DNA of 64,000 nucleotides, taken from the IMG/VR virus record IMGVR_UViG_3300033075_001536, positions 32,001 to 96,000 of that record, one strand, 5' to 3'. This document shows, one piece after another, positions 1-64,000 of the stretch; position 1 is the first letter of the stretch; the number at the start of each line of letters is the position of its first letter. Source of the DNA: a virus. Taxonomy: Duplodnaviria > Caudoviricetes. The translations under genes and the position numbers were made by a program. The notes under the pieces are model-generated. The model made no database searches and was not told the DNA's origin. It was given only the letters and a program-made list of their open reading frames with translations.

Positions 1-1479
1 CATATATCGAATAGTTTGGAATATTGGTTTAATTTCATACTCACTAAATCCATCACGATCACTTTCTACTATTTCAGAAACCTCATATAATGTGCAATCC
101 TTTGAAGTAACATTATTCCATATAAGATTAAATAAAGTTAGCTCTAGTGAATATTTATTTTGATCATCTCTATCAGAAAATATTCTCTTTTCTCCGACTT
201 TGAAATTGTCTAATTTATTTTTCCACTTGGTATCTGATATAATTTCTGGTTTACCACCACTTACTATTTTATTAAATCTTTTCTCATAATACAATTTAGA
301 TATATTTTCACGAACAAACTTTTCAAATTTTGGGTTGGTAATATAGTTGATGATGTCATTTAAGTAAAATTGGTTACATCTTAATAATAAGTTTTTATTC
401 AAAATTTCTTCATCACTATACTCTTTTAACTTTTCTCTAGTGATTTCAGATTTATCCAATAGATTCCATTTTTCTATTTCTTCTTTTGAGAATTGATTTA
501 AATCATTCGGTTTATAGGAATTTTTATTTTTAATAATTTCTTGTTTTGTCCAACCATATTTTAATAAGATAAAAACAGATGCCTTTTGCATGTCAATGGT
601 GTTTTTATTAATGAAGATACTAAGATTTAATCCATACTCAGATAGTAATTTTGATAGATTTTCTTGAGAAACACTACCATCGTTTATATTGTGTGCTGTC
701 TGAAATGGGTCACTATCCGTTCTACTTAGAGCATAGGTTATTCCTATCTTTCTATTCAGATCTTCTCTGTTCAATAAAAACAAAATAAATTGATAGCAAG
801 TTTTATCATAGACATAACTTTTAAAAGTAGCATCATTTTTAATGCACCACGCTGAATCACCAGCTAAGATTCTAATTTCCGAAGCACTATATACTCTAAC
901 TACTAAAACATCCTTTTCTTCTGAGTAATAAATAACATCTGATCCAATTTCTTTACACTTTTTTATAATATCATTTGCTTTTGCATTTGGATCAACCTTT
1001 AGAAAGTTTTTTAATCCTTCTATTAAATCTTTTCTATTTTTATAAGAGGCAATTTTTCTAAAAAATGTAGAACTATCCTTTCGTTTGGATAGTTGACTAA
1101 GTAAATCACTATCCTGTTTAGTTTTTATGAAGCTTTTTTGTAGCTTTGGAAATTCACTGTAAATATGGTGGATACTAGAGTCCAATTTTAACTTCTCTAT
1201 CTCATCAATCACCTCTTCAATAGTATCATATTTAATAAGTGGCTTAGGAAATTTATTTATTTGTGACTGGCTTTTTTGAATAACATCAAAAAATTCTATT
1301 AAGTCTTCAACACTATTATTCTTTTCATATCTAAGATGTGTGAAAAATCCAATATATCCTGGATTCTTTTTTAAAAGCTCTCTTATTTTTATGAAATCTG
1401 GATCAGTTTCAAAAATCGATTTATTTTTTAAAATAGATCTTGCCTTATTAATATCCTCAAATAATTTTATAAATTGCAT
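1..1479 (-). CDS. CTS-like-tagged hypothetical protein with G-x(3)-WCIK motif, runs off the left edge; paralog of 31106..32710
   Basis: Not in ORF track. Read manually from ATG at 1479: MQFIKLFEDINKARSILKNKSIFETDPDFIKIRELL... LAGDSAWCIK; matches MVTKFHLFENLNYARSVLRKKG...DEDFIKIREM...GSPSWCIK; AATATATA just upstream. Confidence 0.85.
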   Translation of the reverse strand, partial: MQFIKLFEDINKARSILKNKSIFETDPDFIKIRELLKKNPGYIGFFTHLRYEKNNSVEDLIEFFDVIQKSQSQINKFPKPLIKYDTIEEVIDEIEKLKLDSSIHHIYSEFPKLQKSFIKTKQDSDLLSQLSKRKDSSTFFRKIASYKNRKDLIEGLKNFLKVDPNAKANDIIKKCKEIGSDVIYYSEEKDVLVVRVYSASEIRILAGDSAWCIKNDATFKSYVYDKTCYQFILFLLNREDLNRKIGITYALSRTDSDPFQTAHNINDGSVSQENLSKLLSEYGLNLSIFINKNTIDMQKASVFILLKYGWTKQEIIKNKNSYKPNDLNQFSKEEIEKWNLLDKSEITREKLKEYSDEEILNKNLLLRCNQFYLNDIINYITNPKFEKFVRENISKLYYEKRFNKIVSGGKPEIISDTKWKNKLDNFKVGEKRIFSDRDDQNKYSLELTLFNLIWNNVTSKDCTLYEVSEIVESDRDGFSEYEIKPIFQTIRYM

Positions 1480-1500
1480 TTGAGTATATATTAAACAAAT

Positions 1501-2163
1501 TTAATCGTTAATATAAGTGAATTTTGGATTGGCTCTAAAACTAATCCCAATACAATCTGTTTTTCTACCTGGGTTGGAATAATACTGTGCTCGACCAACC
1601 ACTAATTTTTCTCCCTCAATTTCTAAGTTATTTATCACATCAGTAATTCTTTGAACTTCGGTAGAATTCCCCCTATATCTTATATCTGAGTCAATTTGTC
1701 CAGATGGGTATTCACCCTCAAATGTTGAATAGGTTCGACTCATGTGAAGATTATAATTTCCACCAACTACTTTCTTAAATCTACTAGAAACAATTCTAAC
1801 ATCATTTCCACGAATCTGATAAAATGATCCCTCTTTGAATCCAATTCTTATTTTTAGATGTAAGTTACTACTATATTCATGAAAATAAGCTGGTAAATTT
1901 GGATATTCTTCTTTAAGTCTATCATAAGCAACTTTAAATTCGTCTATTACCTTTATATTTTCTTCAAATGCTTTAAAATATTGATCTATATTTCCTTCTT
2001 CAGATGGATGTAAACTAACTTCAATAGTAATGACCCCATCTTTTTCATGGAAATATCCCAATTTTTCATCCACCATATCCTGGAATATATTTCTTATCAT
2101 GGACACCATATCCTCAGTAGATGAAGATTCCAAAAATTTTTTTATTTTATTTCTGTTTTCCAA
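1501..2163 (-). CDS. CTS-like-tagged paralog-family protein
   Basis: KIKKFLES N-terminus; IRNIFQDMVDEKLG...YDRLKEEY family motifs. Confidence 0.75.
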   Translation of the reverse strand: MENRNKIKKFLESSSTEDMVSMIRNIFQDMVDEKLGYFHEKDGVITIEVSLHPSEEGNIDQYFKAFEENIKVIDEFKVAYDRLKEEYPNLPAYFHEYSSNLHLKIRIGFKEGSFYQIRGNDVRIVSSRFKKVVGGNYNLHMSRTYSTFEGEYPSGQIDSDIRYRGNSTEVQRITDVINNLEIEGEKLVVGRAQYYSNPGRKTDCIGISFRANPKFTYIND

Positions 2164-2536
2164 AGTAAAGTGTTAAATATTTTTGTGTGAAGTAATCATC
2201 TCCATCATCTGTTGAGAATCCTCCAAATGTCCATCCATCACCAACAATTCTATCTTTTGATTCAATAGAGGTGGTCATTAATTCTGCTAGATTTTCAAAA
2301 TCTTTTTCCAACTCATCATTATCTGAATTACCATAGATAATTTTAATGGATAGAGAGAGGTATGGGGGATGTCCTTTAACATCCGATAAAGTACACTCAA
2401 CTATAATCTCTGTATATCCTAAATCTAAAATGTCTTGTAAATATTCTTCTAGATTTGGAATTTCCTTTAAAGATCTATTTGTTTTATAGTCTTTAAATGT
2501 TAATCGATTAAAATTTTCAAATAGTTTAATTTCCAT
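2147..2536 (-). CDS. CTS-like-tagged paralog-family protein
   Basis: MEIKLFENF; LEEYLQDILDLGY...DRIVGDGW. Confidence 0.75.
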   Translation of the reverse strand: MEIKLFENFNRLTFKDYKTNRSLKEIPNLEEYLQDILDLGYTEIIVECTLSDVKGHPPYLSLSIKIIYGNSDNDELEKDFENLAELMTTSIESKDRIVGDGWTFGGFSTDDGDDYFTQKYLTLYFGKQK

Positions 2537-2542
2537 TAAATC

Positions 2543-2567
2543 TATATATTAAGTATTTTAATATATA
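2543..2567. promoter_or_regulatory. Divergent pair of TAATATATA boxes (putative phage late promoters)
   Basis: tatatatta at 2543-2551 (minus strand) and taatatata at 2559-2567 (plus strand), each 4-6 nt from a start codon; recurs before about 30 genes. Confidence 0.7.
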
Positions 2568-2571
2568 AATT

Positions 2572-3018
2572 ATGTCTAAAAAAGTAGATAGGTTATCCCA
2601 AATTGTTCCAGAAGTTTTTCCCAATATGGTTCGTACCTATAATGGGTTGTTATACGATGGAAATGGAAATTTAATAACAGTCTTATCCCAATTATCATAT
2701 AAAGTTTACACCTGTCTATTAACACAAAATGCTACATCAGACCCAACAGTTGTTGTCTTAGAAAATACAATCGGTGATATAAAATGGATAAGACATTCGA
2801 GTGGTGTATATCATGCATATTTAATAGATGCTTTCCCAGAAAATAAGACTTTCTATTTTTCACAAGCTACACAAAACAACACACCTGATAACGTTTGTGT
2901 CTATATGTCTAGAGGAAATAATGATATAATATCTATATCTACTTTATGGCAAGGATCTGGTGAAATTGATGGTTGGTTATTGAACACTCCTGTTGAAATA
3001 AGGGTTTATAATACCTGA
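2572..3018 (+). CDS. Putative minor virion/tail-associated protein
   Basis: VYTCLLTQ...P..VVLENTIG.I.W.R...G.Y...TPVEIRVY beta-rich module typical of phage fibre C-termini; late box upstream. Confidence 0.5.
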   Translation: MSKKVDRLSQIVPEVFPNMVRTYNGLLYDGNGNLITVLSQLSYKVYTCLLTQNATSDPTVVVLENTIGDIKWIRHSSGVYHAYLIDAFPENKTFYFSQATQNNTPDNVCVYMSRGNNDIISISTLWQGSGEIDGWLLNTPVEIRVYNT

Positions 3019-3197
3019 GATCCCTCTTGATTTTGCTCTAATCCATTCAAATATTCTTGAACTTTGTCTTTGTGAATAATTTCATCGGACCATTTGTAAG
3101 AGGTTCCTTTTTTTCTAGCTACAATTACCTTGACCCAATCTTTGGATCCTTCTTGTGTCTTTCTACCGGTATTTGCGTTTTTTGATACTTTTGCCAT
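3006..3197 (-). CDS. DUF4295 family protein / ribosomal protein bL38-like
   Basis: MAK...KDWVKVIVARKKGTSYKWSDEIIHKDKVQEYL resembles Bacteroidota DUF4295 (MAK..K...KVI..K....G.Y...E.....V.E.L); 63 aa. Confidence 0.65.
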   Translation of the reverse strand: MAKVSKNANTGRKTQEGSKDWVKVIVARKKGTSYKWSDEIIHKDKVQEYLNGLEQNQEGSQVL

Positions 3198-3210
3198 AAT
3201 TTCTTATATA

Positions 3211-3801
3211 TTAATTTTTTTCAAACTCTTTAAAACTTTCCACATGTTGAAGTTGATATCTTTCCTTCATTCTATCAAGAACCCCATTAATTTGTGAGAG
3301 TATATTGAGTTGTTTTTTATTTAGTTGACGAAGTTCAATAAGTTTTGAAACAATAAATTTTGTCTCATTAAAATATTTTGTTCTAAATTTATCCGAAGCA
3401 GTTGGGTGATCAGATATATTTTGAAGTCTATCACACAATTTAATTAAAAGTGCACCATCCGACATATTAATCATTTTATGTAGAAGATAATTTGCTTTTC
3501 CAACTGATTTAATTTTTTTGTCCGAGGATGAAAGTTCTTGTACAATATCAGCAATTTCTTTTCCAAACTCTTTTAACAAAACTTCATAGGTCACATCATC
3601 AACATCCTCTATTGAATCATGGAGTAAAGATGCGGCTCCTAAAATTGGATTGGTATCTACTCCCTTTAAAATTTGAAAAACTTTACGAACATGTCCATCA
3701 AAATAGGACATTTTTGTGAATTTTCTATTTACACCATGATGGGCTTTAATTGCAAAGTCCCAAGCTTTCTTTTCTAAGTCTGTAATTGGTTTGACTGCCA
3801 T
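3211..3801 (-). CDS. RelA/SpoT-type HD hydrolase (small alarmone hydrolase, Mesh1-like)
   Basis: FAIKAHHG..RK...Y..H...V; AASLLHDSIED; LIKLCDRLQN. Confidence 0.9.
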   Translation of the reverse strand: MAVKPITDLEKKAWDFAIKAHHGVNRKFTKMSYFDGHVRKVFQILKGVDTNPILGAASLLHDSIEDVDDVTYEVLLKEFGKEIADIVQELSSSDKKIKSVGKANYLLHKMINMSDGALLIKLCDRLQNISDHPTASDKFRTKYFNETKFIVSKLIELRQLNKKQLNILSQINGVLDRMKERYQLQHVESFKEFEKN

Positions 3802-3805
3802 TAAC

Positions 3806-3848
3806 TATATATTTATTTAAAGATACGGAAAATTTTCTTTAATATATA
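3806..3848. promoter_or_regulatory. Divergent AATATATA boxes serving the HD hydrolase and rnpA
   Basis: tatatatt 3806-3813 and aatatata 3841-3848, each 4 nt from ATG. Confidence 0.65.
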
Positions 3849-3852
3849 AGAG

Positions 3853-4146
3853 ATGATGTCAAAAACCGAAATGGATGAACTTTTTAAATCAGGTAAGAAA
3901 TTATACTCACCTTTGATTAAATTAGTTTATTTACCAGCTGCTGAAAAAGAGATAATTATATCTGCACCAATACGGACATTTAAAAGAGCTGTAGATAGAA
4001 ATAGAATTAAAAGACTCATTAGAGAATCTATCAGAAAGATGGAAATTGGTAAATATCATCTAGCTATTATCTATATTGGAACTAAAGTGGAATCATTTGA
4101 AAATATAAAAGCTGAATTAGAAAAAATTATTCCTAGAATAAAATGA
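3853..4146 (+). CDS. rnpA: Ribonuclease P protein component (N-terminally short)
   Basis: RNR motif FKRAVDRNRIKRLIRES; LFKSGK; size 97 aa. Confidence 0.9.
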   Translation: MMSKTEMDELFKSGKKLYSPLIKLVYLPAAEKEIIISAPIRTFKRAVDRNRIKRLIRESIRKMEIGKYHLAIIYIGTKVESFENIKAELEKIIPRIK

Positions 4147-4715
4147 AATATTTGAGGAAATTTAATGAAGCAATTATGACTTCTCTTGACAAAATAAAAT
4201 CGGAAATTGATGATGTTTCTTATATTTTAGAAGATGAAAATCTCAATGTGCGCTCTTTTAGAAGGGGCTCAGAATATGTTGTTATTAATATAATAAACCC
4301 CGAATTAAACACCAATGGATTTGTAAATGCTCCAGGATATGTTCCCACCCCAACTAGATGGGATAAACGTGGATACCTCAAAAGAAGTTGGTTAAAATCA
4401 TTAGCCTTTAACGATGCTTTCGTTGAATTTATCGATCGTGTTGATGAAATTTGCAAAAAGAATGAATATGTTATTTTTGTTAATGGGTGTTCAAGTAGAT
4501 TTAAAGGGGATGATGAGATTGTAAAGTATTATAATTTTGATGAAATGTATATTGGTTCAAAAAATAGACCATTTACTCACATTGAAACTTTTATTGATGT
4601 TAAGAAAGCTATTAGAAATGAGCATAGATGGGCATATCCTGGAAAAATCGATAAAGGTATTAAATGGATAAATAAAAATATAGTTTATCCAGCAGCGGAT
4701 CTTATTGGAATTTAG
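4143..4715 (+). CDS. CTS-like-tagged paralog-family protein
   Basis: MKYLRKFNEA; EIDDVSYILEDEN...EFIDRVDEIC. Confidence 0.8.
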   Translation: MKYLRKFNEAIMTSLDKIKSEIDDVSYILEDENLNVRSFRRGSEYVVINIINPELNTNGFVNAPGYVPTPTRWDKRGYLKRSWLKSLAFNDAFVEFIDRVDEICKKNEYVIFVNGCSSRFKGDDEIVKYYNFDEMYIGSKNRPFTHIETFIDVKKAIRNEHRWAYPGKIDKGIKWINKNIVYPAADLIGI

Positions 4716-4724
4716 TTTAATGAT

Positions 4725-5040
4725 ATGATTGAAAAATATTTAAAATTTTTTGAAAAGTTAGGAGATGGTGAGTTTTATAAATTCTCTAAAACTATTAATG
4801 AGTATAGATATATTTTAGAGGATGAAGGATTTGAGGTTGAAATTATAGACTCATCGAGCTACTAACTTCAATTCGGATGAACTTTTTGAATTTATGGATA
4901 GAATCCAAGGAGATCTTCCTGATTATGAAATTGTTGCTGATCCACCACTGCCAGCTTTTGAAAACGAAATATTTGGATCTCTCTATGTAGATAGTATGAC
5001 TAATAAAAAGTATATTAATGTTTTCTTTAGAAAAAAATAG
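4725..5040 (+). pseudogene. Frameshifted paralog-family gene
   Basis: MIEKYLKFFEK...YILEDEGFEVEIIDSSSY* (stop 4863-4865); family C-half ...SDELFEFMDRIQ...FFRKK* continues in another frame to 5040. Confidence 0.75.
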
Positions 5041-5051
5041 ATATATAGATT

Positions 5052-5474
5052 ATGATTAAAAAATATTTTCAATTCTTAAAAGAGCAAGATGAATTTGTGG
5101 ATGACTCTATTAATTTAGATATTCCTAAAGAAGAGGAAAAAGAACCCAAAGAAGAAAAGTCATCTTCCAATTTTGAAGAAGTAATTTCTGGAATAAAAGA
5201 ACTTATTGAAGGAACGGTTGAGAAATCTGGTGGAGAATTTGAAACACTTAAAGATTCATTTTTAAAAGATCCAAAAGAAATTAAAATAGAAGGACTCATC
5301 AATGATTCGGATGTCTATGATTTTTATTTAAAATACAGAAATGATATTGATGAGGTTCTAGGTGATATTAATTTTTATGATGAAGTTCCTTCAGAAATGA
5401 ATACATTTGGTCTATATGAATATACCATCAAAGGCACTATGAAAGCTGTTGAGGAATTTGTTAAAAAAATGTAA
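5052..5474 (+). CDS. Acidic CTS-like-tagged hypothetical protein
   Basis: MIKKYFQFLKEQ; AGATATATA upstream. Confidence 0.75.
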   Translation: MIKKYFQFLKEQDEFVDDSINLDIPKEEEKEPKEEKSSSNFEEVISGIKELIEGTVEKSGGEFETLKDSFLKDPKEIKIEGLINDSDVYDFYLKYRNDIDEVLGDINFYDEVPSEMNTFGLYEYTIKGTMKAVEEFVKKM

Positions 5475-5477
5475 TTT

Positions 5478-5915
5478 ATGAAATATTTAACCAAATTTAA
5501 TGAATCTGATTATTTAAAGATAGGAGATGTAAAATCAACTCCAGTGGATGTTTCAAGTGATTGTAAAAAATTTTTAGATAAATATTCTAATAAGTTACGA
5601 GGGTGGAAAAATGCTCTCGAATCTATAAATAATTTATCCACCAAATACCCAACACCAACACTCGATTATAGTTTTTATATTATCAAATCATATGACTGTG
5701 AAGGAAGATATGTTACTGGAAATATTGGTTATGAAAGAGGTGTTAATAAGTCACATGCCAGACTTAGATGTGCTCTTGATCATGGATTTGAGGTATTTGC
5801 AACTGGATTTTATGATGCTGATAAAATAGATATTGATAAAGAAATATCCGGAGCTTTAAAAAATCTAAAAAATGCTCAAAGTAGAGTAGAGAATCTATAT
5901 CGACTAAAAGAATAA
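5478..5915 (+). CDS. CTS-like-tagged hypothetical protein
   Basis: MKYLTKFNES. Confidence 0.75.
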   Translation: MKYLTKFNESDYLKIGDVKSTPVDVSSDCKKFLDKYSNKLRGWKNALESINNLSTKYPTPTLDYSFYIIKSYDCEGRYVTGNIGYERGVNKSHARLRCALDHGFEVFATGFYDADKIDIDKEISGALKNLKNAQSRVENLYRLKE

Positions 5916-5916
5916 A

Positions 5917-6639
5917 CTATTTATTCAACACTTCTTTATTATAATACTCTTCAAATCCCTCCAACATATTTGAAACAGATGGTGATTTATCCAATCCGAT
6001 AATTTCATCCACTAATCCAAATTTCAAAGATTCATCAGAATTATACCAACGGTCTCTTCTTGAAAATTCAAGAACTTCATCAAATGTCTTTCCGCAATTT
6101 TTAGCTAAAATTTTAAATAAAATATAATTATACTTTTCTGCTTCCATTTGATTAATTCTGGTATCTTGGACATTTCCTTGAGTTCCATGACTTACCTGAT
6201 GTGTCATTACCTTTGAATAAACCAAGGAAGATCTTTTGCCTTTAGTTCCAGAGGATAACAATACAGATCCCATAGAAGCACACATACCGATATTGACGGT
6301 GGCTACATCCGAACTAATATAGTTCATAAGATCAACAATTCCTAGACCACACAAAACAGAACCACCTGGAGAGTTAATATAGAGAGTTATATCTTTCTTT
6401 TCCACATTATCTAAAAATAAAAGCTGCGCCTGAACAACATCTGACATATATTGATCAACAACTCCAGATACCCAAAGAATTCTATCTCTCATGAGTCGAG
6501 AAAAAATATCCATTTGTGTAACTCTCATTTCTCTTTCTTCGAGAATATAAGGTGTTAATGAGGTTTCAAATTGGTCTAATACGATTGAAGAAATTCCTTC
6601 ACTTTTTCCGAATTTTTTAAAATCTTGTCCTAAAGTCAT
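5917..6639 (-). CDS. clpP: ATP-dependent Clp protease proteolytic subunit
   Basis: LTPYILEERE..MDIFSRLMRDRI; YINSPGGSV; CASMGSVLL (catalytic Ser); MTHQ. Confidence 0.95.
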   Translation of the reverse strand: MTLGQDFKKFGKSEGISSIVLDQFETSLTPYILEEREMRVTQMDIFSRLMRDRILWVSGVVDQYMSDVVQAQLLFLDNVEKKDITLYINSPGGSVLCGLGIVDLMNYISSDVATVNIGMCASMGSVLLSSGTKGKRSSLVYSKVMTHQVSHGTQGNVQDTRINQMEAEKYNYILFKILAKNCGKTFDEVLEFSRRDRWYNSDESLKFGLVDEIIGLDKSPSVSNMLEGFEEYYNKEVLNK

Positions 6640-6677
6640 TTAATTTATTTTAAGGTGTGAATAATAATATATAATAG

Positions 6678-7166
6678 ATGCGATATATCAAAATGTTTGA
6701 ATCTTTCTCGAAAAAATTTACCGAAAGAATAAGTAATCTTGAAAAAGAGGCTATGGACGATCTAATGGATTATCTCTATGATATAAAAGACGAATTTCCA
6801 GATGTGGATATATCCAAGGACACTTGGGCGAACAATAAGTGCTTTCAAATTGAAATTAAATTTAAAGTATCTGATTTGGAAAAATTTAAAAATCTTTTTC
6901 ACGAAGGCATATTTGATAGAATAAAAGACGATCACATAGGAACCGAAATAATATATAGCGTCAGTTTAGAATGGTATAGCAATGAGTCAAATAGTTGGGG
7001 AAATTCTTTTATGTCTAGTAAGTCTATAAAATTATCAAATCCACTTGATGATTATCCAAACTATTCTATGGATATAAATTCACTATTAAATGCAATGGAT
7101 AAAAATAAAGTGATAGAGACAAAATCATCAACCCCACTTTTCAATATTCAAATACATATTATCTAA
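6678..7166 (+). CDS. CTS-like-tagged paralog-family protein
   Basis: MRYIKMFESF; DDLMDYLYDIKDEF...IFDRIKD. Confidence 0.75.
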   Translation: MRYIKMFESFSKKFTERISNLEKEAMDDLMDYLYDIKDEFPDVDISKDTWANNKCFQIEIKFKVSDLEKFKNLFHEGIFDRIKDDHIGTEIIYSVSLEWYSNESNSWGNSFMSSKSIKLSNPLDDYPNYSMDINSLLNAMDKNKVIETKSSTPLFNIQIHII

Positions 7167-7602
7167 ACCACCCAATAATTATTTGCCAAGTATCATAGTG
7201 TAGATGAAAATGGTTAATCACCAAATAAGATGAGGCAATAATTTTTACCCAAACTAGTTGTAGAGATATTAATTTTGAAATAGGTTCTGTATTAATTTTT
7301 AATTTTAGTAGATTGGATAGAATAGTATATAAAATAAGTCCCAAAAACACATACCAAGATCCAGTTAAAACACCACAGACCAACCATATAAAATCAATTA
7401 TATCAAATAGTGAATAAATACTAAAATCAGAATATTCTTGTTCACTTCTGAAATCTTCTCTAACTGGTCTTTTACCAGTAACCCTTTGGTATTTCTCAAC
7501 CCATTCTTTTACATTATAAAAGGATCCAAATTTAGAAGCAATACTAAATAAAACCAAAACGATAAGAAGTCCGATAGCATAGTAGATGTGTCCTAAAAAC
7601 AT
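7159..7602 (-). CDS. Membrane protein, about 4 TM helices
   Basis: Multiple hydrophobic segments. Confidence 0.7.
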   Translation of the reverse strand: MFLGHIYYAIGLLIVLVLFSIASKFGSFYNVKEWVEKYQRVTGKRPVREDFRSEQEYSDFSIYSLFDIIDFIWLVCGVLTGSWYVFLGLILYTILSNLLKLKINTEPISKLISLQLVWVKIIASSYLVINHFHLHYDTWQIIIGWFR

Positions 7603-7692
7603 AGATGTAATTTATAGAGATAAAACCAAATTTGTTTTAATAGAAAGAGAATTGCATTTTAATATATAATTAAAAGTTTTTAACTCTAAAAC

Positions 7693-10371
7693 ATGGTAAC
7701 TCCATTATATTCATATTTAAAAGAAAACGGCACTTCATTTTATGCTTTTCCTGGTGCATCGGAAGACATTTCAGCTTCCTATCAGAATCAAAATTATAAA
7801 ATGTATTTTTCTAAATACATTCTTTTAAATTTTCCAAAACAGCAATTAGTTCCTGGATCCACTGGATCTTGCAATCCAGTTCATTGGGATTTTGATAATA
7901 CTTCTGGGCTTGGATATGGATTCATTGAATCAAGCTCTTACACCGCACCAGCGACTTTTCAAGATGCTGTGATTGAATCGCTTAGAAATTATGTGGCTAA
8001 TCAAGAGGTTACGATTAGAGATTCTAGAATTAATAATACCGAATTTTATTATAACCCAAATGAACTTGGAACTACTGCCGAAAAAATATTTTTCAAATGG
8101 TGTAAAAAATTAGGACTTATTGACTTTGAACCGGCTATTGGTGGTGCTGTTCAATATTTTGATACACTGGATGAATTTAAAAGAAATAATGAAAATGATG
8201 ATTCTTATTTTCCAGAGTATTTATGGCAAGAAAGAAGAACAACTTCATATGATATTTCTAGTTGGTCTAATCCATCTGGTAATATTCAAGCTAATTTTAT
8301 AACCACTACCAATTTTAGAGAAGGTGATGTTATTACTATTACCGATGTTGTTAATACGGACATCACTACTGATTTGGGAACACATTCAAATGTTAGAGTG
8401 ATTTCGGTCACCACACTTCCGAGTGGAGATCAACATGTTGTTTTAGATGTTCCAGCTTCTATTTTATCTGGAACAGCTTCTGAAGGAACCGCTAAGGCAT
8501 CTTTAAATTACAATCGACTTGTTCAATATGTCGGTGAAGTAAATGGGGTGAGTAATGTAAATGAGTCTAATAAATCATATACTGAAGTTTACGCACATGT
8601 TCCAGATCATTCAGGATTAACTCCAGATATTTTATTTAGAACCATGGTGGATAGTAATTACAAACCAAACATGGTCTTCCCAATTGTCCCATCACAATAT
8701 CAACCAGAAATTATTGGGGCTGAATTATTTAATTCACCAATTGTATTAGCTCCACAAAATTATCCTGGATCTTATTTCGCACAATTCGATGTGAATGATT
8801 TTACCTATGATATTAATAATGGAGACTCAATTAGAAGAAGTGGTGACTACTTTGGAATAAATGGTGATATCAATTCTCCAATTGTAGATGGAAGAACATT
8901 AGACGGAATTTCCATAGATTTTAATACTTCTCACTATGCAAAGATGAATATTCCAAATAGGAATTTAACTAACTTTGATCAATTCAATGCTCTTGAGGTA
9001 GACAATAACCCGCCAAAAGATTTCGAATTTAATGCTATTCTTTGGTACTACACAACTATGGATCCAACAGGAACCATGTCAGAAAATCTATATGGTATAT
9101 CATTTTTGGATAATCCAAATAATAATCCAAAAGAATCTGAAGTTGGGATTGCTTTTCCAAAATTTAATAAATTGGTAGCTAATGGGTCTCAAGATGGAAC
9201 ATCTTATGCATTTGGATTAAATATCAATTTTAATATTGTTTCTGATAACCCGGTAGAAGCGTATAATCCAGAAGCTATTAACTCTTTATTTGGTATGAAC
9301 TTATTTAATGATGCGATGGAGAAACTTTCCAGTATTAATGATACATTTATACAAATGTTGGCAGATAACGCTACACTTGCTCAACAAGTTTCCGGACTAC
9401 AAAGTTTGTTGTATAGTCAAACCGATTTAAACACCATCAACCAAAGAATAAATAATCTAACCTCTTTAATTAATTTATATCAAACAAATCAAATTGTGGA
9501 TTCCGAGTCGGTTGTTGTTAATTATAACGGACAAACATCCCCACCAACTATTCAACTTAGTACGCAAGATCCAAGCTATGTTCAATTAAATTCCATAGCA
9601 ACCTCTAATATGTTTAATATAAATGGAATTATACCATACACTGTAAATGTTCCGGTAAATAAAAATTTCTTAACTTATATAACAAATGATGACCAAGTAT
9701 CATTCGATCTTCCAAATAATGATAAACTAACAATTGTGTTGGATAAGGATTTGTATTATAAGCAAAAGGCAGACTTTACCATCACTTCCTCTGACTTAGC
9801 TACGGAAAATAAAAAGTTAGATATTTATATGATGAGTATTTCGGAAGGAACATCTGTTCCAGTTGAAACGCTATTAATTGGTGATATTGATCTTCCGATA
9901 TTTTTTAATAAAAATACTCAGCAACCAAATTCAGCTAAGACTTGGAATAGTTTTGATTTTAAAATTGATTTTTCTCAAGATATAACATTAAAGTCAAATG
10001 CTATTTTACAATTAAACATTGATGCTCGATTTGATATCTTAACAAACTCAATAAAAGCAGGAGATGCTTTGGTTCTAAATAATTTATTTATTGGGACAAC
10101 TTCTGTATTTAATTTTTCTGGGCAATATGTGGTAGATTCTGTCTCAACTACTCAATCACAAATTAATTTAGATATTTCATCTAATCAAACATTCGTGAAT
10201 TATGGTGCTTCACAATCTTTGCCAATGACTCTACATGGATCATCAACTACTCTACTATCTAATCTTCCGTATATTTCTTTAAATAAAGGATATAAAATTT
10301 CTATCACTAGAATAGATTCTGATTTAGTTGCACTTTCTGATAGATATAATATTCAGATTAGTCACCTATGA
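7693..10371 (+). CDS. Large putative virion structural protein
   Basis: 892 aa, N/S/T-rich beta regions plus central coiled coil; late box upstream; clustered with other structural-like genes. Confidence 0.6.
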   Translation: MVTPLYSYLKENGTSFYAFPGASEDISASYQNQNYKMYFSKYILLNFPKQQLVPGSTGSCNPVHWDFDNTSGLGYGFIESSSYTAPATFQDAVIESLRNYVANQEVTIRDSRINNTEFYYNPNELGTTAEKIFFKWCKKLGLIDFEPAIGGAVQYFDTLDEFKRNNENDDSYFPEYLWQERRTTSYDISSWSNPSGNIQANFITTTNFREGDVITITDVVNTDITTDLGTHSNVRVISVTTLPSGDQHVVLDVPASILSGTASEGTAKASLNYNRLVQYVGEVNGVSNVNESNKSYTEVYAHVPDHSGLTPDILFRTMVDSNYKPNMVFPIVPSQYQPEIIGAELFNSPIVLAPQNYPGSYFAQFDVNDFTYDINNGDSIRRSGDYFGINGDINSPIVDGRTLDGISIDFNTSHYAKMNIPNRNLTNFDQFNALEVDNNPPKDFEFNAILWYYTTMDPTGTMSENLYGISFLDNPNNNPKESEVGIAFPKFNKLVANGSQDGTSYAFGLNINFNIVSDNPVEAYNPEAINSLFGMNLFNDAMEKLSSINDTFIQMLADNATLAQQVSGLQSLLYSQTDLNTINQRINNLTSLINLYQTNQIVDSESVVVNYNGQTSPPTIQLSTQDPSYVQLNSIATSNMFNINGIIPYTVNVPVNKNFLTYITNDDQVSFDLPNNDKLTIVLDKDLYYKQKADFTITSSDLATENKKLDIYMMSISEGTSVPVETLLIGDIDLPIFFNKNTQQPNSAKTWNSFDFKIDFSQDITLKSNAILQLNIDARFDILTNSIKAGDALVLNNLFIGTTSVFNFSGQYVVDSVSTTQSQINLDISSNQTFVNYGASQSLPMTLHGSSTTLLSNLPYISLNKGYKISITRIDSDLVALSDRYNIQISHL

Positions 10372-10742
10372 TCAGTAAATTTGATGAATATGTTTCTCCA
10401 GAAAAAATAATTTCAGAAATAAAAGAAATTTCTTATATTTTGGAAGATGAAGGATTCAATATAAATTATACAGTATCAAAAAATATTTATATAGGATATC
10501 TTTTTATAGTGATATCTAGATATCATAGAATAAATTACAAATTCCAAAAAAATCTCATGGAGTCTGAGTATTGGTTGGAATATATAGACAGATTAAAAGA
10601 AATTTTGGATAGATTTGGATTTTATCCAAGATTACCATGTTTATCGAGATTACACTTCGAAAACCGTCCCATAAATATAACTATTGTGATAGAAAAGTTT
10701 ACTCCAAGACAAAAAAGAAAAATGTTAAATAAAAACAAATGA
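10368..10742 (+). CDS. CTS-like-tagged paralog-family protein
   Basis: MISKFDEY; EIKEISYILEDEGF...EYIDRLKEILDRFGF. Confidence 0.8.
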   Translation: MISKFDEYVSPEKIISEIKEISYILEDEGFNINYTVSKNIYIGYLFIVISRYHRINYKFQKNLMESEYWLEYIDRLKEILDRFGFYPRLPCLSRLHFENRPINITIVIEKFTPRQKRKMLNKNK

Positions 10743-11092
10743 TTTGTAAATTTAACGAATTAAATCTTGAGAACGAAATAAAAGAAATATCTTATATCAT
10801 AGATGATGATTTTGGATATTTAAAAATTTCAAAAGCATATGGTAAGATATACATAACCATTTTGAACAACAGCTCTCCACCATCTAACAGCGCTTGGAAC
10901 CGGAAACCAAAAGTATCTAAATCACTAATTGATAGTGATCAGTATATTGAATTTTATGATAGGTTGAAGGAAATATTCTTTAAATTTAATTACAATTTAT
11001 ATCATCTAAAAGATCATAAGAATATTATCGTCCTTTCACCAATGACTGATATGCAAGTAAAGAGAAAATTAAAAAAGAATTCCAAATTATAG
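10739..11092 (+). CDS. CTS-like-tagged paralog-family protein (tandem with previous)
   Basis: MICKFNEL; EIKEISYIIDDDFG...EFYDRLKEIF. Confidence 0.8.
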   Translation: MICKFNELNLENEIKEISYIIDDDFGYLKISKAYGKIYITILNNSSPPSNSAWNRKPKVSKSLIDSDQYIEFYDRLKEIFFKFNYNLYHLKDHKNIIVLSPMTDMQVKRKLKKNSKL

Positions 11093-11134
11093 AATTTAGA
11101 TTTTAATATATACTAAAAATATTAAACTTAATTC

Positions 11135-12313
11135 ATGGGATGTGGAAACGATAGTCTTTTTGGTGGAACTAGCCAATTTATAAAAACAAATGCTGGTGAT
11201 TTAATTGCGGTTCTTGGATCTAATACAATTGAAAGACAAATGCTTGCTGATCTAAGAATTCCTTATAAGCAAATTTTACATTCTAGGGTTATTTTAAAAG
11301 CTGGTCAAATTAATTATCTACTTAATTTTTTAGGCATGGGTGATAATGCAACTTTTCTTTCTATGAAAGCAACCTATGATCCAAAGTCTGTAAATGAAGA
11401 GTCTAATTATATTAATTGGAGCTTTTTTGATAGCTTATCAACGGTTAATCATATGGATCAATTGATGATCTTAACTGGTAACTCTACAAACAGAATTAAG
11501 CAATTGTACCTAACAAATCCAAATTCAACCTATCCGGTCATTATAGATGTTTTGGTGGCAAGTATTGATGATACTTATTCTTATTTTCAAGATACGGTTA
11601 ATCAAACTGGAACCATGTTTACTGGATTGTCTTATACAAATATTGAAACTTATGTGGTGGATGAGTCGATTGTTATTTTTGATTCAAATTCTCCTAGAAA
11701 TGCATTAATGTATATCGTTTTGACAAATATAAATTCAATTACAAGAACATCAACTATGTTAGTCATTGAAGATGTTTCTGCTGGTATGATATATTTAACA
11801 TTTTTAACAGAATGGGATGCGATGCAGGCTCAATCTGCTTTGAATTATGTTTTGCAAAATTCTGGAGCAATACTCCCAATGACATCTGATTTGGTTCCAC
11901 CAGTAGTTTATTTATTAAATCAAGTTGGAGCATCGTCATCAGGAGCGACCTTATCTATTATTGGAACAGGAGCAACTGGTCCATATAACACATCATGGTT
12001 TGGATATACCTATTCAAGCACTATATCAACTAGCATTTTAGCCACATTTGGGGCAACCATTTCGTTAGCTGACTTTGGTGATAGTGGAACGATTACCTTA
12101 CCAAGATTGAATTCACTATTAGTTGGATCAGCATCTGATAATAGAGACGGTGATTTAACACTTTCAGACAGCAATTTTGTTTTAACAAACTATGCTGGAA
12201 ATTCGGTTGTTTCTATAATAGCTACTGGAACATACTCATTAAAGTTTGTCCTCAAAGATATTGCCGGAAATGAAATAAATTCCTTGACAAAAATTGAATT
12301 ATATATAATCTAA
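11135..12313 (+). CDS. Putative virion protein with C-terminal Ig-like (HYR/DUF5011-type) domain
   Basis: D.VPP...ASDNRDGDLT...GTYSLKFVLKDIAGN motif. Confidence 0.6.
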   Translation: MGCGNDSLFGGTSQFIKTNAGDLIAVLGSNTIERQMLADLRIPYKQILHSRVILKAGQINYLLNFLGMGDNATFLSMKATYDPKSVNEESNYINWSFFDSLSTVNHMDQLMILTGNSTNRIKQLYLTNPNSTYPVIIDVLVASIDDTYSYFQDTVNQTGTMFTGLSYTNIETYVVDESIVIFDSNSPRNALMYIVLTNINSITRTSTMLVIEDVSAGMIYLTFLTEWDAMQAQSALNYVLQNSGAILPMTSDLVPPVVYLLNQVGASSSGATLSIIGTGATGPYNTSWFGYTYSSTISTSILATFGATISLADFGDSGTITLPRLNSLLVGSASDNRDGDLTLSDSNFVLTNYAGNSVVSIIATGTYSLKFVLKDIAGNEINSLTKIELYII

Positions 12314-12708
12314 TGGCATATAATGTAAGTAATTTTTTATTATCTAAATCATCTTCTGATTATAATATTGTTATTCAAAACTCACTTGGTGAGTTAATGA
12401 CAATTAAGACATTTAATATTATTAATATTTTTAGTATTAATAACTTAGTTAAAATTAAACTAAAGGGTAATGAGGTAACAACACTTGATTTTAATACTCA
12501 AGTGGAGGCATTTACTGCTTTGCAAATTTTAAAAGAGCAATGGACAACAGCAAGAGAATTAAAACCTTATTTAATTGATAAAGAGGTTGTTAATTATGTT
12601 TCTGGTAAAACATTTTCAAATATCTCCATGACTATGTCTGTTCTATTAGCCGAGGGAGGATATTCTACACTCTATATTGAAAATGGTATTGTTATAAATA
12701 TAATATAA
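12313..12708 (+). CDS. Hypothetical protein, possibly structural
   Basis: TAATG coupling to upstream gene. Confidence 0.6.
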   Translation: MAYNVSNFLLSKSSSDYNIVIQNSLGELMTIKTFNIINIFSINNLVKIKLKGNEVTTLDFNTQVEAFTALQILKEQWTTARELKPYLIDKEVVNYVSGKTFSNISMTMSVLLAEGGYSTLYIENGIVINII

Positions 12709-12738
12709 ACAATTATTATATTTTTTATAAAATATTTA

Positions 12739-14571
12739 ATGCACATCTTAAATATAATCACTCGATGCTCAAGAACAAAAAATATTTTAAAAGTTAAAGA
12801 ATCTATTTTTAAAAATATACCAGAAAATTTTGAAATATTCTGGCACATCACATTTGATACAACCGTTCTAAAAGACATATCAGCAGAAATTCTATCTGAA
12901 TTGGAACATGATTTTATTTCTCTAAAATTTAGAAAGTCAATACCAGGTGATTATGGTCATAATTTTATAAACATATCATTGGGACAAATTTCTTCTGGAT
13001 GGATTTATATTTTAGATGATGATAATATTTTACATCCAGATTTATTAAAAACAATTTCGGAAAAAATAGAAGAATTTCCAGAAAAAAGAGGATTTATTTT
13101 TAATCAAAAAATTGGTGGGAAAGATTTTTCTGGGTTGGACATAAGAGAAGCTAAATCGGAAAATATAAAAGTTGGATCCATTGATATGGCACAATTTTTA
13201 CTACGAAGGGATTTAATAGGATTTAAACGACTAACATCAAATGAATATAAAGCAGATGGGTATTTCATAGAAGACCTTTTTCAATTCAATCAAGATGATT
13301 TTTTATTTATTGAGAAAGAATTGTGTTACTATAATTATCTACAATCTGAAAAAATGCCAATTTCATTACCAAGGGTTTTATTACTAGGTGAAGATTTTGA
13401 TTTAAAATCCAAAAAATTCTATGATTATGAAGAAGATAGAATAAATAAAAAATTTATAGAAGATAAAGATATAAATAAAGAAGTGATAAAATTTAACCCA
13501 GATGCAATTATTTCTATTGGTGATAATTATAATCAATTTACAATACTTAGTCACTCACCAACCGATATTCGAAAGAGATGGATGCATATAGGAGGTGATG
13601 TTCCAAATAAAGGAGAAATTGCCTACCAATGTGCTATGTCATATATTTTAAAAGGACAAGATCAAGAAACCCCATTAGTTTCATTCTTTACTCCGTTTTT
13701 TAACACTGGTGATAAATTATATAGAACTTATGAGTCTCTAAAAAATCAAGCCTACTCAAATTGGGAATGGGTCTTAGTAAACGACTCAACGGATGAAGGA
13801 AAGACTTTAAAAATAGCTGAACACATTGCTTCAGAAGACCCAAGAGTTAAAGTGTATGATTTTAGAGAAAAATCTGGTGGAATTGTAGGAGAAGCTAAGT
13901 ATAGAGCCGCTTCTTTATCGAGAGGTAAATATATTATGGAGTTGGATCATGATGATGTTTTAACTAATTATGCAACAGAATTAATGGTACAAGCTTTCAA
14001 AGAACATCCAGATGCTAAATTTGTTTATTCTGATTGTTCAGAAATTGATGAAAATCATAATTCACTTACTTATGGAGACGGATTTGCTTTTGGATATGGT
14101 AAATACAGAACAGAAAACTATAACGGTAGAGACTATCAAGTAGCAGCCACACAAAATATAAATCCAAAAACAATAAGACACATTGTTGGGGTTCCGAACC
14201 ATTTTAGAGCATGGGATAGGGAATTTTATCACTCTATTGGAGGACATAATAGAAGGCTAACCATTGCGGATGATTATGAGTTAATAATAAGAACATTTTT
14301 AAAAACTCGAATGGTTGGAATTAGAAAACTTTGTTACTTGCAATTTTATCACAATTCATCTACTCTAAATAACACACAAGACTCATCAAGAGCAGATATT
14401 CAAAGAAGAGTTAGGTCTATTGCACAATATTATAATATAGATATTAAAAACAGATTTGAAGAACTTGGTGTAAAAGATTGGGCATATGAATTTAGTCCAC
14501 ATTTCCCACTTTTAACCGAATCAAAATTCGGTGAAGAGGAAGGTTATGTTAATTATATTTTTAATATATAG
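12739..14571 (+). CDS. Tandem two-domain GT2 (GT-A) glycosyltransferase
   Basis: N-domain GWIYILDDDN; C-domain PLVSFFTP..N, WVLVNDS, ELDHDD, ADDYEL. Confidence 0.85.
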   Translation: MHILNIITRCSRTKNILKVKESIFKNIPENFEIFWHITFDTTVLKDISAEILSELEHDFISLKFRKSIPGDYGHNFINISLGQISSGWIYILDDDNILHPDLLKTISEKIEEFPEKRGFIFNQKIGGKDFSGLDIREAKSENIKVGSIDMAQFLLRRDLIGFKRLTSNEYKADGYFIEDLFQFNQDDFLFIEKELCYYNYLQSEKMPISLPRVLLLGEDFDLKSKKFYDYEEDRINKKFIEDKDINKEVIKFNPDAIISIGDNYNQFTILSHSPTDIRKRWMHIGGDVPNKGEIAYQCAMSYILKGQDQETPLVSFFTPFFNTGDKLYRTYESLKNQAYSNWEWVLVNDSTDEGKTLKIAEHIASEDPRVKVYDFREKSGGIVGEAKYRAASLSRGKYIMELDHDDVLTNYATELMVQAFKEHPDAKFVYSDCSEIDENHNSLTYGDGFAFGYGKYRTENYNGRDYQVAATQNINPKTIRHIVGVPNHFRAWDREFYHSIGGHNRRLTIADDYELIIRTFLKTRMVGIRKLCYLQFYHNSSTLNNTQDSSRADIQRRVRSIAQYYNIDIKNRFEELGVKDWAYEFSPHFPLLTESKFGEEEGYVNYIFNI

Positions 14572-14574
14572 TGG

Positions 14575-16212
14575 ATGGATATTTTAAGATTCAAACAGTT
14601 TGAGAAAAAACTTTCTATTTCCGAATTATCTGAACCAGCACCTTCTAATTTTAACGGAAACGGAAATAAAAGAGGTGATGTTTTGATAAAGAAAGTAGAA
14701 GATGGCGATCCTTTAATTATTGGGCCTGTTGGTAATCGAAAATCTGTTATTGTGGATGAGATTAGAGACCCAGAAGGTGTTGTATTGGATAATTTGGATG
14801 GCATGGATGGTGTAAAAGATAATGAGGATAGATACGATCCTAGCCTAGCAACTAACTTTTTTAAAAATGGAAGAGGACACTATATAAATACATTTATTGG
14901 GCAACAGGCCGATGGGACAGATTGTGAATTCACATTAAATAATATTGAAAAAACAACCGATTTCGGATCCTCTGGTCCTGGAAGAAATATAGATAAATGT
15001 GAAGTAATACAAGCTATTTTTATACATCTAAACAGAGTTAATCCACAGATAGCTTTATCTGTTAAAAACGCTGTTCAAATATTTCAACAATTTGTTTTGG
15101 ATACACCAAATTTAACCGACTTCATAAAAACTAATATGGAAATAACTCCAGATATGATTAATGATCTGGATAGTGATTGGTTATATACTTTTTCAGAAAT
15201 TCCTGGTGAGATTGAACATTTATTAAGAGATCATAAAAAGAGCCAATATGTTATTATACATAACAAGTATAATCGACCATCTCCATATAGATCAATAAAA
15301 AATAAAGTTAAGCAGTTTTTACCAGGTACAGAAATTTCAAAATTTTACCCAGGTGATTTAATTGTTGTTTCTGATCATAGACTAGTTATAGATGTTGTGA
15401 ATGGAAATAGAAATGGTGGATTTGGATATTTAATGGGTAAAATAGAAGCAACCCAAAATATAAACGAATTGATTTCTCTTTTAAATAACCTATTTAATGA
15501 AAAGGTAATGTGCTCATTGTCATTAAAGAAATTAAAAGCTGGGCTAGATTATAGTGTTATTATTAATAATGATAGTATTATTGGTAATAATATTCCAGAT
15601 CCAGTTAATTTTGAATTTAATGGGTTTGAAATAAGTAGAGTTCCGGAAAGAGGAAGGTCTTCAAAAGTTTCAACAATATCTAGATATCGTGGTGTTCCAA
15701 GGTATAGAATAATGATATTTAGAGGTGATAAGGGAGGAGATCTAAATGGTGAAGTAGAAGGATCAACTTCTAGACATGGTAAAATATCTTTACAGATTAT
15801 AAATAAGATAATTAGAAGACACTTTCAAGACTTTGGATTACAAACGCAAGATTTTGAATTTGTTAGAAGGAGAGTTGTTTTAAATGATTTAAATAATAAT
15901 CAATTATTAAATCAAATAAACTCTCTTATTGGTGATGTTGCAGAGCTTGTAAATCATGGATTTAATATAGATAGAAATTTATCTGGAAGAGATGATATAT
16001 CTAATAACAGAGATGGACTAATTTCTAAATTACAGTCTTTGGAAATGATTAAATTATTAGCAGATATATCAATGGAAAACAATGAGTGTTTTGATTTAAT
16101 TATTAATGATATTTTTAAATATGCGATGTCAATACAAGTTTGGCATGATCAGAACACCCCACCAAATCGCCAAGGAAATTTATTAACTCCTAAATATTTT
16201 AGGACAGTTTAA
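14575..16212 (+). CDS. CTS-like-tagged large hypothetical protein
   Basis: MDILRFKQFEK; TAATATATA 4 nt before ATG; no recognised domain. Confidence 0.75.
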   Translation: MDILRFKQFEKKLSISELSEPAPSNFNGNGNKRGDVLIKKVEDGDPLIIGPVGNRKSVIVDEIRDPEGVVLDNLDGMDGVKDNEDRYDPSLATNFFKNGRGHYINTFIGQQADGTDCEFTLNNIEKTTDFGSSGPGRNIDKCEVIQAIFIHLNRVNPQIALSVKNAVQIFQQFVLDTPNLTDFIKTNMEITPDMINDLDSDWLYTFSEIPGEIEHLLRDHKKSQYVIIHNKYNRPSPYRSIKNKVKQFLPGTEISKFYPGDLIVVSDHRLVIDVVNGNRNGGFGYLMGKIEATQNINELISLLNNLFNEKVMCSLSLKKLKAGLDYSVIINNDSIIGNNIPDPVNFEFNGFEISRVPERGRSSKVSTISRYRGVPRYRIMIFRGDKGGDLNGEVEGSTSRHGKISLQIINKIIRRHFQDFGLQTQDFEFVRRRVVLNDLNNNQLLNQINSLIGDVAELVNHGFNIDRNLSGRDDISNNRDGLISKLQSLEMIKLLADISMENNECFDLIINDIFKYAMSIQVWHDQNTPPNRQGNLLTPKYFRTV

Positions 16213-16664
16213 AGATTTCTATCTCTATTTATCTGTTCAGACCTCACAATAGCAGTGTGTCCATAATATCCATTATGACAGTTATAAGCAGTAAATTGCA
16301 ATAATCCTTCAGATGTTTCTATGTTTACAAACATAGTTTCTCTTTCTTCAGGACCATCAGTTATCTCATCTAATCTACTAACATTTAAACACTCATCTAC
16401 AATTTTAACACCTATTAATTTTGACCCTATAAAAGATTTATATTCATCATTGGTGAAAAAATATCCAAATTTTTCACAACAGTTTTGATCATTTTCAATC
16501 AAAAGATATATGGTTTGTTTATTGGTGTGAATAGCAAATCCATCATAAGAAGACATACTACCTCTCAAATCTATCTCATCTCTTCCAAACAGCTCCTCTA
16601 TTTCTTCAATAATTTCATCAGAAGAGTTCTCAAATAGTTTAAATTTCTTGATAATTTTAGACAT
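16209..16664 (-). CDS. CTS-like-tagged phage protein with NGYYG motif
   Basis: MSKIIKKFKLFEN; IETSEGLLQFTAYNCHNGYYGH. Confidence 0.7.
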   Translation of the reverse strand: MSKIIKKFKLFENSSDEIIEEIEELFGRDEIDLRGSMSSYDGFAIHTNKQTIYLLIENDQNCCEKFGYFFTNDEYKSFIGSKLIGVKIVDECLNVSRLDEITDGPEERETMFVNIETSEGLLQFTAYNCHNGYYGHTAIVRSEQINRDRNL

Positions 16665-16696
16665 AAACTATATATAAAAATATTTATATAATATTA

Positions 16697-17665
16697 ATGC
16701 TAACTGATTTAATCATTGATGGAAATTATATCTTATCTAAATCCGTTTTTGTTTTACATAAAAACAATTTGCTTTATGGTGCTCTACACAAAGCTTTAGA
16801 AAACACAGTGATGAATTATAGGAAATGGTATCCATTTCAAAATGTCTATTTGGTTTCTGATTCCAAGGAAAGATCATGGAGAAAAGATATTAATGAATTT
16901 TATAAAGCAAATAGAAAAAAGGATTCAGATATTGATTGGAACTTTGCCTATACAGCTTATGGTGAATTTAAACAAGGATTAAAGGGAATTAAAGTGTTGG
17001 AGCAGTCTTCTATTGAAGGAGATGATTGGATATCTTTCCTCATCAATAAATCGAATTCTAGTGGTCGTGGCACCATCACCGTATCCAATGATGGAGATAT
17101 TAAACAATTGGTTTCTTATTCACTGGATCCACTCTATATCAATATAATGACCAATGAAATGTATAATAAAGAGAAAGTATTTTTACCAACAAATTATCAG
17201 CTATTTTTAGATAAATTAAATAAGCTTCCAAATGATGACATTTTCTCTTTGAACAATCACTCTGAGTTCAATCAACTTTTTAACAATTTTTTAAATAAAT
17301 ACGAATCAGTTGAGGTAAATCCAGTGAAGTCTTTGGTGATTAAATTAATCTCTGGGGATATTTCTGATAATATAAAATCGGCATGGGTGGTTGAGAAAGA
17401 AGGCAAAACTAGAGGAATTGGACAAGCTGGTGCTGAATCAATTTATGAAAATTATTTAACCGAATTTGGAGAGATTAATTTATCAGATCCAGATGTTTTT
17501 GAAAATATAGCAGATCTAATTTGTGAAAAAAAGAAGTTATCAAAAACATTTATTTCAGAAATTGTAGAAAATATAAAATTTAATATGCGATTAATTGATT
17601 TAAGAATTGATCAGCTACCAAAAGAAATTGTAGAAAAAATGGAAGAAAAATATAAAATTAGTTAA
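16697..17665 (+). CDS. 5'-3' exonuclease / T4 RNase H-like flap endonuclease
   Basis: LIIDGN; SWRK....YKANR; IEGDD; SNDGDIKQL; GDISDNI. Confidence 0.88.
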   Translation: MLTDLIIDGNYILSKSVFVLHKNNLLYGALHKALENTVMNYRKWYPFQNVYLVSDSKERSWRKDINEFYKANRKKDSDIDWNFAYTAYGEFKQGLKGIKVLEQSSIEGDDWISFLINKSNSSGRGTITVSNDGDIKQLVSYSLDPLYINIMTNEMYNKEKVFLPTNYQLFLDKLNKLPNDDIFSLNNHSEFNQLFNNFLNKYESVEVNPVKSLVIKLISGDISDNIKSAWVVEKEGKTRGIGQAGAESIYENYLTEFGEINLSDPDVFENIADLICEKKKLSKTFISEIVENIKFNMRLIDLRIDQLPKEIVEKMEEKYKIS

Positions 17666-17670
17666 TAAAT

Positions 17671-17901
17671 ATGGAACATTATATCGCTTTTTATATAACA
17701 TTTATATTTTTTACATTTATTATTTTATTTGATTTATCACCAATTAATATTGTAAAATTTATTTGTAGAGATAAAAATACCACTTTTGGCATTTTGACTT
17801 TTGGTATCCATCAGTATAGAAAATATAAAGAGAAGAAACTTTCTGAAAGAAACACTTTACAATATATTAGGAATAAAAAATTAGAAAAAATTTTAAAATG
17901 A
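17671..17901 (+). CDS. Small membrane-anchored protein with C-terminal tag
   Basis: N-terminal TM helix; ends IRNKKLEKILK. Confidence 0.65.
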   Translation: MEHYIAFYITFIFFTFIILFDLSPINIVKFICRDKNTTFGILTFGIHQYRKYKEKKLSERNTLQYIRNKKLEKILK

Positions 17902-18137
17902 AAGAAAATAATACAATTATTGCTATAAAAAATAGTATAGATTTTTATATGGATAGTGGAAAAAAGATTTTATATTATTATAAATATGATAATTTTAAAG
18001 TTATAAGGACATTTTTTGGAACAGATGAAATATCGATTTTTAACCCGATTTTAAATGAAAAAATATTTGTAGATAGTAAAGATTTTATAACCTTATTCGA
18101 ATATAGAGATCAAAAATTAGAAAATATTCTAAAATGA
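17898..18137 (+). CDS. Small protein with C-terminal tag
   Basis: Ends YRDQKLENILK. Confidence 0.65.
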   Translation: MKENNTIIAIKNSIDFYMDSGKKILYYYKYDNFKVIRTFFGTDEISIFNPILNEKIFVDSKDFITLFEYRDQKLENILK

Positions 18138-18556
18138 AAAAAATAGATAATAATTTATTAGCAATTTCTAAAGCAATGTTGGTTGATAGAGATGACTGGC
18201 AATATGTTTCTGATGAACAAAAATCTACATTTTTCTTTATTACTTCTCGTTATTTAAGTAAGATATATCCAAAAGAATCTAAACTTTTGAATTCAAAATT
18301 AATAGATAAGGCTACAGGTATGGACATTTGGTTCCATTTTTTAAAAGATAAGCCTTATCCTAAATTGATGTGGTCTAAATCTGAAAAAGAAAAATCGGAA
18401 GATATTCCAGAAAAAGATTTCGAATTACTCTACGAAAAGCTTGGTCTAAATAAAAAAGAAGATCTAAATTTCCTAATAAATAGGTTTCCTGAATATATTG
18501 AAGAGGAATTGGATTATTATAAAAAACAATTAAAATCAAAAAAGAAAAATGGTTAA
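18134..18556 (+). CDS. Hypothetical protein, possibly T4 gp62-like clamp-loader small subunit
   Basis: FFFITSRYLS weakly resembles gp62-type motif; size fits; near RNase H. Confidence 0.35.
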   Translation: MKKIDNNLLAISKAMLVDRDDWQYVSDEQKSTFFFITSRYLSKIYPKESKLLNSKLIDKATGMDIWFHFLKDKPYPKLMWSKSEKEKSEDIPEKDFELLYEKLGLNKKEDLNFLINRFPEYIEEELDYYKKQLKSKKKNG

Positions 18557-19097
18557 AGAACAAAAAATGAGTTGGTATGTCATAAAGACACAATCAAACA
18601 AAGAAAGAAGTGTTGTAGAAAAATTAAACCTAGAAATGTCTAGAAGTAGTATTCAAGATAAGGTGGGTCGAATTGTCATTCCAACCGAAAAAGAGGTTCA
18701 GATTAAAGATGGTAAAAGAGTATTTAGAGAGAAAATTACCATGCCTGGATATGTTTTTATACAAACCGGTGCTATTGGTGAATTAACACATATCTTAAAA
18801 AATATAAACGGGACCTCTGGATTTTTAAGAACAAAGGATGGTAACCCACAAACGATGAAAGATATAGATGTTGCTAAAATGTTAAACGAGCAAGAATTAG
18901 TTGATTCTAAAGAGCTTAATTCTTCCTTCATTCTTAATGAAGAGGTTAAAATTATTGACGGGCCTTTTGCATCATTTAAAGGAAATGTTGAATTTGTGGA
19001 TAAAGATAGAAATAAAATAAGGGTCTCGGTTTCTATTTTTGGTAAAAAGACGATGCTTGATTTACACTTACTTCAAGTTGAGAAGGTAGAAAACTAA
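18549..19097 (+). CDS. nusG: Transcription termination/antitermination factor NusG
   Basis: WYVIKTQSNKE; MPGYVFI; KOW motif VKIIDGPFASFKG; VSIFGK. Confidence 0.93.
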   Translation: MVKEQKMSWYVIKTQSNKERSVVEKLNLEMSRSSIQDKVGRIVIPTEKEVQIKDGKRVFREKITMPGYVFIQTGAIGELTHILKNINGTSGFLRTKDGNPQTMKDIDVAKMLNEQELVDSKELNSSFILNEEVKIIDGPFASFKGNVEFVDKDRNKIRVSVSIFGKKTMLDLHLLQVEKVEN

Positions 19098-19098
19098 G

Positions 19099-19866
19099 AT
19101 GGCTAGATTTGGATCACTTATTGAAAAGGATAGGAAAATCTACGGAAATTGTCAAGTTTTATCACCTGATGGAATTCTTATGTTCAGATGTGATGATAAG
19201 AAATTAAATTGGTATCTAAAGAGAGATTTGGCCGAATTAGTGGAAGAGGATCCAAAAACAATTAAATTAAAATTTACTCCAAATGGTCTTGGTAATCATA
19301 ATAAGCAATATGGTCTCACCGTTATGGAAAACAAATGTGTTTGTTGTGGTGGTATAGAGTTTTTAACCCGTCACCATGTAGTGCCTTATTGTTATAGAAG
19401 ATATTTTCCAACCGAGATAAAATCACATAATTTTCACGATGTTTTATCACTTTGTGTGGATTGTCATGAGAAATATGAAGTATTCTCCTTTGAGAAAAAG
19501 AGAGAGCTAGCTAATATACACTCAGCCCCAATTAATGGGGATATTATTGATAATAAAGACATTATAAGGATGCGGAGAATTGCTTCTGGAATTTTATTTA
19601 ATTCTAATATCCCTGATAATAGAATTAGAGAAATGAAAAAAGAAATTAAAAATTTCCTTGGTTTGAAGAGATTATCTTTCAAAAAGATTAAACAATTATC
19701 TGATTTAGATATACCAATTTATAGTAAAACACATGGTGAAATGGTAGTTGCTAAGATTGAGAATCTACAAGAATTTATCCAAATGTGGAGAGAACATTTT
19801 ATAGAAAATTCAAATTGCAAATATTTACCAGATAACTGGAGCACAAAAAATGAATTTGGTAAATAA
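19099..19866 (+). CDS. HNH-type nuclease resembling the C-terminal domain of eukaryotic EXD2
   Basis: YGNCQVLSPDG...WYL...FTP.G...ENKCVCCG...RHHVVPYCYRRYFP...KSHNFHDVLSLCVDCH...WREHF...LPDNWS. Confidence 0.75.
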   Translation: MARFGSLIEKDRKIYGNCQVLSPDGILMFRCDDKKLNWYLKRDLAELVEEDPKTIKLKFTPNGLGNHNKQYGLTVMENKCVCCGGIEFLTRHHVVPYCYRRYFPTEIKSHNFHDVLSLCVDCHEKYEVFSFEKKRELANIHSAPINGDIIDNKDIIRMRRIASGILFNSNIPDNRIREMKKEIKNFLGLKRLSFKKIKQLSDLDIPIYSKTHGEMVVAKIENLQEFIQMWREHFIENSNCKYLPDNWSTKNEFGK

Positions 19867-20276
19867 TGGATGTTGATAAAGTTATAGAAATTTATAAAAA
19901 TTATAAACTAAGATGTTCCACTATCTTGGAAATGTCCAAATTGTACTATAAATATGAACAAAAATATATTCAAGACTCTCATCAAGAAATAAGAAAGGAG
20001 TTGGAGCTAAAATTTAAAGATGTTGATTTTAGAGAATTTACTAAAGAAACTTTAATAAAAGAATTTAATTTTGGACCATGGGATGACGATTTAGTGTTGT
20101 GTCCAATCTGGACAGATGGTTTAATAAAAGAGGGAACTGAGTTATATACCATTAGTGAAAATATGGTAATATATAAAAAGGGAGAGTTGAGTAATGACTC
20201 TAGATTTGGCTGCTTCTGTTACGGATTTAGAACATCTGATTTGAGGGACTACAAGTTAAAAAATTTAACAGAATAA
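19866..20276 (+). CDS. Hypothetical protein with C-terminal tag
   Basis: D.RFG...YG motif; ends LRDYKLKNLTE. Confidence 0.7.
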   Translation: MDVDKVIEIYKNYKLRCSTILEMSKLYYKYEQKYIQDSHQEIRKELELKFKDVDFREFTKETLIKEFNFGPWDDDLVLCPIWTDGLIKEGTELYTISENMVIYKKGELSNDSRFGCFCYGFRTSDLRDYKLKNLTE

Positions 20277-20277
20277 T

Positions 20278-20745
20278 ATGCAATTAATAACAACAAAAAC
20301 AGTTTTGGCAATGGATATGGGAGTATCTAACAATTTATTCGGTGGAATAATGCTTTCATGGCTAGATCTTTCTGGAGCAGCCTATGCTGCCCAAGTTTGT
20401 GATTCACCTAGATTAGTTACTAAGAAATTTGAAGAAGTTGTATTCGAAAAACCTTGCAAAATCGGAAATCTAATTAAGATATATGGAACAGTTGTAAAAT
20501 TTGGAAACACCTCTATTACTATAAAATTAGAAGCTAGAAAACATAATGTAGAAACTGGATCGCAACAAATTGTTTGTACTACCAAAGTGGTTTTTGTAAA
20601 AATAAATGATGAGGGAGAGCCTGTTCCTATTTCAGATCGTGTAAAAGACCGATATAAAGAAAGAGTCAAAAAGTTCGGAAAAGGACTTCTTACACCAGAA
20701 GAGCTGGAATCTGAAATAAAATCAAAACTAGAAAAATCTTCATAA
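20278..20745 (+). CDS. Acyl-CoA thioesterase (hotdog fold, YciA-like)
   Basis: NLFGGIMLSWLD; F..P.KIG; GNTSI; VFVKINDEG.P. Confidence 0.88.
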   Translation: MQLITTKTVLAMDMGVSNNLFGGIMLSWLDLSGAAYAAQVCDSPRLVTKKFEEVVFEKPCKIGNLIKIYGTVVKFGNTSITIKLEARKHNVETGSQQIVCTTKVVFVKINDEGEPVPISDRVKDRYKERVKKFGKGLLTPEELESEIKSKLEKSS

Positions 20746-20814
20746 GTAAAATAGTAAAAAATCGATTTTGGAATATAATATATATTATAATTAAAAAAAT
20801 AATTAGAAGCCAAA

Positions 20815-21219
20815 ATGAGCAATATTTACATTAAAATCGATTCAGCACAGTATTTAACATCTTCAGCAGGTCCATCATTGAGACACATTGCTGGGACAAT
20901 TTCCCTAACCTATTCTTACGCTAGAGTAAGAGGATCTGCGGACACTATCCTTTTAAAAGGAACTCAATCAACAGGCTCTGCAATGGTTTTTGAAGGAGCT
21001 AGCTCAACTGGGGCAACTGCTGATACATCATCTGCTGCGACATCAAGTTTATTTAGAAGTTTCTTTGTTGGAACTTGTTCGGCTACTTATAGTGGAAGTA
21101 CTGGTATTGGAGGTGGAACTAATTCACACGGACCACTCATCGCTGGTAATTATCCATTGACACTCTCATTTGCATCACATGGTAATGTGTCACCTGGTTA
21201 TATTTTAACAGTATCTTAA
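20815..21219 (+). CDS. Ser/Gly/Thr/Ala-rich protein, putative abundant virion decoration protein
   Basis: Small-residue-rich composition; own late box; followed by a strong terminator. Confidence 0.55.
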   Translation: MSNIYIKIDSAQYLTSSAGPSLRHIAGTISLTYSYARVRGSADTILLKGTQSTGSAMVFEGASSTGATADTSSAATSSLFRSFFVGTCSATYSGSTGIGGGTNSHGPLIAGNYPLTLSFASHGNVSPGYILTVS

Positions 21220-21247
21220 TTTTTATAAATTAAATTATTTTATATTT

Positions 21248-21287
21248 TTCACCAATTCCTGTAAAAAGAATTGGTGAATTTTTTTTT
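21248..21287 (+). terminator. Rho-independent terminator
   Basis: ttcaccaattc-N9-gaattggtgaa perfect 11-bp stem followed by T9. Confidence 0.85.
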
Positions 21288-21391
21288 ATTCTAATACATT
21301 CTCCAATTTTAAGTCTCTTAAAACTGATTTATTACTAATAACATCATTTATTTTCAAACTTACAATATGGACAAGTAAAATATCCCGGCAT
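21286..21391 (-). pseudogene. Deleted/frameshifted remnant of a CxxC protein with C-terminal tag
   Basis: MPGYFTCPYCKFENK* then, in a shifted frame, LKINDVISNKSVLRDLKLENVLE*. Confidence 0.55.
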
Positions 21392-21393
21392 AT

Positions 21394-21741
21394 TTAAAAT
21401 ATTTTTTCAGACTTTATCTCTATATCAACTAAATGGTTTTTTAAAAATTTTTCACGATTATGCCCTCCAATTGGCATTCCAGTTTTTGGACTAATAAATT
21501 GCCAACCATACTTACCATCTAAGTCTAAAAATTCTCTAACTCTATAATTCCCAGAGTGGATTGGATTAAATTTTAAAGCTTTATCATTTGATAAAATCAT
21601 TACCCTGTGTATTGGTCTGCGAACATATACCTCTAGTATACGAGTGGTTACTTTAGGATTTTTTTGACCAGACTTTCTTAATTCTCTTAGATGAGCTTTA
21701 TTTCCCTCACTACCATACCTAAAAATATCAATATGTTTCAT
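21394..21741 (-). CDS. Basic hypothetical protein
   Basis: ATG at 21741 lies 6 nt after a TAACTTTG element; ORF track start of 21750 is less likely. Confidence 0.65.
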   Translation of the reverse strand: MKHIDIFRYGSEGNKAHLRELRKSGQKNPKVTTRILEVYVRRPIHRVMILSNDKALKFNPIHSGNYRVREFLDLDGKYGWQFISPKTGMPIGGHNREKFLKNHLVDIEIKSEKIF

Positions 21742-21747
21742 TTTGAA

Positions 21748-21755
21748 CAAAGTTA
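21748..21755 (-). promoter_or_regulatory. Bacteroidota sigma-A -7 element (TAnnTTTG)
   Basis: TAACTTTG on minus strand upstream of 21741. Confidence 0.5.
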
Positions 21756-21801
21756 ATTATTAATTTCAACTTTTCAAAAATTATATATACATTTGTATAT
21801 A

Positions 21802-21847
21802 AGTTTGCCTCATTGTGTGTTTGAAGAGTGTGTTTGAGAGGTAAATT
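21802..21847 (+). other. Hairpin leader enclosing a 10-nt direct repeat
   Basis: tttgcctc/gaggtaaa stem; gtgtgtttga at 21815-21824 and 21828-21837. Confidence 0.55.
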
Positions 21848-21892
21848 CAAAAAATAATCCATTTATGGACGACCCTAGTTATTTAAAAACCA

Positions 21893-22156
21893 ATGAAGAA
21901 AAATCTCAAAGAAATGTTAAGTCACAGAGAGAAGATAGCAGCAATATGCCTTCTAATGGGCTCGTTTTTCCTTCCATTTGGATACGATGCCCTTTTTGCT
22001 ATTATCATGAAATTAACCAATTCATATTGGATTACGGATTTTATTTTCTATTGTATTTCGGCAGCTTTCTTTGGGTTCTATTTTTACTTATCTGGATATA
22101 ATCCATTTAGTCGAGTTTATTTAAAGATCAGGGGAATCTTTTTTTCTAAGTTTTAG
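21893..22156 (+). CDS. Small 2-3 TM membrane protein; overlapped by a second open frame 21865..22101
   Basis: FFLPFGYDALF...SYW...FY...FFG.YFY hydrophobic pattern. Confidence 0.7.
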   Translation: MKKNLKEMLSHREKIAAICLLMGSFFLPFGYDALFAIIMKLTNSYWITDFIFYCISAAFFGFYFYLSGYNPFSRVYLKIRGIFFSKF

Positions 22157-22918
22157 AATTTCTTTATATGTTGGATTTCCACTATCAAATTTGTTCGATT
22201 TTATAATATTTTCACTAGACCACATTGGTATAATATTTTTATAATGGCTTAAAATTTTTAACTCTTCCTCTGTTTTAGCAATAGATATTGGTATGGTGTG
22301 ATCTAGGTGCCAAAGGCTTCTATTTTCCCAATTCATTCCTTCTACAAAATTATCTTCGATATGTTTTTTAAACTCTTGCATTGAACATCCTAATATATCT
22401 TTCGATTTAAAATCTTTTTCCATACCTATTAGTTTTAAATATTTTCTTATTCGACTACTATATCTCAATTTCAAGTTCCAAATAGGGTCTTTTTCGAGGA
22501 CTTCTCTTTTGTATATCTTTCTTGTTGCATTTATTTTCCTTCTATTATTCTTTGAATATTCTTTGCTGTATCTTTTCTTTTCATCTGGAGAAAGTAGATA
22601 TTTCATTTTTTGATTATTGGATATTTTTTCCTTGTTTTTTATATTATATTTTTTTAGATATTCTTTTTTACATAATTTACAAATTCTTTTTTGATGTATA
22701 AACTCCTCTATTTTCTTTTCTTTATCACACGAACTACAAATTTTTTTATCTGGTTTAATACCCTTTTTAATAGTAAATTCTTTGTTTTTGTTCCCTCTTC
22801 GATATTCCCTTAAATATTTTATACGACACATTTTACACTCATTTCTTATCTTTCCTGATCCTCTTTTACCAAACTCGGTAGTGTCCTTTTCAATTTTACA
22901 AACTTGACAAATTTTCAT
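22121..22918 (-). CDS. HNH homing endonuclease with N-terminal CxxC repeats
   Basis: CQVCK/CKMC/CSSC/CKLC; GMNWEN...WHLDHTIP...HYKN..PMW..EN..K. Confidence 0.85.
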   Translation of the reverse strand: MKICQVCKIEKDTTEFGKRGSGKIRNECKMCRIKYLREYRRGNKNKEFTIKKGIKPDKKICSSCDKEKKIEEFIHQKRICKLCKKEYLKKYNIKNKEKISNNQKMKYLLSPDEKKRYSKEYSKNNRRKINATRKIYKREVLEKDPIWNLKLRYSSRIRKYLKLIGMEKDFKSKDILGCSMQEFKKHIEDNFVEGMNWENRSLWHLDHTIPISIAKTEEELKILSHYKNIIPMWSSENIIKSNKFDSGNPTYKEILKLRKKDSPDL

Positions 22919-23079
22919 CTAATATATATTAATGACACCATAACCCCTTTGGGTTTGTTTTATTTGATTTATTATTCCAAATCTTGAATTATAATTCCTA
23001 TTTTAGCCTAAATCATTTTTATATATAATAGAAAGGATAAATTAACAAAATTAATTTAAACTTTTTATATATAGTTAAT

Positions 23080-24348
23080 ATGAAATTGACAGGATACAAT
23101 GAATTTATTTTAGAGAACCAAATCGCAGAACTACTAGTGGAATCACAAATTGTTTATTCGCAGAAATTTCTTAACCTATTAAACACTATGGGTAGAACTC
23201 CAATAGTTCCTAAACTATTGACACTACAATCACAAGATAAAGAAATTCAACAAAATTATATTGATGTTGGTGGTGCTAAAGACACCGTCACTTTCACACC
23301 AGAAAGAAAGGTTAGAGAGCTAACTGGCAATAGAAATATTGTCTATGTTAGACAAGGAACTGGTGGGTGTTTAAGTCACATGAGTCGAAATCGATTTATT
23401 TTTGGAAGACTTGGATATACACCAGAGGGTGGATACATTACTGATGAGACACAATCACCACACTACAAACCACAAGAAGGAGAAGTTGGTAAAATTGTTG
23501 CTACTACACAAGGTATTAAAGCTCCCATTCAGACCTATGTCTTATTTGAGTGTACCGAAGGTGCTAATAAAGGTAAACAGTGTGTTATTAATAGAAGAAA
23601 GTTGAATGAAAGAGATGATACCTTTTCACAGATTTGGACAACTCAAAGAAATTCAATTAAAGTTGGAAGACTTGCAAGAGCTTTGATAACTCTACTCGGA
23701 GAAACTGTTACTGATGCTCAAGTAGAAGACTTTGTAAACAAATACAAATCTGCCTATGATGTAATGAATGATGCTTTCTCAAGATTTGATATTGTCGAAG
23801 GAAATAAAATTGCTTACTGGTATAACTATGAAAGATATGAGGATGAAAATGAAGGTGTTTTAGGATCTTCTTGTATGAAAAATGCTAGTTCTAGTTGGCT
23901 TAAAATTTATACAAAAAATCCAGAACAATGTAAATTAGTAATTTTGTATTCTGATGCTGGATCTATTGTGGATGGTAAATTTAAATCTGAAAAGATTAGA
24001 GGAAGAGCAATTCTATGGAAAACAGATCAAGGTGATATGTTTATGGAAAGAATCTATACCAAAGATGATTCTGATGTTGATTTATATAAACAATTTTGCT
24101 TCCACAATGGTTGGTGGTGTAGAACTCGTCAACAATATGGAACCGAATTCCAAGTTGAGAATGGTCACCAAACCAAAACAGCTCAATATGTAGTTACATT
24201 AGCAGAGTGTGATTTTAATCACTATCCATTTGTTGATTCTCTATGTTATTTGAATACATCAACTAAGAAAATATCCAATGTTCGGAGCTTAGTCTCTCCA
24301 GATAGAGTTATACAAAATACGGGTGGTGGATATAGTCCGTGTAGATAA
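23080..24348 (+). CDS. CTS-like-tagged protein of the SCM/RA(I/L)LW/M(D/E)RIY phage family
   Basis: MKLTGYNEFILEN; LGSSCM; GRAILW; FMERIY; YPFVDS; paralog of 44495..46162. Confidence 0.8.
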   Translation: MKLTGYNEFILENQIAELLVESQIVYSQKFLNLLNTMGRTPIVPKLLTLQSQDKEIQQNYIDVGGAKDTVTFTPERKVRELTGNRNIVYVRQGTGGCLSHMSRNRFIFGRLGYTPEGGYITDETQSPHYKPQEGEVGKIVATTQGIKAPIQTYVLFECTEGANKGKQCVINRRKLNERDDTFSQIWTTQRNSIKVGRLARALITLLGETVTDAQVEDFVNKYKSAYDVMNDAFSRFDIVEGNKIAYWYNYERYEDENEGVLGSSCMKNASSSWLKIYTKNPEQCKLVILYSDAGSIVDGKFKSEKIRGRAILWKTDQGDMFMERIYTKDDSDVDLYKQFCFHNGWWCRTRQQYGTEFQVENGHQTKTAQYVVTLAECDFNHYPFVDSLCYLNTSTKKISNVRSLVSPDRVIQNTGGGYSPCR

Positions 24349-24415
24349 TACTTGAATTTATTTAAATTTAAACACTTTTAATTTTTTACTTATTTTTAAT
24401 TAAATATATAATTTA

Positions 24416-24664
24416 ATGACTAGTTCAACCAAAGAAGAATTGTCGAATACTATTAAAATAATGGGTATAGATACCAATGAAATAGAGGTAGATATAACTC
24501 TCGGTGGACTTTTTTTTAACACCGTAGAACTTGTTCCAGAAGAAGATAAGATTATTCTTCATTATTTTGAAGATAACTATGATTATGAGTTTGACTTTGA
24601 TGACTTTGATGAAGAGAATCAAAAACAAATCTATAATTTGATTTCAATAACTTTACTAAATTAA
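24416..24664 (+). CDS. Small acidic hypothetical protein
   Basis: Late box upstream; D/E-rich. Confidence 0.65.
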   Translation: MTSSTKEELSNTIKIMGIDTNEIEVDITLGGLFFNTVELVPEEDKIILHYFEDNYDYEFDFDDFDEENQKQIYNLISITLLN

Positions 24665-24781
24665 TTTATAAAAAATCCACTAATCTATAAACTTTATTAA
24701 TTTAATATCATATATACAAAGATAATTTATCGGAAACTATTTTTTGACTAAGACTACTTAGTTCAAAAAAAAAATTTCAAA

Positions 24782-25666
24782 ATGGTAAAAGAAAAGAAGA
24801 TTTCAGCTCGACCTTACGAGCAAACAATGATTAAGCCTCTAGATTTTGACAAAATGACTCAAAAATTAAGAGGTTTTTTTATGCCACTTGGCTTTAAAGA
24901 AACATTTCCACAACCTAGAGTATCTATTCTAGCAGCCTGTGAGGATCCAAAAACAATTAGAAAGTACACATTTTCTGGAACAGAATGGCCTCTCATTCAA
25001 ACCAATCAAATGTGGTTAGAACATGACATTTTAAAAGAACCAGAATTGGAAGGTGTTTTTTGTTTATCTACCTCATATAGAGACGAGCCAAATCCAATAG
25101 AAGGAAGACACAATAAAATATTCCCAATGTTTGAAGCGGAGCACCTTGGAGATTACGAACATTTATTAAAAACATTATCAGACTTATGTGTTCACCTAGG
25201 ATTTGTCAAATCAACAAAAGATATTCCATTTTTTACTTATGATGAGCTTTGTGAAAAATATGGAACTTTAATACTTGAATCTGAACACGAAACAAAAATG
25301 TGGGAGGAGTATGGTGATGTGGTTGCAATCACACATTTCCCTCAACGAACAAGTCCATTTTGGAACATGAAATCAATTGGCAAAAATAAACACGGTGAAA
25401 AAATATATGCAAAATGTGATTTCATTATTTGTGGACAAGAAACCATTGGATCTGCTGAAAGAGATACAGACATTGAAACGATGAGGAAAAATTTCCATAC
25501 TATTTCTGGTGGGGAATATGCTAAAATTTTGTTTGATCAATTCTCAGAGGAAAGAGTAGAGTCAGAACTAGAAGACTTCTTTAGTTTACCAATGGTTGAG
25601 AGATGGGGATTTGGGATGGGACTTACAAGACTTCATAGAGCTTTAAAAATTAAAAATCTGATTTAA
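24782..25666 (+). CDS. Class IIb aaRS catalytic-core paralog (Asp/AsnRS-like; archaeal-type asparagine synthetase AS-AR-like), no anticodon-binding domain
   Basis: Motif 2 YRDEPNPIEGRH..IFPMFEAE; ETIGSAER; motif 3 GFGMGLTRL; only 294 aa. Confidence 0.85.
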   Translation: MVKEKKISARPYEQTMIKPLDFDKMTQKLRGFFMPLGFKETFPQPRVSILAACEDPKTIRKYTFSGTEWPLIQTNQMWLEHDILKEPELEGVFCLSTSYRDEPNPIEGRHNKIFPMFEAEHLGDYEHLLKTLSDLCVHLGFVKSTKDIPFFTYDELCEKYGTLILESEHETKMWEEYGDVVAITHFPQRTSPFWNMKSIGKNKHGEKIYAKCDFIICGQETIGSAERDTDIETMRKNFHTISGGEYAKILFDQFSEERVESELEDFFSLPMVERWGFGMGLTRLHRALKIKNLI

Positions 25667-25680
25667 TCAGGTTTTTTTTT
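25652..25680 (+). terminator. Possible weak intrinsic terminator
   Basis: ctgat-tta-atcag hairpin followed by T9. Confidence 0.45.
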
Positions 25681-25693
25681 GTGAATATTTTAA

Positions 25694-25792
25694 TGTTGGG
25701 TGGTGAAATTGGCAAACACACCGTACTGTCTATACGGCATGGATAAAGGAATAAAAACCTCCATATACATCGTTCGAATCGTGTCCCAACAG
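25694..25792 (+). tRNA. Atypical tRNA-Asp(GTC) with long variable arm
   Basis: Acceptor TGTTGGG/CCCAACA with G73; D arm GTG-AAATTGGCAAA-CAC; anticodon stem CCGTA/TACGG with loop CT-GTC-TA; extra arm ATGGA...TCCAT; TTCGAAT T-loop with bulged T-stem; no encoded CCA. Confidence 0.8.
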
Positions 25793-25830
25793 CTGTAGAA
25801 AAAGGTTTTGAAAATTTAATATATAAAATT

Positions 25831-26487
25831 ATGAAACCATTGTTTGATATCAATGATTATAAGAATATAAAATGTTTAGAATTTGAATGTGAATTTTGTG
25901 GAAAGTCATTTGCTCCTTTAAGGAGAAATGCAATACAATCTATTCGTAAAGTTCAAAATGTTCAATTCTGTTCTACTATTTGTAGAATAAATGCTCGTGT
26001 AGAAAAAATAGAAATACCTTGTTCTAATTGTAATAAATTGGTGTATAGAACAAGCTCACACTTTAAAAAAAGCAAAAATAAACGGGCTTTTTGCTCAAAA
26101 TCTTGTTCAGCAATTTATAATAATACCCATAAAGCCTATGGAACAAGACGAAGTAAATTAGAAGCATGGATAGAAAAGAATTTAAAAGATAGATATAATT
26201 TTGAAATAATATTTAACGGAAAAGAAGAAATTAATAGCGAGTTAGATATTTTTATACCGAGTTTAAAATTGGCATTTGAATTAAGCGGAATTTTTCATTA
26301 CGAGCCAATTTATGGAATTGAAAAATTAAATATGGTAAAAAATAATGATAATAGAAAATTTCAAGCTTGTTTAGAAAAAGGAATAAAATTGTGTATAATT
26401 GATACTTCAAATAGTAAAAAATTTAAACCAGAAAGAGATAAAAAATATTTAAATATTATAGAAAAAATAATAGACTCAAAAAATTAA
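25831..26487 (+). CDS. Zn-finger plus PD-(D/E)XK (Vsr/DUF559-like) putative homing endonuclease
   Basis: CEFC/FCS..C repeats; ELDIFIPSLKLAFELSG..HY; late box upstream. Confidence 0.8.
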   Translation: MKPLFDINDYKNIKCLEFECEFCGKSFAPLRRNAIQSIRKVQNVQFCSTICRINARVEKIEIPCSNCNKLVYRTSSHFKKSKNKRAFCSKSCSAIYNNTHKAYGTRRSKLEAWIEKNLKDRYNFEIIFNGKEEINSELDIFIPSLKLAFELSGIFHYEPIYGIEKLNMVKNNDNRKFQACLEKGIKLCIIDTSNSKKFKPERDKKYLNIIEKIIDSKN

Positions 26488-26517
26488 ACCATAAAAACAT
26501 AAAATTAAATTGAGTGA

Positions 26518-26724
26518 TTATAAATTTGACCAAGTTTGATGACTAACAATACCATCTACTTCTATTCCAGCAGATTTTTGGAATTTAGTTACCGATATTA
26601 ATAAATTTTGTGAAAAATTTTCATCTATTTTACCGGTGAAAAGTCCCTTCTCTTTTAATTTAGTTTGGAGATATCTAACATCTTCTCCAGAATCACCTAG
26701 TTTAAGAGTCCTTTTTAGCTTCAT
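26518..26724 (-). CDS. Stand-alone peptidoglycan-binding domain (PG_binding_1)
   Basis: LKLGDSGEDVRYLQ..L...G...ID..F......V..FQ...GI.VDGIV...TW. Confidence 0.85.
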   Translation of the reverse strand: MKLKRTLKLGDSGEDVRYLQTKLKEKGLFTGKIDENFSQNLLISVTKFQKSAGIEVDGIVSHQTWSNL

Positions 26725-27217
26725 ATCTTTCTTTATTTTTTTGATCCATAAATGCTTTTAAATCTTCATATGAAACAGCTCCTGGGTTTTTAAACAACGC
26801 CTCAGCATTGGCTTTTTTCTTCTCATCCTCTTTTCTTTTTTGACCGTTTAGAGATCTTTCCTCTATTTTCTCATCTAGCTCTTTTAATAGACATCCTAGA
26901 TAGGCATCAATTCCCTTTTCATTTAGTATTATTTTACTAAACTCTAAAATATATTCTTCATTTTTCTCAGTATAGATTGCTAATTTTGAATCGGTAATAT
27001 AATAATCCACATAGAAATGTAAATCTCCAATAATACCTTGTCCATAAATAGTCGTCTTGTATAAATTGTTATAGAAAAAAGCAAATCCATCTTTATCAAA
27101 ATTTTTACGATTTCCAGAATTATCCGGCATCGTTGCAGTATATCCTAGGGACATTTTAAAATATTTTGATTTCTTTACTTCTTGAATAATTTGTAGGTTG
27201 GTAACAATGCTATACAT
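26702..27217 (-). CDS. Hypothetical protein
   Basis: 171-aa ORF with late box. Confidence 0.7.
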   Translation of the reverse strand: MYSIVTNLQIIQEVKKSKYFKMSLGYTATMPDNSGNRKNFDKDGFAFFYNNLYKTTIYGQGIIGDLHFYVDYYITDSKLAIYTEKNEEYILEFSKIILNEKGIDAYLGCLLKELDEKIEERSLNGQKRKEDEKKKANAEALFKNPGAVSYEDLKAFMDQKNKERYEAKKDS

Positions 27218-27232
27218 GAATGTATATATTCT

Positions 27233-27793
27233 TTACTCTGTTGTTTCGATGGAAAATTCCTCATCTTCTTCACCAAAATCCTTATCCAATTCTAATTTTA
27301 GTTCAATTAATTTATCTTCGTTTAGGTCTTTAATTTTAATTGTTTTAGAAACTTGTCCAATTAATTCGTTGTTTTTGTCTTGATCATATTTCTTAAATTT
27401 AACATAACAATTTTCTATATCCTTCCAAGAAAAATCTTTTTCTTTATCTTCTGGTATAGCATCTTTTAGTTGAATCATGACAAATAGATTATAGAAATAT
27501 TTAGCATCAGTAAATTTAAAAGTTACAGAATCATATTGTTTAGAATATTTAGAAATTTCTGAGGATTCTAGTCTTAGATTTAAATCCTTAAAATTCATCT
27601 TATCACCTTTTTCTTTTTTTTCACCTTTAGCCTGAGCATCTGCCAATGTTTCAACTTTCTCAGGTTCTCCTTCGGATTCACCAAAGTAAGAATCTATTTT
27701 TGTTTTTATTTGTTGCAAGGCAGTGGATACATAGGTCTCTGGAGTATCTTGGAAATTCTCTAAAACAAATTGTTTATATTTTACGATCTTCAT
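27233..27793 (-). CDS. Acidic CTS-like-tagged hypothetical protein
   Basis: MKIVKYKQFVLEN. Confidence 0.75.
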   Translation of the reverse strand: MKIVKYKQFVLENFQDTPETYVSTALQQIKTKIDSYFGESEGEPEKVETLADAQAKGEKKEKGDKMNFKDLNLRLESSEISKYSKQYDSVTFKFTDAKYFYNLFVMIQLKDAIPEDKEKDFSWKDIENCYVKFKKYDQDKNNELIGQVSKTIKIKDLNEDKLIELKLELDKDFGEEDEEFSIETTE

Positions 27794-27799
27794 ATTTTT

Positions 27800-27829
27800 T
27801 ATATATTAAAATTCATAAATCAATATATA
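27800..27829. promoter_or_regulatory. Divergent AATATATA boxes
   Basis: tatatatt 27800-27807; aatatata 27822-27829. Confidence 0.65.
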
Positions 27830-27833
27830 AGTA

Positions 27834-28268
27834 ATGTTAAAATATGATAAATTTATAATTGAGAAGTTATGGAAGGACATTGAAGAGCTTGGATACATTC
27901 TATCAGATGAAAATATCCACCACACTATTGTTCAATATCATGCTGAATTTGATTGGAGAATTAAAAGTGGTATAGGAGAAGTTTTAAAAATGGGTCGTAT
28001 TATTAGGCGTTTACTTGGATCAGAATTATTTACAAATTTGGAAATTTCTAATGTAATAAGGAAAATAAATAAAAACCAAAATTATTTAGGAACAATAATT
28101 ATACACCCACAAAATACAGGATTTTCATACATCACATCTAAATGGTTCAGAAATATTGACGATGATCCAAACTATCTAGAATACTTGGATAGAGTGGAGG
28201 AGACCATCCAAGGGTATGGATTCAAACTAGAAATAGATAATAAGGTATTTCTCAATATTTTTAAATAA
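27834..28268 (+). CDS. CTS-like-tagged paralog-family protein with inserted K.GR..R.L module
   Basis: MLKYDKFIIEK; DIEELGYILSDE; LKMGRIIRRLL; EYLDRVEE..QGYGF. Confidence 0.75.
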   Translation: MLKYDKFIIEKLWKDIEELGYILSDENIHHTIVQYHAEFDWRIKSGIGEVLKMGRIIRRLLGSELFTNLEISNVIRKINKNQNYLGTIIIHPQNTGFSYITSKWFRNIDDDPNYLEYLDRVEETIQGYGFKLEIDNKVFLNIFK

Positions 28269-28279
28269 TATATAAGATC

Positions 28280-29041
28280 ATGAAATATTTAAAACTATTT
28301 GAGGGATTTTCCAAAGGTCCAGAATTTAAAGTTACAAAATTAGAACTGTCTCCAGATAAAGAAGGATTTGTGGAAGCTACCATTGAATGGAGTACAGAAA
28401 AAAGAATTCTAGAAATGGAAGATTATTATTTCCTTGCTTATATTCAAAAAGAAAATGAGAATTTAAAAGCATATATAAGTGGTCTAAAAGGAGAATCTCC
28501 AGAAATGATATTGGGTGACTTACAAGAAATTGGGGTTTCTTTAAAACCAATTATGCAAAAATATGTGGATGAAAAAATGACTATGGAAGAATTCGAAAAA
28601 TTAAATTGGGATCCTTCTCAAGTTTCGGATGCTGATGTTAAAGGTATTTTTGATGATGAAGATGGTGATGTTGGATTATTAGAAGAAGGTTGGAAAAGTT
28701 GGGTCGCTGGTGCTTTATTATTTTTAACATCTTGTGATAGTGTTACTATTAAGGACAAAACAGGAAAAGAACTTCCTGTACATTATGTTGATGAAAAATA
28801 TACCACCACCGGAACAATTATTGAACTAACAAAAATGCCAATGAAAAATGCCACTCAATATGAAATTACTGTAAAAGACGATAGTACTGGTAATAACATA
28901 TATATAGAAAAACACGCAATGAATCCATTTCCGGATGATGAAACTCCAGCAAATTGGTGGATGTCTAATCTAAAGGAAGGATCTAGAGTAAAAATAGTTT
29001 GTAGAGATGATTGTAAAGTTTATCTACTTGATAAAAAATAA
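28280..29041 (+). CDS. CTS-like-tagged protein with internal lipoprotein-type signal and OB-like C-terminus
   Basis: MKYLKLFEGF; internal LLEEGWKSWVAGALLFLTSC. Confidence 0.75.
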   Translation: MKYLKLFEGFSKGPEFKVTKLELSPDKEGFVEATIEWSTEKRILEMEDYYFLAYIQKENENLKAYISGLKGESPEMILGDLQEIGVSLKPIMQKYVDEKMTMEEFEKLNWDPSQVSDADVKGIFDDEDGDVGLLEEGWKSWVAGALLFLTSCDSVTIKDKTGKELPVHYVDEKYTTTGTIIELTKMPMKNATQYEITVKDDSTGNNIYIEKHAMNPFPDDETPANWWMSNLKEGSRVKIVCRDDCKVYLLDKK

Positions 29042-29074
29042 AAAACCCTCACAAATTTCTCTGTAAGGGTCTTT
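29041..29074. terminator. Possible bidirectional terminator between convergent genes
   Basis: accct-c-aca / tgt-a-agggt imperfect stem flanked by A and T runs. Confidence 0.45.
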
Positions 29075-29093
29075 CATCCAAGCTGTTGAAAAA

Positions 29094-30992
29094 TTATTCT
29101 TTTACTTCTTCAAAAGTAGCATCTTGAACATTTTCAAATCCACCATTTGGATTCTCTGTGGTTTGAGGATCTTGTTGAGTGGTTTGTGTATTCTGATACA
29201 TTTTTGTGGAAATAGAATTCCAAGTTTCGGTTAACTTTTGTGTTGAAGAGTCGATAGAAGATAAATCTTTTGACTCATAAGCTTTCTTTAAATCCGCTAA
29301 AGCATCCTTTAGACTTGATTTATCTGATTCACTTAATTTTTCATCAAATTCCTTGATCTGCTTTTCAGTTGAAAAGATAAGATTGTCAGCTTGATTTAGC
29401 TTTTCAATTTTTTCTTTTTCTTGACGATCAGATTCAGCATTATCTTCAGCCTCCTTTTTCATACGAGCAACCTCTTCTTTTGAAAGTTGAGATCCACCTT
29501 CAATGCGAATTCTATTTTCTTTAGAAGTTGCCTTATCCTTTGCGGTAACCGATAGAATACCATTAGCATCAATGTCTAATGAAATTTCAATTTGTGGAAT
29601 ACCTCTTGGAGCTGGCATAATTCCTTCTAAGTGGAAACGACCCAAAGAACGATTGTCTTTAGCCATTGGTCTTTCACCTTGAAGAACATGAACCTCAACC
29701 GATGGTTGATTGTCAGAAGCAGTTGAGAATGTTTCTGATTTTTTGGTTGGAATAGTTGTGTTTGCTTCAATTAATTTGGTAAATACCCCACCCATCGTTT
29801 CGATACCAAGTGATAGTGGTGTTACATCAAGTAGCAAAACATCAGTAATATTTCCAGTTAAAACCGCCCCTTGAATAGCTGCTCCGATAGCAACTACCTC
29901 ATCTGGGTTAACAGATTTATTTGGTTTTTTACCAAAGAACTTTTCAACAGCTTCTTGAACAGCTGGAATTCTTGTAGAGCCACCTACTAAAATTACTTCT
30001 TCGATTTCAGATAATTTAATATCTGCGCTCTTGATAGCTGATTTGCAACATTTGATCGTTCTATCTACTAAAGCAGATGTCATTTGATCAAATTTAGCTC
30101 TTGTTAGAGTCTTTACATAGTGTAGTGGAACACCATCTAAAGCAGTGATATAAGGAAGATTGATCTCAGATTGTGTTGTTGAGGACAATTCAATCTTAGC
30201 TTTTTCAGCAGCCTCCTTTAATCTTTGAAGAGCCATTGGATCTTTTGAAAGGTCCATGTTGTGCTCTGATTTGAACTCAGAAACCATCCAATTAATAATT
30301 TCGTTGTCAAAGTCATCCCCACCAAGGTGTGTATCACCATCAGTTGATTTAACTTCAAATACTCCATCACCAATCTCTAGAACAGATATATCGAATGTTC
30401 CTCCTCCAAGATCATAAACGATAATTTTCTGATCTTTTTCTTTCTTATCAAGTCCATAAGCAAGTGCCGCAGCTGTTGGCTCATTGATAATTCTTTCCAC
30501 TTTAAGTCCAGCAATTTGACCAGCTTCAATAGTTGCTGTTCTCTCAGCATCACCGAAATAGGCTGGAACAGTGATAACTGCACGAGTTACTTCATGTCCT
30601 AAATAATCTTCAGCAGTTTTCTTCATTTTTTGAAGAATCATAGCTGAAATTTCTTGTGGGGTGAAGGTTCTATCACCAATTTCAACAGCTGGAACATTTT
30701 TTCCAACCTTAACTACTTTATACGGAACTCTTTTAATCTCATCCGAACAATGAGAAAAATCTTTTCCAATAAATCGCTTGATCGAATAAACTGTTTGTGT
30801 CGGGTTGGTAACAGCTTGTCTCTTTGCTGGATCACCAATTTTACGATCCTTATCAGTGAATCCAACTACTGACGGAGTTGTTCTTTTTCCTTCCGAATTT
30901 GTGATGATGATTGGTTCTCCATTCTCAACAACCGCAACAGCGCTGTTAGTGGTCCCCAAATCAATTCCCAGAATTACATTTTCTTTTGCCAT
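29094..30992 (-). CDS. dnaK: Chaperone DnaK (Hsp70)
   Basis: GIDLGTTNS; TVPAYF; DLGGGTFD; LVGGSTRIP; NPDEVVA. Confidence 0.98.
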
Positions 30993-31020
30993 AATTTAAT
31001 TTGTTTTTAATATATATCTA

Positions 31021-31060
31021 TCAAATATCGTGCCAATTTAAAATCAGACATTTTGACAGT
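31021..31060 (-). promoter_or_regulatory. Putative sigma54-like -24/-12 promoter with upstream TGTC boxes before dnaK
   Basis: Minus strand ACTGTCAAAATGTCTG-N-TGGCACGATATTTGA (GG-N10-GA versus consensus GG-N10-GC). Confidence 0.5.
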
Positions 31061-31105
31061 GTTAGATGAATTAACTGTTTATATATGGTGTATAATTAGA
31101 AAAGT

Positions 31106-32710
31106 TTAATTAAATCCTAACCAATTTTTTACTTTTCTACCGAAGCTTGGATGTGTTCGATCATATTCCTCTTGTTCAAGTCTTTGTCTTTCGATTTCAG
31201 CAAGTCTTTGCCTTTCTTGTTCTTGTCTTTGCCTTTCTACCTGGTCAGCTATTGATTTATCATGTGTCTCTTTTGCCTTTCTTTTTTCCTCTTCGACTCT
31301 TTTCTTTTCAGACTCTTCTTCTAACTCGTTCTTATAAAACTTAATAAGAGCATTTCTTAAATTTTCAAGACCAAAAATAGTATCTATGACATCAGATGAT
31401 TTTTTGCTTATTGGAATGCTTAGATCCGAAAACCCTTTCATATTTGGACCACATATATTATTTAAATCATTAAATAGAGTAGTTGGTCTCCTATTCTTAT
31501 AGATAAAAAATACATTGGTGGTTGTTTCACCATCATAGTTTTCTGGCTTAGTATCTGTTAGATTAACTACTAAGTTATCACGATTGTTAATAAATGGGAC
31601 ACATAACCATTCCCGACCTTTACTATTTTTGAAGATAGAACATTCTGGATTTTTGGTTAAAAATTCCTCTTGTTTCCAAATACCTGTTTTAAAAGCAATG
31701 GATAATAATGGTGTTGGTAGGTATTTTTTTAGTTCCATTCTATGCTTAGTTATTTCGTAATATACTTTTTGATTAATAATTGGGTATAAATTATTTGTTT
31801 TACCATCAAATTCATAGACATAATACCCTTCGAGTCCAATAATTTTATTGAATTGTCCATTCACAGTAAGTAAATAGGAAGGTCCTTCGGTACTTTTAAT
31901 ATCAACTTCAAATATGACATATTCTTCTATTTTTTCAATATCTCCTTTACCCAACAAATACAATTTTTTATTTTTGTCAAATGTTATAATTGCTTCTTTT
32001 CCTAAAATTTTATCATAGGATATAACACCAACTTCTTCACCTTTCATAAATTTTTTAATATTAGAACAAATTCTTTTACCTAACCCATCTGCTATATTTA
32101 ACTCTTTATCATTATCATCAAAAGCATAAATTTTGCTACTATCCACATTAAAAGTAAGTCCAAATCGAATATATGGATTAGATGTATTTACATATTTATC
32201 TAGATAATTTGTATTTGGTGTCAGTAGTTTTTTACCAATCTTTTTAATCACTACCCATTGTTGATTTTTTCCAGGATTGTGGTTGGTATATTTATCAAAA
32301 TAAGATTTGGTTTTTATACACCAAGAAGGAGATCCACAATTAAGAAGTCCTTCGTAAGTCATTACTCTAAAATAATCATAAACCCCATCCGTAAATTGAA
32401 ATTTATACCCATTATCTGCTTGTACAGAGGTTTTGTCCATTAGATAATCAGATAATTGAATGTAGTCTAACTTTAATGCTTCACCAGCATTAATATTTAA
32501 TTCGACCAAAGAATTATAAATAGATTGAAGCTCGTCTAATGGAACATTATCAACAAAATGTAATTTAGTTAGAAGTCCTAGGTATCCAGATTTGTCTTTA
32601 GACATCTCTCTAATTTTAATAAAATCCTCATCCTTATCATATAGTCCTTTTTTTCTAAGAACAGAACGAGCATAATTTAGATTTTCAAATAAATGGAATT
32701 TGGTGACCAT
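31106..32710 (-). CDS. CTS-like-tagged protein with G-x(3)-WCIK motif and C-terminal coiled coil
   Basis: MVTKFHLFEN; CGSPSWCIK; E/R/Q-rich tail; paralog of 1..1479. Confidence 0.8.
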   Translation of the reverse strand: MVTKFHLFENLNYARSVLRKKGLYDKDEDFIKIREMSKDKSGYLGLLTKLHFVDNVPLDELQSIYNSLVELNINAGEALKLDYIQLSDYLMDKTSVQADNGYKFQFTDGVYDYFRVMTYEGLLNCGSPSWCIKTKSYFDKYTNHNPGKNQQWVVIKKIGKKLLTPNTNYLDKYVNTSNPYIRFGLTFNVDSSKIYAFDDNDKELNIADGLGKRICSNIKKFMKGEEVGVISYDKILGKEAIITFDKNKKLYLLGKGDIEKIEEYVIFEVDIKSTEGPSYLLTVNGQFNKIIGLEGYYVYEFDGKTNNLYPIINQKVYYEITKHRMELKKYLPTPLLSIAFKTGIWKQEEFLTKNPECSIFKNSKGREWLCVPFINNRDNLVVNLTDTKPENYDGETTTNVFFIYKNRRPTTLFNDLNNICGPNMKGFSDLSIPISKKSSDVIDTIFGLENLRNALIKFYKNELEEESEKKRVEEEKRKAKETHDKSIADQVERQRQEQERQRLAEIERQRLEQEEYDRTHPSFGRKVKNWLGFN

Positions 32711-32714
32711 TTAT

Positions 32715-32736
32715 TATATATTAAAACTAATATATA
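32715..32736. promoter_or_regulatory. Divergent AATATATA boxes
   Basis: tatatatt 32715-32722; aatatata 32729-32736; both 4 nt from start codons. Confidence 0.7.
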
Positions 32737-32740
32737 AATT

Positions 32741-33196
32741 GTGAAATATTTAAAAAAGTTGAATGAAAGTAAAGATGGTGTCAATCCAATGAATTCTAAA
32801 GATTTGGATGAAGAAATATTGTACATCTGTATGCCCTTAACAGATAGAGGATATAGTTTAGAAGCTCTTCACCAATCAGGATATGTGACTTACAATATTT
32901 TTACACAAAATAGTTTTTTCTTTTATACGAATTATAAAAATGATCTTAAATCAATTGGAAATAAAACTAATAAAGAAAAATTCTTTGAAGACTTTCAATT
33001 ATATACAAAATACTTGAGTATCATAAGCGATGAGTTTCCAGAAGTATTTGATAGAATTTGCTCAATGAAAGGTATAAATGATTTTATGTTCATGGGATGT
33101 GGTATTCAATTTTCATTCAATTATAGTGGTGGGTATATAAAAAGAGCAAATCCGATTATGTTGGCAGGTGATGCTCCATCAAATTATAGAAGTTAA
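32741..33196 (+). CDS. CTS-like-tagged paralog-family protein
   Basis: GTG start, MKYLKKLNES; EEILYICMPLTDRGY...VFDRI. Confidence 0.75.
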   Translation: MKYLKKLNESKDGVNPMNSKDLDEEILYICMPLTDRGYSLEALHQSGYVTYNIFTQNSFFFYTNYKNDLKSIGNKTNKEKFFEDFQLYTKYLSIISDEFPEVFDRICSMKGINDFMFMGCGIQFSFNYSGGYIKRANPIMLAGDAPSNYRS

Positions 33197-33198
33197 AT

Positions 33199-33603
33199 AT
33201 GAATAGTATATACCAACTTATGGAAGAAATAAAATCGATTTCGTATATTATAGAAGATGAAACATTTTCATTTTTTAAACATAAAATTCAATTAAAAATA
33301 TCAGTAGAGCTAGAAAAGGATAGCAATTATGATATTTTTAATATAGTTCTATACCCAGATTGGAGTGAGGAAATATCAAACCGTGGAACAAATTAATATA
33401 TTGTTAGGAAAAGATTTTTATCAAAAATATTAAAGAGTGATCAATTTAAAGAATACTTTGATAGAGTAAAAGAAATTTGTAAATCTGATGGATTTGAATC
33501 ATCAGGAACAAATAATGATGGATCCGAAATACTTATTGGATTTTGGAAAAACAAATCAAGTATAATTAAAGAGTATTACCAGTTTGTCCAAACATTTCTT
33601 TAG
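33199..33603 (+). pseudogene. Paralog-family gene interrupted by in-frame TAA (33394-33396)
   Basis: EEIKSISYIIEDE...; same frame continues YIVRKRFLSKILKSDQFKEYFDRVKEICKSDGF... to TAG at 33603. Confidence 0.75.
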
Positions 33604-34807
33604 CTCTTTCCATCCATCTTTGAGCTTGCTTTAATTGAGAAGTTTCTGACTTAACATATCTTTTGATCATAGTTAGTTTATCACGGCCATCCACCATTCC
33701 CATTACAAATGGGAATAAAGGATGTTTTCTATAATGTAGAGCAAAAGTTTTCCTATCACCATTGATTGGATACTCTGAATATTTTTTATAAAATTCATCT
33801 ATATCATGTGACATTTTATTCACATATCTGGAAACTAAATGTATAACTTGTTCTATTTCAGCAGATTTAGTTGGCTCATCTAACTGAGACATAATATCAT
33901 CAATTTCCTCATCTACAATTAATTTAATTAAAGTGTTTTCACGATTGATTTCAGTGGTAAACAAATGATGTCTATCAAAATACCATTTTGTCTTAACTTT
34001 GATCATCTTACCATTTTCAAATTGCACAATCCATCCTTCTTTTCCTTCTGTAATGTCTGCAGCAGTTACTAAATTATCTAGTACATGCTCTTTCTCAAAA
34101 TTACAAACAGACATAGAATCTAATTTATCCGAAAATTGATTGATATCTAAATACTTACCAGTTTTATTGTCTCTTATTCTAAGTAAAATAAGTTGTGTAT
34201 TTGCATAAGGAACCACAATTCTATTAGTTGGTGAAACATACTCAAAAATTGGAACAATGTCTCTATCAACACAGAATTTTATAAACTCTTGCACGGTCTT
34301 ATCCTCTCCATATATTCTCTGAATTTCAATTGCTTGATCGGATATAAAGGACATTTTAGACCTTCCAACAATCTTTCCATTTGGAAGTGGAATAAAGGAG
34401 GCAAGTGATCCATCTTCTTTATTCATAACATTTAAAACTTTATAATCCTTTACCACCGAATACATAGAATCCGGAGTTTGATTGAGATTAAAAAACTTAT
34501 CTAAAAGTAAATATCTTTTAAATAAAGATCCATCTTTATTAAACACAAAAGTCAGCCCCCTCATTTCAAATGCTTTTACATTTGGTTTTTCTGGAATTGG
34601 GTTAATAAATGAGTTAAAGGTAGCAAAACGATAGTTAAACATGGATATAGGATATCCATCTACTTCTGTTTTAACCTCATAAAAAACACCCTCATCATTG
34701 ACATTACACATCTCCACACACTCTTCATATGTTGGTAGATAGTATTCATGAGGAAATTCTTCCTTTGACTCTTTAATAAATTCCATATATTTAAATACTT
34801 TAATCAC
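33566..34807 (-). CDS. T4 Rnl1-like RNA ligase with CTS-like N-terminus
   Basis: EMRGLTF; KFFNLN; motif I KEDGS; IFEYVSP.NRIVV; EGWIV; KVKTKWY; N-terminus MIKVFKYMEFIKES. Confidence 0.9.
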   Translation of the reverse strand: MIKVFKYMEFIKESKEEFPHEYYLPTYEECVEMCNVNDEGVFYEVKTEVDGYPISMFNYRFATFNSFINPIPEKPNVKAFEMRGLTFVFNKDGSLFKRYLLLDKFFNLNQTPDSMYSVVKDYKVLNVMNKEDGSLASFIPLPNGKIVGRSKMSFISDQAIEIQRIYGEDKTVQEFIKFCVDRDIVPIFEYVSPTNRIVVPYANTQLILLRIRDNKTGKYLDINQFSDKLDSMSVCNFEKEHVLDNLVTAADITEGKEGWIVQFENGKMIKVKTKWYFDRHHLFTTEINRENTLIKLIVDEEIDDIMSQLDEPTKSAEIEQVIHLVSRYVNKMSHDIDEFYKKYSEYPINGDRKTFALHYRKHPLFPFVMGMVDGRDKLTMIKRYVKSETSQLKQAQRWMERAKEMFGQTGNTL

Positions 34808-34811
34808 AAAG

Positions 34812-35225
34812 TTAATCTAATTTTTTGAAAGCAAATATTAATCTATCACTAATTAATATATCTATCATCTTTAATCCAATTTCTTCCATTCTACTGTCTA
34901 TTTCTTCTATAAGTTCTATGTGTTTAGGGTCCACATTTTTTTCAATAAGTTTTTCGTCCCCATTCTCTTTATGAATGTAAATTCCGAAATATAAATAGGT
35001 GTGGAAAAACCATTGAACATCTTTTCTAAGAAGTGTTGCTGGTGGGATTCTAAAGCTAACTTGCACTTGATCAATTTTTAAATTATCTTGATAGTTTCTT
35101 TTTTTACCAAATTCTATTTTAAAGTCATTATCATGAAATCCAAATTCATCTAAAAAGTCATTAAAAATGTTTCTAATTTCTTCTTGATCAATTGATTCCT
35201 TAGTAAATTCTATATACTTTTTCAT
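34812..35225 (-). CDS. CTS-like-tagged paralog-family protein
   Basis: MKKYIEFTKES; EEIRNIFNDFLDEFG...SRMEEIGL. Confidence 0.8.
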   Translation of the reverse strand: MKKYIEFTKESIDQEEIRNIFNDFLDEFGFHDNDFKIEFGKKRNYQDNLKIDQVQVSFRIPPATLLRKDVQWFFHTYLYFGIYIHKENGDEKLIEKNVDPKHIELIEEIDSRMEEIGLKMIDILISDRLIFAFKKLD

Positions 35226-36658
35226 ATAATTTCATCTCTTATTTCCATCCAAAGCCAAACAAACCTTTCAAATCCCTCATCCATTTCCTCTCCTTCCATG
35301 CATCTTTCAATAGTTGTTTTTCTTCTATGATAGTCATCTACACTACCAGCAACAAATAGCACAAATTCTTTCATAATAATATCATAACAACCAATCCATA
35401 TATCTGAATCTTTTCCAACTTTATTTTTATACCAAATATCAAAAAATTGATTTCCTCGATGATTTATCCTAAAATCTGGATACTCCTTCATTAAAGATCT
35501 ACTAGTTTCAATATACTTAGAAAACTCACCTTTAATTTCTGACTCATCTACTATTTCCTCAATATAGCTATTAACATCATTTTCATCCTCACCCAACCTT
35601 TTGTATATTTTAATTGGATTTTTTATTTCTTTTTTGGATTCTTTAATCATAATATTATTTGAAAATAAGACAGAAATTGTCATAGAATCAAATTGCCAAT
35701 ATATGTGAACATTTTTTAGCTTAAATCCATCGTCTTCTAATCTCTCACAAGCAATCATAAATTCTTCATCAGATTTTAACTTTATTTCCGATTCTTCACA
35801 AACTTTTGGAAGCCTATCTAAATAGGAATAGTCCGTATTTTCCTCTCTTTTCTTATGTAGTTTCCAATTAAACATTTTAGAGAATTGTTCATGTGGAACT
35901 TCAAATTCAACTCTAAACTCACATTGACCATTAAGAATATCTAACCTTTTCTTTTTATCCTTTAGACTTTTATATCGATGTTTTTTAACATATTCCTTTC
36001 TAAGCTCAACAAGATCACCAGAAACCTCCATTTTTGAATTGTGTATATCATGTTTATCCAAAAAATCCGTAAATATATTTTTAACATCTTCAAGTGATGG
36101 AATAGATATTTTTGATTCCATGGTTGCTTGATATCCACCAAATTCTCCTCTTTCTTTATACCTTTTAGCTTGACTGTCCATTTTTGAGAATCTAAAAACT
36201 ATTTCGTTATAATTGAAATTATTAAAAATCTTAATATCTGGATATCTTAAATAGTATCCAAGATCTTCCACTCTTTCTGATATATCCAATATCAAGTCTG
36301 AAGCATCATCGATATATTTTTTATGAGCATATTTATTTATATCATCATTAGCTCTATGAAACCCATTGAAATCTACATCACCTTTAAAAACTTTAAATTT
36401 TATCACAACTAGAAAGTGTTTTCTTAACAATAGTTCATCAAATGCAAGTTCTTTTTTAGCATGGAATACATATTTATTTAAATGCTCAGCAGTAAAATTT
36501 TTAACCACCTCAAATCCTTCGTGTAAACTAAAATGATCTAAATAATCTGTAAAAATATTTAAAATATCTTCATCATCAATTGGATGATTATCATCTTGCC
36601 AATTTCCATCCACCCATTTTTCACCAATAAAATCTTTATATTTATTCAGAATTGCCAT
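35222..36658 (-). CDS. CTS-like-tagged multidomain protein with two tandem family domains
   Basis: EDILNIFTDYLD...ERVEDLGY and EDVKNIFTDFLD...ERLEDDGF; internal TMES and IKES junctions. Confidence 0.8.
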   Translation of the reverse strand: MAILNKYKDFIGEKWVDGNWQDDNHPIDDEDILNIFTDYLDHFSLHEGFEVVKNFTAEHLNKYVFHAKKELAFDELLLRKHFLVVIKFKVFKGDVDFNGFHRANDDINKYAHKKYIDDASDLILDISERVEDLGYYLRYPDIKIFNNFNYNEIVFRFSKMDSQAKRYKERGEFGGYQATMESKISIPSLEDVKNIFTDFLDKHDIHNSKMEVSGDLVELRKEYVKKHRYKSLKDKKKRLDILNGQCEFRVEFEVPHEQFSKMFNWKLHKKREENTDYSYLDRLPKVCEESEIKLKSDEEFMIACERLEDDGFKLKNVHIYWQFDSMTISVLFSNNIMIKESKKEIKNPIKIYKRLGEDENDVNSYIEEIVDESEIKGEFSKYIETSRSLMKEYPDFRINHRGNQFFDIWYKNKVGKDSDIWIGCYDIIMKEFVLFVAGSVDDYHRRKTTIERCMEGEEMDEGFERFVWLWMEIRDEII

Positions 36659-37511
36659 TGGAACCTGGTCTTATTTTATAATATATCATAATTGCTAAAA
36701 TGAGTATATTTGTTCCATAGTTCATCATCATTGGTAGATCTAGTTTATCATAAACATATATCATAGCAAATAATTCACCAAATGCCCATAATAATAAAAA
36801 TGCCCATGACATTCCGTGTGAGTGTTTATCTTTATAGGAAGACCAGGCTTGTGGAATTCCACAAGATGCTAACAGGATAGAACCCAACCAACCCATTAAG
36901 GCAAATAAATCTTTTTTACTTAGGCCATTTGAAAGGTCCAAAATAGTTTCATCATTTAATTTTTCTATATTTTGATTTGGAATTTCATATCCATATTTTT
37001 CTTTCATATGAGACGTTAGGTTTCCGAAAAGCTCATTAAACCTAATAGAATCACCACCAGATTTAGCAACACTATCTATATTGGATAAAATTTTCGATAA
37101 AGTATCATCAGATTTTTTCATTGATTTTGAGTATTCCTCTGCTATTTCAGCTTGAAATTTCATTTTACGAACCCAAGCATCTAACTCTTTTTGTAGTTGA
37201 GTAGAATCCATTTTTTTGTACTTATCTGCTCTTCCAGGATCATTATACTCTTCGTTTGGAACTGCTTTATAATTTGATATATCATGATCATTGATATCAG
37301 ACATCGATTTTTGAAAATATCCATTTGGGTTAAGTGGGCTCATTGGGCTTAAAATATTTGTCACATTACTTGGATTGGAATAATCATATGGATTGGTGTA
37401 TTGCCCCTTTGAATCTGGCGAATTTAACAGAAGTGATCCAACTATTCCTAGCTTGGTCAATCCAGACTTAATTCCTTCATTATGTTCTTCATAGCTTTTT
37501 AGATATTTCAT
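36642..37511 (-). CDS. CTS-like-tagged protein with C-terminal PQ-loop (SemiSWEET-like) membrane domain
   Basis: MKYLKSYEEHNEG; GWLGSILLASCGIPQAW...K...GMSW.FL.LW..GE...Y...NY. Confidence 0.8.
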   Translation of the reverse strand: MKYLKSYEEHNEGIKSGLTKLGIVGSLLLNSPDSKGQYTNPYDYSNPSNVTNILSPMSPLNPNGYFQKSMSDINDHDISNYKAVPNEEYNDPGRADKYKKMDSTQLQKELDAWVRKMKFQAEIAEEYSKSMKKSDDTLSKILSNIDSVAKSGGDSIRFNELFGNLTSHMKEKYGYEIPNQNIEKLNDETILDLSNGLSKKDLFALMGWLGSILLASCGIPQAWSSYKDKHSHGMSWAFLLLWAFGELFAMIYVYDKLDLPMMMNYGTNILILAIMIYYKIRPGSNGNSE

Positions 37512-37523
37512 ACCTATTATATA

Positions 37524-37946
37524 TTAAAAATAATGAATCAAAAAATACCCTATGTAAAAAATAAACGACCACAATACCAGAGATAAAGTCATCTTTTTAA
37601 TAATTTCCCACTTATGTGTGGTTAGAGTTAGAGCAATTAAAATAGCTACGGGAAAAGATATGATTGGACTAGCTAAAGCAACTCCCCAAACACCAAATTT
37701 TTCTTTAACATGTACAATAAATCTAGACTTTTTTGAAAATTTCTTCCTTGGGAAAATTCTTAAAAAAAATTTTTCTATAGCTACTCCAACAAATGTAAAT
37801 AAAACTATACCCACAATTCCTCCAAGAATATTAGACATTACCACATGCCAAGATCCTTTTGTGGCAATTACCACAAACATGATGTAAGAAAATTTAAAAA
37901 CAGATGCCAGAAAAACCAGTAAATCTGAAATTATTTTTGTTAACAC
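37524..37946 (-). CDS. Integral membrane protein
   Basis: About 4 hydrophobic helices; KFGVWGVALASP. Confidence 0.7.
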   Translation of the reverse strand: MLTKIISDLLVFLASVFKFSYIMFVVIATKGSWHVVMSNILGGIVGIVLFTFVGVAIEKFFLRIFPRKKFSKKSRFIVHVKEKFGVWGVALASPIISFPVAILIALTLTTHKWEIIKKMTLSLVLWSFIFYIGYFLIHYF

Positions 37947-40900
37947 TTATTGAAAAGATGAATTTTCTACAACTCCATTATACCAAATACCACCATTGAA
38001 ATGTGAATTGTCAAGAATTCCATTGGTCCAAATACCAGAATCAAATATTGCGTTCGTCCATTTACTAACCACTCTAAGTCCAGTATTTGTATTGCTTATA
38101 TTAATACCTAATGGAAAAGGTGTAAAAGATTCATAACTTAATTTAACATCTATAACAATGTGTGTGTTCTCACCTTCTTCTAAGACAAACAAAGCTTTGC
38201 ATCTCCTTGGACTGTCATTACTTCCAAGAGGAGAGTATGAATTATTAACTTCATTATCTATGATCCAAAATTCATCACCCACATTAAATTTAAATATTCC
38301 GTTTAGTGTGATATAATTTGAAAAAGTATTTCCATATAAACTAGAAGTTGCTGAATTTATACCAATAAGTTGGATATCTTCTAGAATTCCTCCTCTCCAT
38401 TCACCTCCTTTAAAGTCAATGTTATAAGCAATTCCTCCCCAGAAATCTCCACTTCCCCAGAATCCAGTTCTCCAAATGGAATATTTATGAATATCCGAAA
38501 CAATTGGAAATCCATTTTCATCTAAATTAAGTTGTGAATGGAATTGACCATTTAACCATTTACCACCATGCCATGTAGATGTTCTGGAGTTATATGATTT
38601 GGTTCCAAATCTAGAAATCTTTCCATATTTTTGATCAAATAGCCCATCATACCACATACCATTTTCAAAATCTCCACCATACCATTTACCATCTAACCAA
38701 TAAGAAGGTGTGTTGTCTGTATTAAATAAACCATCTTTCCATGTTCCATTTACCCAAATACCACCAGAAAATTCACCATCTTCCCATGTTCCGTTATTCC
38801 AAATACCATTATACCAAATACCATTTGACCATGTTCCACCATATGATCTTCCATAGTACCATGTACCGTCTTTCCATTCTCCATCAAACCAACGACCATC
38901 ATACCATTTTGAGAAAGAAGAATCACTTGGTGTAGCAACACTTTGTTGTATAATCATTGGATTGACTATATTCAAAGATTTGGATTCCCATGTTCCTCTA
39001 TACCAATCACCACCTAACCATGTTCCGCTTAACCAATGTCCACCAAACCAACGACCACAGTTCCATATTCCTTTATACCATTGAATATTTTTATTAGAAT
39101 CTAGTCCAATAATAGCATCTTTTATTTCAGCATCTAATATCCAAGGATACTTATTAGTGATATCAGCAAATGTTAGTCCATCTGTTAATTGATAGCAATA
39201 CTTACTCATATCAACATCAATTAAATTATATTTAGATCCATCCAATTCATAATTTTCTGGATCTATTTTAACAGATTGTTTTGCAGTTGATGGTCCTTGT
39301 CCGATATCAAAAATATTGATTGGTTGGAAATTTAAAAATGGATCTTTTTGTATGAATGTTACAGAACCATAATCAGTCACAGTAGCTGGTAATCCGTACG
39401 GAATTTTTATATAAAAATCTTGTGTATTAATAGGATACGCTACATGATATCCCATATATTGTTGATTTAGTTCCTCGGAAGATCCAGGTCCGCCAGTCAT
39501 GCTAATGACCACACCATCTCCAGTTCCGATATGATGACTGTTTGAACAGTTAAATAGAACCCATGTATTTGAACCATCTATATAGAAGTTAGTATTTGTA
39601 ATAGGTGTGATATATTCAATTTCTAATTTAGTAATATCAAGAGCAAGTTCATTTTTGTAATCCACATATACTAAACCAGAAAGATCTTTAACAAATTGAT
39701 CGTCCGATAAAAATGCCTTAGCATATGAGTCAGTTGGTATTTTGAAATTAATATCTGTTTCATAATTTGTGTATGAATATAAACTTTCTATACTCTTAAC
39801 TTGATCTTTATTTCTATGAAGAGTATTTAAATATTGTAAGTCATCAGAAATTTCTTGCAGTGTTCTTCTGGTTCTAATTTGGACTTGGTTAGCATACAAA
39901 GGTATATCCAACATTTTGTGGAATTCAATGACATACCAATCATAAGTCGAATCATAATATTTATCCATCACTAATAATTTTTCAGTAGTGTGTATAGATA
40001 AATCTGTTGCTTCGATAGAAACATCCACAAATGTCCATTTTAAGATGGATGTCCATTGGTCCTTTAGATTTTTACCAAAGAATAATTTATTTGCCCATTT
40101 TGGATTAGCTGATGCGAATTCAGTATAAATATTAGAATCAGTTGCTCCTGTAAATGATCCGTAGTAGGTTCCAGGCATTGGTCCGTAAACTGGTAGTGAT
40201 GAAAGTTCCCTGGTTGGAAAATAATTATTATAATTTAAACTTGATAAATAATCCAATAAATTATAAGTTGGGTTATATCCAAATTGGAAAAAACTAAATG
40301 AATATCTCATCTCAAAATTATTCGAACCAATTTCGATTCCAGTTTGTAGATTATAATAACTACTAAAATTAGTAAATCTAGGAGAAATGGTTATCTGACC
40401 ATCTCTTGAGAAATATAAATTTTGAATTTTATTAGATGGTGATTGTAACTCCAATAATAGATTATTTTGATCAATAAATGAATAGGTATATGTGCTTACT
40501 GGATAAGTATCTGTATATGGGGCATTTTGTATAGTTAATGTATTTGTTCCATAAGATATTGTCTCTGTTCCAGATGAGGGTGTCAATAAGCTTATATTAA
40601 CATCATTTTGTGTAAATGACCAAGTACCACCAATAAATATTCCATTTGAATTGAGTAATGAAAAAGTAGTCTCGCAATTATATGGAACCGGAACAACAGT
40701 GTATGGAAACAATGGTGTTATTATAAAATCATAACATATTCTATTTAAATTCCATACACCTCCCCACTGATTTGTCCATACATTACTATCATTTATACCA
40801 TAATCAATAGTTGCTTTATAAGCATGATGTGCTGGATGTAGATTGAATTTATCAACAAATTCCTGGTATCCGTTATTTGAATATTTGTTCAAATTACTTA

Positions 40901-43424
40901 TTCTAACTGGAGATTTTGTTAAATTGTTTAGTATATTTTGATTAAAATCTGTATAAATATATTGATAGTAGGTAGTCACTCCCATAGATACATTCTTAAT
41001 AATTTTATTAATCATTAAAACCGCTTCTACACAATCAGACGAAATATTCACCATATCACCAACTTCTGGTGGGTTATTCACATCGGTGGTACTAAGTGCC
41101 CAAATTAAAAGATAATCATAAGCATATATCGAGTAGGAATTATTTGGAAAAATAGTGCCTCCTGTATCAATATATCTAGATTGTGTAGATATATCTATAT
41201 TTGGTGCCATCTGAATGATATCTAATAAATTAGTAGAAATAGAGGGTGTTGCATACTCAAATGTTCCATTACAAATATCTGAATAAGAGAATGTAAAATT
41301 TGGTTCGACCTTATAAACATCATCCATGTGTGTGTAATATTCAAAGGTCTTGGATCTATCTTTCCAATAAGTTACCCAATTGCTCTCAGTCACCGAAAAT
41401 GGAACATTACTCTGTGTTAGATGTGTGAACTCTAAGAAGGAACTATCCAACATGGATGCAGTAAATGTGATAGTGTTTGGTAGCCTATATTCACCCAAAT
41501 CATCAAAGAAATTTAATTTAGAACCAATATCATAATCCATGAATAATAGTCTAGATTTTAGTCTATTGTCATAGTTTACATCTATACTTTCTTTTAAATA
41601 GAGGCTTTGTGATGATCCTGTGTATCCATAAACAGAAAATAATGATTTTTCTCCGGTGATTATTAGATCTTCTGATTCAAAATTAGATATTGAGTTTGGA
41701 GAAAAATCACCAACTTTCGACACTGTTCCTAATTGATAAAAAACATTAGAAAAGACCGAACTAGTTAAAGAAAATAAGCTAAGATCTAACATATATGTCC
41801 CATCATAAGAAGATAAATATATTATTCCATCACCAGGTGAATCTATTGAATTAATATCTCCTATATTTGGAGATATAGTTGGGCAGATAAAATTGAATCC
41901 ATAGTAATTTGTCGTATCATATAAAAATATTGTATTGTTATTACAAACAATAGCTATTGTCGAATCATTTGCATTATATTTATCAACATAAATATCATTT
42001 ATATTTTCCACTAAAATATATTCATCATCAATTGAATTAAATTTTGATATTCTTCTTTTATAAGAGATCCAAGTTCCGTGGTCATAAGTTAGTTCCAAGA
42101 ATACACCAGTGTCTCCACCAATGAAGATTTTATCTACCTTAGGGTATAAAACAACATTATAGTTAAAGGATTCAAATTCTCTAACATCAATTTTTGTCCA
42201 ATTATAACCACCATCATCTGTAACATAAATTATATTATACTTACCAACCACTACTCCTCTACTCTCATTATAAAAATCAATTGAATTTAATCGAGTGAGA
42301 ACTCCTATTTCTATTCTTTTGATAGAGAAATCTATTTTAGAAACCCTTAAAAGTGTCCCGTAGTCCCCACATATCCAGTAATAGTTATTGGTTTCGACAA
42401 TTGACTTTAATAAAACTTTATATTTATTTTCTATAATTGTTGGAGCACCTTCTTGATAGTTGGTGATTATTCCAAACTCACCAACTGCAATGGTTCTATT
42501 TGGTATTGAATAAGTCACACCATCTAAATAGATAGATTGTGTGGCATGTTTGATAACATCTTGGTAAGATATTTCAAATAAATTATTATAATCGACTTGA
42601 TTTCTTAAAACATAATTATGACCTTCTTTAAATTCAATAGGTTGTGATAGAGATGTAGTTGGGAAATACCCATCTAATAACCTAGATAAATGAAATTGCT
42701 TTTGTTTATTTATATTTCCAAGTTTAGATAAAACAGAGTATTTTATACAGACATCGTAATTATCGAGTTCAGGATCTCTAACTAGTTTATTTCCTTTATA
42801 AACATAAATTCCATTTTCAGAAGTATAATAAGAATAAACTGTTTCTAAGCTATTGGTTGAATAGACATAGTAATTTGATTTGAAATAAGTCTCTGGATCA
42901 GTTGAATTTGGTAAAGTAACATAAGCAATCTGGTCTTTCACTAAAACACGATGTCCTTCAACTAGTTTTATTCCATCAATTGTTAAATTTATTTTCACTA
43001 CACCAATGATATCAATTAACATTTCTGTGGTAGTAACATCTACTGTATAGTAGTTTTCTACTGAATCAGACAACAACCTTTTTGGAGTGAAAAGTGTCTT
43101 CATGGTTAAGCCATCTTCGGCTAGAAATTGATCATAATATTCAAAAATACTTGATCCATCTATTTTAACCTTATTAGCTTGAACAGGGATATATGGCATT
43201 GGAGTTGAATAGGTAATACCCACATACCAGGTTCTAGGCACATACTCACTCAAAATGTTATAAATATCATCAAATCCATTAATAGAATTATAAAGAGCTC
43301 CACTCAAACATTTTTGGTAGAGTCTGTATGATGACATATCTCTCTTCCAAGATGTAAAATTAAACTCGGTAAGTGAGTCTATTTGTGATGACCATTTTCC
43401 GGTATCCTCGTTTCTTATCCACAT
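37947..43424 (-). CDS. Giant putative tail/baseplate protein with beta-propeller repeats and W-x-x-G pentapeptide repeats
   Basis: VLVKDQ...ENGIY module; G..G.I/TDDGGYNW BNR-like blades; long W(Y/N)xGxW repeats near the C-terminus; 1825 aa. Confidence 0.7.
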   Translation of the reverse strand: MWIRNEDTGKWSSQIDSLTEFNFTSWKRDMSSYRLYQKCLSGALYNSINGFDDIYNILSEYVPRTWYVGITYSTPMPYIPVQANKVKIDGSSIFEYYDQFLAEDGLTMKTLFTPKRLLSDSVENYYTVDVTTTEMLIDIIGVVKINLTIDGIKLVEGHRVLVKDQIAYVTLPNSTDPETYFKSNYYVYSTNSLETVYSYYTSENGIYVYKGNKLVRDPELDNYDVCIKYSVLSKLGNINKQKQFHLSRLLDGYFPTTSLSQPIEFKEGHNYVLRNQVDYNNLFEISYQDVIKHATQSIYLDGVTYSIPNRTIAVGEFGIITNYQEGAPTIIENKYKVLLKSIVETNNYYWICGDYGTLLRVSKIDFSIKRIEIGVLTRLNSIDFYNESRGVVVGKYNIIYVTDDGGYNWTKIDVREFESFNYNVVLYPKVDKIFIGGDTGVFLELTYDHGTWISYKRRISKFNSIDDEYILVENINDIYVDKYNANDSTIAIVCNNNTIFLYDTTNYYGFNFICPTISPNIGDINSIDSPGDGIIYLSSYDGTYMLDLSLFSLTSSVFSNVFYQLGTVSKVGDFSPNSISNFESEDLIITGEKSLFSVYGYTGSSQSLYLKESIDVNYDNRLKSRLLFMDYDIGSKLNFFDDLGEYRLPNTITFTASMLDSSFLEFTHLTQSNVPFSVTESNWVTYWKDRSKTFEYYTHMDDVYKVEPNFTFSYSDICNGTFEYATPSISTNLLDIIQMAPNIDISTQSRYIDTGGTIFPNNSYSIYAYDYLLIWALSTTDVNNPPEVGDMVNISSDCVEAVLMINKIIKNVSMGVTTYYQYIYTDFNQNILNNLTKSPVRISNLNKYSNNGYQEFVDKFNLHPAHHAYKATIDYGINDSNVWTNQWGGVWNLNRICYDFIITPLFPYTVVPVPYNCETTFSLLNSNGIFIGGTWSFTQNDVNISLLTPSSGTETISYGTNTLTIQNAPYTDTYPVSTYTYSFIDQNNLLLELQSPSNKIQNLYFSRDGQITISPRFTNFSSYYNLQTGIEIGSNNFEMRYSFSFFQFGYNPTYNLLDYLSSLNYNNYFPTRELSSLPVYGPMPGTYYGSFTGATDSNIYTEFASANPKWANKLFFGKNLKDQWTSILKWTFVDVSIEATDLSIHTTEKLLVMDKYYDSTYDWYVIEFHKMLDIPLYANQVQIRTRRTLQEISDDLQYLNTLHRNKDQVKSIESLYSYTNYETDINFKIPTDSYAKAFLSDDQFVKDLSGLVYVDYKNELALDITKLEIEYITPITNTNFYIDGSNTWVLFNCSNSHHIGTGDGVVISMTGGPGSSEELNQQYMGYHVAYPINTQDFYIKIPYGLPATVTDYGSVTFIQKDPFLNFQPINIFDIGQGPSTAKQSVKIDPENYELDGSKYNLIDVDMSKYCYQLTDGLTFADITNKYPWILDAEIKDAIIGLDSNKNIQWYKGIWNCGRWFGGHWLSGTWLGGDWYRGTWESKSLNIVNPMIIQQSVATPSDSSFSKWYDGRWFDGEWKDGTWYYGRSYGGTWSNGIWYNGIWNNGTWEDGEFSGGIWVNGTWKDGLFNTDNTPSYWLDGKWYGGDFENGMWYDGLFDQKYGKISRFGTKSYNSRTSTWHGGKWLNGQFHSQLNLDENGFPIVSDIHKYSIWRTGFWGSGDFWGGIAYNIDFKGGEWRGGILEDIQLIGINSATSSLYGNTFSNYITLNGIFKFNVGDEFWIIDNEVNNSYSPLGSNDSPRRCKALFVLEEGENTHIVIDVKLSYESFTPFPLGINISNTNTGLRVVSKWTNAIFDSGIWTNGILDNSHFNGGIWYNGVVENSSFQ
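38390..39080 (-). repeat. Coding pentapeptide repeat (W/F)-x-x-G-x
   Basis: WYKGIWNCGRWFGGHWLSGTWLGGDWYRGTW...WSNGIWYNGIWNNGTWEDG; degenerate 15-nt periodicity. Confidence 0.8.
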
Positions 43425-43429
43425 ATTAT

Positions 43430-43645
43430 TTATTTCTTAACTTTTAATTTCCACATCACGGTTCTGCTATCCACCTCGATTGAGCTATGAACAATAGATA
43501 CCTTTGATTTTTTAAGCACTTTTTTTATTTCTGTGATAAAATCATCATTCTTATAAATATCATCAATATATTCTGATACATCAAGATTATATTCTAGGTT
43601 TTCTGAAAATATCAGATCGTAAATTAGGTCTTCTTTACTCTTCAT
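43430..43645 (-). CDS. Hypothetical protein
   Basis: 71 aa; late box upstream; precedes the giant structural gene. Confidence 0.7.
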   Translation of the reverse strand: MKSKEDLIYDLIFSENLEYNLDVSEYIDDIYKNDDFITEIKKVLKKSKVSIVHSSIEVDSRTVMWKLKVKK

Positions 43646-43711
43646 ATGTTTATATATTAAAATAAATTATTCCTATGAAGAGAGATATGAGAATTAGATA
43701 TATAATTATGA

Positions 43712-44494
43712 ATGTCTAGAAATAGAAACAATAGTTCAAAGGAAAAATTTAAATCTCATATGGAAATAGAGAACGAGAAGTATGAGCTTTTGAAAAGAAG
43801 AGAAATGGAATCTGCTAAGAAGATGAAATTTACTAAACAAGAATTAGATTCAAGACATGTTGAACTAACACCAAAACAACACGAACTTTATAGGGGAATA
43901 AGAGATAATACATTAAGTATTGTTCAAGGACCTGCGGGAACATCTAAAACATTTACTGCTTGTTACACATCTTTGGCTTTACTAGCTGATAAAAAAATTG
44001 ATCAAATTATTTTGACTAAACCAATTCAAGAGAGTGGAGAGCAACTTGGATTTTTACCAGGAACTGTTGAAGAGAAAGTGGATCCATATATGAAGTCTTA
44101 TTTTTCAAATTTTGAAAAAATTATTGGGAAACCGTCTTTTGAGTGGTTAAAGGCAACTGAGCAAATTATTGTTGAGCCGTTAGCATATATGCGTGGAACA
44201 ACCTATGATAGAGCTATTATGTTATTAGATGAGGCACAGAACTGTACTATGACACAATTGATGTTATGGGTCACTCGTCTTGGAAACGAATCAAAAGCTA
44301 TACTAATGGGTGATATTTCTCAATATGATATTAAGAAAAGAGATTCTAGATTCTTAGAATTCATTGAACTAATGGGTGGAATTGAAATGGTCAATAATTT
44401 CTCCTTCAAATCCGAAGACATCGTTAGAAATAAATTCTTAATTGAGGTGGTGAATCGTTATGAAAAGTGGAAATATGAAAATGATTCCAAATAG
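43712..44494 (+). CDS. phoH: PhoH-like ATPase
   Basis: GPAGTSKT; LGFLPG; PLAYMRG; DEAQN; TRLG; GD..Q.D; DIVR. Confidence 0.93.
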   Translation: MSRNRNNSSKEKFKSHMEIENEKYELLKRREMESAKKMKFTKQELDSRHVELTPKQHELYRGIRDNTLSIVQGPAGTSKTFTACYTSLALLADKKIDQIILTKPIQESGEQLGFLPGTVEEKVDPYMKSYFSNFEKIIGKPSFEWLKATEQIIVEPLAYMRGTTYDRAIMLLDEAQNCTMTQLMLWVTRLGNESKAILMGDISQYDIKKRDSRFLEFIELMGGIEMVNNFSFKSEDIVRNKFLIEVVNRYEKWKYENDSK

Positions 44495-46162
44495 TTATTT
44501 TTTATCCTCTATTTTATAATACCAATCATCATAAAATCCAAAAAAATCATCTCCAGATTTCTTTGCTTTTTTTACCTTAAACTTAACTTCTTTTCCAGAT
44601 GGTAACTTTGCCTCAACATCACGATCTTCTACTTTTTTAAGAGACTCTTTTTCCTCCGTTTTAGATTCGGAAAATCTATCATAAGGTATTTTACTAGTAT
44701 TCTTATATTTATCGGAAAAATGTTTTAGTAAATCTTTTTCATCTTTCTCTAGATCGGACTCTTCTTTTTTAGTAACTTCTTTCTTTTCTCGTCCATATCC
44801 ATAGTATTTTTCATATGGATCATAATATGGACGATCATATGGATTTTCAGCTGATTTCTTAGATTCTGACTTCTTAAGCTTTTGAGCCGCTGCTTCAGCT
44901 CTTTCTTGTATATACCTTTGAAATCTTTCTTGTGAGTAACTGCTATCACCAACAACTACCCTTACTTGCCCATCATTATCAACCATACCTTCTTGTCTAG
45001 AGGACACACCGACTAGTTCACCGTGAATGTTTACATTATCAGTACCAGACTGCTGCCCAGACATAGTCACATTGGCCGGAGTGTTTGTAATAGTTGCAGC
45101 TCCTGTTGGTATATAAACAGATCCTGCAATTTGTCCAAACAATCTACTTGTCTGTCTTCTTGTTGATCTTGGTCGTGATTGTTCATCTTGTAAATCATCA
45201 CCATAATCATCCAAGTCTGGAGTATCACCAAATCCGTAGTTATCTCTTTGCTCCGGCTCCAATCCACCCCAATTTTGTACCAAATAGTGTTGATAACTAA
45301 AATTTTCAGAATTGGCAAAAGTTCCATTTTTTGGATCAAAAAACTTAAAAGTATCGAAATAAGGATAGGTCTTAAATTTGAAATTTTCGAGTTTTAAATA
45401 TAGGTGAAGTCTTATATTTTTCCCATCACGAGTAAAATATTGTTCTGATTTGGATGTTTGTTCAGTTTTTGAAAGGTATCCATTTTTTGATGCCCATTCT
45501 TTAAAAAAATTAACATCGTGATCATACAAGCTATATATCCTGTCCATTACTTTATAACTATTACCATACTTATCCAAAGCATTTTCCCATAAAAGTGCTC
45601 TTGCTCGTAATTTATCATTAGCATCCATGTAGATAAGCATTTTACAATCTTTCGGATTTTTTGCATATATCTCCATGAATTTATTTTTTTCTCGATATCT
45701 CATACAAGAGCTCCAAAGAGTTCCCGAATTATGTCCATTCACACTACCATAGCTGCTTTGATCATAATATTTTAGAATCTCATCACCTTCAATAACTCTT
45801 AACTTAGTTTCATCAGAAGAATAATAAGACTTAATTAAATTGACAAACTCTTCAATTTTTTTATCATTTAATCCGACACGAACACACTGATCAATATTTA
45901 AAATTCGTCTAACAAATCGACCAATTTTCATATTGGTTCTACATTTATTATCTTGATATGGATCTGGGTGTGAAATAAATTTAGATTTTGATTTGGGTAT
46001 ATAAGATATCATATCCAAATCAGCATTTTCCTTTTTAACCCAATCACAATCAGCATCTGGTAAGATATATTCTCCTTGATGCACCAATAGTTGTGATATA
46101 ATATTTGATTGTGTTCTTTCTAAGAACTTAAATAGATCTGGATGTATGTGAATTACTGCCAT
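44495..46162 (-). CDS. SCM/RALLW/MDRIY-family protein with long low-complexity C-terminus
   Basis: LWSSCM; ARALLW; VMDRIY; YPYFDTF; no CTS-like tag; paralog of 23080..24348. Confidence 0.8.
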   Translation of the reverse strand: MAVIHIHPDLFKFLERTQSNIISQLLVHQGEYILPDADCDWVKKENADLDMISYIPKSKSKFISHPDPYQDNKCRTNMKIGRFVRRILNIDQCVRVGLNDKKIEEFVNLIKSYYSSDETKLRVIEGDEILKYYDQSSYGSVNGHNSGTLWSSCMRYREKNKFMEIYAKNPKDCKMLIYMDANDKLRARALLWENALDKYGNSYKVMDRIYSLYDHDVNFFKEWASKNGYLSKTEQTSKSEQYFTRDGKNIRLHLYLKLENFKFKTYPYFDTFKFFDPKNGTFANSENFSYQHYLVQNWGGLEPEQRDNYGFGDTPDLDDYGDDLQDEQSRPRSTRRQTSRLFGQIAGSVYIPTGAATITNTPANVTMSGQQSGTDNVNIHGELVGVSSRQEGMVDNDGQVRVVVGDSSYSQERFQRYIQERAEAAAQKLKKSESKKSAENPYDRPYYDPYEKYYGYGREKKEVTKKEESDLEKDEKDLLKHFSDKYKNTSKIPYDRFSESKTEEKESLKKVEDRDVEAKLPSGKEVKFKVKKAKKSGDDFFGFYDDWYYKIEDKK

Positions 46163-46192
46163 TTTGTTTTTTAATATATAATTTACAAACTT

Positions 46193-46402
46193 ATGAAATT
46201 TATTTTAGAATTCAAAAATTATTATAAAATTGATGATATCGTTTTAATCGAATATTGGTATAATGATATGATTACACCAGTAAGGATTATTGATAAAAAA
46301 GGTAATAAGTTTAAAATTTCTCATAATATTCAAGAATCTAAGATTAAAAATGCTCCAGATGAATTTATTAAACAATCTGACATCATTGATAAAAAAAGAT
46401 AG
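46193..46402 (+). CDS. Small SH3/Tudor-like hypothetical protein with weak CTS-like start
   Basis: MKFILEFKNY; late box upstream. Confidence 0.6.
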   Translation: MKFILEFKNYYKIDDIVLIEYWYNDMITPVRIIDKKGNKFKISHNIQESKIKNAPDEFIKQSDIIDKKR

Positions 46403-46534
46403 TTATTTTTTAATTTTTCCACAGTTTTTACACTTTGTATATCCAGGACCACCACCATATCTTTGTGGAATAATATCAACCCAATGATGGATATTTAAAA
46501 AACAAAAAACTTTTAATATAAAATTTATACTCAT
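46403..46534 (-). CDS. 43-aa Zn-ribbon phage protein (DUF1660-like)
   Basis: MSINFILKVFCFLNIHHW...CKNCGKIKK; below the ORF-track size cutoff. Confidence 0.6.
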   Translation of the reverse strand: MSINFILKVFCFLNIHHWVDIIPQRYGGGPGYTKCKNCGKIKK

Positions 46535-46543
46535 TTTAAATAG

Positions 46544-47761
46544 TTAAACACACATACAAGTCATCAAAACATCCATTGCTTTTTTATCATTCAAATTTTT
46601 GAAGTCAATAAATTGCTCTTTAACAGATTGAATTTCTTCAGCTGACAATTTATTATCAATAAACTTATCAATATAGAAATCAAATTTATGTCTTTCATCC
46701 GTATTAATATCATTATAGTCAGGAACAAATTTTAAATCTACTTTATTATTGATGATTGGTATTATCTCACCTCTTGGTCCAGAGTAAAATTCCCTTGGGT
46801 TTTTACGACCTCTTCTATTTCTTTTTCTACCACCCTTACTGGTTCTATCTAAAAATTCATCATCATATCCGTTCCAAGATGATATCCTACCATCTCTTGA
46901 TCCAATATTTGTTCCATAGTTACTTTTTTGAAAGTCATTATCGTCATAATCATCATAGGTCTTGTATCTTTTACTATTATGGTTAGTTTGGGTATATTTT
47001 TTAACAGTAACCACTTTTGGATCTCTTTTAGTTACCAATTTTTCCCAATTGATACCAATAACAGCATTTGCTAACCTTTCTAGGTGTGATATATCTTGCC
47101 TTTCGGTGTGTGTATGTTCTGAGTAATATCCAACAGAAATGTTAGTACATTCTGGTATAACTTCAGTAAATTCAGCTGAATCGGTGTATATTCCACCTTC
47201 ATCCAACTTATAGGTCATTCCATTTTTTCTAAATTCAGATTGAAGACTTCTAGCAAAGTCATCTGAACAACATCTTTTAGAAGATTGGTAGGTAATAATT
47301 GAATCTGTTCCTCGTCTGTCAAATGCCACACATCTATCATATCCTTTGAACATTGGATCTTTTGCTGCTAGTGAAGATCCAACACACCCAACTTCTTCAC
47401 CAAAGAAGAAGTAATATAATCCAGGAACCTTATGCTTTATCATATAAAGCATAACAGTCATTCCTGACTTATCATCAGCTCCCAAAACAGACTTACCATC
47501 TGTCTTGATCATATTTCCTTCTATAACATGTCTAACTTCTACCTGTTCCTTGCAAGCGGTATCAAGGTGAGAGGTAAACATTGTTTTACTTTCTCCAATT
47601 TTTAAAAACCAATTTCCACTTTCATCTTGTGAAATATCATTGGGTATTAAATCATTTTCTCTCAAAAGATCAATAACTTCATTTTCATATCCAAATGGAT
47701 AAGTTCTTGAAGTGAGTTTTAAGAAGGTATTTTTAACAAAATTATTTTTCTCTCTATTCAT
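46544..47761 (-). CDS. M28/M20-family Zn peptidase
   Basis: SHLDT; LGADDK; GEEVG; FDRRG; YTDS; N.SVGY..EH. Confidence 0.88.
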   Translation of the reverse strand: MNREKNNFVKNTFLKLTSRTYPFGYENEVIDLLRENDLIPNDISQDESGNWFLKIGESKTMFTSHLDTACKEQVEVRHVIEGNMIKTDGKSVLGADDKSGMTVMLYMIKHKVPGLYYFFFGEEVGCVGSSLAAKDPMFKGYDRCVAFDRRGTDSIITYQSSKRCCSDDFARSLQSEFRKNGMTYKLDEGGIYTDSAEFTEVIPECTNISVGYYSEHTHTERQDISHLERLANAVIGINWEKLVTKRDPKVVTVKKYTQTNHNSKRYKTYDDYDDNDFQKSNYGTNIGSRDGRISSWNGYDDEFLDRTSKGGRKRNRRGRKNPREFYSGPRGEIIPIINNKVDLKFVPDYNDINTDERHKFDFYIDKFIDNKLSAEEIQSVKEQFIDFKNLNDKKAMDVLMTCMCV

Positions 47762-47780
47762 TCTACACTTTTAGTGGATA

Positions 47781-47788
47781 CAAAGATA
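47781..47788 (-). promoter_or_regulatory. Bacteroidota -7 element TATCTTTG
   Basis: About 20 nt upstream of the peptidase ATG. Confidence 0.55.
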
Positions 47789-47812
47789 AGCATTATATTT
47801 CATATTAACAAA

Positions 47813-48031
47813 TTAATCCACATTCTTGTGATTTATACCAAATTTAACATATTTATACCAAAATCTTTCGTGTAGGAAATAAATAATTGGTTTTATTACC
47901 AATTCTATTATTGAGAAGCTAAAGCCAATTAAGGCACTTCCTGTAACAACATATCCAATGAAAAAAGACGCAATAGAAGATATTATTCTATAAGTTATTG
48001 TTTTTAAAAAGTGTCTTTTAATGTGAACCAT
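47813..48031 (-). CDS. DUF2061 family membrane protein
   Basis: RHFLKTITYR...K..IYFLHER.W. Confidence 0.85.
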   Translation of the reverse strand: MVHIKRHFLKTITYRIISSIASFFIGYVVTGSALIGFSFSIIELVIKPIIYFLHERFWYKYVKFGINHKNVD

Positions 48032-48281
48032 CTATTATCTCCCTTAGATTTCTATCTCTAATTGTCTTTAGAGTTGGTTTGATATTTTCTATCCTTGTTC
48101 CAAATTTTTGTCCAAAGATATTCTGCTTAATGATTATACCTTGTTTATACATTCCATAGTCTGATTGCCACAAGCTCTCTATTTCAACCTCGGTTCCTTT
48201 TAAAAAAATTACTTCACCATAACTACCCATAATATCATCTAGTAAAATAACAGTTTCTCCTATACTATACGGATTTTCCAT
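48018..48281 (-). CDS. Small protein with C-terminal tag
   Basis: Likely start MENPYSIG at 48281; ends IRDRNLREIIDGSH. Confidence 0.65.
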   Translation of the reverse strand: MENPYSIGETVILLDDIMGSYGEVIFLKGTEVEIESLWQSDYGMYKQGIIIKQNIFGQKFGTRIENIKPTLKTIRDRNLREIIDGSH

Positions 48282-48477
48282 TTTTCTTTTTAATGTACTC
48301 TTCAATTCCTCGAATAAATAGCTCCTTAATAACAGATTCGCAGGTATATGTCTTATCATAATAGTACTCTATATTGGAGACAACATTAGCCATACCAACC
48401 CAATAAAGGTCTTCTTTATCAAATCCACGAAATTGTATATTTCTTTCGTTTAAAAGTTGGTATAACTGATGCTTCAT
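48265..48477 (-). CDS. Hypothetical protein
   Basis: Downstream of uvsX, coupled to next gene. Confidence 0.6.
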   Translation of the reverse strand: MKHQLYQLLNERNIQFRGFDKEDLYWVGMANVVSNIEYYYDKTYTCESVIKELFIRGIEEYIKKKNGKSV

Positions 48478-48493
48478 TTATGAAAATTTATTT

Positions 48494-49723
48494 TTATCCG
48501 AAAATATCTTCCGCATCTACCGAGTCTGTAAATCCATTGGTTACATCATCAGATTCAACCATTTTCTCAAATTCTTTTTCCATTTCCTCTTGTTCAGCCA
48601 AACTTTTATACTTGAAATATGAATTAACAATTGGCTCCATTTTATTTAGAACATCTTGTGTGAAAATTTCCGAATTATACATTTGTCCCTCATAAAATGT
48701 TTTATCCAAATGTGATACATACCATTTTCCTGTCCCTGGAATAAAACTCATTTCGCCTGTTTTTTTATCAACATCCATTTTGCCTCTACCAATTCCAATT
48801 TGTTCAAAAAATTCTGGTCGACAAAACTCCAATAGTCCTTTAAATGGGTTCATCCCACTTTCAAATGAAATTTCTATTTTTACTTGCTTTGGCTTAACTG
48901 ATCTATTTTTAACACACTTACATGTTACAATAACGCCTGTATTACTAGCAATGTCTAAATCATCTGCTTTCTTATCATCCTTTAGCTTAGCTTTTGTTAA
49001 AAATGTAATGTTGTTAGATGAATAATATAACTGGCGACCACCTTTCATTATTGTTTGTGAGTAAGTCTCCATTGTCTCGTATGTCTGGTTATTAACGATT
49101 AGTGGAATATCCAAATAATTTATATCAGCTGTTATAGACACAAATAGAGATCCAATTGCCTTTGCTTTGTTGCCAACATCTGCCTTTATATCTCCTTTCA
49201 AAAGGTCTTCTTTCGATTTTTTAGATGCCATCTGTGCTAGTGAATCCAATGCCCATATTTGTTTTGGTAATTCAAATCCGTCTAACTTAGCTTTTTTCAA
49301 CTCATCTATTAATGTTGTTACAGCAACATTTAGCTCCTCAATTTGGTTACCTCTAACAATAATGAATTTTTCAGGAGAATTATCTATACCATATTTTGGT
49401 AAGTCTGCTCTATTTATAGCATATTCGGTATCAATATAGATGACATAATACCCCTTCTTTTGAGCCTCTCTCATTATATTCAGTGCTAAAAATGTTTTAC
49501 CAGATGCTTCTGGGCCTGCGAAAGTGCTTATCCCACGATCACCAACACCACCAAATAATGATCCCGATAGTGCTGCATTTAAAACATAATTTCCGGTTGG
49601 AATATATGTCCTTTCTTTAATTTCCTTATCTATGTGTATAGGAACTGTCTTTGCTATATTATCCAATATAGATCCAACTTTACTGAATTCAAATTTCTTT
49701 TTTGATTCTAATTGCTTTGCCAT
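48494..49723 (-). CDS. uvsX: UvsX/RecA-like recombinase
   Basis: TGNYVLNAALSG; Walker A GPEASGKT; IDTE; LDSL; NQTY...MKGG; KNR. Confidence 0.9.
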   Translation of the reverse strand: MAKQLESKKKFEFSKVGSILDNIAKTVPIHIDKEIKERTYIPTGNYVLNAALSGSLFGGVGDRGISTFAGPEASGKTFLALNIMREAQKKGYYVIYIDTEYAINRADLPKYGIDNSPEKFIIVRGNQIEELNVAVTTLIDELKKAKLDGFELPKQIWALDSLAQMASKKSKEDLLKGDIKADVGNKAKAIGSLFVSITADINYLDIPLIVNNQTYETMETYSQTIMKGGRQLYYSSNNITFLTKAKLKDDKKADDLDIASNTGVIVTCKCVKNRSVKPKQVKIEISFESGMNPFKGLLEFCRPEFFEQIGIGRGKMDVDKKTGEMSFIPGTGKWYVSHLDKTFYEGQMYNSEIFTQDVLNKMEPIVNSYFKYKSLAEQEEMEKEFEKMVESDDVTNGFTDSVDAEDIFG

Positions 49724-49838
49724 TTTATTTAAATATTTTTTAAGATATATATAAAAAATTATCTCCCCCCATTATACTTTTAAATTAAACACCTAATTAA
49801 ATAAAAAAAGAGGGAAATATAATTTAATATATACATCT

Positions 49839-50921
49839 ATGACTAAGCAAGAATTTTTAGAAAAAGCTAGAGGAAAACATGGGTATAAGTATCAATATCC
49901 GAATTTAAATGATAAAATTTTATCTACCGATGATATAGAAGTAGTATATGAAGGAAAAACATACACACAAAAAGTTGTTAAACATATAATGGGTAGGTGT
50001 CCAGAAAAAAATACTTTAAGGAAATCCACTTCTGAATTTATATCAGAAGCCAAATCTATTTGGGGAGATAGATATGACTACTCACTGGTGGATTATAAAG
50101 GGGCATTAAAAAAGGTAAAAATAATTTTTGAAGGTATTATATTTGAGCAAAAAGCTATATCACATTTACAGGGACAGGCTCCAGAAAAAAATTTAAATCA
50201 GGAAAATTTTATAAGAAAATCAAAAATAAAACATGGTGATAAATATGATTACAGATATACAAAATTCAATTCTGGTGATTCTCCTGTTATGATAGGGTAC
50301 AATGGTGTGTTTTATTTACAAAAACCATATCAACACCTAGTTGGAAATTGCCCAGAAAATTTAAGACTATCAACAAGAAAGACAACGAGTTCTTTTATTA
50401 GAGAATCTATGTTGGTTCATGATTTTAAATATAATTATGACAAAACCGACTATATAAAAAACCAAACCAAAGTCATAATCACTTGCCCTATACACGGTGA
50501 TTTCTCACAAAGACCATTATCACATCTACAAGGATCTGGGTGTCCAAATTGCAATGAATCAATTGGTGAAAAAAAAATTGCCAAATTTTTGAATGAGAAT
50601 AAAATCTTATATGATAGACAATATAAATTTCCAGATTGTAGGAATATATTTGAACTACCGTTCGATTTCTATATCCCATCTATGCGCACTATAATTGAAT
50701 TTGATGGTAAACAACACTATGAGCCAATGGAATTTTTTGGTGGGGTAGAATCATATGAAAGACTGAAAGAAAATGATAAAATAAAAAATAATTACTGTGA
50801 AGAAAATTACATTAATTTAATTCGGATTCGTTATGATCAAATTGAAGATATTCAAAATATTTTATGGGAAAACTTAAAAGTTTTTATAAAAATGGTCTCC
50901 AAAAATAAAAGAATTAATTAG
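49839..50921 (+). CDS. DUF723-repeat plus PD-(D/E)XK putative homing endonuclease
   Basis: Repeated F...A...HGD.YDY; ITCPIHG.F.Q...HL.G.GCP.C; LPFDFY..IEFDG.QH. Confidence 0.85.
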   Translation: MTKQEFLEKARGKHGYKYQYPNLNDKILSTDDIEVVYEGKTYTQKVVKHIMGRCPEKNTLRKSTSEFISEAKSIWGDRYDYSLVDYKGALKKVKIIFEGIIFEQKAISHLQGQAPEKNLNQENFIRKSKIKHGDKYDYRYTKFNSGDSPVMIGYNGVFYLQKPYQHLVGNCPENLRLSTRKTTSSFIRESMLVHDFKYNYDKTDYIKNQTKVIITCPIHGDFSQRPLSHLQGSGCPNCNESIGEKKIAKFLNENKILYDRQYKFPDCRNIFELPFDFYIPSMRTIIEFDGKQHYEPMEFFGGVESYERLKENDKIKNNYCEENYINLIRIRYDQIEDIQNILWENLKVFIKMVSKNKRIN

Positions 50922-51459
50922 ATCCTCTGAAATTAAATTCTTCTTTTGGTAAATTTATATGAAATTTAACTGGTTTGAATATGAAATAGTGTATTCTAAC
51001 CCAAGTTACATCATCTGAATAGGAGGTTGAATAGAAATTATTAAAAAATTGATACCCCATTCCTTCAATTCTATCTTCAACTTCTTCAAGGACTTCTATC
51101 ATCTCATTTTTATGTTTTATATTAAATTCGGTTTCCTCACCAAGAGGTGCTGGAAATTCTCCTCTTTTTTTATACAAACCACTTGATGTAAAATCTCTAT
51201 CTAAAGTAACTACCATAAATTCACCAATTTTTCTAAGGACATATAATTTTTCATTACCAACAGAAGTATCATCAAATAGAAATTCGGTTCCGAGACTTCT
51301 TATAAACCTATCAGTATTGGTGTCTTGTCGTGTACCAGATTCATTAATAAAAGTATATTCAAATTTATATCCAAGATCCATCACTGGTATGAATATATTT
51401 TCAATATCTTCAGTATCAACTTCTTGGCTAAAATTTTCAAACAGAGAAATAAACTTCAT
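50914..51459 (-). CDS. CTS-like-tagged paralog-family protein
   Basis: MKFISLFENF; EDIENIFIPVMDLGY...EDRIEGMGY. Confidence 0.8.
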   Translation of the reverse strand: MKFISLFENFSQEVDTEDIENIFIPVMDLGYKFEYTFINESGTRQDTNTDRFIRSLGTEFLFDDTSVGNEKLYVLRKIGEFMVVTLDRDFTSSGLYKKRGEFPAPLGEETEFNIKHKNEMIEVLEEVEDRIEGMGYQFFNNFYSTSYSDDVTWVRIHYFIFKPVKFHINLPKEEFNFRGSN

Positions 51460-51468
51460 GTGAAAAGT

Positions 51469-51924
51469 TTATTTTTTATAATTGGACCACCAAGTATCAA
51501 AGTCTTGATCACTCTCACCTTCATTATAATCCATACCAGCTTCAAAAGCATCCTGAGCTAACTTTTTGCGATTAATAGTGTAGTTATTTGTATCAAATGA
51601 TATTCTATCAGAATATGGTTCATTTTCTTCCTCTTCATCAAATTGATTATGTCTAACCTCATTCATGGACTCGGTAATAGATCCTTTAAAATAGGATTTT
51701 ACAATATCTACCACATCTTCATCATCGGACGGATAACATAATTCACCAGATTTATAGGTGATTCTACCACTGGAAACTAAATTTTGTAGAATAGATTCTG
51801 ATCCAAATAGATTTTCTTCATCTTGGGAAATTTGAATACAAACCATTTTATCATCTGTTTCAGATTCACTTTTAGTCGAATCAACCTGATTCTCATTCAC
51901 AAATTGTCCATATTTTTTGATCAT
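51469..51924 (-). CDS. Acidic CTS-like-tagged protein
   Basis: MIKKYGQFVNEN; internal ITESMNE. Confidence 0.75.
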   Translation of the reverse strand: MIKKYGQFVNENQVDSTKSESETDDKMVCIQISQDEENLFGSESILQNLVSSGRITYKSGELCYPSDDEDVVDIVKSYFKGSITESMNEVRHNQFDEEEENEPYSDRISFDTNNYTINRKKLAQDAFEAGMDYNEGESDQDFDTWWSNYKK

Positions 51925-52028
51925 ACAACTATTATTGGTTTTTAGTATATATTAGTTTTTGTTTTAATAAATATGTTTATCCATGTATATAAGACAAAAA
52001 TCCATAATCCATATTTTATATATAGAAT

Positions 52029-52865
52029 ATGAAATGGAGTGATTATGAAGTAAAATATCTCATTGATAATTATGCTGAATTAGGACCAAAGTCTATTGGT
52101 GAAAAAATTGGTAGAAGCTTTGTATCTGTGACACATAAGGCAAATAGACTCGGAATAAAAATATCAAAGGAAAGAAAAAGTAAGGTGTGTAGTCAGAATA
52201 GTATAAAAAGAAGAGGTAAAAAAGAAAATTATAGAGTTGATGATATAACTAATAATATAAATGAGTATTCGTCCTATCTATTAGGACTGATATGGACAGA
52301 TGGATATCTATCTAAAAATAGAAATACGGTTGGCATAACAATGGTTAGTGATGACTTGAATAAGATTGAATGGATATTTTATAAAACTGGAAATTGGTAT
52401 AAACAATCCAGAAAGCGAAAAGGCAAAAGAGAATCAACATCACTAGATGCTTATAATCCAAATCTATACGATAGTCTTTGTTTGTTGGGATTCTTAGAAA
52501 AATCAAAAATATCTCCTTTCAAAGTATTTGAAATCATACCAAAAAACTATATAAAGTATTTTTTTAGAGGAATAATAGATGGTGATGGTTGTTTCTATGT
52601 TAATAAGAGACAATATACATATCAATTTTCTATATGTTCAACATATGATCAAGATTGGTCATTTTATATTTATTTTTTTAAAAATAAATTTATAGATTTT
52701 AAAATAAAAAGAAGAATACAAAATAAAAAAAGCAGATCATCAATTATACAAATTTGCAAAAAGTCAGAAATTAAGGAATTGATATATTTTGTGTATGATG
52801 GATATGACAGTGATAAAATAGGATTGAAAAGAAAATATGATAAAGCTATGAGTATTTTAAAATAA
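52029..52865 (+). CDS. LAGLIDADG homing endonuclease
   Basis: YLLGLIWTDG and FFRGIIDGDG motifs; N-terminal HTH; L.RK C-terminus. Confidence 0.9.
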   Translation: MKWSDYEVKYLIDNYAELGPKSIGEKIGRSFVSVTHKANRLGIKISKERKSKVCSQNSIKRRGKKENYRVDDITNNINEYSSYLLGLIWTDGYLSKNRNTVGITMVSDDLNKIEWIFYKTGNWYKQSRKRKGKRESTSLDAYNPNLYDSLCLLGFLEKSKISPFKVFEIIPKNYIKYFFRGIIDGDGCFYVNKRQYTYQFSICSTYDQDWSFYIYFFKNKFIDFKIKRRIQNKKSRSSIIQICKKSEIKELIYFVYDGYDSDKIGLKRKYDKAMSILK

Positions 52866-52881
52866 TTATTATCTTAGCTAT

Positions 52882-53451
52882 ATGAATATTTGGTTTTTAT
52901 CAGACACACACTTTAGTCATACAAACATATCTGGTCCAAAAGTATCAAGTTGGGGATCTGGATATAGAACATTTGACAACATACATCAGATGAATGAGAC
53001 ACTTTTTAGGGAAATAAATGATGTTGCCAAAGAGGACGATATTATTTATTTTCTTGGAGATTTTTGTTTTGGTGATCATAGAAGAACACCAGAATATAGA
53101 AATAGAATTGTGTGTAAAACAATTCATTTTATTCGTGGTAATCATGATAATCATATCGACATTTATAAAGATTGTTTTTCTTCTATAAATGATGTTATGT
53201 TTATACAACATGGAAAGCAGAAAATTTTCCTATCTCATTACTCACATAGAGTTTGGCCTGGTAGTCATAAAGGCACAATACATTTATATGGACATTCACA
53301 CTCATCTATTCCAGACTTTGGAAAATCAATGGATGTTGGTGTGGACTCCTATTATAAATTATTTGGAAAATATAAACCATTTCATCTAAATGAAATATTA
53401 AACATAATGTCTAAGAAAGAAATAAAAACCGTTGATCATCACGAATCTTAA
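52882..53451 (+). CDS. Calcineurin-like metallophosphoesterase
   Basis: SDTHF; LGDF; GNHD; HLYGHSH; DVGVD. Confidence 0.9.
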   Translation: MNIWFLSDTHFSHTNISGPKVSSWGSGYRTFDNIHQMNETLFREINDVAKEDDIIYFLGDFCFGDHRRTPEYRNRIVCKTIHFIRGNHDNHIDIYKDCFSSINDVMFIQHGKQKIFLSHYSHRVWPGSHKGTIHLYGHSHSSIPDFGKSMDVGVDSYYKLFGKYKPFHLNEILNIMSKKEIKTVDHHES

Positions 53452-53454
53452 ATT

Positions 53455-53916
53455 ATGAATCCAAAAATGAAACCCATGGTTATTGAACTAATTGATAACC
53501 TATGTTCAGATACCGACACAGATGATTTAAAATGGAAGGAAGAAACCTTTTCTTCTAATAGAAGAAAAGAGAGATATTATTCTTGTGATTTATCTGGAAC
53601 CAAAGTTCAGGTTCGTGTGGAAATAAAAGAAGATCTATCTATGGGTGGAGGATGGATGTCTGTTGAGGATCCAAATTTAAGTGAAAGAATACTTGCCTTT
53701 GAGGTAGAGGTTCCTACCGTTAAGAAAATAGTAGGTGTTCTTTATAATAAATTTGTTTTACCCGAAAAAGTTAAAATACAACAAAAGGATGAAAGTGATT
53801 TGAAGACTATGGGTAATATTCTTGGAAAAACATCAATAAAAAATAAAAGAGATCGTAAACTAGGAGAGATTTTAGGAGACAATATTGTAGATAAAATAAA
53901 AGGTATTTTTAAGTAA
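53455..53916 (+). CDS. Hypothetical protein with near-C-terminal tag
   Basis: KRDRKLGEILG. Confidence 0.7.
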   Translation: MNPKMKPMVIELIDNLCSDTDTDDLKWKEETFSSNRRKERYYSCDLSGTKVQVRVEIKEDLSMGGGWMSVEDPNLSERILAFEVEVPTVKKIVGVLYNKFVLPEKVKIQQKDESDLKTMGNILGKTSIKNKRDRKLGEILGDNIVDKIKGIFK

Positions 53917-53918
53917 TA

Positions 53919-54779
53919 ATGAAAGATGTAAAAGGATTTTGCAGACTATTTGATATAAATGTTCCTTCTTTTAAGGAGATAGATTACTATTTGGATCAAC
54001 TATCCAAAACAGAAAAATATAAAAATATAAAAGATCTAGCAAATTTATATGAGGAAAACGAAAACCAGTTCGGGGATCTTTATCAAATTCGAACTGAAAA
54101 GTCAAAAAGCTTAATTGATTTTTTATCCATTTCTGATGCTTATACGGAAATGACATTCGATCTTATTGTTGATCTACCAACTAGTAAAGAATTTAAACCA
54201 GAGGAAAATAAAAAGTATTTTTCAGTGGATATTGTTCAAGCAAACTGGCAAGCACTTAAAAGGTATGACCATTTTAATAAATTGGGAAACTCCTATCCAG
54301 AATTTTTGAGAAGTTTTGGATTTCCAGAGGTATTGATACATTCAAAATTTTTAAGACAATTTATCTATGGAAATCTAAATCCAAAAAGGCAACAAAAAGT
54401 TCAAAGGATAATCATTCAAGAAATTGTCGAATTAGTTGGTGATCGTTTGAAATTGGAGTGTATTAAAAATGATGAGGTTATTTTCTCTTATGAGAACATA
54501 AATTTGGTAAATGAAGTTTCAAAAGAAATTGATTCATATAGGTTTAAGTCCAAATTATTTTCGGTTCGTCTGGTGGAAGATTTTAAGATTTATGAATATA
54601 TCAACAACAGAGGTGAGTTTTTATATAAAGAGCTAGTTGGATCAGATGGTCTTAAATTTTATATGAGATTAAAGAAATATATTCTAGATGAACCTTTAGA
54701 TATAAGAGATCTTTATTTTCATGTAAATGGTGAGGTAGCTATTTGGATGACAGAAAATTTGAAATTAGAATTGTCTTAA
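53919..54779 (+). CDS. Hypothetical protein (S.D...AN motif)
   Basis: 286-aa ORF; FSVDIVQANWQAL; K..RQ.IYG.LNPKRQ. Confidence 0.7.
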   Translation: MKDVKGFCRLFDINVPSFKEIDYYLDQLSKTEKYKNIKDLANLYEENENQFGDLYQIRTEKSKSLIDFLSISDAYTEMTFDLIVDLPTSKEFKPEENKKYFSVDIVQANWQALKRYDHFNKLGNSYPEFLRSFGFPEVLIHSKFLRQFIYGNLNPKRQQKVQRIIIQEIVELVGDRLKLECIKNDEVIFSYENINLVNEVSKEIDSYRFKSKLFSVRLVEDFKIYEYINNRGEFLYKELVGSDGLKFYMRLKKYILDEPLDIRDLYFHVNGEVAIWMTENLKLELS

Positions 54780-55405
54780 TGGATCTTTTTGAAAAACCAA
54801 AAATTGATTTACAAAATATAACTTGTCACTCTGGTGGTGCTGAGGGTTCTGATACTGCTTGGGAAAAAATAGGTGAGAAATTTGGAGTAAAAACTAAATC
54901 CTATTCTTATAAAACTTCTTATCATCAATCTAAAAATAAAATTGAAATTTCAGAAGAGGACTATCAAGAGGGAATAAATGAGGTTAATAAAGCAAACAAG
55001 TGGCTTGCTAGATTTGGAATTCAAAAATATATGAATCTTTTGTCAAGAAATTGGGCTCAAGTAAAATATTCTAAAGAGATTTTCGCTATTGGATTTATTG
55101 TTGATCCTGGAAAAAAGGGGAATAAAGGATTCTATAATAAATCCAAATATCAGGTGGTAGATGGCGGAACTTCCTACTGTTGCCAAATGGCAATTAATCA
55201 TCTAAAGCCAGTTTTTGTATTTGATCAAAATAAGGATTTTTGGTTCAGATGGTCTTACTCCTCATTAAATTTTGTAAAATTAGATGACACACCATTTATA
55301 AGTGATCAAAATTTTGCTGGTGTGGGTACAAGGGAAATTCTACCTAATGGAATAATGGCTATTAGAAATGTATATGAAAAAACATTCAACACAAATCAAT
55401 CCTAA
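54779..55405 (+). CDS. SLOG-superfamily (DprA/Mo-carrier-like) nucleotide-binding protein
   Basis: HSGGAEGSD; RN; V.GGT..C..MA....KPVFVF; FAGVGTR; start at TAATG overlap 54779. Confidence 0.7.
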   Translation: MDLFEKPKIDLQNITCHSGGAEGSDTAWEKIGEKFGVKTKSYSYKTSYHQSKNKIEISEEDYQEGINEVNKANKWLARFGIQKYMNLLSRNWAQVKYSKEIFAIGFIVDPGKKGNKGFYNKSKYQVVDGGTSYCCQMAINHLKPVFVFDQNKDFWFRWSYSSLNFVKLDDTPFISDQNFAGVGTREILPNGIMAIRNVYEKTFNTNQS

Positions 55406-56243
55406 TATGTTTAATGGAATTTATACTTCTTTTAGTTATACACAAATTGTCTAAATCACCTATGCGTTCAGGATCAATGTTATTAATAAATCCATAATAA
55501 ATAGATATTTTATGATCAATTGTTGGATATTTTTTATTAGACGCATTTAAATTTAAATTATTTAAAATATTTTCATTATCATAATAATCCAACCCATTCC
55601 AATTTTCAAATAATTGTTTTCTAATTCTATTTGTTTTATTTCTTACTTTTTTAGTATATAATTCAAATTCTGTTTTTTTATTATCCGGCACTTGTTGGTT
55701 ATTTTCTATTCTTTTTATTTTACCAATTTCACTAGCTACATAATTTACATTACCATATCTAATTAAATTTGTATTTTTCATTTTTTCTTGAACTTCTATT
55801 GATTTAGATGCCCAACTAACTCCGTAGTTTGATAAACTTGTTAATTTTGATTTTTCTTGTATCTCTTTTGATTGTGATGGATACTCTACCCCATATTTTT
55901 CTAAATTTGTAGCCTTTATTCTATCTTTAATTGTTTCAATTTGCAATACATTATTAACTCCGTATCTTTCTAAATTAGTTAATTTATTTTTAAATTTAGC
56001 ACAATTTGGAGAACAACAATATAAATTTCCATTATTATATGAGTGGATATATTCCCGATATGGCTTTTGTGAGACACTATCACAAATATCACACTTTACA
56101 TTTACTTTAGTGTGTGAGGTGGGTATTATGTCTAATATATTTATTTCATAATATTTATTGTTTTCTATATTTGAAATACATTGTTTATAGTGTTTAAAAT
56201 TTCTTGAATTAATTCTAATTATAACTTTTTCATCTAATATCAT
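55386..56243 (-). CDS. Putative HNH homing endonuclease with T(N/S)L..YGV repeats
   Basis: Repeats TNLERYGV/TNLEKYGV; TIDHKIS...NL.IT.RSINS.K. Confidence 0.8.
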   Translation of the reverse strand: MILDEKVIIRINSRNFKHYKQCISNIENNKYYEINILDIIPTSHTKVNVKCDICDSVSQKPYREYIHSYNNGNLYCCSPNCAKFKNKLTNLERYGVNNVLQIETIKDRIKATNLEKYGVEYPSQSKEIQEKSKLTSLSNYGVSWASKSIEVQEKMKNTNLIRYGNVNYVASEIGKIKRIENNQQVPDNKKTEFELYTKKVRNKTNRIRKQLFENWNGLDYYDNENILNNLNLNASNKKYPTIDHKISIYYGFINNIDPERIGDLDNLCITKRSINSIKHIRIDLC

Positions 56244-56273
56244 ATACTATATATTAAAATTTTCAAGTAAAAA

Positions 56274-56762
56274 GTGATAGATATTGATATAGTTAAAATG
56301 AGGCGAGAAGAAATTGATGAGGTGGCTCAGCTGATTAGTGATGTATATGATTATGAAAAAATTTGGGACGGATATAGATTTGAATTAATAAAAAAAGACC
56401 TTGAATATGATTTTGCACTTGATGATAAAAAATTCCATCATAATCATGTTGATTTTGCTTTTTTTCTTGCTAAAAATGGTGAAAAAATAGTTGGAGTTGC
56501 AGGAATAAAAACATCACCTATGTCATCATCTGTTTTTGAATTATGTTGGGCAACAGTTATTCCTGAATTTCAAAGGAAAGGAGTTGGTTCTAAATTAATA
56601 AAAGCTAGGTTAGATTGGGCCAAAGAAAAAGAAGAACATTCGATCATTATGACAAATACTAGGTTTTTAAATCTTTTTGAAAAATTTAATTTTATAACTA
56701 TATTTGCCTACGAAAATGATCCAGACAGTCCTCTTGGTGGTTTATGCTATTTGCGATTATAA
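56274..56762 (+). CDS. GNAT acetyltransferase
   Basis: V.PEFQRKGVGSKLI acetyl-CoA motif. Confidence 0.88.
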   Translation: MIDIDIVKMRREEIDEVAQLISDVYDYEKIWDGYRFELIKKDLEYDFALDDKKFHHNHVDFAFFLAKNGEKIVGVAGIKTSPMSSSVFELCWATVIPEFQRKGVGSKLIKARLDWAKEKEEHSIIMTNTRFLNLFEKFNFITIFAYENDPDSPLGGLCYLRL

Positions 56763-56826
56763 TACTTCTCTATTGAACTTTTAGCAAAAAATCCATACAA
56801 TAGAAATTAAAAATAAAAATAAATTA

Positions 56827-57303
56827 ATGAAAAATTTTGTAACACAAAGGGGATATAAACAGTTGTTAGATCAACTAACAAACTTAAAAACAGTAGAATT
56901 TAAAAACTGTGTGAATGCTTTAACAGATGCTCGTGATAAGGGTGATATATCAGAAAATGCTGAATATGAAACTGCCAAAGAAGCATTTGATAATATTAAC
57001 AATAGAATATCTGAACTAGAGAATAAAATAAAAAACTCATCTATAATTTCATCAGCTGAAATAGATACTGATTCCGTTGGTATTTTATCTACGGTAAAAG
57101 TTAAAAATAATACTTACAACAAAGAGCAAAAATTTACTTTAGTTCCGGATAATGAAATTGATATAAAACTAGGTAAGATTTCTTACAATTCGCCTATCGG
57201 GGCTGCTTTAATTGGTAAGAAAGTCGGAGAATCTTTAAAAATAAAAGTTCCAAGTGGTGAGTTAAATATGGATGTGATTGAAATTACTGCTGAATATGTT
57301 TAA
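56827..57303 (+). CDS. greA: Transcription elongation factor GreA
   Basis: ARDKGDISENAEY; ISYNSPIGAALIGKKVG. Confidence 0.95.
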   Translation: MKNFVTQRGYKQLLDQLTNLKTVEFKNCVNALTDARDKGDISENAEYETAKEAFDNINNRISELENKIKNSSIISSAEIDTDSVGILSTVKVKNNTYNKEQKFTLVPDNEIDIKLGKISYNSPIGAALIGKKVGESLKIKVPSGELNMDVIEITAEYV

Positions 57304-57313
57304 AAGATAAAAC

Positions 57314-57604
57314 ATGAACTACATAGAAACGAATCTTTATGATCTTATTAAGGAAAAAATTAAAGACTATAAAGGATACACTCTTTTTGAAATAAAGGAT
57401 AATGATCATATGGTAAATATTTTTCATTTTGAAACTAAAGAGGAATTTGATAATAATTTTGAAATGGTAAAACACGGATATTATCCAGGAAAATTTCCTC
57501 GACCTAAAAATATAACTAAAAGTTATGGGGATAGTGTTGAATGTTTAATAGATGGTGAGGAACATTATATTAATTTACGAAATTTTTATTTAGAGGTGGT
57601 ATGA
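57314..57604 (+). CDS. Hypothetical protein
   Basis: ORF in operon. Confidence 0.65.
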   Translation: MNYIETNLYDLIKEKIKDYKGYTLFEIKDNDHMVNIFHFETKEEFDNNFEMVKHGYYPGKFPRPKNITKSYGDSVECLIDGEEHYINLRNFYLEVV

Positions 57605-57936
57605 AAATAGAATGTATCTTTAGAGGAAAGAATTCACTCGGATATGAAAATGGTAAAAAATATAACCTATTCGTAGATTCCATTTCTATGTCAGGAACCT
57701 TTACTATTCAAGATACCAATCCTGTGTATGTACAAAAAGGCCAAAGATGTGAATATTCAAATATAAGAAGTTTTACTAATAATTGGGAAATCACAAATAC
57801 CGAATATGATCCAAGTTTGTATCTTGGAAAAGATGATAGTCATAGATTAATAAAAAATAACTATAATAAATATATCCAGGAAACATTTGGTAAATATATA
57901 CGAGACAAAAAATTAGAAAAGATTCTAAGTGAATAG
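57601..57936 (+). CDS. Hypothetical protein with C-terminal tag
   Basis: Ends IRDKKLEKILSE. Confidence 0.7.
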   Translation: MKIECIFRGKNSLGYENGKKYNLFVDSISMSGTFTIQDTNPVYVQKGQRCEYSNIRSFTNNWEITNTEYDPSLYLGKDDSHRLIKNNYNKYIQETFGKYIRDKKLEKILSE

Positions 57937-58192
57937 AATTCAAAATATACATGAAGATATTCTAAAAAGACAACTTGATTTAGAAAGACTTCTTAAATTA
58001 CCTAAAACAAAATCTGATTTAATTTTAAAGTTATTTGATGATTTAATGGACTCTTTTAAAGATGGTAAATTTTCTCCTTCTACGGGTCAGTCAATGGATA
58101 TAAATCGTTTGGTTATTTTATATAATACTTTGGTAGATGAAGGTTGGTTAGTGACAAGAAGAGAAAAGAATTTAAATAAATTAACAGAGTAA
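57929..58192 (+). CDS. Hypothetical protein with C-terminal tag
   Basis: Ends RREKNLNKLTE. Confidence 0.65.
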   Translation: MNRIQNIHEDILKRQLDLERLLKLPKTKSDLILKLFDDLMDSFKDGKFSPSTGQSMDINRLVILYNTLVDEGWLVTRREKNLNKLTE

Positions 58193-58213
58193 TATTATAC
58201 TATATGTTATATC

Positions 58214-58405
58214 ATGATGTTGCAGCTTTTTATGAATGAGTATATAACAAAAGATGTTTTAAAGGATGTTGTTAAAGAACTTAACAAAGGATTTAAAGGA
58301 TGGCAAACCACTTTTTGTCAGAAGTGTGGTTTGGATTTACCAGGATATGGAATCTACTGTGTTCAGTGTAATAGAGACGAAAATATAAAAGAGATATTAA
58401 AATGA
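58214..58405 (+). CDS. Zn-ribbon protein with C-terminal tag
   Basis: CQKC...CVQC; ends NRDENIKEILK. Confidence 0.65.
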   Translation: MMLQLFMNEYITKDVLKDVVKELNKGFKGWQTTFCQKCGLDLPGYGIYCVQCNRDENIKEILK

Positions 58406-58788
58406 AAATTTCATTTGACTTTGATGGTACGATCTGGGACGAGTTTGACAAAACTCCGAATAGACAAAAAGATGAAATTGGTCGAATTTGTAAAGATTAC
58501 ATTCGCAAAGGACATGATGTTTATATTATAACAAAAAGGTGGGGACCTAAATTTAGAAATGAGGGTTTAAAAAACGAATGTGATATTGTCTATCAAGTTG
58601 GATTATCACTTGGAATAAAAAAGGAAAATATAATATTTACTGATCGATTGTGGAAAGATGTGACTATTAAAAATTTAGGAATTGAGATGCACTTTGAAAA
58701 TTCAGATATGGAAGTTAAAATGATTGAAAAGTTAGGAGTTAAAGTTGTTCCTGTGGAAGATCCATATTGGAGAGATTTGGTTTATTAA
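58402..58788 (+). CDS. HAD-superfamily hydrolase-like protein
   Basis: ISFDFDGT; IIT.R; K; HFEN. Confidence 0.8.
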   Translation: MKISFDFDGTIWDEFDKTPNRQKDEIGRICKDYIRKGHDVYIITKRWGPKFRNEGLKNECDIVYQVGLSLGIKKENIIFTDRLWKDVTIKNLGIEMHFENSDMEVKMIEKLGVKVVPVEDPYWRDLVY

Positions 58789-58789
58789 T

Positions 58790-59022
58790 ATGAAATGCTA
58801 TTGTAAAAAAGTTGGAAAATTTTCAAAGGATCGAATTCTATAATTTTTAATCATGGACAGGAGTATGAATATAGTATAGGTGAACATGAAGAAACAAATA
58901 TTTTGGTATATACAATTCACAATAAAATGGATATTTTACCAGTGGTAGAGTCAAAATTTAGAATTTATTTTGATGATGCTAAGGAAAGAAGAAATAAAAC
59001 ATTAGAAGAGATTTTAAAATAG
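58790..59022 (+). pseudogene. Small gene frameshifted in an A6 run (real lesion or sequencing error), with C-terminal tag
   Basis: One extra A at 58805-58810 gives MKCYCKKSWKIFKG...DDAKERRNKTLEEILK*. Confidence 0.65.
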
Positions 59023-59023
59023 G

Positions 59024-59443
59024 TTATTTAAAATAAAATATAACTTGTTGGTTGGTGTATAAAACATCTATTTGGAATCCTTTTCCAATTTCTTCTAATC
59101 TTTCATAGAACTCCTCAAATTCTTCAAGTTCCATTATTTTATCTAAAGCATAAGAATCTGCTTCTAAATCAGAATCAATATAGTGACTACCTTTAAATAA
59201 ATTGTCCCTTATTTTACTTATAATTGGATTAAAAACTTCAACCGATATCCACAAGTAATTCTTTATATCCTTTCTTATTTCCACTATATGACCTTCGTCT
59301 TGGAGAATGTGTATAATATTTTCAACCTCTGAAATAAGATCATTATTAATAGACTTTCTAGAACTTTTCTTGCTGAACTCATTGGCTGCTTTTGCAAATT
59401 TTTGCATATCATTAAAATTCTCAAACATTTTCAAATATTTCAT
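59024..59443 (-). CDS. CTS-like-tagged paralog-family protein
   Basis: MKYLKMFENF; EVENIIHILQDEG...EFYERLEEIGKGF. Confidence 0.8.
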   Translation of the reverse strand: MKYLKMFENFNDMQKFAKAANEFSKKSSRKSINNDLISEVENIIHILQDEGHIVEIRKDIKNYLWISVEVFNPIISKIRDNLFKGSHYIDSDLEADSYALDKIMELEEFEEFYERLEEIGKGFQIDVLYTNQQVIFYFK

Positions 59444-59472
59444 ACGAAGTATATATTTAAAACAATTTTCAT

Positions 59473-59480
59473 TATATTTG
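59473..59480 (+). promoter_or_regulatory. Bacteroidota -7 element TATATTTG
   Basis: 10 nt upstream of ATG 59491. Confidence 0.55.
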
Positions 59481-59490
59481 TAAAATATAT

Positions 59491-59979
59491 ATGGATGTGA
59501 AAACTTTTACAGATAGAATTGACGAATCGGTTTCTAACAAACCATTCAAACTTGGACTTGACTTCCACGGTGTAGTGGATGCTATACCAAGTTCATTTGC
59601 TTTTCTATCTAATGCTGTTGTTAATGCTGGTGGAGAAGTTCATATTCTAACTGGATCTTCTTGGACAGAGGGACTTACAAAGTATTTAAAAGATAATGGA
59701 ATAAATTGGACACATAGCTTTTCTATTTATGATTATCTAGTTCGATCAGAAGAGCAGGTAATAGGTGAAATTCAGTTTCCTGACGGAACGATTCAAAAGA
59801 AATTTCGGGATGCTGCTTGGGACAATGTCAAAGGTATCTATTGCAGAAAACACGATATATCTCTTCATATTGATGATACTCTAATTTATAATGATCATTT
59901 TTCAACTCCTTTTGCTAGATTATGGACGCACAATAACAAACCAAAGAAAGCTCATAAGGAAAAAAGACATCTGGACTAA
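59491..59979 (+). CDS. HAD-like protein
   Basis: GLDFHGVVD; HILTG; K...C....I.LHIDD. Confidence 0.75.
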   Translation: MDVKTFTDRIDESVSNKPFKLGLDFHGVVDAIPSSFAFLSNAVVNAGGEVHILTGSSWTEGLTKYLKDNGINWTHSFSIYDYLVRSEEQVIGEIQFPDGTIQKKFRDAAWDNVKGIYCRKHDISLHIDDTLIYNDHFSTPFARLWTHNNKPKKAHKEKRHLD

Positions 59980-59982
59980 TTT

Positions 59983-60441
59983 ATGGAAATTCAAAAATCT
60001 AAAAAACCACTAAGAATTTCAGCTGGTTGCCTTATCATATTAAATAAATCTAAAGTTCTTCTTGGTCATCCAAGTAATAATTCTTGGGCAAATTGTTTTT
60101 CTCCACCAAAAGGTGGAGTTGAGGAAGGGGAAACACTCTTAGAAGCTGCGATTCGTGAAACTAAAGAAGAGATGTCTATTGATATTACCCCTTCTATGAT
60201 TTCTAATTTAGATCTACCACATTTGATAGATTATTCTGATAAAAGTGGGAGAGTTTTTAAAAAAGTATATTTTTATGTGGTTCATATTCATTCAATTTCT
60301 CAAATTGGATTAGATAGTGAGGTATTGGAGAAATCTAATTTACAAATAGAAGAGCTAGATTGGGCTGGATTTTTGACCAAGTCGGATTTAAAGGATAAAG
60401 TTTTCCATCGTTTTTGGCCTTTAATAGACTCTCTGGTTTAA
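59983..60441 (+). CDS. NUDIX hydrolase
   Basis: PKGGVEEGETLLEAAIRETKEE Nudix box. Confidence 0.92.
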   Translation: MEIQKSKKPLRISAGCLIILNKSKVLLGHPSNNSWANCFSPPKGGVEEGETLLEAAIRETKEEMSIDITPSMISNLDLPHLIDYSDKSGRVFKKVYFYVVHIHSISQIGLDSEVLEKSNLQIEELDWAGFLTKSDLKDKVFHRFWPLIDSLV

Positions 60442-60489
60442 AAACTTTAACCAATATTTAAAATATAAATAGAAAATTATATTTTATTT

Positions 60490-60795
60490 ATGGGAGCTAT
60501 AAAAAATTCATTAGATAATTTGATTGGAGAGGATATATTTCAATATACTCCAATAAATTTCGAAGAAAAAGAATCAGAATTTTTGGATTTAGATAACCCA
60601 ATTTTTATATATTATGTAAGTATAGGTGGTATGCCAAGGCAAAGAGCAGAGGAGGAAATATCAAAAGTGCGTGCAATGTTTAGATATAAAAATGCAACAA
60701 TTTGGATAGTTCCGACAGAAACAAAAACAACCATCGAATGTATTTGGAAAGGAAAAGAAGTAGAAAAGAATGAAAAAGCGAATAGAACTGTTTGA
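60490..60795 (+). CDS. Hypothetical protein
   Basis: ORF in operon. Confidence 0.65.
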   Translation: MGAIKNSLDNLIGEDIFQYTPINFEEKESEFLDLDNPIFIYYVSIGGMPRQRAEEEISKVRAMFRYKNATIWIVPTETKTTIECIWKGKEVEKNEKANRTV

Positions 60796-61615
60796 TGGTT
60801 TTTGGACGAAGGATGATGTAAAAGCCAATCCAGAAAAGATTTATATTTATGGAGATAATGATCGTAGATCTGGGAAAGGCGGTCAAGCAATTATTAGAGA
60901 CCTTCCAAACACTTTAGGTATTAGAACTAAAAAGAAGCCATCCGACTCAGAAGATTCTTATTGGTCGGATGATGATTTTGAGATCAATAAAAGAAAAATA
61001 ATTGAGGATGTGAATGCCATTAAATTGGAGTTAATGTTTGGTAAAACAGTTGTTTTTTCAAGAGGTGGATATGGAACCGAAAGAGCTAAATTAAAAGAAA
61101 AAGCTCCAAAAACATTTGAATTTCTTTGTCAAGTTTTAAAGGATAATTTTTATTTTGATAATGAGACTGGACAATCCTATATGAGAATACCATCTCATAA
61201 AGAGATGATGGGTGCTAAAGAAGTTCCAATGAATTACGAACACGGAAAATTAGGATTTGGTCAAGAAGTTCCTGGATATTTTAGAAAAGAATTATTAGAT
61301 GCAAATGTTTTAAATACATTTGATGCTATTAAATATGGTTTGAGAACAGCAATGACAAGATCAGAAAGGTTTAAATCTGGTGAACTAATTAAAGTTACAT
61401 CTTCTAAAAATCAGAACTTTTTAATATGTCGTGTGATTATGGATTCTTATCCAGTGAGCTCTATTTCGAAAGAAGACTGGTCAAAATTGGAAGGTTGGGA
61501 TATTGGATACTTTAAATTAAATCCTGGAGTTGAGGATAAATTTCAATTTCAATTTGAGTGGATTTGTGAAATTGATCCTGAAGGTTCTCAAAAATTTAAT
61601 CCTAGATTGATTTAA
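60770..61615 (+). CDS. Two-domain protein: GDN..R.G.GGQA.IR phage domain plus ASCH/PUA-like domain
   Basis: YIYGDNDRRSGKGGQAIIRD..N..GIRTKK; TFDAIKYGLRTAMTR...W...EGW. Confidence 0.65.
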   Translation: MKKRIELFDGFWTKDDVKANPEKIYIYGDNDRRSGKGGQAIIRDLPNTLGIRTKKKPSDSEDSYWSDDDFEINKRKIIEDVNAIKLELMFGKTVVFSRGGYGTERAKLKEKAPKTFEFLCQVLKDNFYFDNETGQSYMRIPSHKEMMGAKEVPMNYEHGKLGFGQEVPGYFRKELLDANVLNTFDAIKYGLRTAMTRSERFKSGELIKVTSSKNQNFLICRVIMDSYPVSSISKEDWSKLEGWDIGYFKLNPGVEDKFQFQFEWICEIDPEGSQKFNPRLI

Positions 61616-61634
61616 TTTTTTAAAAAACTTTTTG

Positions 61635-61642
61635 TATATTTG
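61635..61642 (+). promoter_or_regulatory. Bacteroidota -7 element TATATTTG
   Basis: Intergenic, followed by an AATATATA box and a small ORF. Confidence 0.5.
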
Positions 61643-61661
61643 TGTCCTAAATATATACCCT

Positions 61662-61769
61662 ATGATAGAAATTGAAAATATGAGTAATCCAGAATTTTAT
61701 TTTGATTTTTTGGAAATGGAAAAAGATTTCGAAGCTTCTCAACTTTTATCAGAAATAAATAATAACTAA
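61662..61769 (+). CDS. 35-aa acidic peptide
   Basis: MIEIENMSNPEFYFDFLEMEKDFEASQLLSEINNN; AATATATA 4 nt upstream. Confidence 0.4.
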   Translation: MIEIENMSNPEFYFDFLEMEKDFEASQLLSEINNN

Positions 61770-61772
61770 TCT

Positions 61773-62117
61773 ATGATAGATTTGAGCAAACTTGTAGAGA
61801 TTTTAAATAAAGTTCCAAGCTTTATAATCTCAAAGCAAAATAAAGAAGTTTTGGTTGAAAAGTCCAAAATTCTTTATGAATTGAATGAATTCATTCGTGA
61901 AAAATACAATACAGATGCTGCTGGTGCTGAGTATAAATTTCGTGAATTTTTATCGGTTAAAAATAAAGATGGTGTGCAACCAAATATAAAAACTGTAATT
62001 GGTTGGGCTGGTGAGTTTTCTAGATCAGAAGGATTTCCAAAGGCTGATGAATTTGAAGATTCTTTAAAAACCGTTTTGGATATTTTAGGACCACTTGCAA
62101 ATTTAGGAAAGTCATGA
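61773..62117 (+). CDS. Hypothetical protein
   Basis: 114-aa ORF. Confidence 0.65.
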   Translation: MIDLSKLVEILNKVPSFIISKQNKEVLVEKSKILYELNEFIREKYNTDAAGAEYKFREFLSVKNKDGVQPNIKTVIGWAGEFSRSEGFPKADEFEDSLKTVLDILGPLANLGKS

Positions 62118-62330
62118 AGTTTTTAAGAATTTTTAATTTTTCTGTTGGTATTTTTTGTCTATATATGGGATTCTTCCATCATAGTTACATCAATATTTTC
62201 CTAGGACTTTTAAATATTTTTTTTGGGAATGAACCTTTTGGAAAAACTTTTTAAATTTATTTTAGAAAAACGAAACAAGAATCCAGAAGACAATTTCTTC
62301 GATAATATTGAAGAAGATAAAAATGGTTGA
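62114..62330 (+). pseudogene. Small membrane protein frameshifted in a T8 run (real lesion or sequencing error)
   Basis: Removing one T at about 62217-62224 gives ...NIFLGLLNIFLGMNLLEKLFKFILEKRNK...NG*. Confidence 0.55.
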
Positions 62331-62395
62331 GTGGCCGAGAGAATAGGCGGATCCTCGCAAGGGATTCTACGGTAGTTCAATTCTATCCTCAACCT
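62325..62395 (+). tRNA. tRNA-Cys(GCA) with non-canonical anticodon loop
   Basis: GGTTGAG/CTCAACC with U73; D stem GCC/GGC; anticodon stem GATCC/GGATT with loop TC-GCA-AG; T arm GGTAG-TTCAATT-CTATC. Confidence 0.85.
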
Positions 62396-62438
62396 CAAAT
62401 TTTTCCTTTATTACAATTATTTTCCTTATATTTACATT

Positions 62439-63077
62439 GTGAAATATAACTCTTATCACTATATTTACGGACCTCGTCCAGAAAATGCTATATCACCTTC
62501 TGATATAGATTTCTGGGATAATGGATCTTTGGTTGCTCAACCAAAATTAAATGGGTCAAATTGCCTTATTTTTACCAATGGTCGGGATATGTATGTGATG
62601 AACAGACATAAGGAAATACTAACTAATTTTAGAATTTCAAAAGAAGAAATAGTTTCTGCATTCAAACCAGTTGATGGAACTTGGATGGTACTCAATGGTG
62701 AGTATATGAATAAATCAAAATCAGATGAAAATGGAAATGTTTTCAATCATAAATTCGTTTTATTTGATTTACTTGTTCTAAATTCTGAATATATGGTTGG
62801 AACAACCTTTAGTGATAGAATCAAAATTTTAGATTCTTTATATGGAACTAAAGAATCTGATAAAAGTTATTTATATTCAATTTCTGAAAATATATTTCGT
62901 GTTAAATCTTTTGACAAGGGGTTTAAAAATATTTATGACGAATTATCAAAAATCGATATGGTCGAAGGTTTGATAATGAAGCGCAAGAATGCCAAATTAG
63001 AAATTGGAACAACGGAAAAAAATAATACAAAATCCCAGCTCAAAGTTCGTAAACCAACTAAGTTGTATAAGTACTAG
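62439..63077 (+). CDS. Stand-alone ATP-dependent ligase nucleotidyltransferase domain
   Basis: Motif I QPKLNG; III LNGEY; IIIa FDLL; IV EGLIMK; V KVR; no OB domain. Confidence 0.8.
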   Translation: MKYNSYHYIYGPRPENAISPSDIDFWDNGSLVAQPKLNGSNCLIFTNGRDMYVMNRHKEILTNFRISKEEIVSAFKPVDGTWMVLNGEYMNKSKSDENGNVFNHKFVLFDLLVLNSEYMVGTTFSDRIKILDSLYGTKESDKSYLYSISENIFRVKSFDKGFKNIYDELSKIDMVEGLIMKRKNAKLEIGTTEKNNTKSQLKVRKPTKLYKY

Positions 63078-63765
63078 TTCTTTTCCTTTTCAAATTTTCT
63101 TCTGCCCAAATTGGTCTTAAATTTTCCAAGGCATTTACTTCACTTATTGGAGTATTTACATCAAATGTAAAAATTGGCTTTATATGGTCTATATGCCATT
63201 TCCCCCAATTTTCCCAAGACATACCTTCTACAAATTGATTTTGTATATGAAGTTTTAGATCTAAAGCGGAATATCCAAGTATTTCACTTGTTGATGATTC
63301 TTTCTTTTTATTAAATTTTTTAATTAGCCTATAAACCATTTGTCTCCAAACGACAACATGTGGATTTTCTTTTAGCCAATTTTTTGTATTTTCACAATTT
63401 ATTTTTCTATGTCTATCTTTGTTTTCATCTGACCATCTTTTATTTCTTTTAAGGATTTCCTCTTTATTTTCTTTGTAGTATTTTTTAGCTTTTTCTGGAT
63501 CATATGATTCTCTAGCTCTTTTCCTTATTAATTCTCTATTATCATTATCATATTTTTTCTTTTTTGCTAAATTTATCTCTTGGTTTTTATAATATCTTTC
63601 TTTTCTTTTGGCCAATACAAACTCTCTATTTTCAGAGATGTATTTTTTGGTCCTTTCTGTTTCACACCTTTTACAGTTGGTTGTATATGATTTTCTGTGT
63701 TTATAAAACTCGTCTAAATCTTTTTCTTCCCCACATTTTTTACAAACTTTAGTAGTATTTTCCAT
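63058..63765 (-). CDS. HNH homing endonuclease (paralog of 22121..22918)
   Basis: CKKC..CKRC; GMSWENWGKWHIDHIKP...NLRPIW..EN. Confidence 0.85.
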   Translation of the reverse strand: MENTTKVCKKCGEEKDLDEFYKHRKSYTTNCKRCETERTKKYISENREFVLAKRKERYYKNQEINLAKKKKYDNDNRELIRKRARESYDPEKAKKYYKENKEEILKRNKRWSDENKDRHRKINCENTKNWLKENPHVVVWRQMVYRLIKKFNKKKESSTSEILGYSALDLKLHIQNQFVEGMSWENWGKWHIDHIKPIFTFDVNTPISEVNALENLRPIWAEENLKRKRTSTYTT

Positions 63766-63797
63766 ATCATATATATTAAAATATTATTCTTCCCTAC

Positions 63798-63974
63798 ATG
63801 GTTAAAAAAATATATGAGTCTAAAAAGACCTATTCTAAAAAATACAATAGACTACAAAGTACTATTCAAATTGAAAGAGAATTGTATAATAATTTGAAGA
63901 TGTTTTTAAAGGATAAAAATATAAGCATAAGAGAATATGTTTCTACATTAATAGAAAATTCTTTGGCAGATTGA
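63798..63974 (+). CDS. Ribbon-helix-helix-like small DNA-binding protein
   Basis: STIQIERELYNNLKMFLKDKNISIREYVSTLIENSL; 58 aa, below the track cutoff. Confidence 0.6.
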   Translation: MVKKIYESKKTYSKKYNRLQSTIQIERELYNNLKMFLKDKNISIREYVSTLIENSLAD

Positions 63975-64000
63975 TTAATTTAGATTAAATTTACATAAAT

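Follow-up and report, generated by a model that had tools for sequence, protein, structure and literature searches.

The stretch of DNA analysed here (the window, 64,000 nucleotides) lies on a 171-kb contig of an uncultured giant phage, and many of its genes begin with the same short peptide tag. The dominant form of the tag, obtained from a motif model (PWM) of the contig ORFs, is M-[KR]-[YH]-[LI]-[KR]-x-F-[NE]-E and takes up 9–12 residues at the extreme N-terminus. A second form, sub-type B, follows the T4-like pattern K-Y-x-x-F-[IVL]-x-E. The initial annotation listed 28 such gene starts, and all of these starts and their N-terminal strings are present in the sequence. Graded by either the T4-like pattern or the motif model, they comprise 21 strong cases, three moderate ones (at 2536, 32710, and 46193), and four weak ones (at 10368, 14575, 33199, and 59491). 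The proteins behind the tags had been described as unrelated. This holds insofar as the tag is found on at least 10 unrelated Pfam folds, outside the domains, some of these folds having been captured from bacteria. However, the 25 main cases in the window represent about 18 families, and seven of them fall into one hidden superfamily (DEG[FY]).

On the plus strand, the gene at 4143–4715 (MKYLRKFNEA, 190 aa, PWM 16.1) was assigned to DEG[FY] by HMM. The mini-gene at 4725–4865 (MIEKYLKFFEK, 46 aa, PWM 14.2) and the genes at 10739–11092 (MICKFNEL, 117 aa, PWM 8.5) and 27834–28268 (MLKYDKFIIEK, sub-type B, 144 aa), all on the same strand, also belong to the superfamily, as does the gene at 10368–10742 (plus strand, 124 aa), which has a weak tag (MISKFDEY, PWM 1.1). 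On the minus strand, the member at 59024–59443 starts with MKYLKMFENF (139 aa, PWM 13.8), and the 478-aa product of 35222–36658 (MAILNKYKDFIGEK, sub-type B, PWM 8.7) is grouped with the DEG[FY] cluster by BLAST. The weak case at 33199–33396 (plus strand; MNSIYQLMEE, 65 aa, PWM 5.9) has a DEG[FY]-type helix without the tag.

The minus-strand gene at 1–1479 (MQFIKLFED, 841 aa, PWM 9.4 bits) runs off the left edge of the window. It is a paralogue of the gene at 31106–32710 (minus strand; MVTKFHLFEN, 534 aa, moderate at PWM 6.4) and of an ankyrin-repeat protein. The ORF at 1501–2163 (minus strand, 220 aa) carries a tag-like ..NKIKKFLES at offset 5 (PWM 9.7); its true start is uncertain because it opens with TTG and has no ATG. 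No Pfam family was found for this ORF or for the genes at 2147–2536 (minus strand; MEIKLFENF, 129 aa, moderate at PWM 7.6), 5478–5915 (plus strand; MKYLTKFNES, 145 aa, PWM 14.7), and 14575–16212 (plus strand; weak tag MDILRFKQFEK, 545 aa, PWM 5.4). Further tags are carried by the genes at 6678–7166 (MRYIKMFESF, 162 aa, PWM 12.5), 28280–29041 (MKYLKLFEGF, 253 aa, PWM 13.2), and 32741–33196 (MKYLKKLNES with a GTG start, 151 aa, PWM 13.7) on the plus strand, and at 50914–51459 (MKFISLFENF, 181 aa, PWM 10.7) on the minus strand. Two other plus-strand cases are the moderate one at 46193–46402 (MKFILEFKNYY, 69 aa, PWM 7.4) and the weak one at 59491–59979 (MDVKTFTDRIDES, 162 aa, PWM 4.3), which is probably untagged.

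Sub-type B tags are also present at 5052–5474 (plus strand; MIKKYFQFLKEQ, 140 aa, PWM 11.9), where the orthologue in the related megaphage LR756502 starts with MIKRYSQFIKEA, and at 23080–24348 (plus strand; MKLTGYNEFILEN, 422 aa). The latter is one of nine large paralogues, and one relative has a DnaJ-type Cys-rich domain. Those on the minus strand lie at 27233–27793 (MKIVKYKQFVLEN, 186 aa, PWM 9.6; orthologue start MKIRKFTEFINEE), 34812–35225 (MKKYIEFTKES, 137 aa, PWM 10.2), 51469–51924 (MIKKYGQFVNEN, 151 aa, PWM 10.5; orthologue start MIKKWNQFINES), and 33566–34807, which encodes a T4-type RNA ligase 1 (MIKVFKYMEFIKES, 413 aa; Pfam RNA_lig_T4_1 at residues 81–276; orthologue start MKKLHRYNSFIKES). 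The minus-strand gene at 36642–37511 encodes a PQ-loop protein (MKYLKSYEEHNEG, 289 aa; Pfam PQ-loop at residues 204–253; orthologue start MRNIKSYKDFANEE) with one hydrophobic segment. In the product of 16209–16664 (minus strand; MSKIIKKFKLFEN, 151 aa, PWM 12.5), the Pfam domain DUF7448 covers residues 25–138, and the tag is therefore outside the domain.

We compared the whole contig (237 ORFs) with the related complete 642-kb megaphage LR756502 (994 ORFs) and with T4, PAU, and PTm1. The contig PWM at 8 bits or more matches 63 of the 237 contig ORFs (~27%), against 1.5% of shuffled N-termini, 0.8% of random internal windows, and 0.6% of internal-Met windows. A held-out PWM, trained on ORFs outside the window only, finds 12/91 ORFs of the window at a threshold of 8 bits, where the controls give 0.3% and 1.4%, and 22/91 at 6 bits. 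In LR756502, 133 of 994 ORFs match the contig PWM (control 0.38%). Overall, the enrichment is 10- to 40-fold over the three kinds of control and is replicated in an independent genome, which supports the capsid-targeting reading discussed below. The earlier estimate that a quarter of the genes are tagged is correct for the contig, whereas the frequency in LR756502 is 13–16% of ORFs (133–157 carriers). The same PWM matches 0/280 ORFs in T4, 1/298 in PAU, and 5/315 in PTm1 (30% GC, Bacteroidota host). A literature search for papers describing such megaphage tags found none.

Tagged genes had been said mostly to follow a TATATA box. The box is directly upstream of ~43% of tagged and 33% of untagged genes; “mostly” is therefore too strong, and the box is uninformative on expression timing. 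In many genes it ends 4–7 nt before the ATG. The tag is missing from the structural genes with high expression and from the core genes of replication.

The tag starts with Met1-Lys2, and its Glu lies at residues 8–12 in 150 of 173 anchored cases. It ends in hydrophobic-x-Glu followed by Ser, Asn, or Ala, which at the level of sequence only is the gp21-type cut-site pattern. When the tags are aligned on this Glu (P1), 77% have F/I/Y/L at P3; at P1', Ser leads with 34%, ahead of Asn, Asp, Gly, Glu, and Ala. Histidine is 15-fold enriched at tag position 3. Codons within the tag follow ordinary genome usage, and K/R and L/I/F swaps are free, which shows that the peptide rather than the DNA is under selection; DNA conservation is no higher than codon usage predicts. 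Between orthologues the pattern is maintained while single residues drift. In the AF2 model of the 4143–4715 product, the tag is predicted to form a separate helix (residues 3–11). The tag does not fit a Sec, Tat, or lipoprotein signal peptide, in which a basic N-region precedes a hydrophobic core of 7–15 residues: it contains no hydrophobic stretch.

The tag carriers include an AAA_28 ATPase, YoeB, RNA ligase 1, two methyltransferases, an alpha/beta hydrolase, an ankyrin protein, a tRNA-binding domain, DUF7448, and the PQ-loop protein. All phage orthologues of the AAA_28 ATPase have the tag, which is absent from the bacterial homologues (31–39% identity). One head-module protein occurs in two forms among its orthologues: MKHLRKFEEL-NYSTY, which carries the tag, and M-NYSTY, which does not. 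The tag is real, selected at the protein level, portable, and kept between orthologues.

The T4 capsid-targeting sequence (CTS), present on IPI, IPII, IPIII, and Alt and removed by gp21, is likewise a peptide of ~10 residues at the extreme N-terminus of otherwise unrelated carriers. The core of the T4 internal-protein tag is YQEFIAE. It shares with the megaphage tag the core aromatic-x-x-F-[IVL]-x-E as well as an end that resembles a cut site behind Glu. A search with the sub-type B pattern, Y-x-x-F-[IVL]-x-E, picks out T4 IPII and IPIII, and [YFW]xx[FYW][ILVTM]xE near Met1 is found in 12/237 contig ORFs and 25/994 LR756502 ORFs. This core also recurs in FGSFLTE-A, the site at which T4 gp23 is cleaved. 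The likeness to the T4 sequence that was proposed initially is thus backed by several independent comparisons of sequence, namely those of the cut-site end and sub-type B, and also of the lineage, the scaffold and propeptide core, and PAU (see below); the majority sub-type (MKYLKKFNE), which is shifted one residue relative to T4's tag, fits the CTS core only loosely. T4 has a handful of carriers, compared with 63 on 171 kb here and 133–157 in LR756502. Among the megaphage carriers, unlike T4's, are enzymes, a toxin, and proteins anchored in the membrane; most of the carriers are acidic (median pI 5.4–5.8), whereas T4 IPII and IPIII are basic proteins. The T4 internal proteins likewise form a diverse, fast-changing set (PMC3012670).

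The contig holds, at its own end, only the end of a gp23-type gene (32.3 bits), and no prohead protease gene was found on the contig. In LR756502 (Gp23 match 95.9 bits), a gene with a gp21-like domain adjoins the gp23-like capsid gene. The Peptidase_S77 (gp21-family) match of 22.7 bits is under Pfam's 27-bit cut-off; in PAU and PTm1 the match is above it. LR756502 also has about 25 T4 core genes. These matches place the phage lineage within the T4 superfamily; it has a capsid protein of the gp23 type and a probable protease of the gp21 type. In this clade the candidate protease is fused to a scaffold with 6–11 YSEY[ILV]AEN repeats, which are present in 76/76 protease-scaffold orthologues and in three further megaphages; the repeat is almost the T4 tag core. 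The fusion contains 8 of the 17 internal cores of the whole LR756502 proteome and has the top cut-site motif density. The capsid propeptide motif YAE[FY]H[SQA]INE-N occurs in 34 of 40 capsid proteins and aligns near the cut inferred by N-terminal sequencing of the PAU capsid protein. Both the scaffold repeats and the capsid propeptide of the clade have the core motif of the tag. A scaffold that repeats this core is a megaphage feature, different from T4.

PAU, a Sphingobacterium (‘Sphingomonas’) phage, is a cultured relative by its capsid protein (25.6% identity). In PAU, 18/298 ORFs (6%) start with MK[TS][LI]xx[LF][YF]E, mostly clustered in the head module (100–121 kb). Among the carriers are gp142 and gp154, annotated in GenBank as internal capsid proteins, a label for which the record gives no basis, and gp152, the annotated scaffold. 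The PAU tag resembles the megaphage tag in position and length but differs in sequence, and the carrier bodies of the two have none in common. A literature search for a paper describing PAU's tag found none. In SPN3US, phiKZ, and 201phi2-1, a gp21-related protease cleaves many proteins of the inner head behind a Glu; the propeptides of such phiKZ-like phages are believed to direct proteins to the prohead, and in an SPN3US ejection protein the propeptide is followed directly by a membrane helix (PMC5694885). These propeptides mostly span 80–160 residues, in contrast to the single short tag that the megaphage proteins share; in SPN3US, 8 of about 50 head proteins are processed, with the cut motif A/S-x-E.

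From these likenesses we consider it probable that the tag combines a capsid-targeting sequence of the T4 type with a cleavage site for the prohead protease. As a tag on about a quarter of the genes matches the T4 head-loading signal and cutting site, the phage probably loads its head with an exceptionally large cargo of proteins. The tag, as a portable N-terminal helix, would bring its carrier into the scaffold core while the head is being assembled, and it may do so by mimicking the scaffold repeat unit. Proteases of the gp21 type cut after Glu (PMC5694885); such a protease would next remove the tag behind its Glu, and the mature carrier would be retained in the head until it exits together with the DNA. 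We infer core binding, cleavage, and packaging of the carriers, and from T4 only, by analogy, their ejection into the host with the DNA. A single copy of all 157 tagged LR756502 proteins amounts to 3.4 MDa against 418 MDa of DNA, so head capacity is not limiting. Several observations speak against capsid targeting. The scale (13–27% of ORFs) is far beyond any known phage, the tagged genes are scattered over the genome without clustering with head genes, the tagged proteins are mostly acidic, and many carriers resemble ordinary cytoplasmic enzymes. A few tags precede a membrane helix, as the propeptide of the SPN3US ejection protein does, and one tag is on the PQ-loop protein. The sub-threshold gp21-family match in LR756502, the contig without a protease gene, and the unexplained PAU labels also count against it. 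In favour of capsid targeting, membrane segments are depleted in tagged proteins, with any membrane-type segment in only 2–4%.

The cytoplasmic jobs of many carriers, the credible cut site at the tag end, and a YoeB that has no antitoxin and a 35-residue N-terminal extension would all fit a tag that is only a substrate of the gp21-type protease. Cleavage would then switch carriers such as YoeB on or off late, with no packaging or injection. We consider this unlikely. The T4 protease works inside the prohead, on core and shell proteins (PMC5694885), the conserved stretch comprises all 9–12 residues from Met1 and not just the three cut-site residues, and the tagged PAU proteins are annotated as capsid-internal.

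A slightly smaller chance is given to a sorting or recognition signal for another destination, namely the phage DnaK/DnaJ, the membrane, or a phage-made compartment. It would leave unexplained the tag core in the scaffold repeats and capsid propeptide and the PAU tag on head-module proteins, and none of the evidence examined here ties the tag to chaperones, although the phage does encode DnaK, DnaJ, and nine paralogues with a DnaJ-type Cys-rich domain, and some tags are ahead of a membrane helix. The basic-hydrophobic pattern of the tag also resembles Hsp70-binding peptides.

The shared N-terminus could also be a functionless peptide inherited with one expanding multigene family or a recombination cassette. 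The DEG[FY] superfamily has at least 62 members across the contig and LR756502, tandem arrays included, and 155 cluster representatives in public data, 63–71% of them tagged. However, the linker between tag and DEG[FY] domain varies from about 5 to 45 residues, and the unrelated folds and bacterial captures, a DNA conservation no higher than codon usage predicts, and the pattern kept between orthologues despite drift make this explanation improbable.

Least probable is a role in translation, with early codons that are AT-rich and unstructured, or an effect of the nascent peptide, aiding initiation on near-leaderless mRNAs in a host without Shine-Dalgarno use, for which the AT-rich codons of the tag residues and the position of the TATATA box would speak, but which is contradicted by the free use of synonymous codons and K/R and L/I swaps, the enriched histidine, the untagged highly expressed and replication genes, PTm1, which has the same GC content and host phylum and lacks the tag, and the shuffling of each N-terminus with its composition kept, which removes the signal (1.4–1.5% vs 13–27%).

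The initial annotation had listed 28 window genes with a T4 capsid-targeting-like N-terminus, and all 28 gene starts and N-terminal strings are present in the window sequence. A motif model was trained on the N-terminal 17 residues of all 237 contig ORFs, with a threshold of 8 bits. It settles on [KR]-[YH]-[LIF]-[KR]-x-F-[NE]-E and finds this tag on 63 ORFs (27%). The corresponding values for shuffled N-termini, windows after an internal Met and random internal windows are 1.5%, 0.6% and 0.8%, which bears out the enrichment. Of the 91 window ORFs, a model trained solely outside the window finds 12 at 8 bits and 22 at 6 bits. The tag also extends to LR756502, a related complete 642-kb uncultured megaphage (133 of 994 ORFs; control 0.38%). 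The same motif model gives 0/280 ORFs in T4, 1/298 in PAU and 5/315 in PTm1, the latter two being cultured relatives; PTm1 has no pervasive tag. No tag was found at 8 bits in 42-kb samples from the head regions of LR756500 and Lak-A2, which are too small to judge. We also searched IMG/VR with a degenerate DNA pattern of the tag. Among the matches listed, 131 of 136 mark the start of an ORF with 40 or more codons, and tagged genes make up 21% of all ORFs at these loci. Tagged genes are scattered over the genome, and their products are mostly acidic; both features call for caution in reading the tag as a packaging signal.

The contig (170,678 bases, IMG/VR, GC 27–33%; the window is bases 32001–96000) is, on sequence grounds, a piece of a distant T4-superfamily megaphage. 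This assignment rests on its DnaK gene, which has 76.6% DNA identity to that of LR756502, on a T4 gp23-type capsid gene interrupted by the contig end, and on about 25 T4 core genes in LR756502. The latter include topoisomerase, gp41, UvsX, gp43, gp44 and gp46/47, as well as terminase, sheath, portal, capsid protein, UvsW and Rnl1. The cultured relatives, judged by the capsid protein, have Bacteroidota hosts (PAU, PTm1, pT24, and Chryseobacterium and Flavobacterium phages). The phage encodes DnaK, DnaJ and, in a neighbouring ORF, a putative GrpE assigned from its N-terminus alone (window 29094–30992, −; contig 23218–24264, −, and 25264–25704, −). There are also nine large paralogues, several of them tagged and one with a DnaJ-type Cys-rich domain; they include window 23080–24348 (+) and 44495–46162 (−).

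The tag is most likely a T4-type capsid-targeting sequence (CTS) with a gp21-type cut site. The T4 tag is textbook knowledge. Aligned on the Glu, the tag reads as a hydrophobic residue (77% F/I/Y/L), any residue, Glu, and then Ser/Asn/Asp/Gly/Glu/Ala, beyond which conservation fades. The sub-type K-Y-x-x-F-[IVL]-x-E has the same pattern as the T4 CTS, MKTYQEFIAE, and a search with it retrieves T4 IPII and IPIII. T4 tags are propeptides of 10–20 residues that take proteins to the core (PMC5694885; PMC3012670), and gp21-type proteases cleave after Glu (PMC5694885). In T4 gp23, the maturation site (FGSFLTE-A, residues 59–66) shares its core with the sub-type, and its placement agrees with the reported gp23 propeptide of 65 residues (PMC5694885). 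Two hypothetical proteins of T4 (AF158101) also have CTS-like N-termini, gp61.1 (18966–19130; MKTFKEFIKED) and gp61.4 (20112–20369; ..KYVKWIAED), and may represent packaged proteins that have gone unrecognised. A variant of the tag particular to PAU heads 18 of its 298 ORFs. Most of these lie in the head module, and they include the scaffold and the proteins that GenBank annotates as internal to the capsid. None of the PAU tagged bodies had a BLAST match in the megaphage proteomes.

The gp21-like protease that was sought is matched in LR756502, with a score below the Pfam cut-off, a further ground for caution. The gene is absent from the contig, where a PF03420 profile search found no match. 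In LR756502, the gene directly upstream of the capsid gene (225272–227371) joins this protease domain to a scaffold-like part. The latter contains about 11 tandem 14-residue repeats, NIxYSEY[IL]AE[NS]LDK. Cut-site motifs are denser here than anywhere else in the LR756502 proteome, and 8 of its 17 internal core copies fall in this region. Three further megaphages also have the repeats, as do 76/76 IMG/VR orthologues (loci L203–L281) with 6–11 copies each; the general form, NIxYSEY[ILV]AENLDK, is nearly the T4 CTS core. We found no description of this fusion in the literature. In 34 of 40 capsid proteins, the propeptide has retained the motif YAE[FY]H[SQA]INE-N. In the alignment, this motif is close to the cleavage point that N-terminal sequencing implies for the PAU capsid protein, from 585 to 520 residues (PMC5646251). 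A predicted complex of a tagged head-module protein with the scaffold repeats, both from one IMG/VR phage, scored 0.00, which counts neither way. The match between tag and scaffold repeat suggests a concrete, testable mechanism for capsid targeting, which is not known to have been settled even for T4.

Packaging in the head, cleavage and injection of the carriers are the proposed function of the tag. It is a real but tentative possibility that megaphages of this clade load well over 100 different proteins (13–27% of genes) into the head by a short tag that copies the scaffold repeat. This scale has no precedent, which is one reason for caution. Head capacity is no obstacle, since all 157 LR756502 tagged proteins at one copy each amount to 3.4 MDa, compared to 418 MDa of DNA. 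A few tags precede a membrane helix, another point for caution, although SPN3US offers a precedent for a propeptide in this position (PMC5694885). Rival readings of the tag are a processing signal without packaging, or a signal for another sorting route, for example the DnaK/DnaJ system of the phage.

Plain paralogy of the carriers is largely excluded. The initial annotation had called the carriers unrelated. This holds for many tagged folds, but 7 of the 25 main window cases fall into one hidden family, the DEG[FY] superfamily. By BLAST, the 63 tagged contig proteins form 56 groups; the superfamily was found with an iterated profile built without the tag. Its layout is the tag, a variable linker, a helix ending in D-[DE]-G-[FY], beta strands and an EFxDR helix. 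At least 62 members occur in the contig and LR756502, with tandem arrays at 13–36 kb of the latter. A body-only profile searched against 1.84 billion proteins gave 155 cluster representatives. A Met start is present in 148 of them, and 93 of these 148 carry the tag at the 8-bit threshold; the linker varies from about 5 to 45 residues, which argues against shared descent as the reason for the tag. In an AF2 model of one member (mean pLDDT 59.9), the tag is a separate short helix, residues 3–11, preceding a confident alpha/beta core; a Foldseek search of the PDB returned nothing at E ≤ 0.001. Some family proteins (P0125, P0157, P0159, P0220) have 5–8 domain copies in chains of 740–1050 residues and may be cargo polyproteins.

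Other carriers have diverse Pfam folds, namely an AAA_28 ATPase, YoeB, T4-type RNA ligase 1, two methyltransferases, an alpha/beta hydrolase, an ankyrin protein, a tRNA-binding domain, DUF7448 and a PQ-loop protein. In every Pfam-assigned case the tag lies outside the domain. Most tagged proteins have no Pfam family, and a word-based homologue search with window 59024–59443 found solely itself and one close copy. The ATPase keeps the tag in five phage orthologues (53–98% identity), whereas its bacterial homologues (31–39%) begin otherwise. Between contig and LR756502 orthologues the tag pattern is kept despite residue drift, for example MIKKYGQFVNEN versus MIKKWNQFINES. Orthologues of one head-module protein (LR756502 222007–222480) start with MKHLRKFEEL-NYSTY (L214, L220, L223 and others) or, untagged, with M-NYSTY (L231, L204, L209), and the boundary is exactly at the end of the 9-residue tag. 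Given this spread over folds, the retention in orthologues and the tagged/untagged pair, the tag is a discrete, portable, selected module.

Conservation rests on the peptide, since synonymous codons within the motif occur at genome-typical frequencies and K/R and L/I/F interchange. These ordinary codons also speak against paralogy. Together with the shuffled N-termini and the low PTm1 counts, they largely exclude an effect on translation. The codon evidence rejects a DNA-level cassette or mRNA motif, and the shuffled control and PTm1 reject composition bias.

In a literature search on huge phages, we found no paper describing a short tag shared by 13–27% of megaphage genes and mirrored in the scaffold. 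If head loading is true, the sequence of an uncultured giant phage could directly reveal its injected "first-minute" proteome. The cargo may then comprise the YoeB RNase, RNA ligase, methyltransferases, hydrolases and a large, fast-diversifying family. The YoeB toxin domain (residues 36–122) follows the tag at contig 123317–123691 (L200:7317–7691, +), and removal of the tag in the head would make this protein a delivered RNase. Should the tag act like its T4 counterpart, the proteins carried into the cell could be listed from sequence alone, with candidate host-takeover and anti-defence factors mostly of unknown family, and packaged cargo could expand from a handful to a sizeable share of the genome. 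On the practical side, a short natural tag could load foreign proteins into very large capsids.

A promoter-like TATATA box ends 4–7 nt before the start codon in about one third of genes throughout the window, for example at 2536 (−), 2572 (+), 6678 (+) and 28280 (+). This short distance suggests that the mRNAs are leaderless or nearly so. In LR756502, the spacing is 19–28 nt for the genes of the portal, the protease and the capsid protein. Since both replication and structural genes have the box in front of them, a role as an indicator of expression timing was rejected. What looks like a second shared motif, the C-terminal ..[KQ]KL[EK][KNED]ILK, is present on small proteins at window 17671–17901 (+) and 17898–18137 (+) and contig 25000–25254 (−) and 142961–143242 (−), with the stop codon overlapping the ATG of the next gene.

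Follow-up and report, generated by a model that had tools for sequence, protein, structure and literature searches.

The DNA analysed here (the window, 64,000 nucleotides of a 171-kb phage contig) contains many small reading frames with two recurring helical motifs, which raises the question of whether they form one family and what such a set might do for a phage. We observed that the contig carries a genuine paralog family, F1, with a common domain and a two-helix architecture, and we regard this as practically certain. BLASTP all-vs-all linked 12 ORFs of the contig, and an iterated HMM converged on 12 contig ORFs with no decoys included. When the HMM was built from external metagenomic homologues only (foreign sequences alone, with the N-terminal tag columns removed), 12 of 12 F1 ORFs were recovered at E 8e-25 to 2e-7, and the first reversed-sequence decoy appeared at E 0.19. 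This count includes the stop-truncated 33199-33396; the frameshifted copy at 4725 is the thirteenth, and a six-frame search gave 13 places. The contig therefore has 13 diverged copies, of which 11 are open and two broken. The domain, of about 95-110 residues, is one previously without a name (the "YILEDEG / EFxDR" domain). Five loci lie outside the window, and eight within it:

4143..4715, plus strand: F1 member, 190 aa (external-only, tag-trimmed HMM E 8e-25; hhalign probability 99.3%)
4725..5040, plus strand: F1 pseudogene (six-frame HMM, N-half E 5e-7, C-half E 0.045)
10368..10742, plus strand: F1 member, 124 aa, degenerate tag MISKFDE (HMM E 5e-22)
10739..11092, plus strand: F1 member, 117 aa (HMM E 7e-16)
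27834..28268, plus strand: F1 member, 144 aa, long middle insert (HMM E 1e-16)
32741..33196, plus strand: F1 member, 151 aa, divergent (HMM E 2e-7; hhalign probability 92%)
33199..33600, plus strand: F1 pseudogene (X-readthrough HMM E 3e-18)
59024..59443, minus strand: F1 member, 139 aa, canonical tag MKYLKMFEN (HMM E 2e-14)

As an earlier note on this DNA had described, the copies are dispersed over both strands. Some stand as tandem pairs. The copy at 10368, whose start overlaps the stop of an 892-aa ORF (7693-10371), is followed by its neighbour at 10739 (BLASTP 33% identity, E 1.6e-6), and the two have a basic C-terminal tail in common; 10368 also has an 85% identical orthologue, P0155. 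The second pair is 32741, which has a GTG start, the tag KYLKKLNE and a near-orthologue (P0156), and 33199. The protein at 4143 opens with the canonical tag MKYLRKFNE, has its domain at aa 16-111 and continues into a C-terminal extension of about 75 aa, while at 59024 a 30-aa linker precedes the domain. The N-terminal part of 27834 is similar to the N-terminus of g166449, an M28-like peptidase paralog of 524 aa outside the window (BLASTP 32% identity, E 5e-9).

Both pseudogenes proposed earlier proved to be real. At 33199 a single in-frame TAA (33394-33396) splits the domain, and beyond it the same frame carries the C-terminal half, as far as 33600; when the stop was read as X, the sequence aligned end to end with the intact 135-aa P0057 (53% identity, E 3e-38). 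At 4725, six-frame translations showed two frames: one holds helix 1 (YILEDEGF) and runs to a stop at 4860-4862, the other holds helix 2 (EFMDRI), and most of the middle segment is deleted.

The earlier note had counted about 15 copies of one family. We observed that eight of its 14 listed loci are indeed joined by the HMM as F1, but seven of the 15 copies are not united with them: four belong to a second set, F2, the one at 1501 is marginal, and those at 2147 and 6678 are unsupported. The core of the observation holds, but the family is smaller and less uniform than claimed. The loci beyond F1 are:

34812..35225, minus strand: F2 member, 137 aa (leave-one-out HMM E 1.3e-9)
35222..36658, minus strand: 478-aa protein with two F2 domains (F2 HMM, leave-one-out E 3e-6 and 5.5e-3)
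36182-36616, minus strand: domain 1 of 35222, aa 15-159 (F2 HMM)
35657-36094, minus strand: domain 2 of 35222, aa 189-334 (F2 HMM)
50914..51459, minus strand: F2 member, 181 aa, tag MKFISLFEN (leave-one-out E 1.5e-5)
1501..2163, minus strand: marginal candidate, 220 aa (external HMM with tag columns, E 5e-4)

F2 thus comprises 34812, both domains of 35222 and 50914 (leave-one-out HMM E 1e-9 to 6e-3). Profile comparison did not join it to F1, the hhalign probability being only 3-6%, and 50914 matched the core of F1 weakly, in register (E 0.041; on helix 2, P 0.009). The third, C-terminal domain of 35222 is unrelated to F2 and resembles the C-terminus of the F1 member g15098. The genome has scattered HNH/homing endonuclease paralogs, one of which (49839-50921) overlaps the end of 50914. 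After tag removal, 1501 retained only P 0.006, on helix 2, and it may be a remote F1 relative. Two further candidates were rejected. The reading frame at 2147..2536 (minus strand) had no match in any HMM or hhalign scan, and its sole paralog link by BLASTP all-vs-all was g29485. The one at 6678..7166 (plus strand) has the canonical tag MRYIKMFES and a sole paralog link to g22782, and it matched the F1 core at decoy level (E 0.14).

We further examined what is conserved within the domain. The literal helix motifs of the earlier note matched in only 1 and 0 places; loosened, they gave 16 and 12 matches, where shuffles gave 3.1 and 1.25. The consensus is E-I-x-x-[IL]-x-Y-I-L-E-D-E-G-[FY] for helix 1 and [DE]-x-[YF]-x-E-[FYW]-I-D-R-[LIV]-x-E-I-C-x-x-x-G-[YF] for helix 2. 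Over 192 domains a triad is near-invariant (D 99%, E 97%, R 98%); columns of the middle segment have 0.2-0.8 bits. The description of the middle segments as highly variable was borne out: identity between paralogs is 12% there, as against 42% in helix 1 and 33% in helix 2, and the segment is 27-95 residues long in 184 domains. Between the two helices, neither sequence nor length is fixed in the first β-hairpin or in the loop that precedes helix 2. Among near-identical strains, differences were about 3-fold enriched in the middle (44/199 versus 33/377 columns; pooled Fisher p 1.6e-5), and where 59024 departs from its 85% identical orthologue P0016, including by a 5-aa indel, it does so in the middle segment (Fisher p 2.5e-7). 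This faster change could reflect relaxed constraint rather than selection for diversity.

The copies could be largely dispensable and drifting. Tandem duplication would have spread them, or they would have travelled with mobile elements (the homing endonucleases, for example), and the helices would be conserved only as needed for a small protein to fold. The two broken copies among 13, the chance-level identity of the middle between paralogs and the scattered endonuclease paralogs, including the one that overlaps 50914, fit this account. We nevertheless consider it very improbable, since the paralogs are old (all pairs are at most 38% identical) and 11 of 13 are still open, single paralogs can be paired with orthologues of their own in other phages (50-93% identity, frames intact, helices near-invariant), the triad is kept at 97-99% over the 192 domains, and F1 is multi-copy in distantly related phages. 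The birth-and-death evolution proposed earlier was seen on one side only: two copies are decaying, but no recent births were seen. Together with the separate orthologues of several paralogs, this indicates an old expansion that has been maintained with occasional loss.

Searches of Pfam, PHROG, NCBIfam and PDB found no relative. Among 1.84 billion proteins, 149 metagenomic cluster representatives matched the family at E <= 1e-3, some with several domain copies (for example P0007, and P0003 with five, full or partial, by domain parse). Matches numbered 9 and 6 in two further viral contigs of low GC (60 and 55 kb), so that by sequence matches other, distantly related low-GC large phages are also multi-copy for F1. 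In 401 sampled Bacteroidota genomes there was one marginal match and the family was otherwise not found; so far F1 is seen, by these searches, only in viral and metagenomic sequences. Copies occur singly, as tandem arrays in one polypeptide, or as an N-terminal module before other domains.

The AF2 models gave the topology α-β-β-α-β-β-α for 10368 (pLDDT 73.4, pTM 0.69) and α-β-β-(α)-α-β-β for 34812 (pLDDT 70.7, pTM 0.69). The predicted F1 fold is a two-layer α-β-β-α-β-β sandwich. The F1 and F2 models have this topology and their top PDB neighbours in common (9dd2_A, 6i6y_A, 9drl_A, 6mrs_A, PilO and GspM/L-type domains), in agreement with the shared fold proposed earlier, and on these models F2 is a sister set of F1. 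The order of elements is that of circularly permuted ferredoxin-like α-β-β-α-β-β domains (among them those in the periplasmic parts of GspM/PulM/EpsM, GspL/XcpY/EpsL and PilO), with Z 4.7-5.8 over 67-83 residues for both models, which the tool places in the range of common arrangements. In secretion and pilus machines these domains serve as dimerisation modules anchored in the membrane, whereas F1 has no membrane segment and no sequence similarity to them. The fold gives no functional hint, because it is among the commonest α/β arrangements and the best structural Z, 6.8, is below the noise level stated by the tool.

Both models have phage tail-terminator and neck proteins among their weak fold neighbours (Z 5-6, below the tool's meaningful level), and F1 might on this account be a virion structural or assembly module: a decoration protein, an accessory of the neck or tail, or an adaptor associated with the scaffold. 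A common virion protein would then be the docking site of the conserved helical face, with copies serving different positions or fused cargos. This would suit the multi-domain tandem proteins and the fact that the fused domain is always N-terminal (g150902, 4143, the F1-like N-terminus on the M28-like peptidase, 35222). However, 13 diverged copies with a hypervariable middle and pseudogenes would be unusual for stoichiometric structural parts, and the copies lie outside any structural gene block, so we find this explanation improbable.

The genes around the copies are those of replication and proteostasis, not head genes: DnaK, ClpP, RNA ligase, RecA-like and RNase P protein. At its end the contig carries a fragment of a gp23-type capsid gene; the head module is not on the contig, and no S77 (gp21-type) prohead protease was found there. 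The F1 copies have the general start-proximal box AATATATA, and no late-gene co-regulation is visible because one third of all genes share it. The phage, large and uncultured, probably infects Bacteroidota; the 80 best cellular relatives of its Hsp70 were all from this phylum.

We also evaluated the N-terminal tag, which nearly all copies had been said to carry. Only about half carry a canonical one: the strict tag was present in 5/12 F1 proteins and 1/5 F2 proteins, versus 20/232 crude genes overall. In several other copies all that is left is a degenerate K-F-(N/D)-E, and the tag is absent from 33199. Among the 149 representatives, 83-102 (56-68%) match the consensus M-[KR]-[YH]-[LI]-K-x-F-[EN]-E. 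Tag and domain are separable, since the tandem proteins and 33199/P0057 have no tag. In T4, the internal proteins IPI, IPII and IPIII and also Alt carry, at the N-terminus, a capsid-targeting sequence (CTS) of about 10 residues (PMC7697877, citing Mullaney and Black 1996). The F1 proteins are likewise small, diverse and non-essential-looking, share a short N-terminal peptide (M-K-Y-L-K-x-F-(E/N)-E) with unrelated proteins of the same phage, have it separable from the protein body, and come from a phage with a gp23-type capsid gene. The T4 CTS reads MKTYQEFIAE, and by sequence the tag resembles it in length, position, aromatic spacing and closing Glu. The T4 internal proteins are basic, unlike the mostly acidic F1 members (median pI 5.4). 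There are 13 copies of one domain here, against three unrelated internal proteins in T4, to which F1 has no sequence or detectable fold relation. Only about half of the copies are tagged, and no S77 protease is on the contig; packaging and cleavage are putative for F1.

The F1 proteins could instead be cytoplasmic, unpackaged accessory proteins, produced in the infected cell, that modulate host or phage processes, like the many small ORFs of the T4 hyperplastic regions. The tag could then be a recognition signal for the phage Hsp70/DnaK or ClpP, because Y-L-x-x-F with basic residues on its flanks looks like a peptide of the DnaK-binding or degron type. It could also be a preferred translation start that is A/T-rich and unstructured. 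The replication and proteostasis neighbourhood, the full-length Hsp70 and full-length ClpP of the phage, the acidic proteins and the half of the copies without a good tag all agree with this. Against it, the protein sequence of the tag is kept in very divergent phages and in unrelated proteins, fixed positions for Y/L/F/E would be unnecessary for an effect on translation start, and the closing Glu is as in the T4 CTS; T4 itself is not known to have a DnaK. We consider the cytoplasmic explanation possible, though rather doubtful.

Precedent for large families of head proteins comes from SPN3US and phiKZ, in which paralog families were found by virion mass spectrometry: SPN3US family B with 20 members, and the family A inner-body proteins, Pfam PF12699 (PMC5694885). 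F1 is similarly large, phage-specific and of unknown function, related large phages differ strongly in how many copies they have, and its members are scattered or clustered in the genome. However, F1 was recognised from sequence, its fold and phage lineage (T4-type capsid, Bacteroidota host) differ, and a Pfam scan of its copies gave no family at all, PF12699 included.

The explanation that we favour, at a probability of roughly 45% as a whole, combines a constant scaffold with a variable middle, a repertoire of copies, and packaging of those that are tagged. The earlier interpretation is supported in part. The two helices would form the scaffold, and perhaps a constant docking face, with the D-E-R triad probably acting as an ionic lock between them. 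The tagged copies would enter the prohead, undergo trimming by the head protease and be delivered along with the DNA, in the manner of the T4 internal proteins; this step, drawn from the likeness of the tag to the T4 CTS, is tentative, and we put it at clearly less than even odds. Functional differences between the copies would lie in the variable middle, and the set would amount to a repertoire of small proteins, binding or accessory, for different partners in the host, probably a member of the Bacteroidota, a reading that we judge to have an even chance. Such proteins might have the anti-defence or host-binding role proposed earlier.

We observed that 12 proteins were linked to each other by all-vs-all BLASTP of the 471 ORFs of the contig. 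An HMM built from six seeds and iterated against these ORFs and their reversed decoys converged on 12 proteins and zero decoys (best decoy, E 0.3). A second HMM, built from external homologues only (taken from 149 representatives that matched in a search of 1.84 billion proteins) and with the columns of the shared N-terminal peptide, the tag, removed, recovered the same 12 proteins at E 8e-25 to 2e-7, the first decoy appearing at 0.19. Iteration over the pooled database did not enlarge this set, which stayed at 12 ORFs and one frameshifted copy throughout, and an independent six-frame search of the contig gave 13 places. This core set, F1, is a real family. Its members in the window are the ORFs starting at 4143, 10368, 10739, 27834, 32741, 33199 and 59024, along with 4725-5040, a copy that is broken. 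Beyond the window, copies start at genome positions (g) 204, 10506, 15098, 123681 and 150902, and in g150902 the F1 domain forms the N-terminal part of a 343-aa protein.

The earlier note had counted about 15 copies of one domain. Eight of these are certain F1 members, four belong to a sister family (F2), one (1501) is marginal, reaching E 5e-4 solely when the tag columns were kept in the HMM, and two (2147 and 6678) found no support, being never matched by the F1 HMM or the hhalign scans. A single profile uniting all 15 was thus not obtained: the F1 HMM remained fixed at its 12 ORFs and the frameshifted copy, and hhalign gave a union of F2 with F1 a probability of 3-6%, aligning no more than F1's helix 1 to F2's helix 2.

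F2 consists of 34812, the two N-terminal domains of 35222, 50914 and two proteins outside the window. It held together in leave-one-out HMM searches (E 1e-9 to 3e-2) and had almost no external relatives. When 130 small ORFs from across the genome were compared with the F1 profile using hhalign, 13 non-F1 ORFs matched at P < 0.009, where about one was expected, g168033, g136498, 1501 and 50914 being among the 13; the weak matches in register on helix 2 include 1501 and three F2 members. This excess of weak in-register matches makes a wider, very old superfamily around F1 possible, without being proof of it. Self-comparison of F1 with hhalign indicated no internal duplication within the domain. 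We also noted that 35222, a protein of 478 aa, has in its C-terminal third a region in common with the C-terminus of the F1 member g15098, marked by the motif YPDFRI; it is a second small module accompanying the family:
Window 35222-35638, minus strand, YPDFRI module
Genome 15098-15300, minus strand, YPDFRI module

Residue frequencies were estimated from 192 aligned F1 domains. Helix 1 reads E(59%)-I(68%)-x-x-[IL]-x-Y(71%)-I(80%)-L(73%)-E-D(99%)-E(74%)-G(73%)-[YIF] and is followed by a β-strand of alternating V/I. Then comes a gap-rich middle stretch of 27-95 residues (median 46.5) carrying 0.2-0.8 bits per column, and then helix 2, [DE]-x-[YF]-x-E(97%)-[FYW](92%)-I-D(70%)-R(98%)-[LIV]-x-E-I-C-x-x-x-G-[YF]. 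We infer an ionic lock made by the invariant Asp closing helix 1 with the Glu and Arg that helix 2 carries one turn from each other; a conserved acidic docking face built from these residues would be the alternative. In the 10368 protein they are D27, E71 and R75.

AlphaFold2 models of one F1 member (10368; pLDDT 73.4, pTM 0.69) and one F2 member (34812; pLDDT 70.7, pTM 0.69) both had the order α-β-β-α-β-β, the F2 domain having one more helix, of low confidence, in its middle. The best PDB neighbour common to both was 9dd2_A, a designed α/β module; its Z scores of 6.8 and 6.0 were the best in the wide VIA-align search, and every Z lay in the range where, by the tool's own scale, a match shows a common arrangement and no more. 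The two models further had in common 9drl_A, 6mrs_A, PilO, GspM/GspL-type domains and a circularly permuted ribosomal protein S6 (Z 6.0 and 5.9). Since the same PDB neighbours were best for both models, the common fold expected in the earlier note was borne out for the two members modelled. The predicted fold is a generic α/β sandwich. Foldseek found nothing at E <= 1e-3 in PDB or BFVD, and the ESM Atlas returned solely unnamed viral clusters. In one F1 sub-group (10368, 10739 and g150902), a basic tail, (M)TPRQ(K/I)R(R)K...NK, predicted to be helical, follows the last strand:
Window 10691-10742, plus strand, basic tail
Window 11042-11092, plus strand, basic tail
L004:15529-15600, minus strand, basic tail in g150902

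Sequence databases gave F1 no name. None of the listed copies matched a Pfam family at E <= 0.01 or above any gathering score, NCBIfam gave no match at E <= 0.01, PHROGs gave weak matches only (E 0.02-0.1) to families of unknown function, and the best match among PDB sequences had E 0.15. The sole PADLOC match, a weak one, was of residues 86-178 of 4143 (window 4398-4676, plus strand) to the C-terminus of GajA of Gabija (E 4.8e-4, 17 bits), and may be due to chance. In the literature searched, nothing of relevance to the motifs MKYLK and YILEDEG came up.

We found no informative fusion partners for F1; an external ankyrin-repeat protein (P0143) was set aside as probably a false positive. In this genome, F1 or a diverged form of it does precede other modules: in g150902 a tail of 200 aa, in 4143 one of 75 aa, in g166449 an M28-like peptidase domain, and in 35222 the third domain, which also comes after the F1 domain of g15098. 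The N-terminal ~140 residues of the 524-aa M28-like protein g166449 resemble the F1 member 27834 (32% identity, E 5e-9) and so constitute a diverged F1-like module in front of an enzyme-like domain. M28-like peptidase paralogs number three, including:
Genome 166449-168023 (L005:10449-12023), minus strand, M28-like peptidase paralog with the F1-like N-terminus
Window 46544-47761, minus strand, M28-like peptidase paralog

Two of the F1 copies are broken, as had been read from the sequence at first:
Window 33199, F1 pseudogene, with a TAA at 33394-33396 as its lone in-frame stop and the helix 2 motif EYFDRV downstream in the unchanged frame
Window 4725-5040, F1 pseudogene, with helix 1 (YRYILEDEGF) and helix 2 (EFMDRI) in different frames

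Read through with X at the stop, 33199 gave a full-length HMM match (E 3e-18) and aligned end-to-end with an intact 135-aa metagenomic relative, P0057 (53% identity, E 3e-38). Recoding of this stop is unlikely, because the codon is TAA and the long ORFs of the window read well under table 11. In 4725-5040 the helices are only ~15 residues apart, as against at least 27 in intact F1 members, and this spacing together with the differing frames indicates a frameshift plus a deletion. An intact paralog stands directly before each pseudogene (4143 before 4725, and 32741 before 33199).

The F1 paralogs of this genome are 10-38% identical (mean 24%), and no recent duplicates were seen among them. As had been claimed, the middle is the variable part: paralogs share 12% identity there, in comparison to 42% in helix 1 and 33% in helix 2. 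Several of the paralogs have orthologues of their own elsewhere. For four of them these are near-orthologues (P0155, P0016, P0156 and P0157) of ~85-93% identity that seem to come from a single, closely related strain; for some further ones the identity is 50-62%. Differences within the four close pairs, indels counted, were 3-fold enriched in the middle (44 of 199 columns versus 33 of 377; Fisher p 1.6e-5), an enrichment driven by two of the pairs. This pattern agrees with a scaffold that is conserved and a surface that changes fast, and both positive selection and relaxed constraint are compatible with it.

Two other low-GC viral contigs, both from one metagenome, carried nine F1 matches in 60 kb and six in 55 kb, two-domain proteins included; their gene content overlaps with that of this phage in only a few genes (25-46% identity). 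Tandem multi-copy F1 proteins also exist among the external relatives. A tblastn search of 50,697 phage records gave no F1 match in cultured phages, 401 sampled Bacteroidota genomes gave one marginal match, and matches in the huge phages LR745206 and LR756502 were weak and mostly to the tag and helix 1. Scanning DNA for the YILEDEG pattern was of little use: real loci made up 2 of 32 in IMG/VR, and among the 80 matches listed for metagenome contigs one locus was marginal and most were chance.

We further evaluated the tag, which the earlier note had assigned to nearly all copies. This proved too broad. The N-terminal consensus over the 149 representatives is M-[KR]-[YH]-[LI]-K-x-F-[EN]-E, with the closing E at position 8-9, and 83-102 of them match it, depending on strictness. 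In the genome, the strict tag occurs in 20 of 232 crude genes, among them 5 of 12 F1 and 1 of 5 F2 proteins. A degenerate K-F-(D/N)-E remnant alone is left in 10368, 10739 and others, and the tag is absent from 33199, from its intact relative P0057 and from the two largest tandem-array proteins (P0003 and P0007). As the linker between tag and domain varies from 0 to 50 residues and some members are tagless, the tag is a separable module, enriched on the family and not universal.

T4 IPI-III are small basic proteins. The F1 proteins differ from these internal proteins in charge and are not members of their group by sequence: the pI is below 7.1 in 8 of 11 full-length F1 proteins, and the 116 external single-domain members have a median pI of 5.4, with 14% being basic. 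T4 internal proteins enter the prohead by means of a capsid-targeting sequence (CTS) of ~10 residues at the N-terminus, which the head protease then cuts off (PMC7697877); the F1 tag is like it by pattern only. With this resemblance as the sole ground, the loading of tagged members into the head is a tentative proposal, somewhat more likely to be wrong than right.

The contig is a single sequence of 170,678 bp (GC ~29%, record classed as linear, CheckV completeness 78%), and the window takes up its bases 32001-96000. Recognised genes of the window include a Hsp70/DnaK, a T4 Rnl1-type RNA ligase, a RecA-like ATPase, a GT2 glycosyltransferase, an M28-like peptidase, a ClpP, an RNase P protein, an HD hydrolase and an HNH endonuclease. 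Those bearing on the host and on packaging are:
Window 29094-30992, minus strand, Hsp70/DnaK (PF00012, E 3e-256)
Window 5917-6639, minus strand, full-length ClpP-family protease lying between family copies (PF00574, E 1.8e-52; labelled head maturation protease in PHROGs)
Genome 170445-170678, minus strand, at the contig end, C-terminal portion of a major capsid protein of the T4 gp23 type (PF07068, E 1.4e-8)

The best 80 cellular relatives of the phage Hsp70 in GTDB genomes were Bacteroidota in 80 of 80 cases (65-72% identity; Mucilaginibacter, Pedobacter and Flavobacteriaceae among them), which supports Bacteroidota as the host phylum. Uncultured phages of 634-642 kb showed distant DNA similarity to one large gene of the contig. 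Since the gp23-type gene is truncated by the contig end, the structural module should lie beyond the assembled sequence. An S77 (gp21-type) prohead protease (PF03420) was not found on this ~78%-complete contig; together with the contig end inside the capsid gene, this indicates that the head module is largely missing. S77 matches in distant huge phages were sub-threshold. The ClpP is a candidate processing enzyme, or else a candidate for a phage proteostasis set with the Hsp70. By the main rival to our reading of the family, the F1 proteins would act in the cytoplasm and the tag would have another reader, such as the phage Hsp70 and ClpP; we consider it a serious option, albeit a rather doubtful one.

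Three HNH/homing-endonuclease paralogs (phrog_559, E 6e-63) were seen, one of which overlaps the end of the F2 member 50914 by 8 nt:
Window 49839-50921, plus strand, HNH/homing endonuclease
Window 25831-26487, plus strand, HNH/homing endonuclease
Genome 169468-170328, minus strand, HNH/homing endonuclease

Nine large proteins (348-868 aa) linked by BLASTP form a second expansion, with seven loci outside the window; the sole member scanned against Pfam and PHROGs (44495-46162) had zero matches:
Window 23080-24348, plus strand, large protein of the second expansion
Window 44495-46162, minus strand, large protein of the second expansion

The octamer AATATATA, often inside TTAATATATAA, begins 12-16 nt upstream of the start codon in 76 of 232 genes, 15 times as often as expected. 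Either an initiation signal or a start-proximal promoter giving near-leaderless mRNAs could explain it. Family members have this box in common with a third of all genes; being general, it does not point to family-specific co-regulation of promoters. Examples of this genome-wide box are:
Window 27813-27833, AATATATA box
Window 32720-32740, AATATATA box
Window 59444-59465, AATATATA box

Together, these results are best read as a long-maintained repertoire of small proteins that would combine one scaffold with copy-specific surfaces; we put its probability at roughly one half. Head loading of the tagged members belongs to this preferred reading, at the lower odds given above. The nearest functional analogues would be the T4 internal proteins with their CTS, followed by the head-protein paralog families of giant phages. 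One of these, family B of SPN3US, has 20 members, and 2 to 20 among relatives (PMC5694885). F1 is by sequence no member of such families, and the Pfam model of the phiKZ/SPN3US inner-body family (PF12699) was unmatched by any listed copy.

A bolder proposal, which we think quite improbable, takes F1 and F2 together as a modular delivery scaffold. The invariant helical face (the D-E-R triad and an acidic patch) and the tag would jointly dock onto the prohead core, and the hypervariable hairpin and loop would form the surface for binding targets. Large Bacteroidota phages would then inject a dozen or more small capsid-loaded binders against host defence or takeover targets, occasionally with enzyme cargos fused behind the same scaffold. 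In a further twist, the pair formed by the phage Hsp70 and ClpP would read the tag instead, which would amount to a phage-run proteostasis code for the accessory proteome.

Pfam, PHROGs and NCBIfam all lack the F1 domain; that large phages carry expanded, tagged families of orphans was already known. To our knowledge, expanded families of small orphans make up a sizeable share of the genes of large phages, and a role is known for almost none. F1 is now defined by its boundaries, invariant residues, predicted fold, members versus look-alikes, broken copies and restriction to viruses, and this is what a database model and the choice of experimental constructs call for. If the proteins are not packaged, the long-maintained repertoire would be a clean case of diversified small proteins, of ordinary interest. 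If packaging is true, foreign proteins could in practice be loaded into such phages by means of the tag, and tagged copies that are head-loaded and injected would constitute a large, diversifiable arsenal, delivered just as the infection of Bacteroidota begins.

Follow-up and report, generated by a model that had tools for sequence, protein, structure and literature searches.

A 63-residue protein encoded by an uncultured huge phage is, as judged from its sequence, a genuine homologue of bL38 (DUF4295), a ribosomal protein discovered in 2020 (PMC7797042). The gene is under purifying selection and has long been kept in the phage lineage, and its product extends by one the small set of ribosomal proteins that viruses are known to encode. 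We propose that it probably acts in the infected cell much as bL38 does in its bacterial host.

The gene lies in a stretch of 64,000 nucleotides, referred to here as the window, which corresponds to bases 32001-96000 (G000:C1:32001-96000) of an IMG/VR virus record of 170,678 bp with a CheckV completeness of 78%. The GC content of the phage DNA is 27-33% throughout. Phage-type genes in the record include those for an Rnl1-type RNA ligase (phrog_562, E 8e-65) and a phage exonuclease; the record also codes for a RecA/UvsX-like protein, Hsp70/DnaK, ClpP and a B-family DNA polymerase, and it carries one tRNA. A T4 gp23-type capsid gene is present as a fragment, truncated by the end of the record. 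The source virus is thus a huge T4-like phage with the bL38-like gene well inside the record: the capsid fragment, taken with the RNA ligase, the RecA/UvsX-like protein and the B-family polymerase, justifies the description 'phage-encoded'. The features discussed below are as follows.

3006..3197, minus strand: bL38-like gene (rpmL homologue), ATG start, 63 aa
3211..3801, minus strand: SpoT/Mesh1-like HD_4 hydrolase, a candidate (p)ppGpp hydrolase (PF13328 E 2.3e-12, TIGR00691 E 1.1e-11, phrog_990 E 3.6e-22)
3853..4146, plus strand: RNase P protein component, RnpA (PF00825 E 2.1e-13; TIGR00188 41.8 bits against a cut-off of 38.35)
3213-3204, minus strand: recurrent upstream box TAATATATAA, overlapping the TAA stop of the HD gene

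Identity and predicted fold of the phage protein

The coordinates and residues given for the ORF in the initial annotation were both confirmed. Against Pfam its product has a sole match, DUF4295 (PF14128; 25.8 bits, E 9.3e-6, profile positions 9-47 of 47), with a score 1.2 bits under the gathering cut-off of 27 bits, a curation threshold and not a biological feature. This shortfall would fit a deletion in the hairpin loop, described below, and eight of nine phage-context copies match DUF4295 at E up to 0.01. Eighteen homologues (E 7e-27 to 3.5e-3), nearly all already annotated as PF14128, were found in a database of 5.8 billion proteins. They align collinearly from the initial Met as far as the helix, and 20 positions do not vary: the MAKVSKN start, R12, G17, S18, D20, V22, V24, K29, Y34, H42, K43, D44, V46 and L50. 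One of these homologues, P0007, is 63% identical to the phage protein; its gene belongs to a bL28-bL33-DUF4295-ftsY operon, and the contig, of 88 kb, is bacterial. The L010 copy (58% identical, BLASTP E 1e-21) sits in an mnmE-bL28-bL33-bL38 operon. The ORF is not a chance one, given its 18 homologues, its Pfam match and the purifying selection seen in related phages.

A profile of the phage protein and its relatives matches two solved bL38 chains, 9i5t_15 from P. gingivalis (E 7.3e-7) and 7jil_4 from F. johnsoniae ('50S ribosomal protein L38', E 2.6e-5). It was the profile search alone that recovered bL38 chains, a single-sequence phmmer search of the PDB finding none, and neither PHROGs nor NCBIfam contains a family for the protein. 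The DUF4295 assignment made at the outset is therefore borne out by the Pfam match, by 58-63% identity to operon copies and by the profile matches to bL38 chains; the outcome that would have told against it, a lack of both a DUF4295 match and structural likeness to bL38, was not observed. That DUF4295 corresponds to bL38, as the same annotation held, is stated in PMC7797042, where the family is given as UniProt A5F9Y9, pfam 14128, with its gene, Fjoh_4981, placed after rpmB and rpmG. A 2018 preprint had predicted DUF4295 to be ribosome-associated, from operon context only. The phage gene lies outside any bL28/bL33 operon, flanked by the HD_4 hydrolase gene and a convergent ORFan; operon position is typical of cellular bL38 copies and is not family-defining.

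The phage protein is small and basic, as expected of a family whose F. johnsoniae member has a mass of ~5.6 kDa and a pI of ~10.5 (PMC7797042). By direct count it contains 12 Lys/Arg and 8 Asp/Glu residues. Residues 1-50 carry a net charge of +6, and residues 1-20 form a basic N-terminal tail that starts MAKVSKNA as in Chitinophagales bL38. At 63 residues it is longer than bacterial copies (50-58 residues), having from around residue 51 a polar/acidic C-terminal extension of ~8-13 residues, with a net charge of -2, that bacterial copies lack.

An AlphaFold2 model calculated from the homologue alignment predicts strands at 21-30 and 33-42 and a helix at 43-59, with core pLDDT values of 82-86 and a low-confidence N-terminal tail. 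The modelled β-hairpin and helix are consistent with the published bL38 architecture (PMC11851116). The model superposes on 9i5v_15 and 9i5t_15 with a deviation of 1.6 Å over 32-33 residues and on 7jil_4 with 2.1 Å over 34 residues, although the Z values of 2.2-2.7 are non-discriminating at this size. Such superpositions are consistent with the identity proposed from sequence but are not independent proof of it. A Foldseek search of the PDB yielded nothing at E up to 0.001 (E values were above 1), its statistics being non-discriminating for a fold of ~40 residues.

Neighbourhood, upstream box and retention

The HD_4 gene lies immediately upstream of the bL38-like gene on the same strand, and the pair, HD_4 then DUF4295, is kept in the related phage contigs L002, L003, L005, L006 and L007. 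The RnpA gene is divergently transcribed, with a box of its own, and is found near the bL38-like gene also in L002 and L005-L007. Also nearby is the phage ClpP gene, 2.7 kb from the bL38-like gene. The nearest homologues of the phage protein (P0001-P0005, 72-95% identity) are likewise encoded outside ribosomal operons. Their contigs, 11-16 kb long, come from other metagenome samples, and on them the genes directly follow HD_4, near genes for RNase P protein and RNA ligase. Three of the related contigs (L002, L005 and L006) share many further genes with the phage, at 47-80% protein identity. The grouping of HD hydrolase, RnpA and bL38 fits a small translation-support cluster, a link suggested by neighbourhood alone.

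Selection was assessed among the window, L002 and L005 copies, for which dN/dS values of 0.12, 0.15 and 0.23 were obtained; these are rough values, dS being ~1.0-1.4 and so near saturation. Bacterial bL38 copies give dN/dS values of 0.09-0.19. The recurrence of the same neighbourhood in independent assemblies, together with a dS of around 1 at such dN/dS values, indicates that the phage gene has long been retained under purifying selection.

On the minus strand the sequence before the bL38 ATG reads TTAATATATAAGAAATT, its ATATATA core ending 7 nt before the ATG. Among the window's 82 upstream regions, 26 contain the element AATATATA, where 0.8 would be expected; across the genome, 71 of 227 genes have an ATATATA ending 4-9 nt before the ATG, most commonly at 4-5 nt. 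The HD, bL38 and RnpA genes each have ATATATA at this spacing. It is absent at that spacing before the PolB, UvsX-like, DnaK, ClpP, RnlA and 1825-aa genes, and the lack of it ahead of genes for replication and recombination would be in keeping with a temporal class of its own. The box resembles the T4 late promoter TATAAATA but differs from the T4 consensus, and the canonical T4 late box is not enriched, with 22 occurrences seen against 18.5 expected. What had been annotated as a 'late box' therefore stands as a recurrent upstream box and falls as a T4 late consensus. As far as its sequence and position suggest, the box may be promoter-like or initiation-region-like. Its spacing is not conserved in relatives, L002 having a variant, L005 none and L090 a box further upstream. 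A terminator scan found none near the bL38-like gene.

Host lineage and the viral clade

The bL38 family is confined to Bacteroidia and Rhodothermia (PMC7797042). The best 80 loci found in GTDB species genomes are all from Bacteroidota, and the top matches are metagenome-assembled genomes (MAGs) of freshwater-lake Chitinophagales, Chitinophagaceae and Saprospirales. A quick tree places the phage clade as sister to the Lake Mendota Chitinophagales copy L010 plus P0019 with an SH-aLRT of 86; in a careful maximum-likelihood tree, limited in resolution by its 56 columns, the node joining them is weak (44/75). Phage and Chitinophagales-type copies have in common the N-terminal motif MAKVSKNA(K/R)T(N/D)R, while Flavobacteriia-type bL38 starts MAKK(A)V. 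The bacterial loci of candidate hosts are AT-rich, with a GC content of 31-34%. The host is thus probably a member of the Bacteroidota from a low-GC freshwater Chitinophagales lineage, an assignment drawn from a single gene. A Bacteroidota host had been suggested at the outset, and the GTDB matches, the trees and the composition of the bacterial loci both uphold that pointer and narrow it to freshwater Chitinophagales-like bacteria. The bL38-like gene may accordingly serve as a practical host marker, tying the uncultured phage, together with related phages, to freshwater bacteria of this AT-rich type.

When 1.84 billion cluster representatives were searched exhaustively with a profile, 148 family members were found, several of them with the shortened loop of the phage protein. 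Five further copies (P0021, P0076, P0044, P0062 and P0075) are encoded on AT-rich contigs, away from the bL28-bL33 operon and surrounded by densely packed small genes that lack annotation. One of these contigs, L090 (P0021), also has the same gene adjoining its bL38-like ORF as does our phage. Another, L099 (P0075), codes for a protein matching PHROG 1745 'DNA transfer protein' (E 2.7e-139), and so is a phage of a different kind. The more distant phage-context copies are divergent, at 33-51% identity. In the alignments, the hairpin loop of every phage-context copy is ~2 residues shorter than in bacteria, and the polar/acidic C-terminal extension is present in most of them. One short-loop copy, P0060, was considered as phage-like and rejected: it lies on a short contig of 60% GC, and the ORF upstream ends in HREIK like bL33, indicating a bacterial bL33-bL38 operon copy. 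It was left out of the phage-context set.

In the careful tree the six window-type copies form a clade (99/91) and, with P0021 and P0076, a clade of eight (99/93), all with the 2-residue loop deletion. A tree constrained to unite the 11 phage-context copies is not rejected (p-AU 0.117), so a single capture is possible as far as the tree goes; the best tree needs three label changes.

Proposed role and relation to known systems

Much of what is known of bL38 concerns its partner uL6. In the ribosome bL38 adds two strands to the β-sheet of the uL6 C-terminal domain, burying ~40% of its own surface (PMC11851116), and it occupies the periphery in contact with H95 (the sarcin-ricin loop) and H97 (PMC11851116; PMC12123416); its N-terminal tail is unresolved in ribosome structures (PMC7797042). 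Depletion of bL38 causes 50S assembly to stall at particles without uL6, and overproduction of uL6 bypasses the requirement for bL38 (PMC11851116). In 2025 came the demonstration that F. johnsoniae uL6, labile once purified, is stabilised by bL38 away from the ribosome and requires it in order to be incorporated (PMC11851116). The authors of that work propose a cytoplasmic uL6-bL38 heterodimer with a chaperone-like role, possibly including protection from proteases (PMC11851116). In P. gingivalis the bL38 gene could be deleted only with a plasmid copy present (PMC12123416), and bL38 is essential or nearly so in both species tested (PMC11851116; PMC12123416).

The reading we favour, and hold with reasonable though far from complete confidence, is that the phage protein is a functional, virus-adapted copy that acts like host bL38 by stabilising uL6 for 50S assembly. 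An ancestor of the phage lineage would have captured the gene from a Chitinophagales-like host. The protein would be made inside the infected cell and not packaged: it is not expected in the virion since it lacks the MxxIKxFE-type N-terminal motif carried by the neighbours at 1479, 2536, 4143 and 6678, and starts instead like bacterial bL38. Its β-hairpin would add two strands to the sheet of the uL6 C-terminal domain, stabilising the labile protein and carrying it into the nascent 50S subunit beside H95 and H97. With its own supply of bL38, the phage might keep up production or upkeep of 50S subunits under shut-down of host expression or proteolysis of uL6, and the adjacent alarmone-hydrolase-like and RNase P protein genes may serve the same purpose. 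The conservation of the core strands, helix and tail, under selection, makes the same job on host uL6 most probable; binding to uL6, incorporation into ribosomes, the benefit to the phage and the timing of these events we infer. No uL6 gene and no bS21 gene was found in the phage record (78% complete), so for uL6 the phage would depend on a host partner.

Co-folding of the phage protein with the uL6 from the close Chitinophagales genome holding L012, each supplied with its own alignment, gave a score of 0.59 against 0.02 for the best control, which counts as weak support for the pairing; a complex of like kind has been solved (7JIL). The L012 genome supplied the partner; the incomplete MAG that holds L010, the nearest bacterial copy, contains no detectable uL6. 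The docking runs have at least 91% of contacts in common, and the partner's pLDDT is 63 or more. The mark that this pair attains is reached by 58 of 80 solved complexes and by 2 of 110 mismatched pairs, but those that reach it with a score of 0.60 or less comprise only 7 of the 80, along with both mismatches. Because 7JIL holds the same kind of pair, the pass may also reflect likeness to it, or memory of it, and not binding.

Four other explanations bear on the same observations. The shorter loop and C-terminal tail could alter or redirect function, and one way in which they might do so is by producing a specialised ribosome: the phage form would replace host bL38 on the 50S subunit and, near the sarcin-ricin loop, change how factors bind, or how sensitive the ribosome is to host defences or toxins that target it, to the advantage of phage translation. 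The clade-specific deletion of two loop residues, the polar/acidic tail of phage-context copies and the peripheral position of bL38, touching H95 and H97, would all suit such an arrangement, and ribosomal proteins carried by viruses are believed to take the place of their cellular counterparts (PMC6375957). Nevertheless, we consider it unlikely, since the length and sequence of the tail vary among close relatives, which suggests weak constraint, and since the role known for bL38 is in assembly, with nothing to indicate exchange on mature ribosomes. The initial annotation had raised the possibility of late remodelling of host 50S subunits by the phage; given the published function of bL38, support of ribosome assembly would seem a better-grounded guess than remodelling of finished subunits. 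The differences in loop and tail from host copies might alternatively mark a decoy, sequestering uL6 outside the 50S subunit so as to block new host ribosomes. The predicted docking to uL6, weakly supported and possibly reflecting memory of 7JIL, would sit with this; yet a phage needs ribosomes, this one carries translation-supporting RnpA, RNA ligase and tRNA genes, and its protein matches bacterial copies in the degree of conservation of core and N-terminal tail, with similar dN/dS, so that such a decoy is very improbable.

Scarcely more attractive is the idea that the captured scaffold now works away from the ribosome, binding phage RNA or some other phage or host protein. Its position outside a ribosomal operon and beside RNA-related genes, as well as the marked divergence of the distant phage-context copies, could be read in that way, but the high full-length identity to host bL38, extending even to the tail that ribosome structures leave unresolved, would be unexpected after a change of target, and we regard this as improbable. 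Least credible of all is that the gene is a functionless passenger, whether host DNA mis-joined during assembly or a recent capture not yet lost. Candidate hosts have a similar base composition, which makes composition alone indecisive. However, the same gene is found in the same phage neighbourhood in independent assemblies from other samples, the dS and dN/dS values speak for long retention under selection, and the gene has the phage's own upstream box and no adjoining bL28 or bL33 gene. Contamination and misassembly were rejected on the conserved phage neighbourhood in other samples and on purifying selection.

Assistance to host uL6 by a virus-adapted bL38 thus remains our preferred explanation. 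A bolder version of it, possible although we would incline against it, is that the virus-specific bL38 lineage, present in at least two unrelated phage types (the huge T4-like phage and the T5-type DNA-transfer contig), acts as a viral 50S-assembly chaperone that takes over insertion of uL6, possibly shielding it from proteolysis (the phage having a ClpP of its own), and yields phage-conditioned 50S subunits. Were this so, it would be the first known instance in which a virus takes a hand in building bacterial ribosomes and does not simply exchange a replaceable surface protein.

Among GenBank phages (INPHARED, 50,697 records), tblastn searches with the window protein, the Flavobacteriia-type bL38 P0074 and P0021 found no match, nor did a megablast search with window positions 1-20000, all in a collection from which the phage's own record may have been withheld. 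Two pattern scans of IMG/VR, based on the homologue alignment and the phage-context alignment and employing few peptide patterns, revealed no other viral copy, and full-text searches of the literature brought up no account of bL38 or DUF4295 in a virus. To our knowledge, virus-encoded ribosomal proteins have been thought limited to loosely bound, exchangeable types such as bS21 and bL12. A phage bL38 under selection would extend this viral repertoire to a phylum-specific protein that acts in assembly, and suggests that the supply of uL6 and bL38 is a bottleneck in infection of Bacteroidota.

Compared with bacterial bL38 (Fjoh_4981, 7JIL chain 4; P. gingivalis 9I5T/9I5V chain 15), the phage protein is likewise small and basic, with a disordered N-terminal tail, a β-hairpin and a C-terminal helix, and with the operon copies of Chitinophagales it shares 58-63% identity, the MAKVSKNA start and the HKDKV motif. 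It differs from bacterial copies in not being encoded downstream of rpmB-rpmG, in a loop shorter by two residues, in its C-terminal extension and in its phage-type upstream box. The short loop and extra tail make it a natural variant for probing the mechanism of bL38.

The known virus-encoded ribosomal proteins number 14, including bS21, bL12, bS1, bL9, bL31 and bL33 (Mizuno et al. 2019, PMC6375957), and phage-encoded bS21 has been documented further (PMC9723584). The initial annotation named bS21 and bL12-type proteins as those usually cited, in agreement with this survey, which predates bL38 and does not have it among its 14 proteins. As in the cases of Mizuno et al. (2019), we are dealing with a ribosomal-protein homologue inside a bona fide viral genome. 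It resembles the known examples in being a captured cellular gene under purifying selection, in coding for a small protein of the ribosome surface and in belonging to aquatic uncultured phages. Unlike them, bL38 is a protein of one phylum only, and its demonstrated role is that of a helper in assembly and stabiliser of uL6, not of a freely exchanging component. A further comparison is with the translation-support genes of huge phages (tRNAs, RNA ligase, RNase P components and alarmone hydrolases), with which the bL38-like gene shares its clustering with SpoT-like HD and RnpA genes; the same genome holds an Rnl1-type RNA ligase, a tRNA, DnaK and ClpP. Whereas those translation-support genes act on RNA, nucleotides and protein folding, bL38 is a structural or assembly component of the ribosome itself.

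The HD_4 hydrolase-bL38 pair and its surroundings

In every related phage contig read, as in the window, a SpoT-like HD_4 hydrolase gene is followed by the bL38-like gene, and genes for RnpA and an Rnl1-type RNA ligase lie within a few kb of the pair.

Window 3211-3801 (-), HD_4 hydrolase
Window 3006-3197 (-), bL38-like protein
L002 5398-6186, pair in a related phage contig
L005 5566-6333, the same
L006 7416-8183, the same
L007 3588-4355, the same

The two products may act jointly, for example with alarmone removal accompanying ribosome production. At its 3' end the bL38-like gene shares 13 bp (window 3006-3018) with the convergent ORF 2572-3018(+), whose 148-aa product had no family match. 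One part of a 359-aa protein encoded at 3728-4807 of L090, a contig that also carries a bL38-like gene, is homologous to this product. The window further encodes a chaperone and a protease:

29094-30992 (-), full-length Hsp70/DnaK (PF00012, E 3e-256; phrog_22485, E 3.5e-249)
5917-6639 (-), ClpP protease (PF00574, E 1.8e-52)

The closeness of a phage ClpP gene to that for a predicted stabiliser of the labile uL6 is possibly noteworthy.

bL38 genes in other contexts

The short-loop bL38-like gene P0075 is present in a different phage type, with an HAD/polynucleotide-kinase-like gene directly 3' of it. Its contig also encodes a protein matching PHROG 1745 'DNA transfer protein' (E 2.7e-139), DHFR and a metallophosphoesterase.

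L099 5367-6947, locus of the P0075 phage type
L099 8001-8757, the same
L100 1188-3792, the same

On the 88-kb bacterial contig L008, which carries P0007, the bL28-bL33-bL38 operon is preceded, at a distance of approximately 0.7 kb, by a gene (2368-3849) with the phage tail-fibre-related domains PF26696 PTL_trimer and PF05268 GP38.

The upstream box and the extent of the record

Since the gp23-type major capsid gene, outside the window (G000:C1:170445-170678(-)), is truncated by the record end, this 78%-complete assembly apparently lacks most of the structural module. Throughout the whole record the box (T)TAATATATAA precedes 71 of the 227 genes, ending 4-9 nt 5' of the ATG, most commonly 4-5 nt. 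Instances from the window-wide set include:

3204-3213 (-)
Upstream of 2572, 3853, 6678, 7693, 25831 and 28280 (+)
Upstream of 27233, 31106 and 36642 (-)

At 4-9 nt spacing 5' of the ATG, polB, the UvsX-like gene, DnaK, ClpP and RnlA have no box. If the box is a -10-like promoter element, the mRNAs of the genes it precedes would be leaderless or almost so. Leaderless mRNAs would fit a Bacteroidota host, because Bacteroidota ribosomes disregard Shine-Dalgarno sequences.

Follow-up and report, generated by a model that had tools for sequence, protein, structure and literature searches.

Roughly a tenth of the proteins encoded by this large uncultured phage and by its relatives, small ones of unknown function, terminate in a common amphipathic helix of ten residues. 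Its motif, R-[DNE]-x-K-[LI]-x-x-[IV]-L, is fixed to the stop codon, most commonly with one residue in between. It looks like a previously undescribed docking label, and a literature search found no paper describing it. We consider it reasonably probable that the motif serves non-late accessory proteins as a short linear docking handle, formed by an amphipathic alpha-helix of two to three turns at the C-terminus. An initial annotation of the window, the 64,000-nucleotide stretch of DNA analyzed here, had noted the motif on about ten small proteins and proposed that it directs them to one partner. The motif is real and far more widespread than was proposed, and the interpretation as a whole is partly supported.

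Seven related genomes with 3,763 called proteins were used for comparison. A C-terminal regular expression finds 271 carriers among these proteins and only 1 and 1 match in controls in which the proteins were shortened by 20 or 35 residues, a C-terminal enrichment. When short extensions are permitted, there are 345 carriers (9.2%) in 261 BLAST families. A residue-position test that is independent of the motif definition gives, for the 228 called proteins of this contig, R at position -10 in 21 cases vs 8.9 expected (p = 2.7e-4) and K at -7 in 41 cases vs 22.6; a mid-protein anchor in the same test displays no comparable R or K enrichment. R at -10 is also in excess in LR756502 (121 vs 34 expected, 2e-32), G001 (73 vs 20) and G003 (44 vs 14). 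In the whole contig (170,678 bp), 14 of the 21 six-frame motif matches end no more than 2 residues before a stop. Across six genomes, 37 carriers have the motif at the very end, 114 have one further residue, 51 have two and 28 have three, with falling counts thereafter, and about a quarter of carriers have an extra 4-10 residues. Thus a free C-terminus is not required, which is compatible with docking but weakens the parallel to pore-read degrons. The LR756504 lineage has a variant, RxxKIxxLL, with zero residues after the motif.

A six-frame regular expression scan of the window recovers all ten motifs listed in the initial annotation. One residue follows the motif at stops 17901, 18137, 20276, 58192, 58405 and 59022 on the plus strand and at stop 21286 on the minus strand; two residues follow at stop 57936 (plus), four at stop 48018 (minus) and 13 at stop 53916 (plus). 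The membrane-type (TM) protein and the zinc ribbon that had been named as carriers are both present. The former is a 76-aa carrier at 17671..17901 (plus; tag ...YIRNKKLEKILK, motif 17869-17895). The 79-aa carrier at 17898..18137 (plus; ...EYRDQKLENILK, motif 18105-18131) overlaps the next gene via ATGA and has no match in a Pfam search. The 136-aa carrier at 19866..20276 (plus; ...DLRDYKLKNLTE, motif 20244-20270) has a tagged G001 orthologue with 33% identity. Downstream of these is 21286..21750 (minus), a site that had been called a remnant. It does hold a perfect terminal tag (...VLRDLKLENVLE, motif 21292-21318), which lies at the end of 35 in-frame codons behind the TAA stop of a 118-aa open reading frame (21394-21750). 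This may be either a tagged gene interrupted by an in-frame stop or a case of readthrough.

A 113-aa carrier is found at 48018..48359 (minus; ...TIRDRNLREIIDGSH, motif 48033-48059, then four residues). The 153-aa protein at 53455..53916 (plus) has the listed motif (...KRDRKLGEIL, 53848-53874), but in a sub-terminal position, 13 residues from the end. The 111-aa orphan at 57601..57936 (plus; ...YIRDKKLEKILSE, motif 57901-57927) returned only itself in a database homologue search, and residues 88-111 of its ESM Atlas model superpose on plain helices. It is followed by an 87-aa carrier at 57929..58192 (plus; ...TRREKNLNKLTE, motif 58160-58186), the 63-aa zinc-ribbon carrier at 58214..58405 (plus; ...CNRDENIKEILK, motif 58373-58399; weak DZR match) and a micro-ORF at 58927..59022 (plus; ...ERRNKTLEEILK, motif 58990-59016), which has 31 aa from its first ATG within an open frame of 71 codons. 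Two other loci show tag-like ends. A 151-aa protein at 16209..16664 (minus), whose N-terminus is similar to the N-terminal tag discussed below, ends in ...QINRDRNL, a tag-like motif cut by the stop codon and possibly a decayed tag. The 218-aa zf-FCS protein at 25831..26487 (plus) has a weak tag-like end (...ERDKKYLNIIEKIIDSKN) and is a doubtful carrier.

The carriers are small proteins that are unrelated to each other, as had been suggested. With the tags removed, an all-against-all BLASTP of this contig's 20 carriers gives no E-value better than 0.05, and 209 of the 261 families are singletons. A Pfam scan of 166 carriers assigned a family to almost none. Their bodies range from TM segments and zinc ribbons to beta-rich and all-alpha proteins, and some are fragments of capsid protein, nucleotidyltransferase or ClpC. 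They are orphan mini-proteins rather than DNA enzymes and share operons with genes for replication, transcription and chaperones. In syntenic slots (RNase H to NusG, GrpE to DnaJ) non-homologous tagged genes differ from genome to genome.

The conserved positions share one helix face, consisting of I/L at position 0 (hydrophobic in 55% of tags), R1, K4, L/I5, I8 and L9. Thus the tag is basic in its N-terminal half and hydrophobic in its C-terminal half. Position 2, with D/N/E, is probably a helix cap. On the opposite face, x3, x6, x7 and x10 vary and are almost always polar, with hydrophobic residues at x6, x7 and x10 in 1%, 5% and 6% of tags vs 37% in the background. A confident structure model is available for one family only, the most conserved tagged one (pLDDT 84.6), and displays a folded body, a linker of some 15 residues modeled with low confidence and a terminal helix (158-177) with the tag; the model of the 19866..20276 carrier in the window is poor (pLDDT 46.6), with a helix drawn over the last 13 residues. 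The periodicity of the face and this one-family model, together with the codon variation described below, uphold the proposed amphipathic C-terminal helix.

A separation from the N-terminal CTS-like tag of this phage had also been claimed, and it holds. Only 1 protein has both tags vs 28.4 expected (Fisher p = 1.8e-12). Nor are the carriers found behind late-type boxes. The late-type TAATATATA box, which also precedes the gp23-type capsid genes, lies ahead of 1.4% of carriers, compared with 47% of the N-tagged and 22% of the remaining genes; where the upstream gap is at least 40 nt, the values are 3.3% of carriers vs 69% of N-tagged genes. It is thus fair to speak of two labels that exclude each other and mark two expression classes.

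Docking itself, and a single reader, are what we infer from these properties. The tag would have been gained independently by more than 260 unrelated small accessory-protein families, none of them late-class, in a huge T4-like phage clade. Its fixed face would fit a groove, hydrophobic and rimmed with acidic residues, on a single shared partner, and each carrier would thereby be delivered to the same reader regardless of what its body binds.

The leading guess for this reader, and a tentative one, is the proteostasis machinery (Clp/Hsp70) of either the phage or its host, in which case the tag would be a timed degron or an adaptor tether. The clade encodes DnaK/DnaJ/GrpE (the phage DnaK/Hsp70 is at 29094..30992, minus) and a ClpC without the N-domain, but these are only candidates. 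As a possible though unlikely form of this guess, the phage ClpC with ClpP, or the host enzymes, would recognize the tag, so that early proteins are marked for timed removal or target-binding mini-proteins are plugged into the protease. All seven genomes have ClpP, ClpC or both. The phage ClpC is without the N-domain that binds adaptors but retains the M-domain and the VGF loop for ClpP docking, and no other shared protein is as conserved (83-93% identity vs a median of 54%). A tag-like helix is found on the gene immediately upstream of the ClpC gene, two tagged mini-proteins mimic the UVR motif of the ClpC M-domain, and it is established that ssrA, MuA and the SspB tail are read as extreme C-terminal tags of about 10 residues. 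Against this, ClpC was not found in the recovered 78% of this genome or in 86% of G005, the conservation has helical periodicity although known Clp signals bind extended, and the last residue is mostly K, N or D rather than non-polar. The phage ClpP (5917..6639, minus), one of the candidate readers proposed initially, is missing from the near-complete tag-bearing genomes G003 (95% complete) and G004 (94%) and is thus ruled out as an obligate reader.

It is improbable that the tag is a localization signal into a phage-built assembly, i.e., the prohead or another shell, where it would act as a second address for cargo in addition to the N-terminal tag, by analogy with encapsulin cargo-loading or microcompartment encapsulation peptides. 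A terminal amphipathic helix behind a flexible linker, the mutual exclusion with a capsid-targeting-like N-terminal tag and the capsid-protein pieces among the carriers are consistent with such a role. However the carriers avoid the box found before capsid genes and reside in the operons named above, and packaging about 10% of the proteome besides the roughly 8% that is N-tagged seems excessive.

A sliding-clamp-binding tail that tethers small proteins to the replisome or DNA is very unlikely. The spacing is PIP-box-like (D-x-K-L-x-x-I-L vs Q-x-x-L-x-x-F-F), with the same hydrophobic positions (1, 4, 5), a polar residue three before the first hydrophobic, basic flanks and an extreme C-terminal location. 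But the aromatic pair is absent, a gp45-type or beta-type clamp was not found with Pfam, and the carriers are not DNA enzymes. In particular, the clamp is unlikely because the split family-B DNA polymerase of these phages has ...LSVVMDIFGG(E) or ...FTLSLF at its C-terminus, a T4/RB69 clamp-tail-like end, instead of the tag. Just as doubtful is that the tag is its own reader, its helices zipping into homo- or hetero-oligomers or a common assembly. The amphipathic helix with a/d-like hydrophobic positions and charged flanks is suggestive of this, but the conserved hydrophobic positions span only about 1.5 heptads, and a strictly invariant R with a conserved K on the "core" face is unusual in a coiled coil.

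More improbable still is that conservation reflects a nucleotide-level element at gene junctions, acting in translational coupling or re-initiation, in a nascent-peptide pause at termination, or as a recombination linker in cassette shuffling. An overlap with the downstream gene is found in 47% of tagged genes vs 22% of others, TGA is somewhat enriched (15 of 43 tags vs 19% genome-wide), TTA is over-used for Leu in the same 43 tags, and the variable slots that separate conserved genes hold tagged genes. The frequent overlap and the TTA excess indicate that sequences near gene junctions may be under some nucleotide-level or translational constraint. However selection on the tag is shown, from codon comparison, to act at the protein level, because the choice of synonymous codons is free to vary from one orthologue to another. 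Among 101 orthologue pairs (median body identity 45%), 36 have different R1 codons, and the codon at position 5 differs in 41 of the 73 pairs with the same residue there. I, L and V interchange, codons for R, D, K and I in the 43 tags agree with genome usage, all three stop codons occur, and up to 10 residues are tolerated after the motif. In addition, 42% of carriers are without a same-strand gene start within 5 nt, and an opposite-strand gene is next after 16%; the 59022 carrier, for example, is followed by a convergent gene and is therefore not translationally coupled. That the carriers are one diverged paralogous family with the motif as a conserved domain end can practically be dismissed, as nothing but the shared tail favors it and the family count, the BLASTP data and the different bodies already contradict it.

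As a docking label, the tag can be compared with several known systems. The T4 CTS is N-terminal, is located on late internal proteins and is removed by the prohead protease; the N-terminal tag of this phage, M-K-x-[IL]-K-x-F-E, resembles it. The C-terminal tag is likewise a short terminal address peptide on many unrelated proteins of one phage, but it is at the other end, its genes avoid late-type boxes, and it almost never occurs with the N-terminal tag. The ssrA tag, the MuA C-terminus and the SspB ClpX-binding tail bind extended and have non-polar or specific ends. They share with the phage tag a portable segment of about 10 extreme C-terminal residues, and the clade encodes Clp components; the phage tag differs in its helix-like periodicity, in the invariant Arg located nine residues upstream and in ending with a polar residue of variable identity, and phage Clp genes are not in all tag-bearing genomes. 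Clamp-binding C-terminal tails are known on T4/RB69 gp43, gp33 and gp55, and these and the PIP box are similar in being short C-terminal helices with 1-4-5 spacing, basic flanks and many clients per hub. The tag differs in having no aromatic pair; the polymerase of these phages ends in another, T4-like tail, Pfam recognized no clamp gene, and the carriers are not DNA enzymes. Encapsulin and microcompartment cargos are enzymes co-expressed with the shell; their terminal amphipathic segments, behind flexible linkers on unrelated proteins, are like the tag, but its carriers are non-late orphan mini-proteins with no known shell partner. In poxvirus ankyrin proteins the C-terminal F-box-like PRANC domain is a constant docking module into one host machine. 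The phage proteins have a 10-residue helix as the constant module in place of a domain and their bodies are mutually unrelated, but the combination of a variable target-binding body with a constant C-terminal module is shared, and this logic would fit the fragment-plus-tag mini-genes of the phage.

Every cited site of the C-terminal tag (C-tag), R-[DNE]-x-K-[LI]-x-x-[IV]-L, was recovered by a six-frame scan of the window with the pattern of the initial annotation. Over the whole contig, 14 of 21 six-frame hits end two or fewer residues before a stop codon. A simple gene call on the contig gave 236 genes, the related genomes being called identically, and a position matrix derived from the hits found 20 carriers, i.e., proteins that end in the C-tag, vs only three internal matches. 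The C-terminal enrichment holds independently of the motif: among all called proteins, Arg is found at position -10 in 21 vs 8.9 expected, and Lys at -7 in 41 vs 22.6. The same residue test at a mid-protein anchor showed no comparable enrichment.

Three of the annotated sites require qualification. The ORF at 53455 has the motif, but 13 residues follow it. The site at 59022 exists, and its gene is a micro-ORF with an uncertain start. What was described as a remnant at 21286 is a perfect tag at the end of the 35 in-frame codons that follow the TAA stop of a 118-aa ORF (21394-21750). The region 21286-21750 (minus strand) may represent a recently truncated tagged gene, or alternatively a site of stop-codon read-through that yields tagged and untagged forms. 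It should also be noted that a 151-aa protein at 16209-16664 (minus strand) ends in ...QINRDRNL, such that its stop codon falls within a tag-like motif, and that it begins with MSKIIKKFKLFEN..., similar to the N-terminal tag described below.

The source contig, an IMG/VR virus contig of which the window covers positions 32001-96000, is 170,678 bp in length, with a G+C content of about 29% and a CheckV completeness of 78%. Its closest named relatives are three huge, uncultured phages, LR756502, LR745206 and LR756504, with lengths of 635-642 kb. T4-type genes are those for RNase H/FEN, an RNA ligase and a gp23-type capsid protein, the last one seen in relatives; further phage genes encode NusG, GreA, ClpP (window 5917-6639), DnaK, DnaJ and GrpE. 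The full-length DnaK gene (window 29094-30992, minus strand) forms a phage chaperone set with a class-A DnaJ and a GrpE (23218-24264 and 25264-25704, respectively, both minus strand, in G000 coordinates, which are used for this phage's own genes). Two genes without a Pfam match are also conserved. One is an ORF of 1825 aa at window 37947-43424 (minus strand), kept in five relatives; the other encodes a 140-aa protein (window 18134-18556, plus strand), has no PHROG match either, and is found in all seven genomes compared, invariably between RNase H and NusG. No loci related to the phage NusG locus were found in IMG/VR.

A strict DNA pattern for R-D-x-K-L-x-x-I-L-K-stop matched 11 IMG/VR contigs. 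Ten of these are AT-rich jumbo-phage contigs with several tagged ORFs each, and one residue follows the motif in nearly all. Six related genomes were taken whole for comparison, giving a seven-genome set. Arg at position -10 is present in 121 proteins of LR756502 vs 34 expected (p = 2e-32), in 73 vs 20 in relative G001, and in 44 vs 14 in relative G003. LR756504 has no match to the strict DNA pattern and was considered as a tag-free genome; this was rejected, as it uses the variant R-x-x-K-I-x-x-L-L-stop, and 110 of its proteins have Arg at -9 vs 29 expected. At several loci of LR756502, a local variant ending in K-L-x-x-[LI]-G-I-stop replaces I-L-x-stop. With a C-terminal regular expression, 271 carriers were detected among the 3,763 proteins of the seven genomes, vs 1 and 1 when protein ends were trimmed by 20 or 35 residues. 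When up to 10 residues were allowed after the motif, the carriers numbered 345, or 9.2% of proteins (7.6-11.7% per genome). The C-tag is a real and strong feature of the whole clade. A literature search found no published description of it.

The carriers are small, with a median length of about 105 aa vs about 165 aa. The initial annotation's claim that they do not form one homologous family is borne out: with the tag removed, the best E value among the 20 contig carriers in an all-against-all BLASTP was 0.05, and the 345 carriers of the seven genomes fall into 261 BLAST families, 209 of them singletons. A single paralogous family would show homology outside the tail, and the carriers do not. 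None of the 20 contig carriers scored above a Pfam family cut-off, and Pfam and PHROGs searches with 166 carriers assigned practically no family. The 111-aa carrier at 57601-57936 found only itself among 5.8 billion sequences. In most homologues of carriers that seem "untagged", the motif is present after all, followed by a longer extension or altered to a local variant (e.g., ...KLNKLGI-stop). Thus orthologues hold on to the tag while the bodies diverge.

Selection acts on the protein and not on the DNA. In 43 tags, R, D, K and I are encoded in line with genome-wide codon usage, and each of the three stop codons occurs. The Arg codon differs in 36 of 101 orthologue pairs, whose median body identity is 45%; at position 5, 73 pairs retain an identical residue, and 41 of these use different codons for it. 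With the Arg numbered 1, the constrained positions 0, 1, 4, 5, 8 and 9 form one face of a helix. Positions 6, 7 and 10 are hydrophobic in 1%, 5% and 6% of tags, respectively, vs a background of 37%. The last residue of the tag is K in 26%, N in 22% and D in 18%; most often one residue follows the motif, and extensions of up to 10 residues occur. The most conserved tagged family (178 aa; G000 14567-15100 and four orthologues) was modelled with AlphaFold (pLDDT 84.6): the body is folded, about 15 residues of low-confidence linker follow, and the tag lies in a helix (158-177) at the C-terminal end. The body of this model has no fold match in the PDB. The model of a 136-aa carrier from the window is poor (pLDDT 46.6); it shows a helix over the final 13 residues but is not usable as evidence. 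An ESM Atlas search with the last 24 residues of the 111-aa carrier returned generic helices only.

The N-terminal, capsid-targeting-like tag (N-tag) was recovered without bias as M-K-x-[IL]-K-x-F-E and is present on 310 proteins. The two tags had been described as non-overlapping, and this holds in the seven genomes, where both are found on one protein vs 28.4 expected (p = 1.8e-12). Most carriers were likewise said not to sit directly behind late boxes. An octamer AATATATA or TAATATAT lies within 60 nt upstream of 1.4% of C-tagged, 47% of N-tagged and 22% of other genes; when the comparison is restricted to genes preceded by a gap of 40 nt or more, the box is found at 69% of N-tagged, 31% of other and 3.3% of C-tagged genes (p = 1.8e-7). 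Since the same box, TAATATATA(G/A), is present 25-30 nt before the start codons of the gp23-type capsid genes of LR756504 (183588-185279), LR756502 and G003, it is most likely a late promoter.

Carriers occupy variable slots between conserved genes. The slot from RNase H to the conserved 140-aa gene beside NusG contains two carriers in this phage, an unrelated one in LR756502 and none in LR745206, and the slot from GrpE to DnaJ contains zero to two, varying by genome. The order GrpE-tag-tag-DnaJ was considered as a link to Hsp70 and rejected, as the LR756502 slot is empty and other conserved gene pairs have similar tagged fillers.

The C-tag is best read as a docking helix at the C-terminus by which accessory proteins outside the late class are labelled, to the exclusion of the N-terminal capsid-type tag; the docking itself is a prediction, and its outcome may be turnover, tethering or localisation. 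None of the seven genomes is tag-free, so phylogenetic profiling could not point to a reader, i.e., a putative common partner of the tag. One candidate is a ClpC of about 710 aa (L150:7826-9991 in relative G004; L084:5157-7289 in G003; also in G001, LR756502 and LR756504), which matches Bacillus subtilis ClpC at E = 4.5e-238 and has no N-terminal adaptor domain, with the M-domain and the VGF ClpP-docking loop kept. It is the most conserved shared protein (83-93% identity vs a median of 54%), begins with a short conserved peptide followed by an acidic run, and belongs to a large, tight family of about 710 aa that is widespread in metagenomes, some members being on contigs of several hundred kb. 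Two tagged mini-proteins mimic the ClpC UVR motif. ClpC was not found in this contig, which is 78% complete, or in relative G005. Directly upstream of ClpC is a conserved gene for 115-133 aa without a Pfam family (L150:7417-7815 in G004, and orthologues), and its product has an internal tag-like helix, RRDEIIDELLN, followed by 11-13 residues. This product may be an adaptor.

The phage ClpP had been proposed as one possible partner, with the tag as its degron. ClpP and ClpC are each present in five of the seven genomes, every genome having at least one of them; by Pfam and tblastn, ClpP is absent from the tag-bearing G003 (95% complete) and G004 (94%), which excludes ClpP as an obligate reader. 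A clamp-binding reading is disfavoured because the polymerase end is T4/RB69-like and not a tag. The family-B DNA polymerase is seemingly split into two genes (G000 137865-139361, minus strand, and relatives), with C-termini ...LSVVMDIFGG(E)-stop and ...FTLSLF-stop. The former resembles the T4/RB69 clamp tail; a clamp tail is carried by the replicative polymerase as the canonical client of the clamp, whereas the C-tag is absent there. The tag, R-D-x-K-[IL]-x-x-I-L, also lacks the aromatic pair of the PIP box, Q-x-x-[LIM]-x-x-[FY]-[FY], and differs from the T4-type S-L-D-F-L-F. Searches with PF09116 and PF02768 gave no significant match, and no clamp came up among the conserved core proteins scanned against PHROGs, although a diverged or host clamp may serve. 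Every one of the seven genomes encodes DnaJ, and six of them have DnaK and GrpE, but the phage DnaK was dropped as a specialised reader, since very many DnaKs in the databases share about 80% identity with it; Hsp70 binds extended peptides, not helices.

Some carriers are encoded by mini-genes that each reproduce, in conserved form, a piece of a larger protein and carry the tag. A tagged protein of 79 aa matches part of a 280-aa nucleotidyltransferase at 75% identity, and another is a 178-aa tagged piece of the gp23-type capsid protein. Such genes, from nucleotidyltransferase, gp23-type capsid and ClpC M-domain UVR sequences, are located at G004 95277-95516, LR756504 472629-473165, LR756502 320919-321134 and G003 194233-194529. 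They fit a "variable binder plus constant handle" design without proving it. An extension of this design, which we consider improbable, is a modular adaptor library, in which variable bodies would bind distinct targets and the shared helix would plug into one phage-controlled remodelling or degradation machine. Some bodies would be conserved mimics of capsid-protein, ClpC M-domain or nucleotidyltransferase pieces, the candidate machine would be the N-domain-less ClpC with ClpP, or Hsp70, and host or rival-phage proteins would be destroyed or disarmed early in infection. A library of this type would be the phage counterpart of the F-box and PRANC adaptor families.

If the C-tag is a docking label, about one-tenth of the clade proteome, several hundred otherwise unannotated "dark" proteins, would go to one destination, and the identity of the reader would give the first functional handle on them. 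It would also show how new accessory genes acquire a function, a ten-residue tail encoded by AT-rich DNA being easy to evolve. Together, the C-tag and N-tag would define two exclusive protein classes linked to two expression programmes. The tag peptide can be used as it stands for affinity capture and may also be portable as a tag in Bacteroidota-type hosts. New in this analysis are the seven-genome statistics, the LR756504 variant, the exclusivity of the tags with the promoter dichotomy, the evidence against ClpP and the clamp, and the N-domain-less ClpC as a lead.

The C-tag differs from the T4-type capsid-targeting sequence, which is N-terminal and found on late, head-packaged proteins, whereas the tag is pinned to the C-terminus and only 1.4% of its carriers have the late-type box. 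Like ssrA- or MuA-like Clp degrons, it is at the extreme C-terminus and portable, with a modal single residue after the motif and 261 families. However, these degrons have non-polar or specific last residues for the unfoldase pore, whereas the tag ends mostly in K, N or D and tolerates up to 10 extra residues. It is similar to the targeting peptides of encapsulins and microcompartments, which are terminal amphipathic helices after a flexible linker, both in the 178-aa family model and in its amphipathic pattern.
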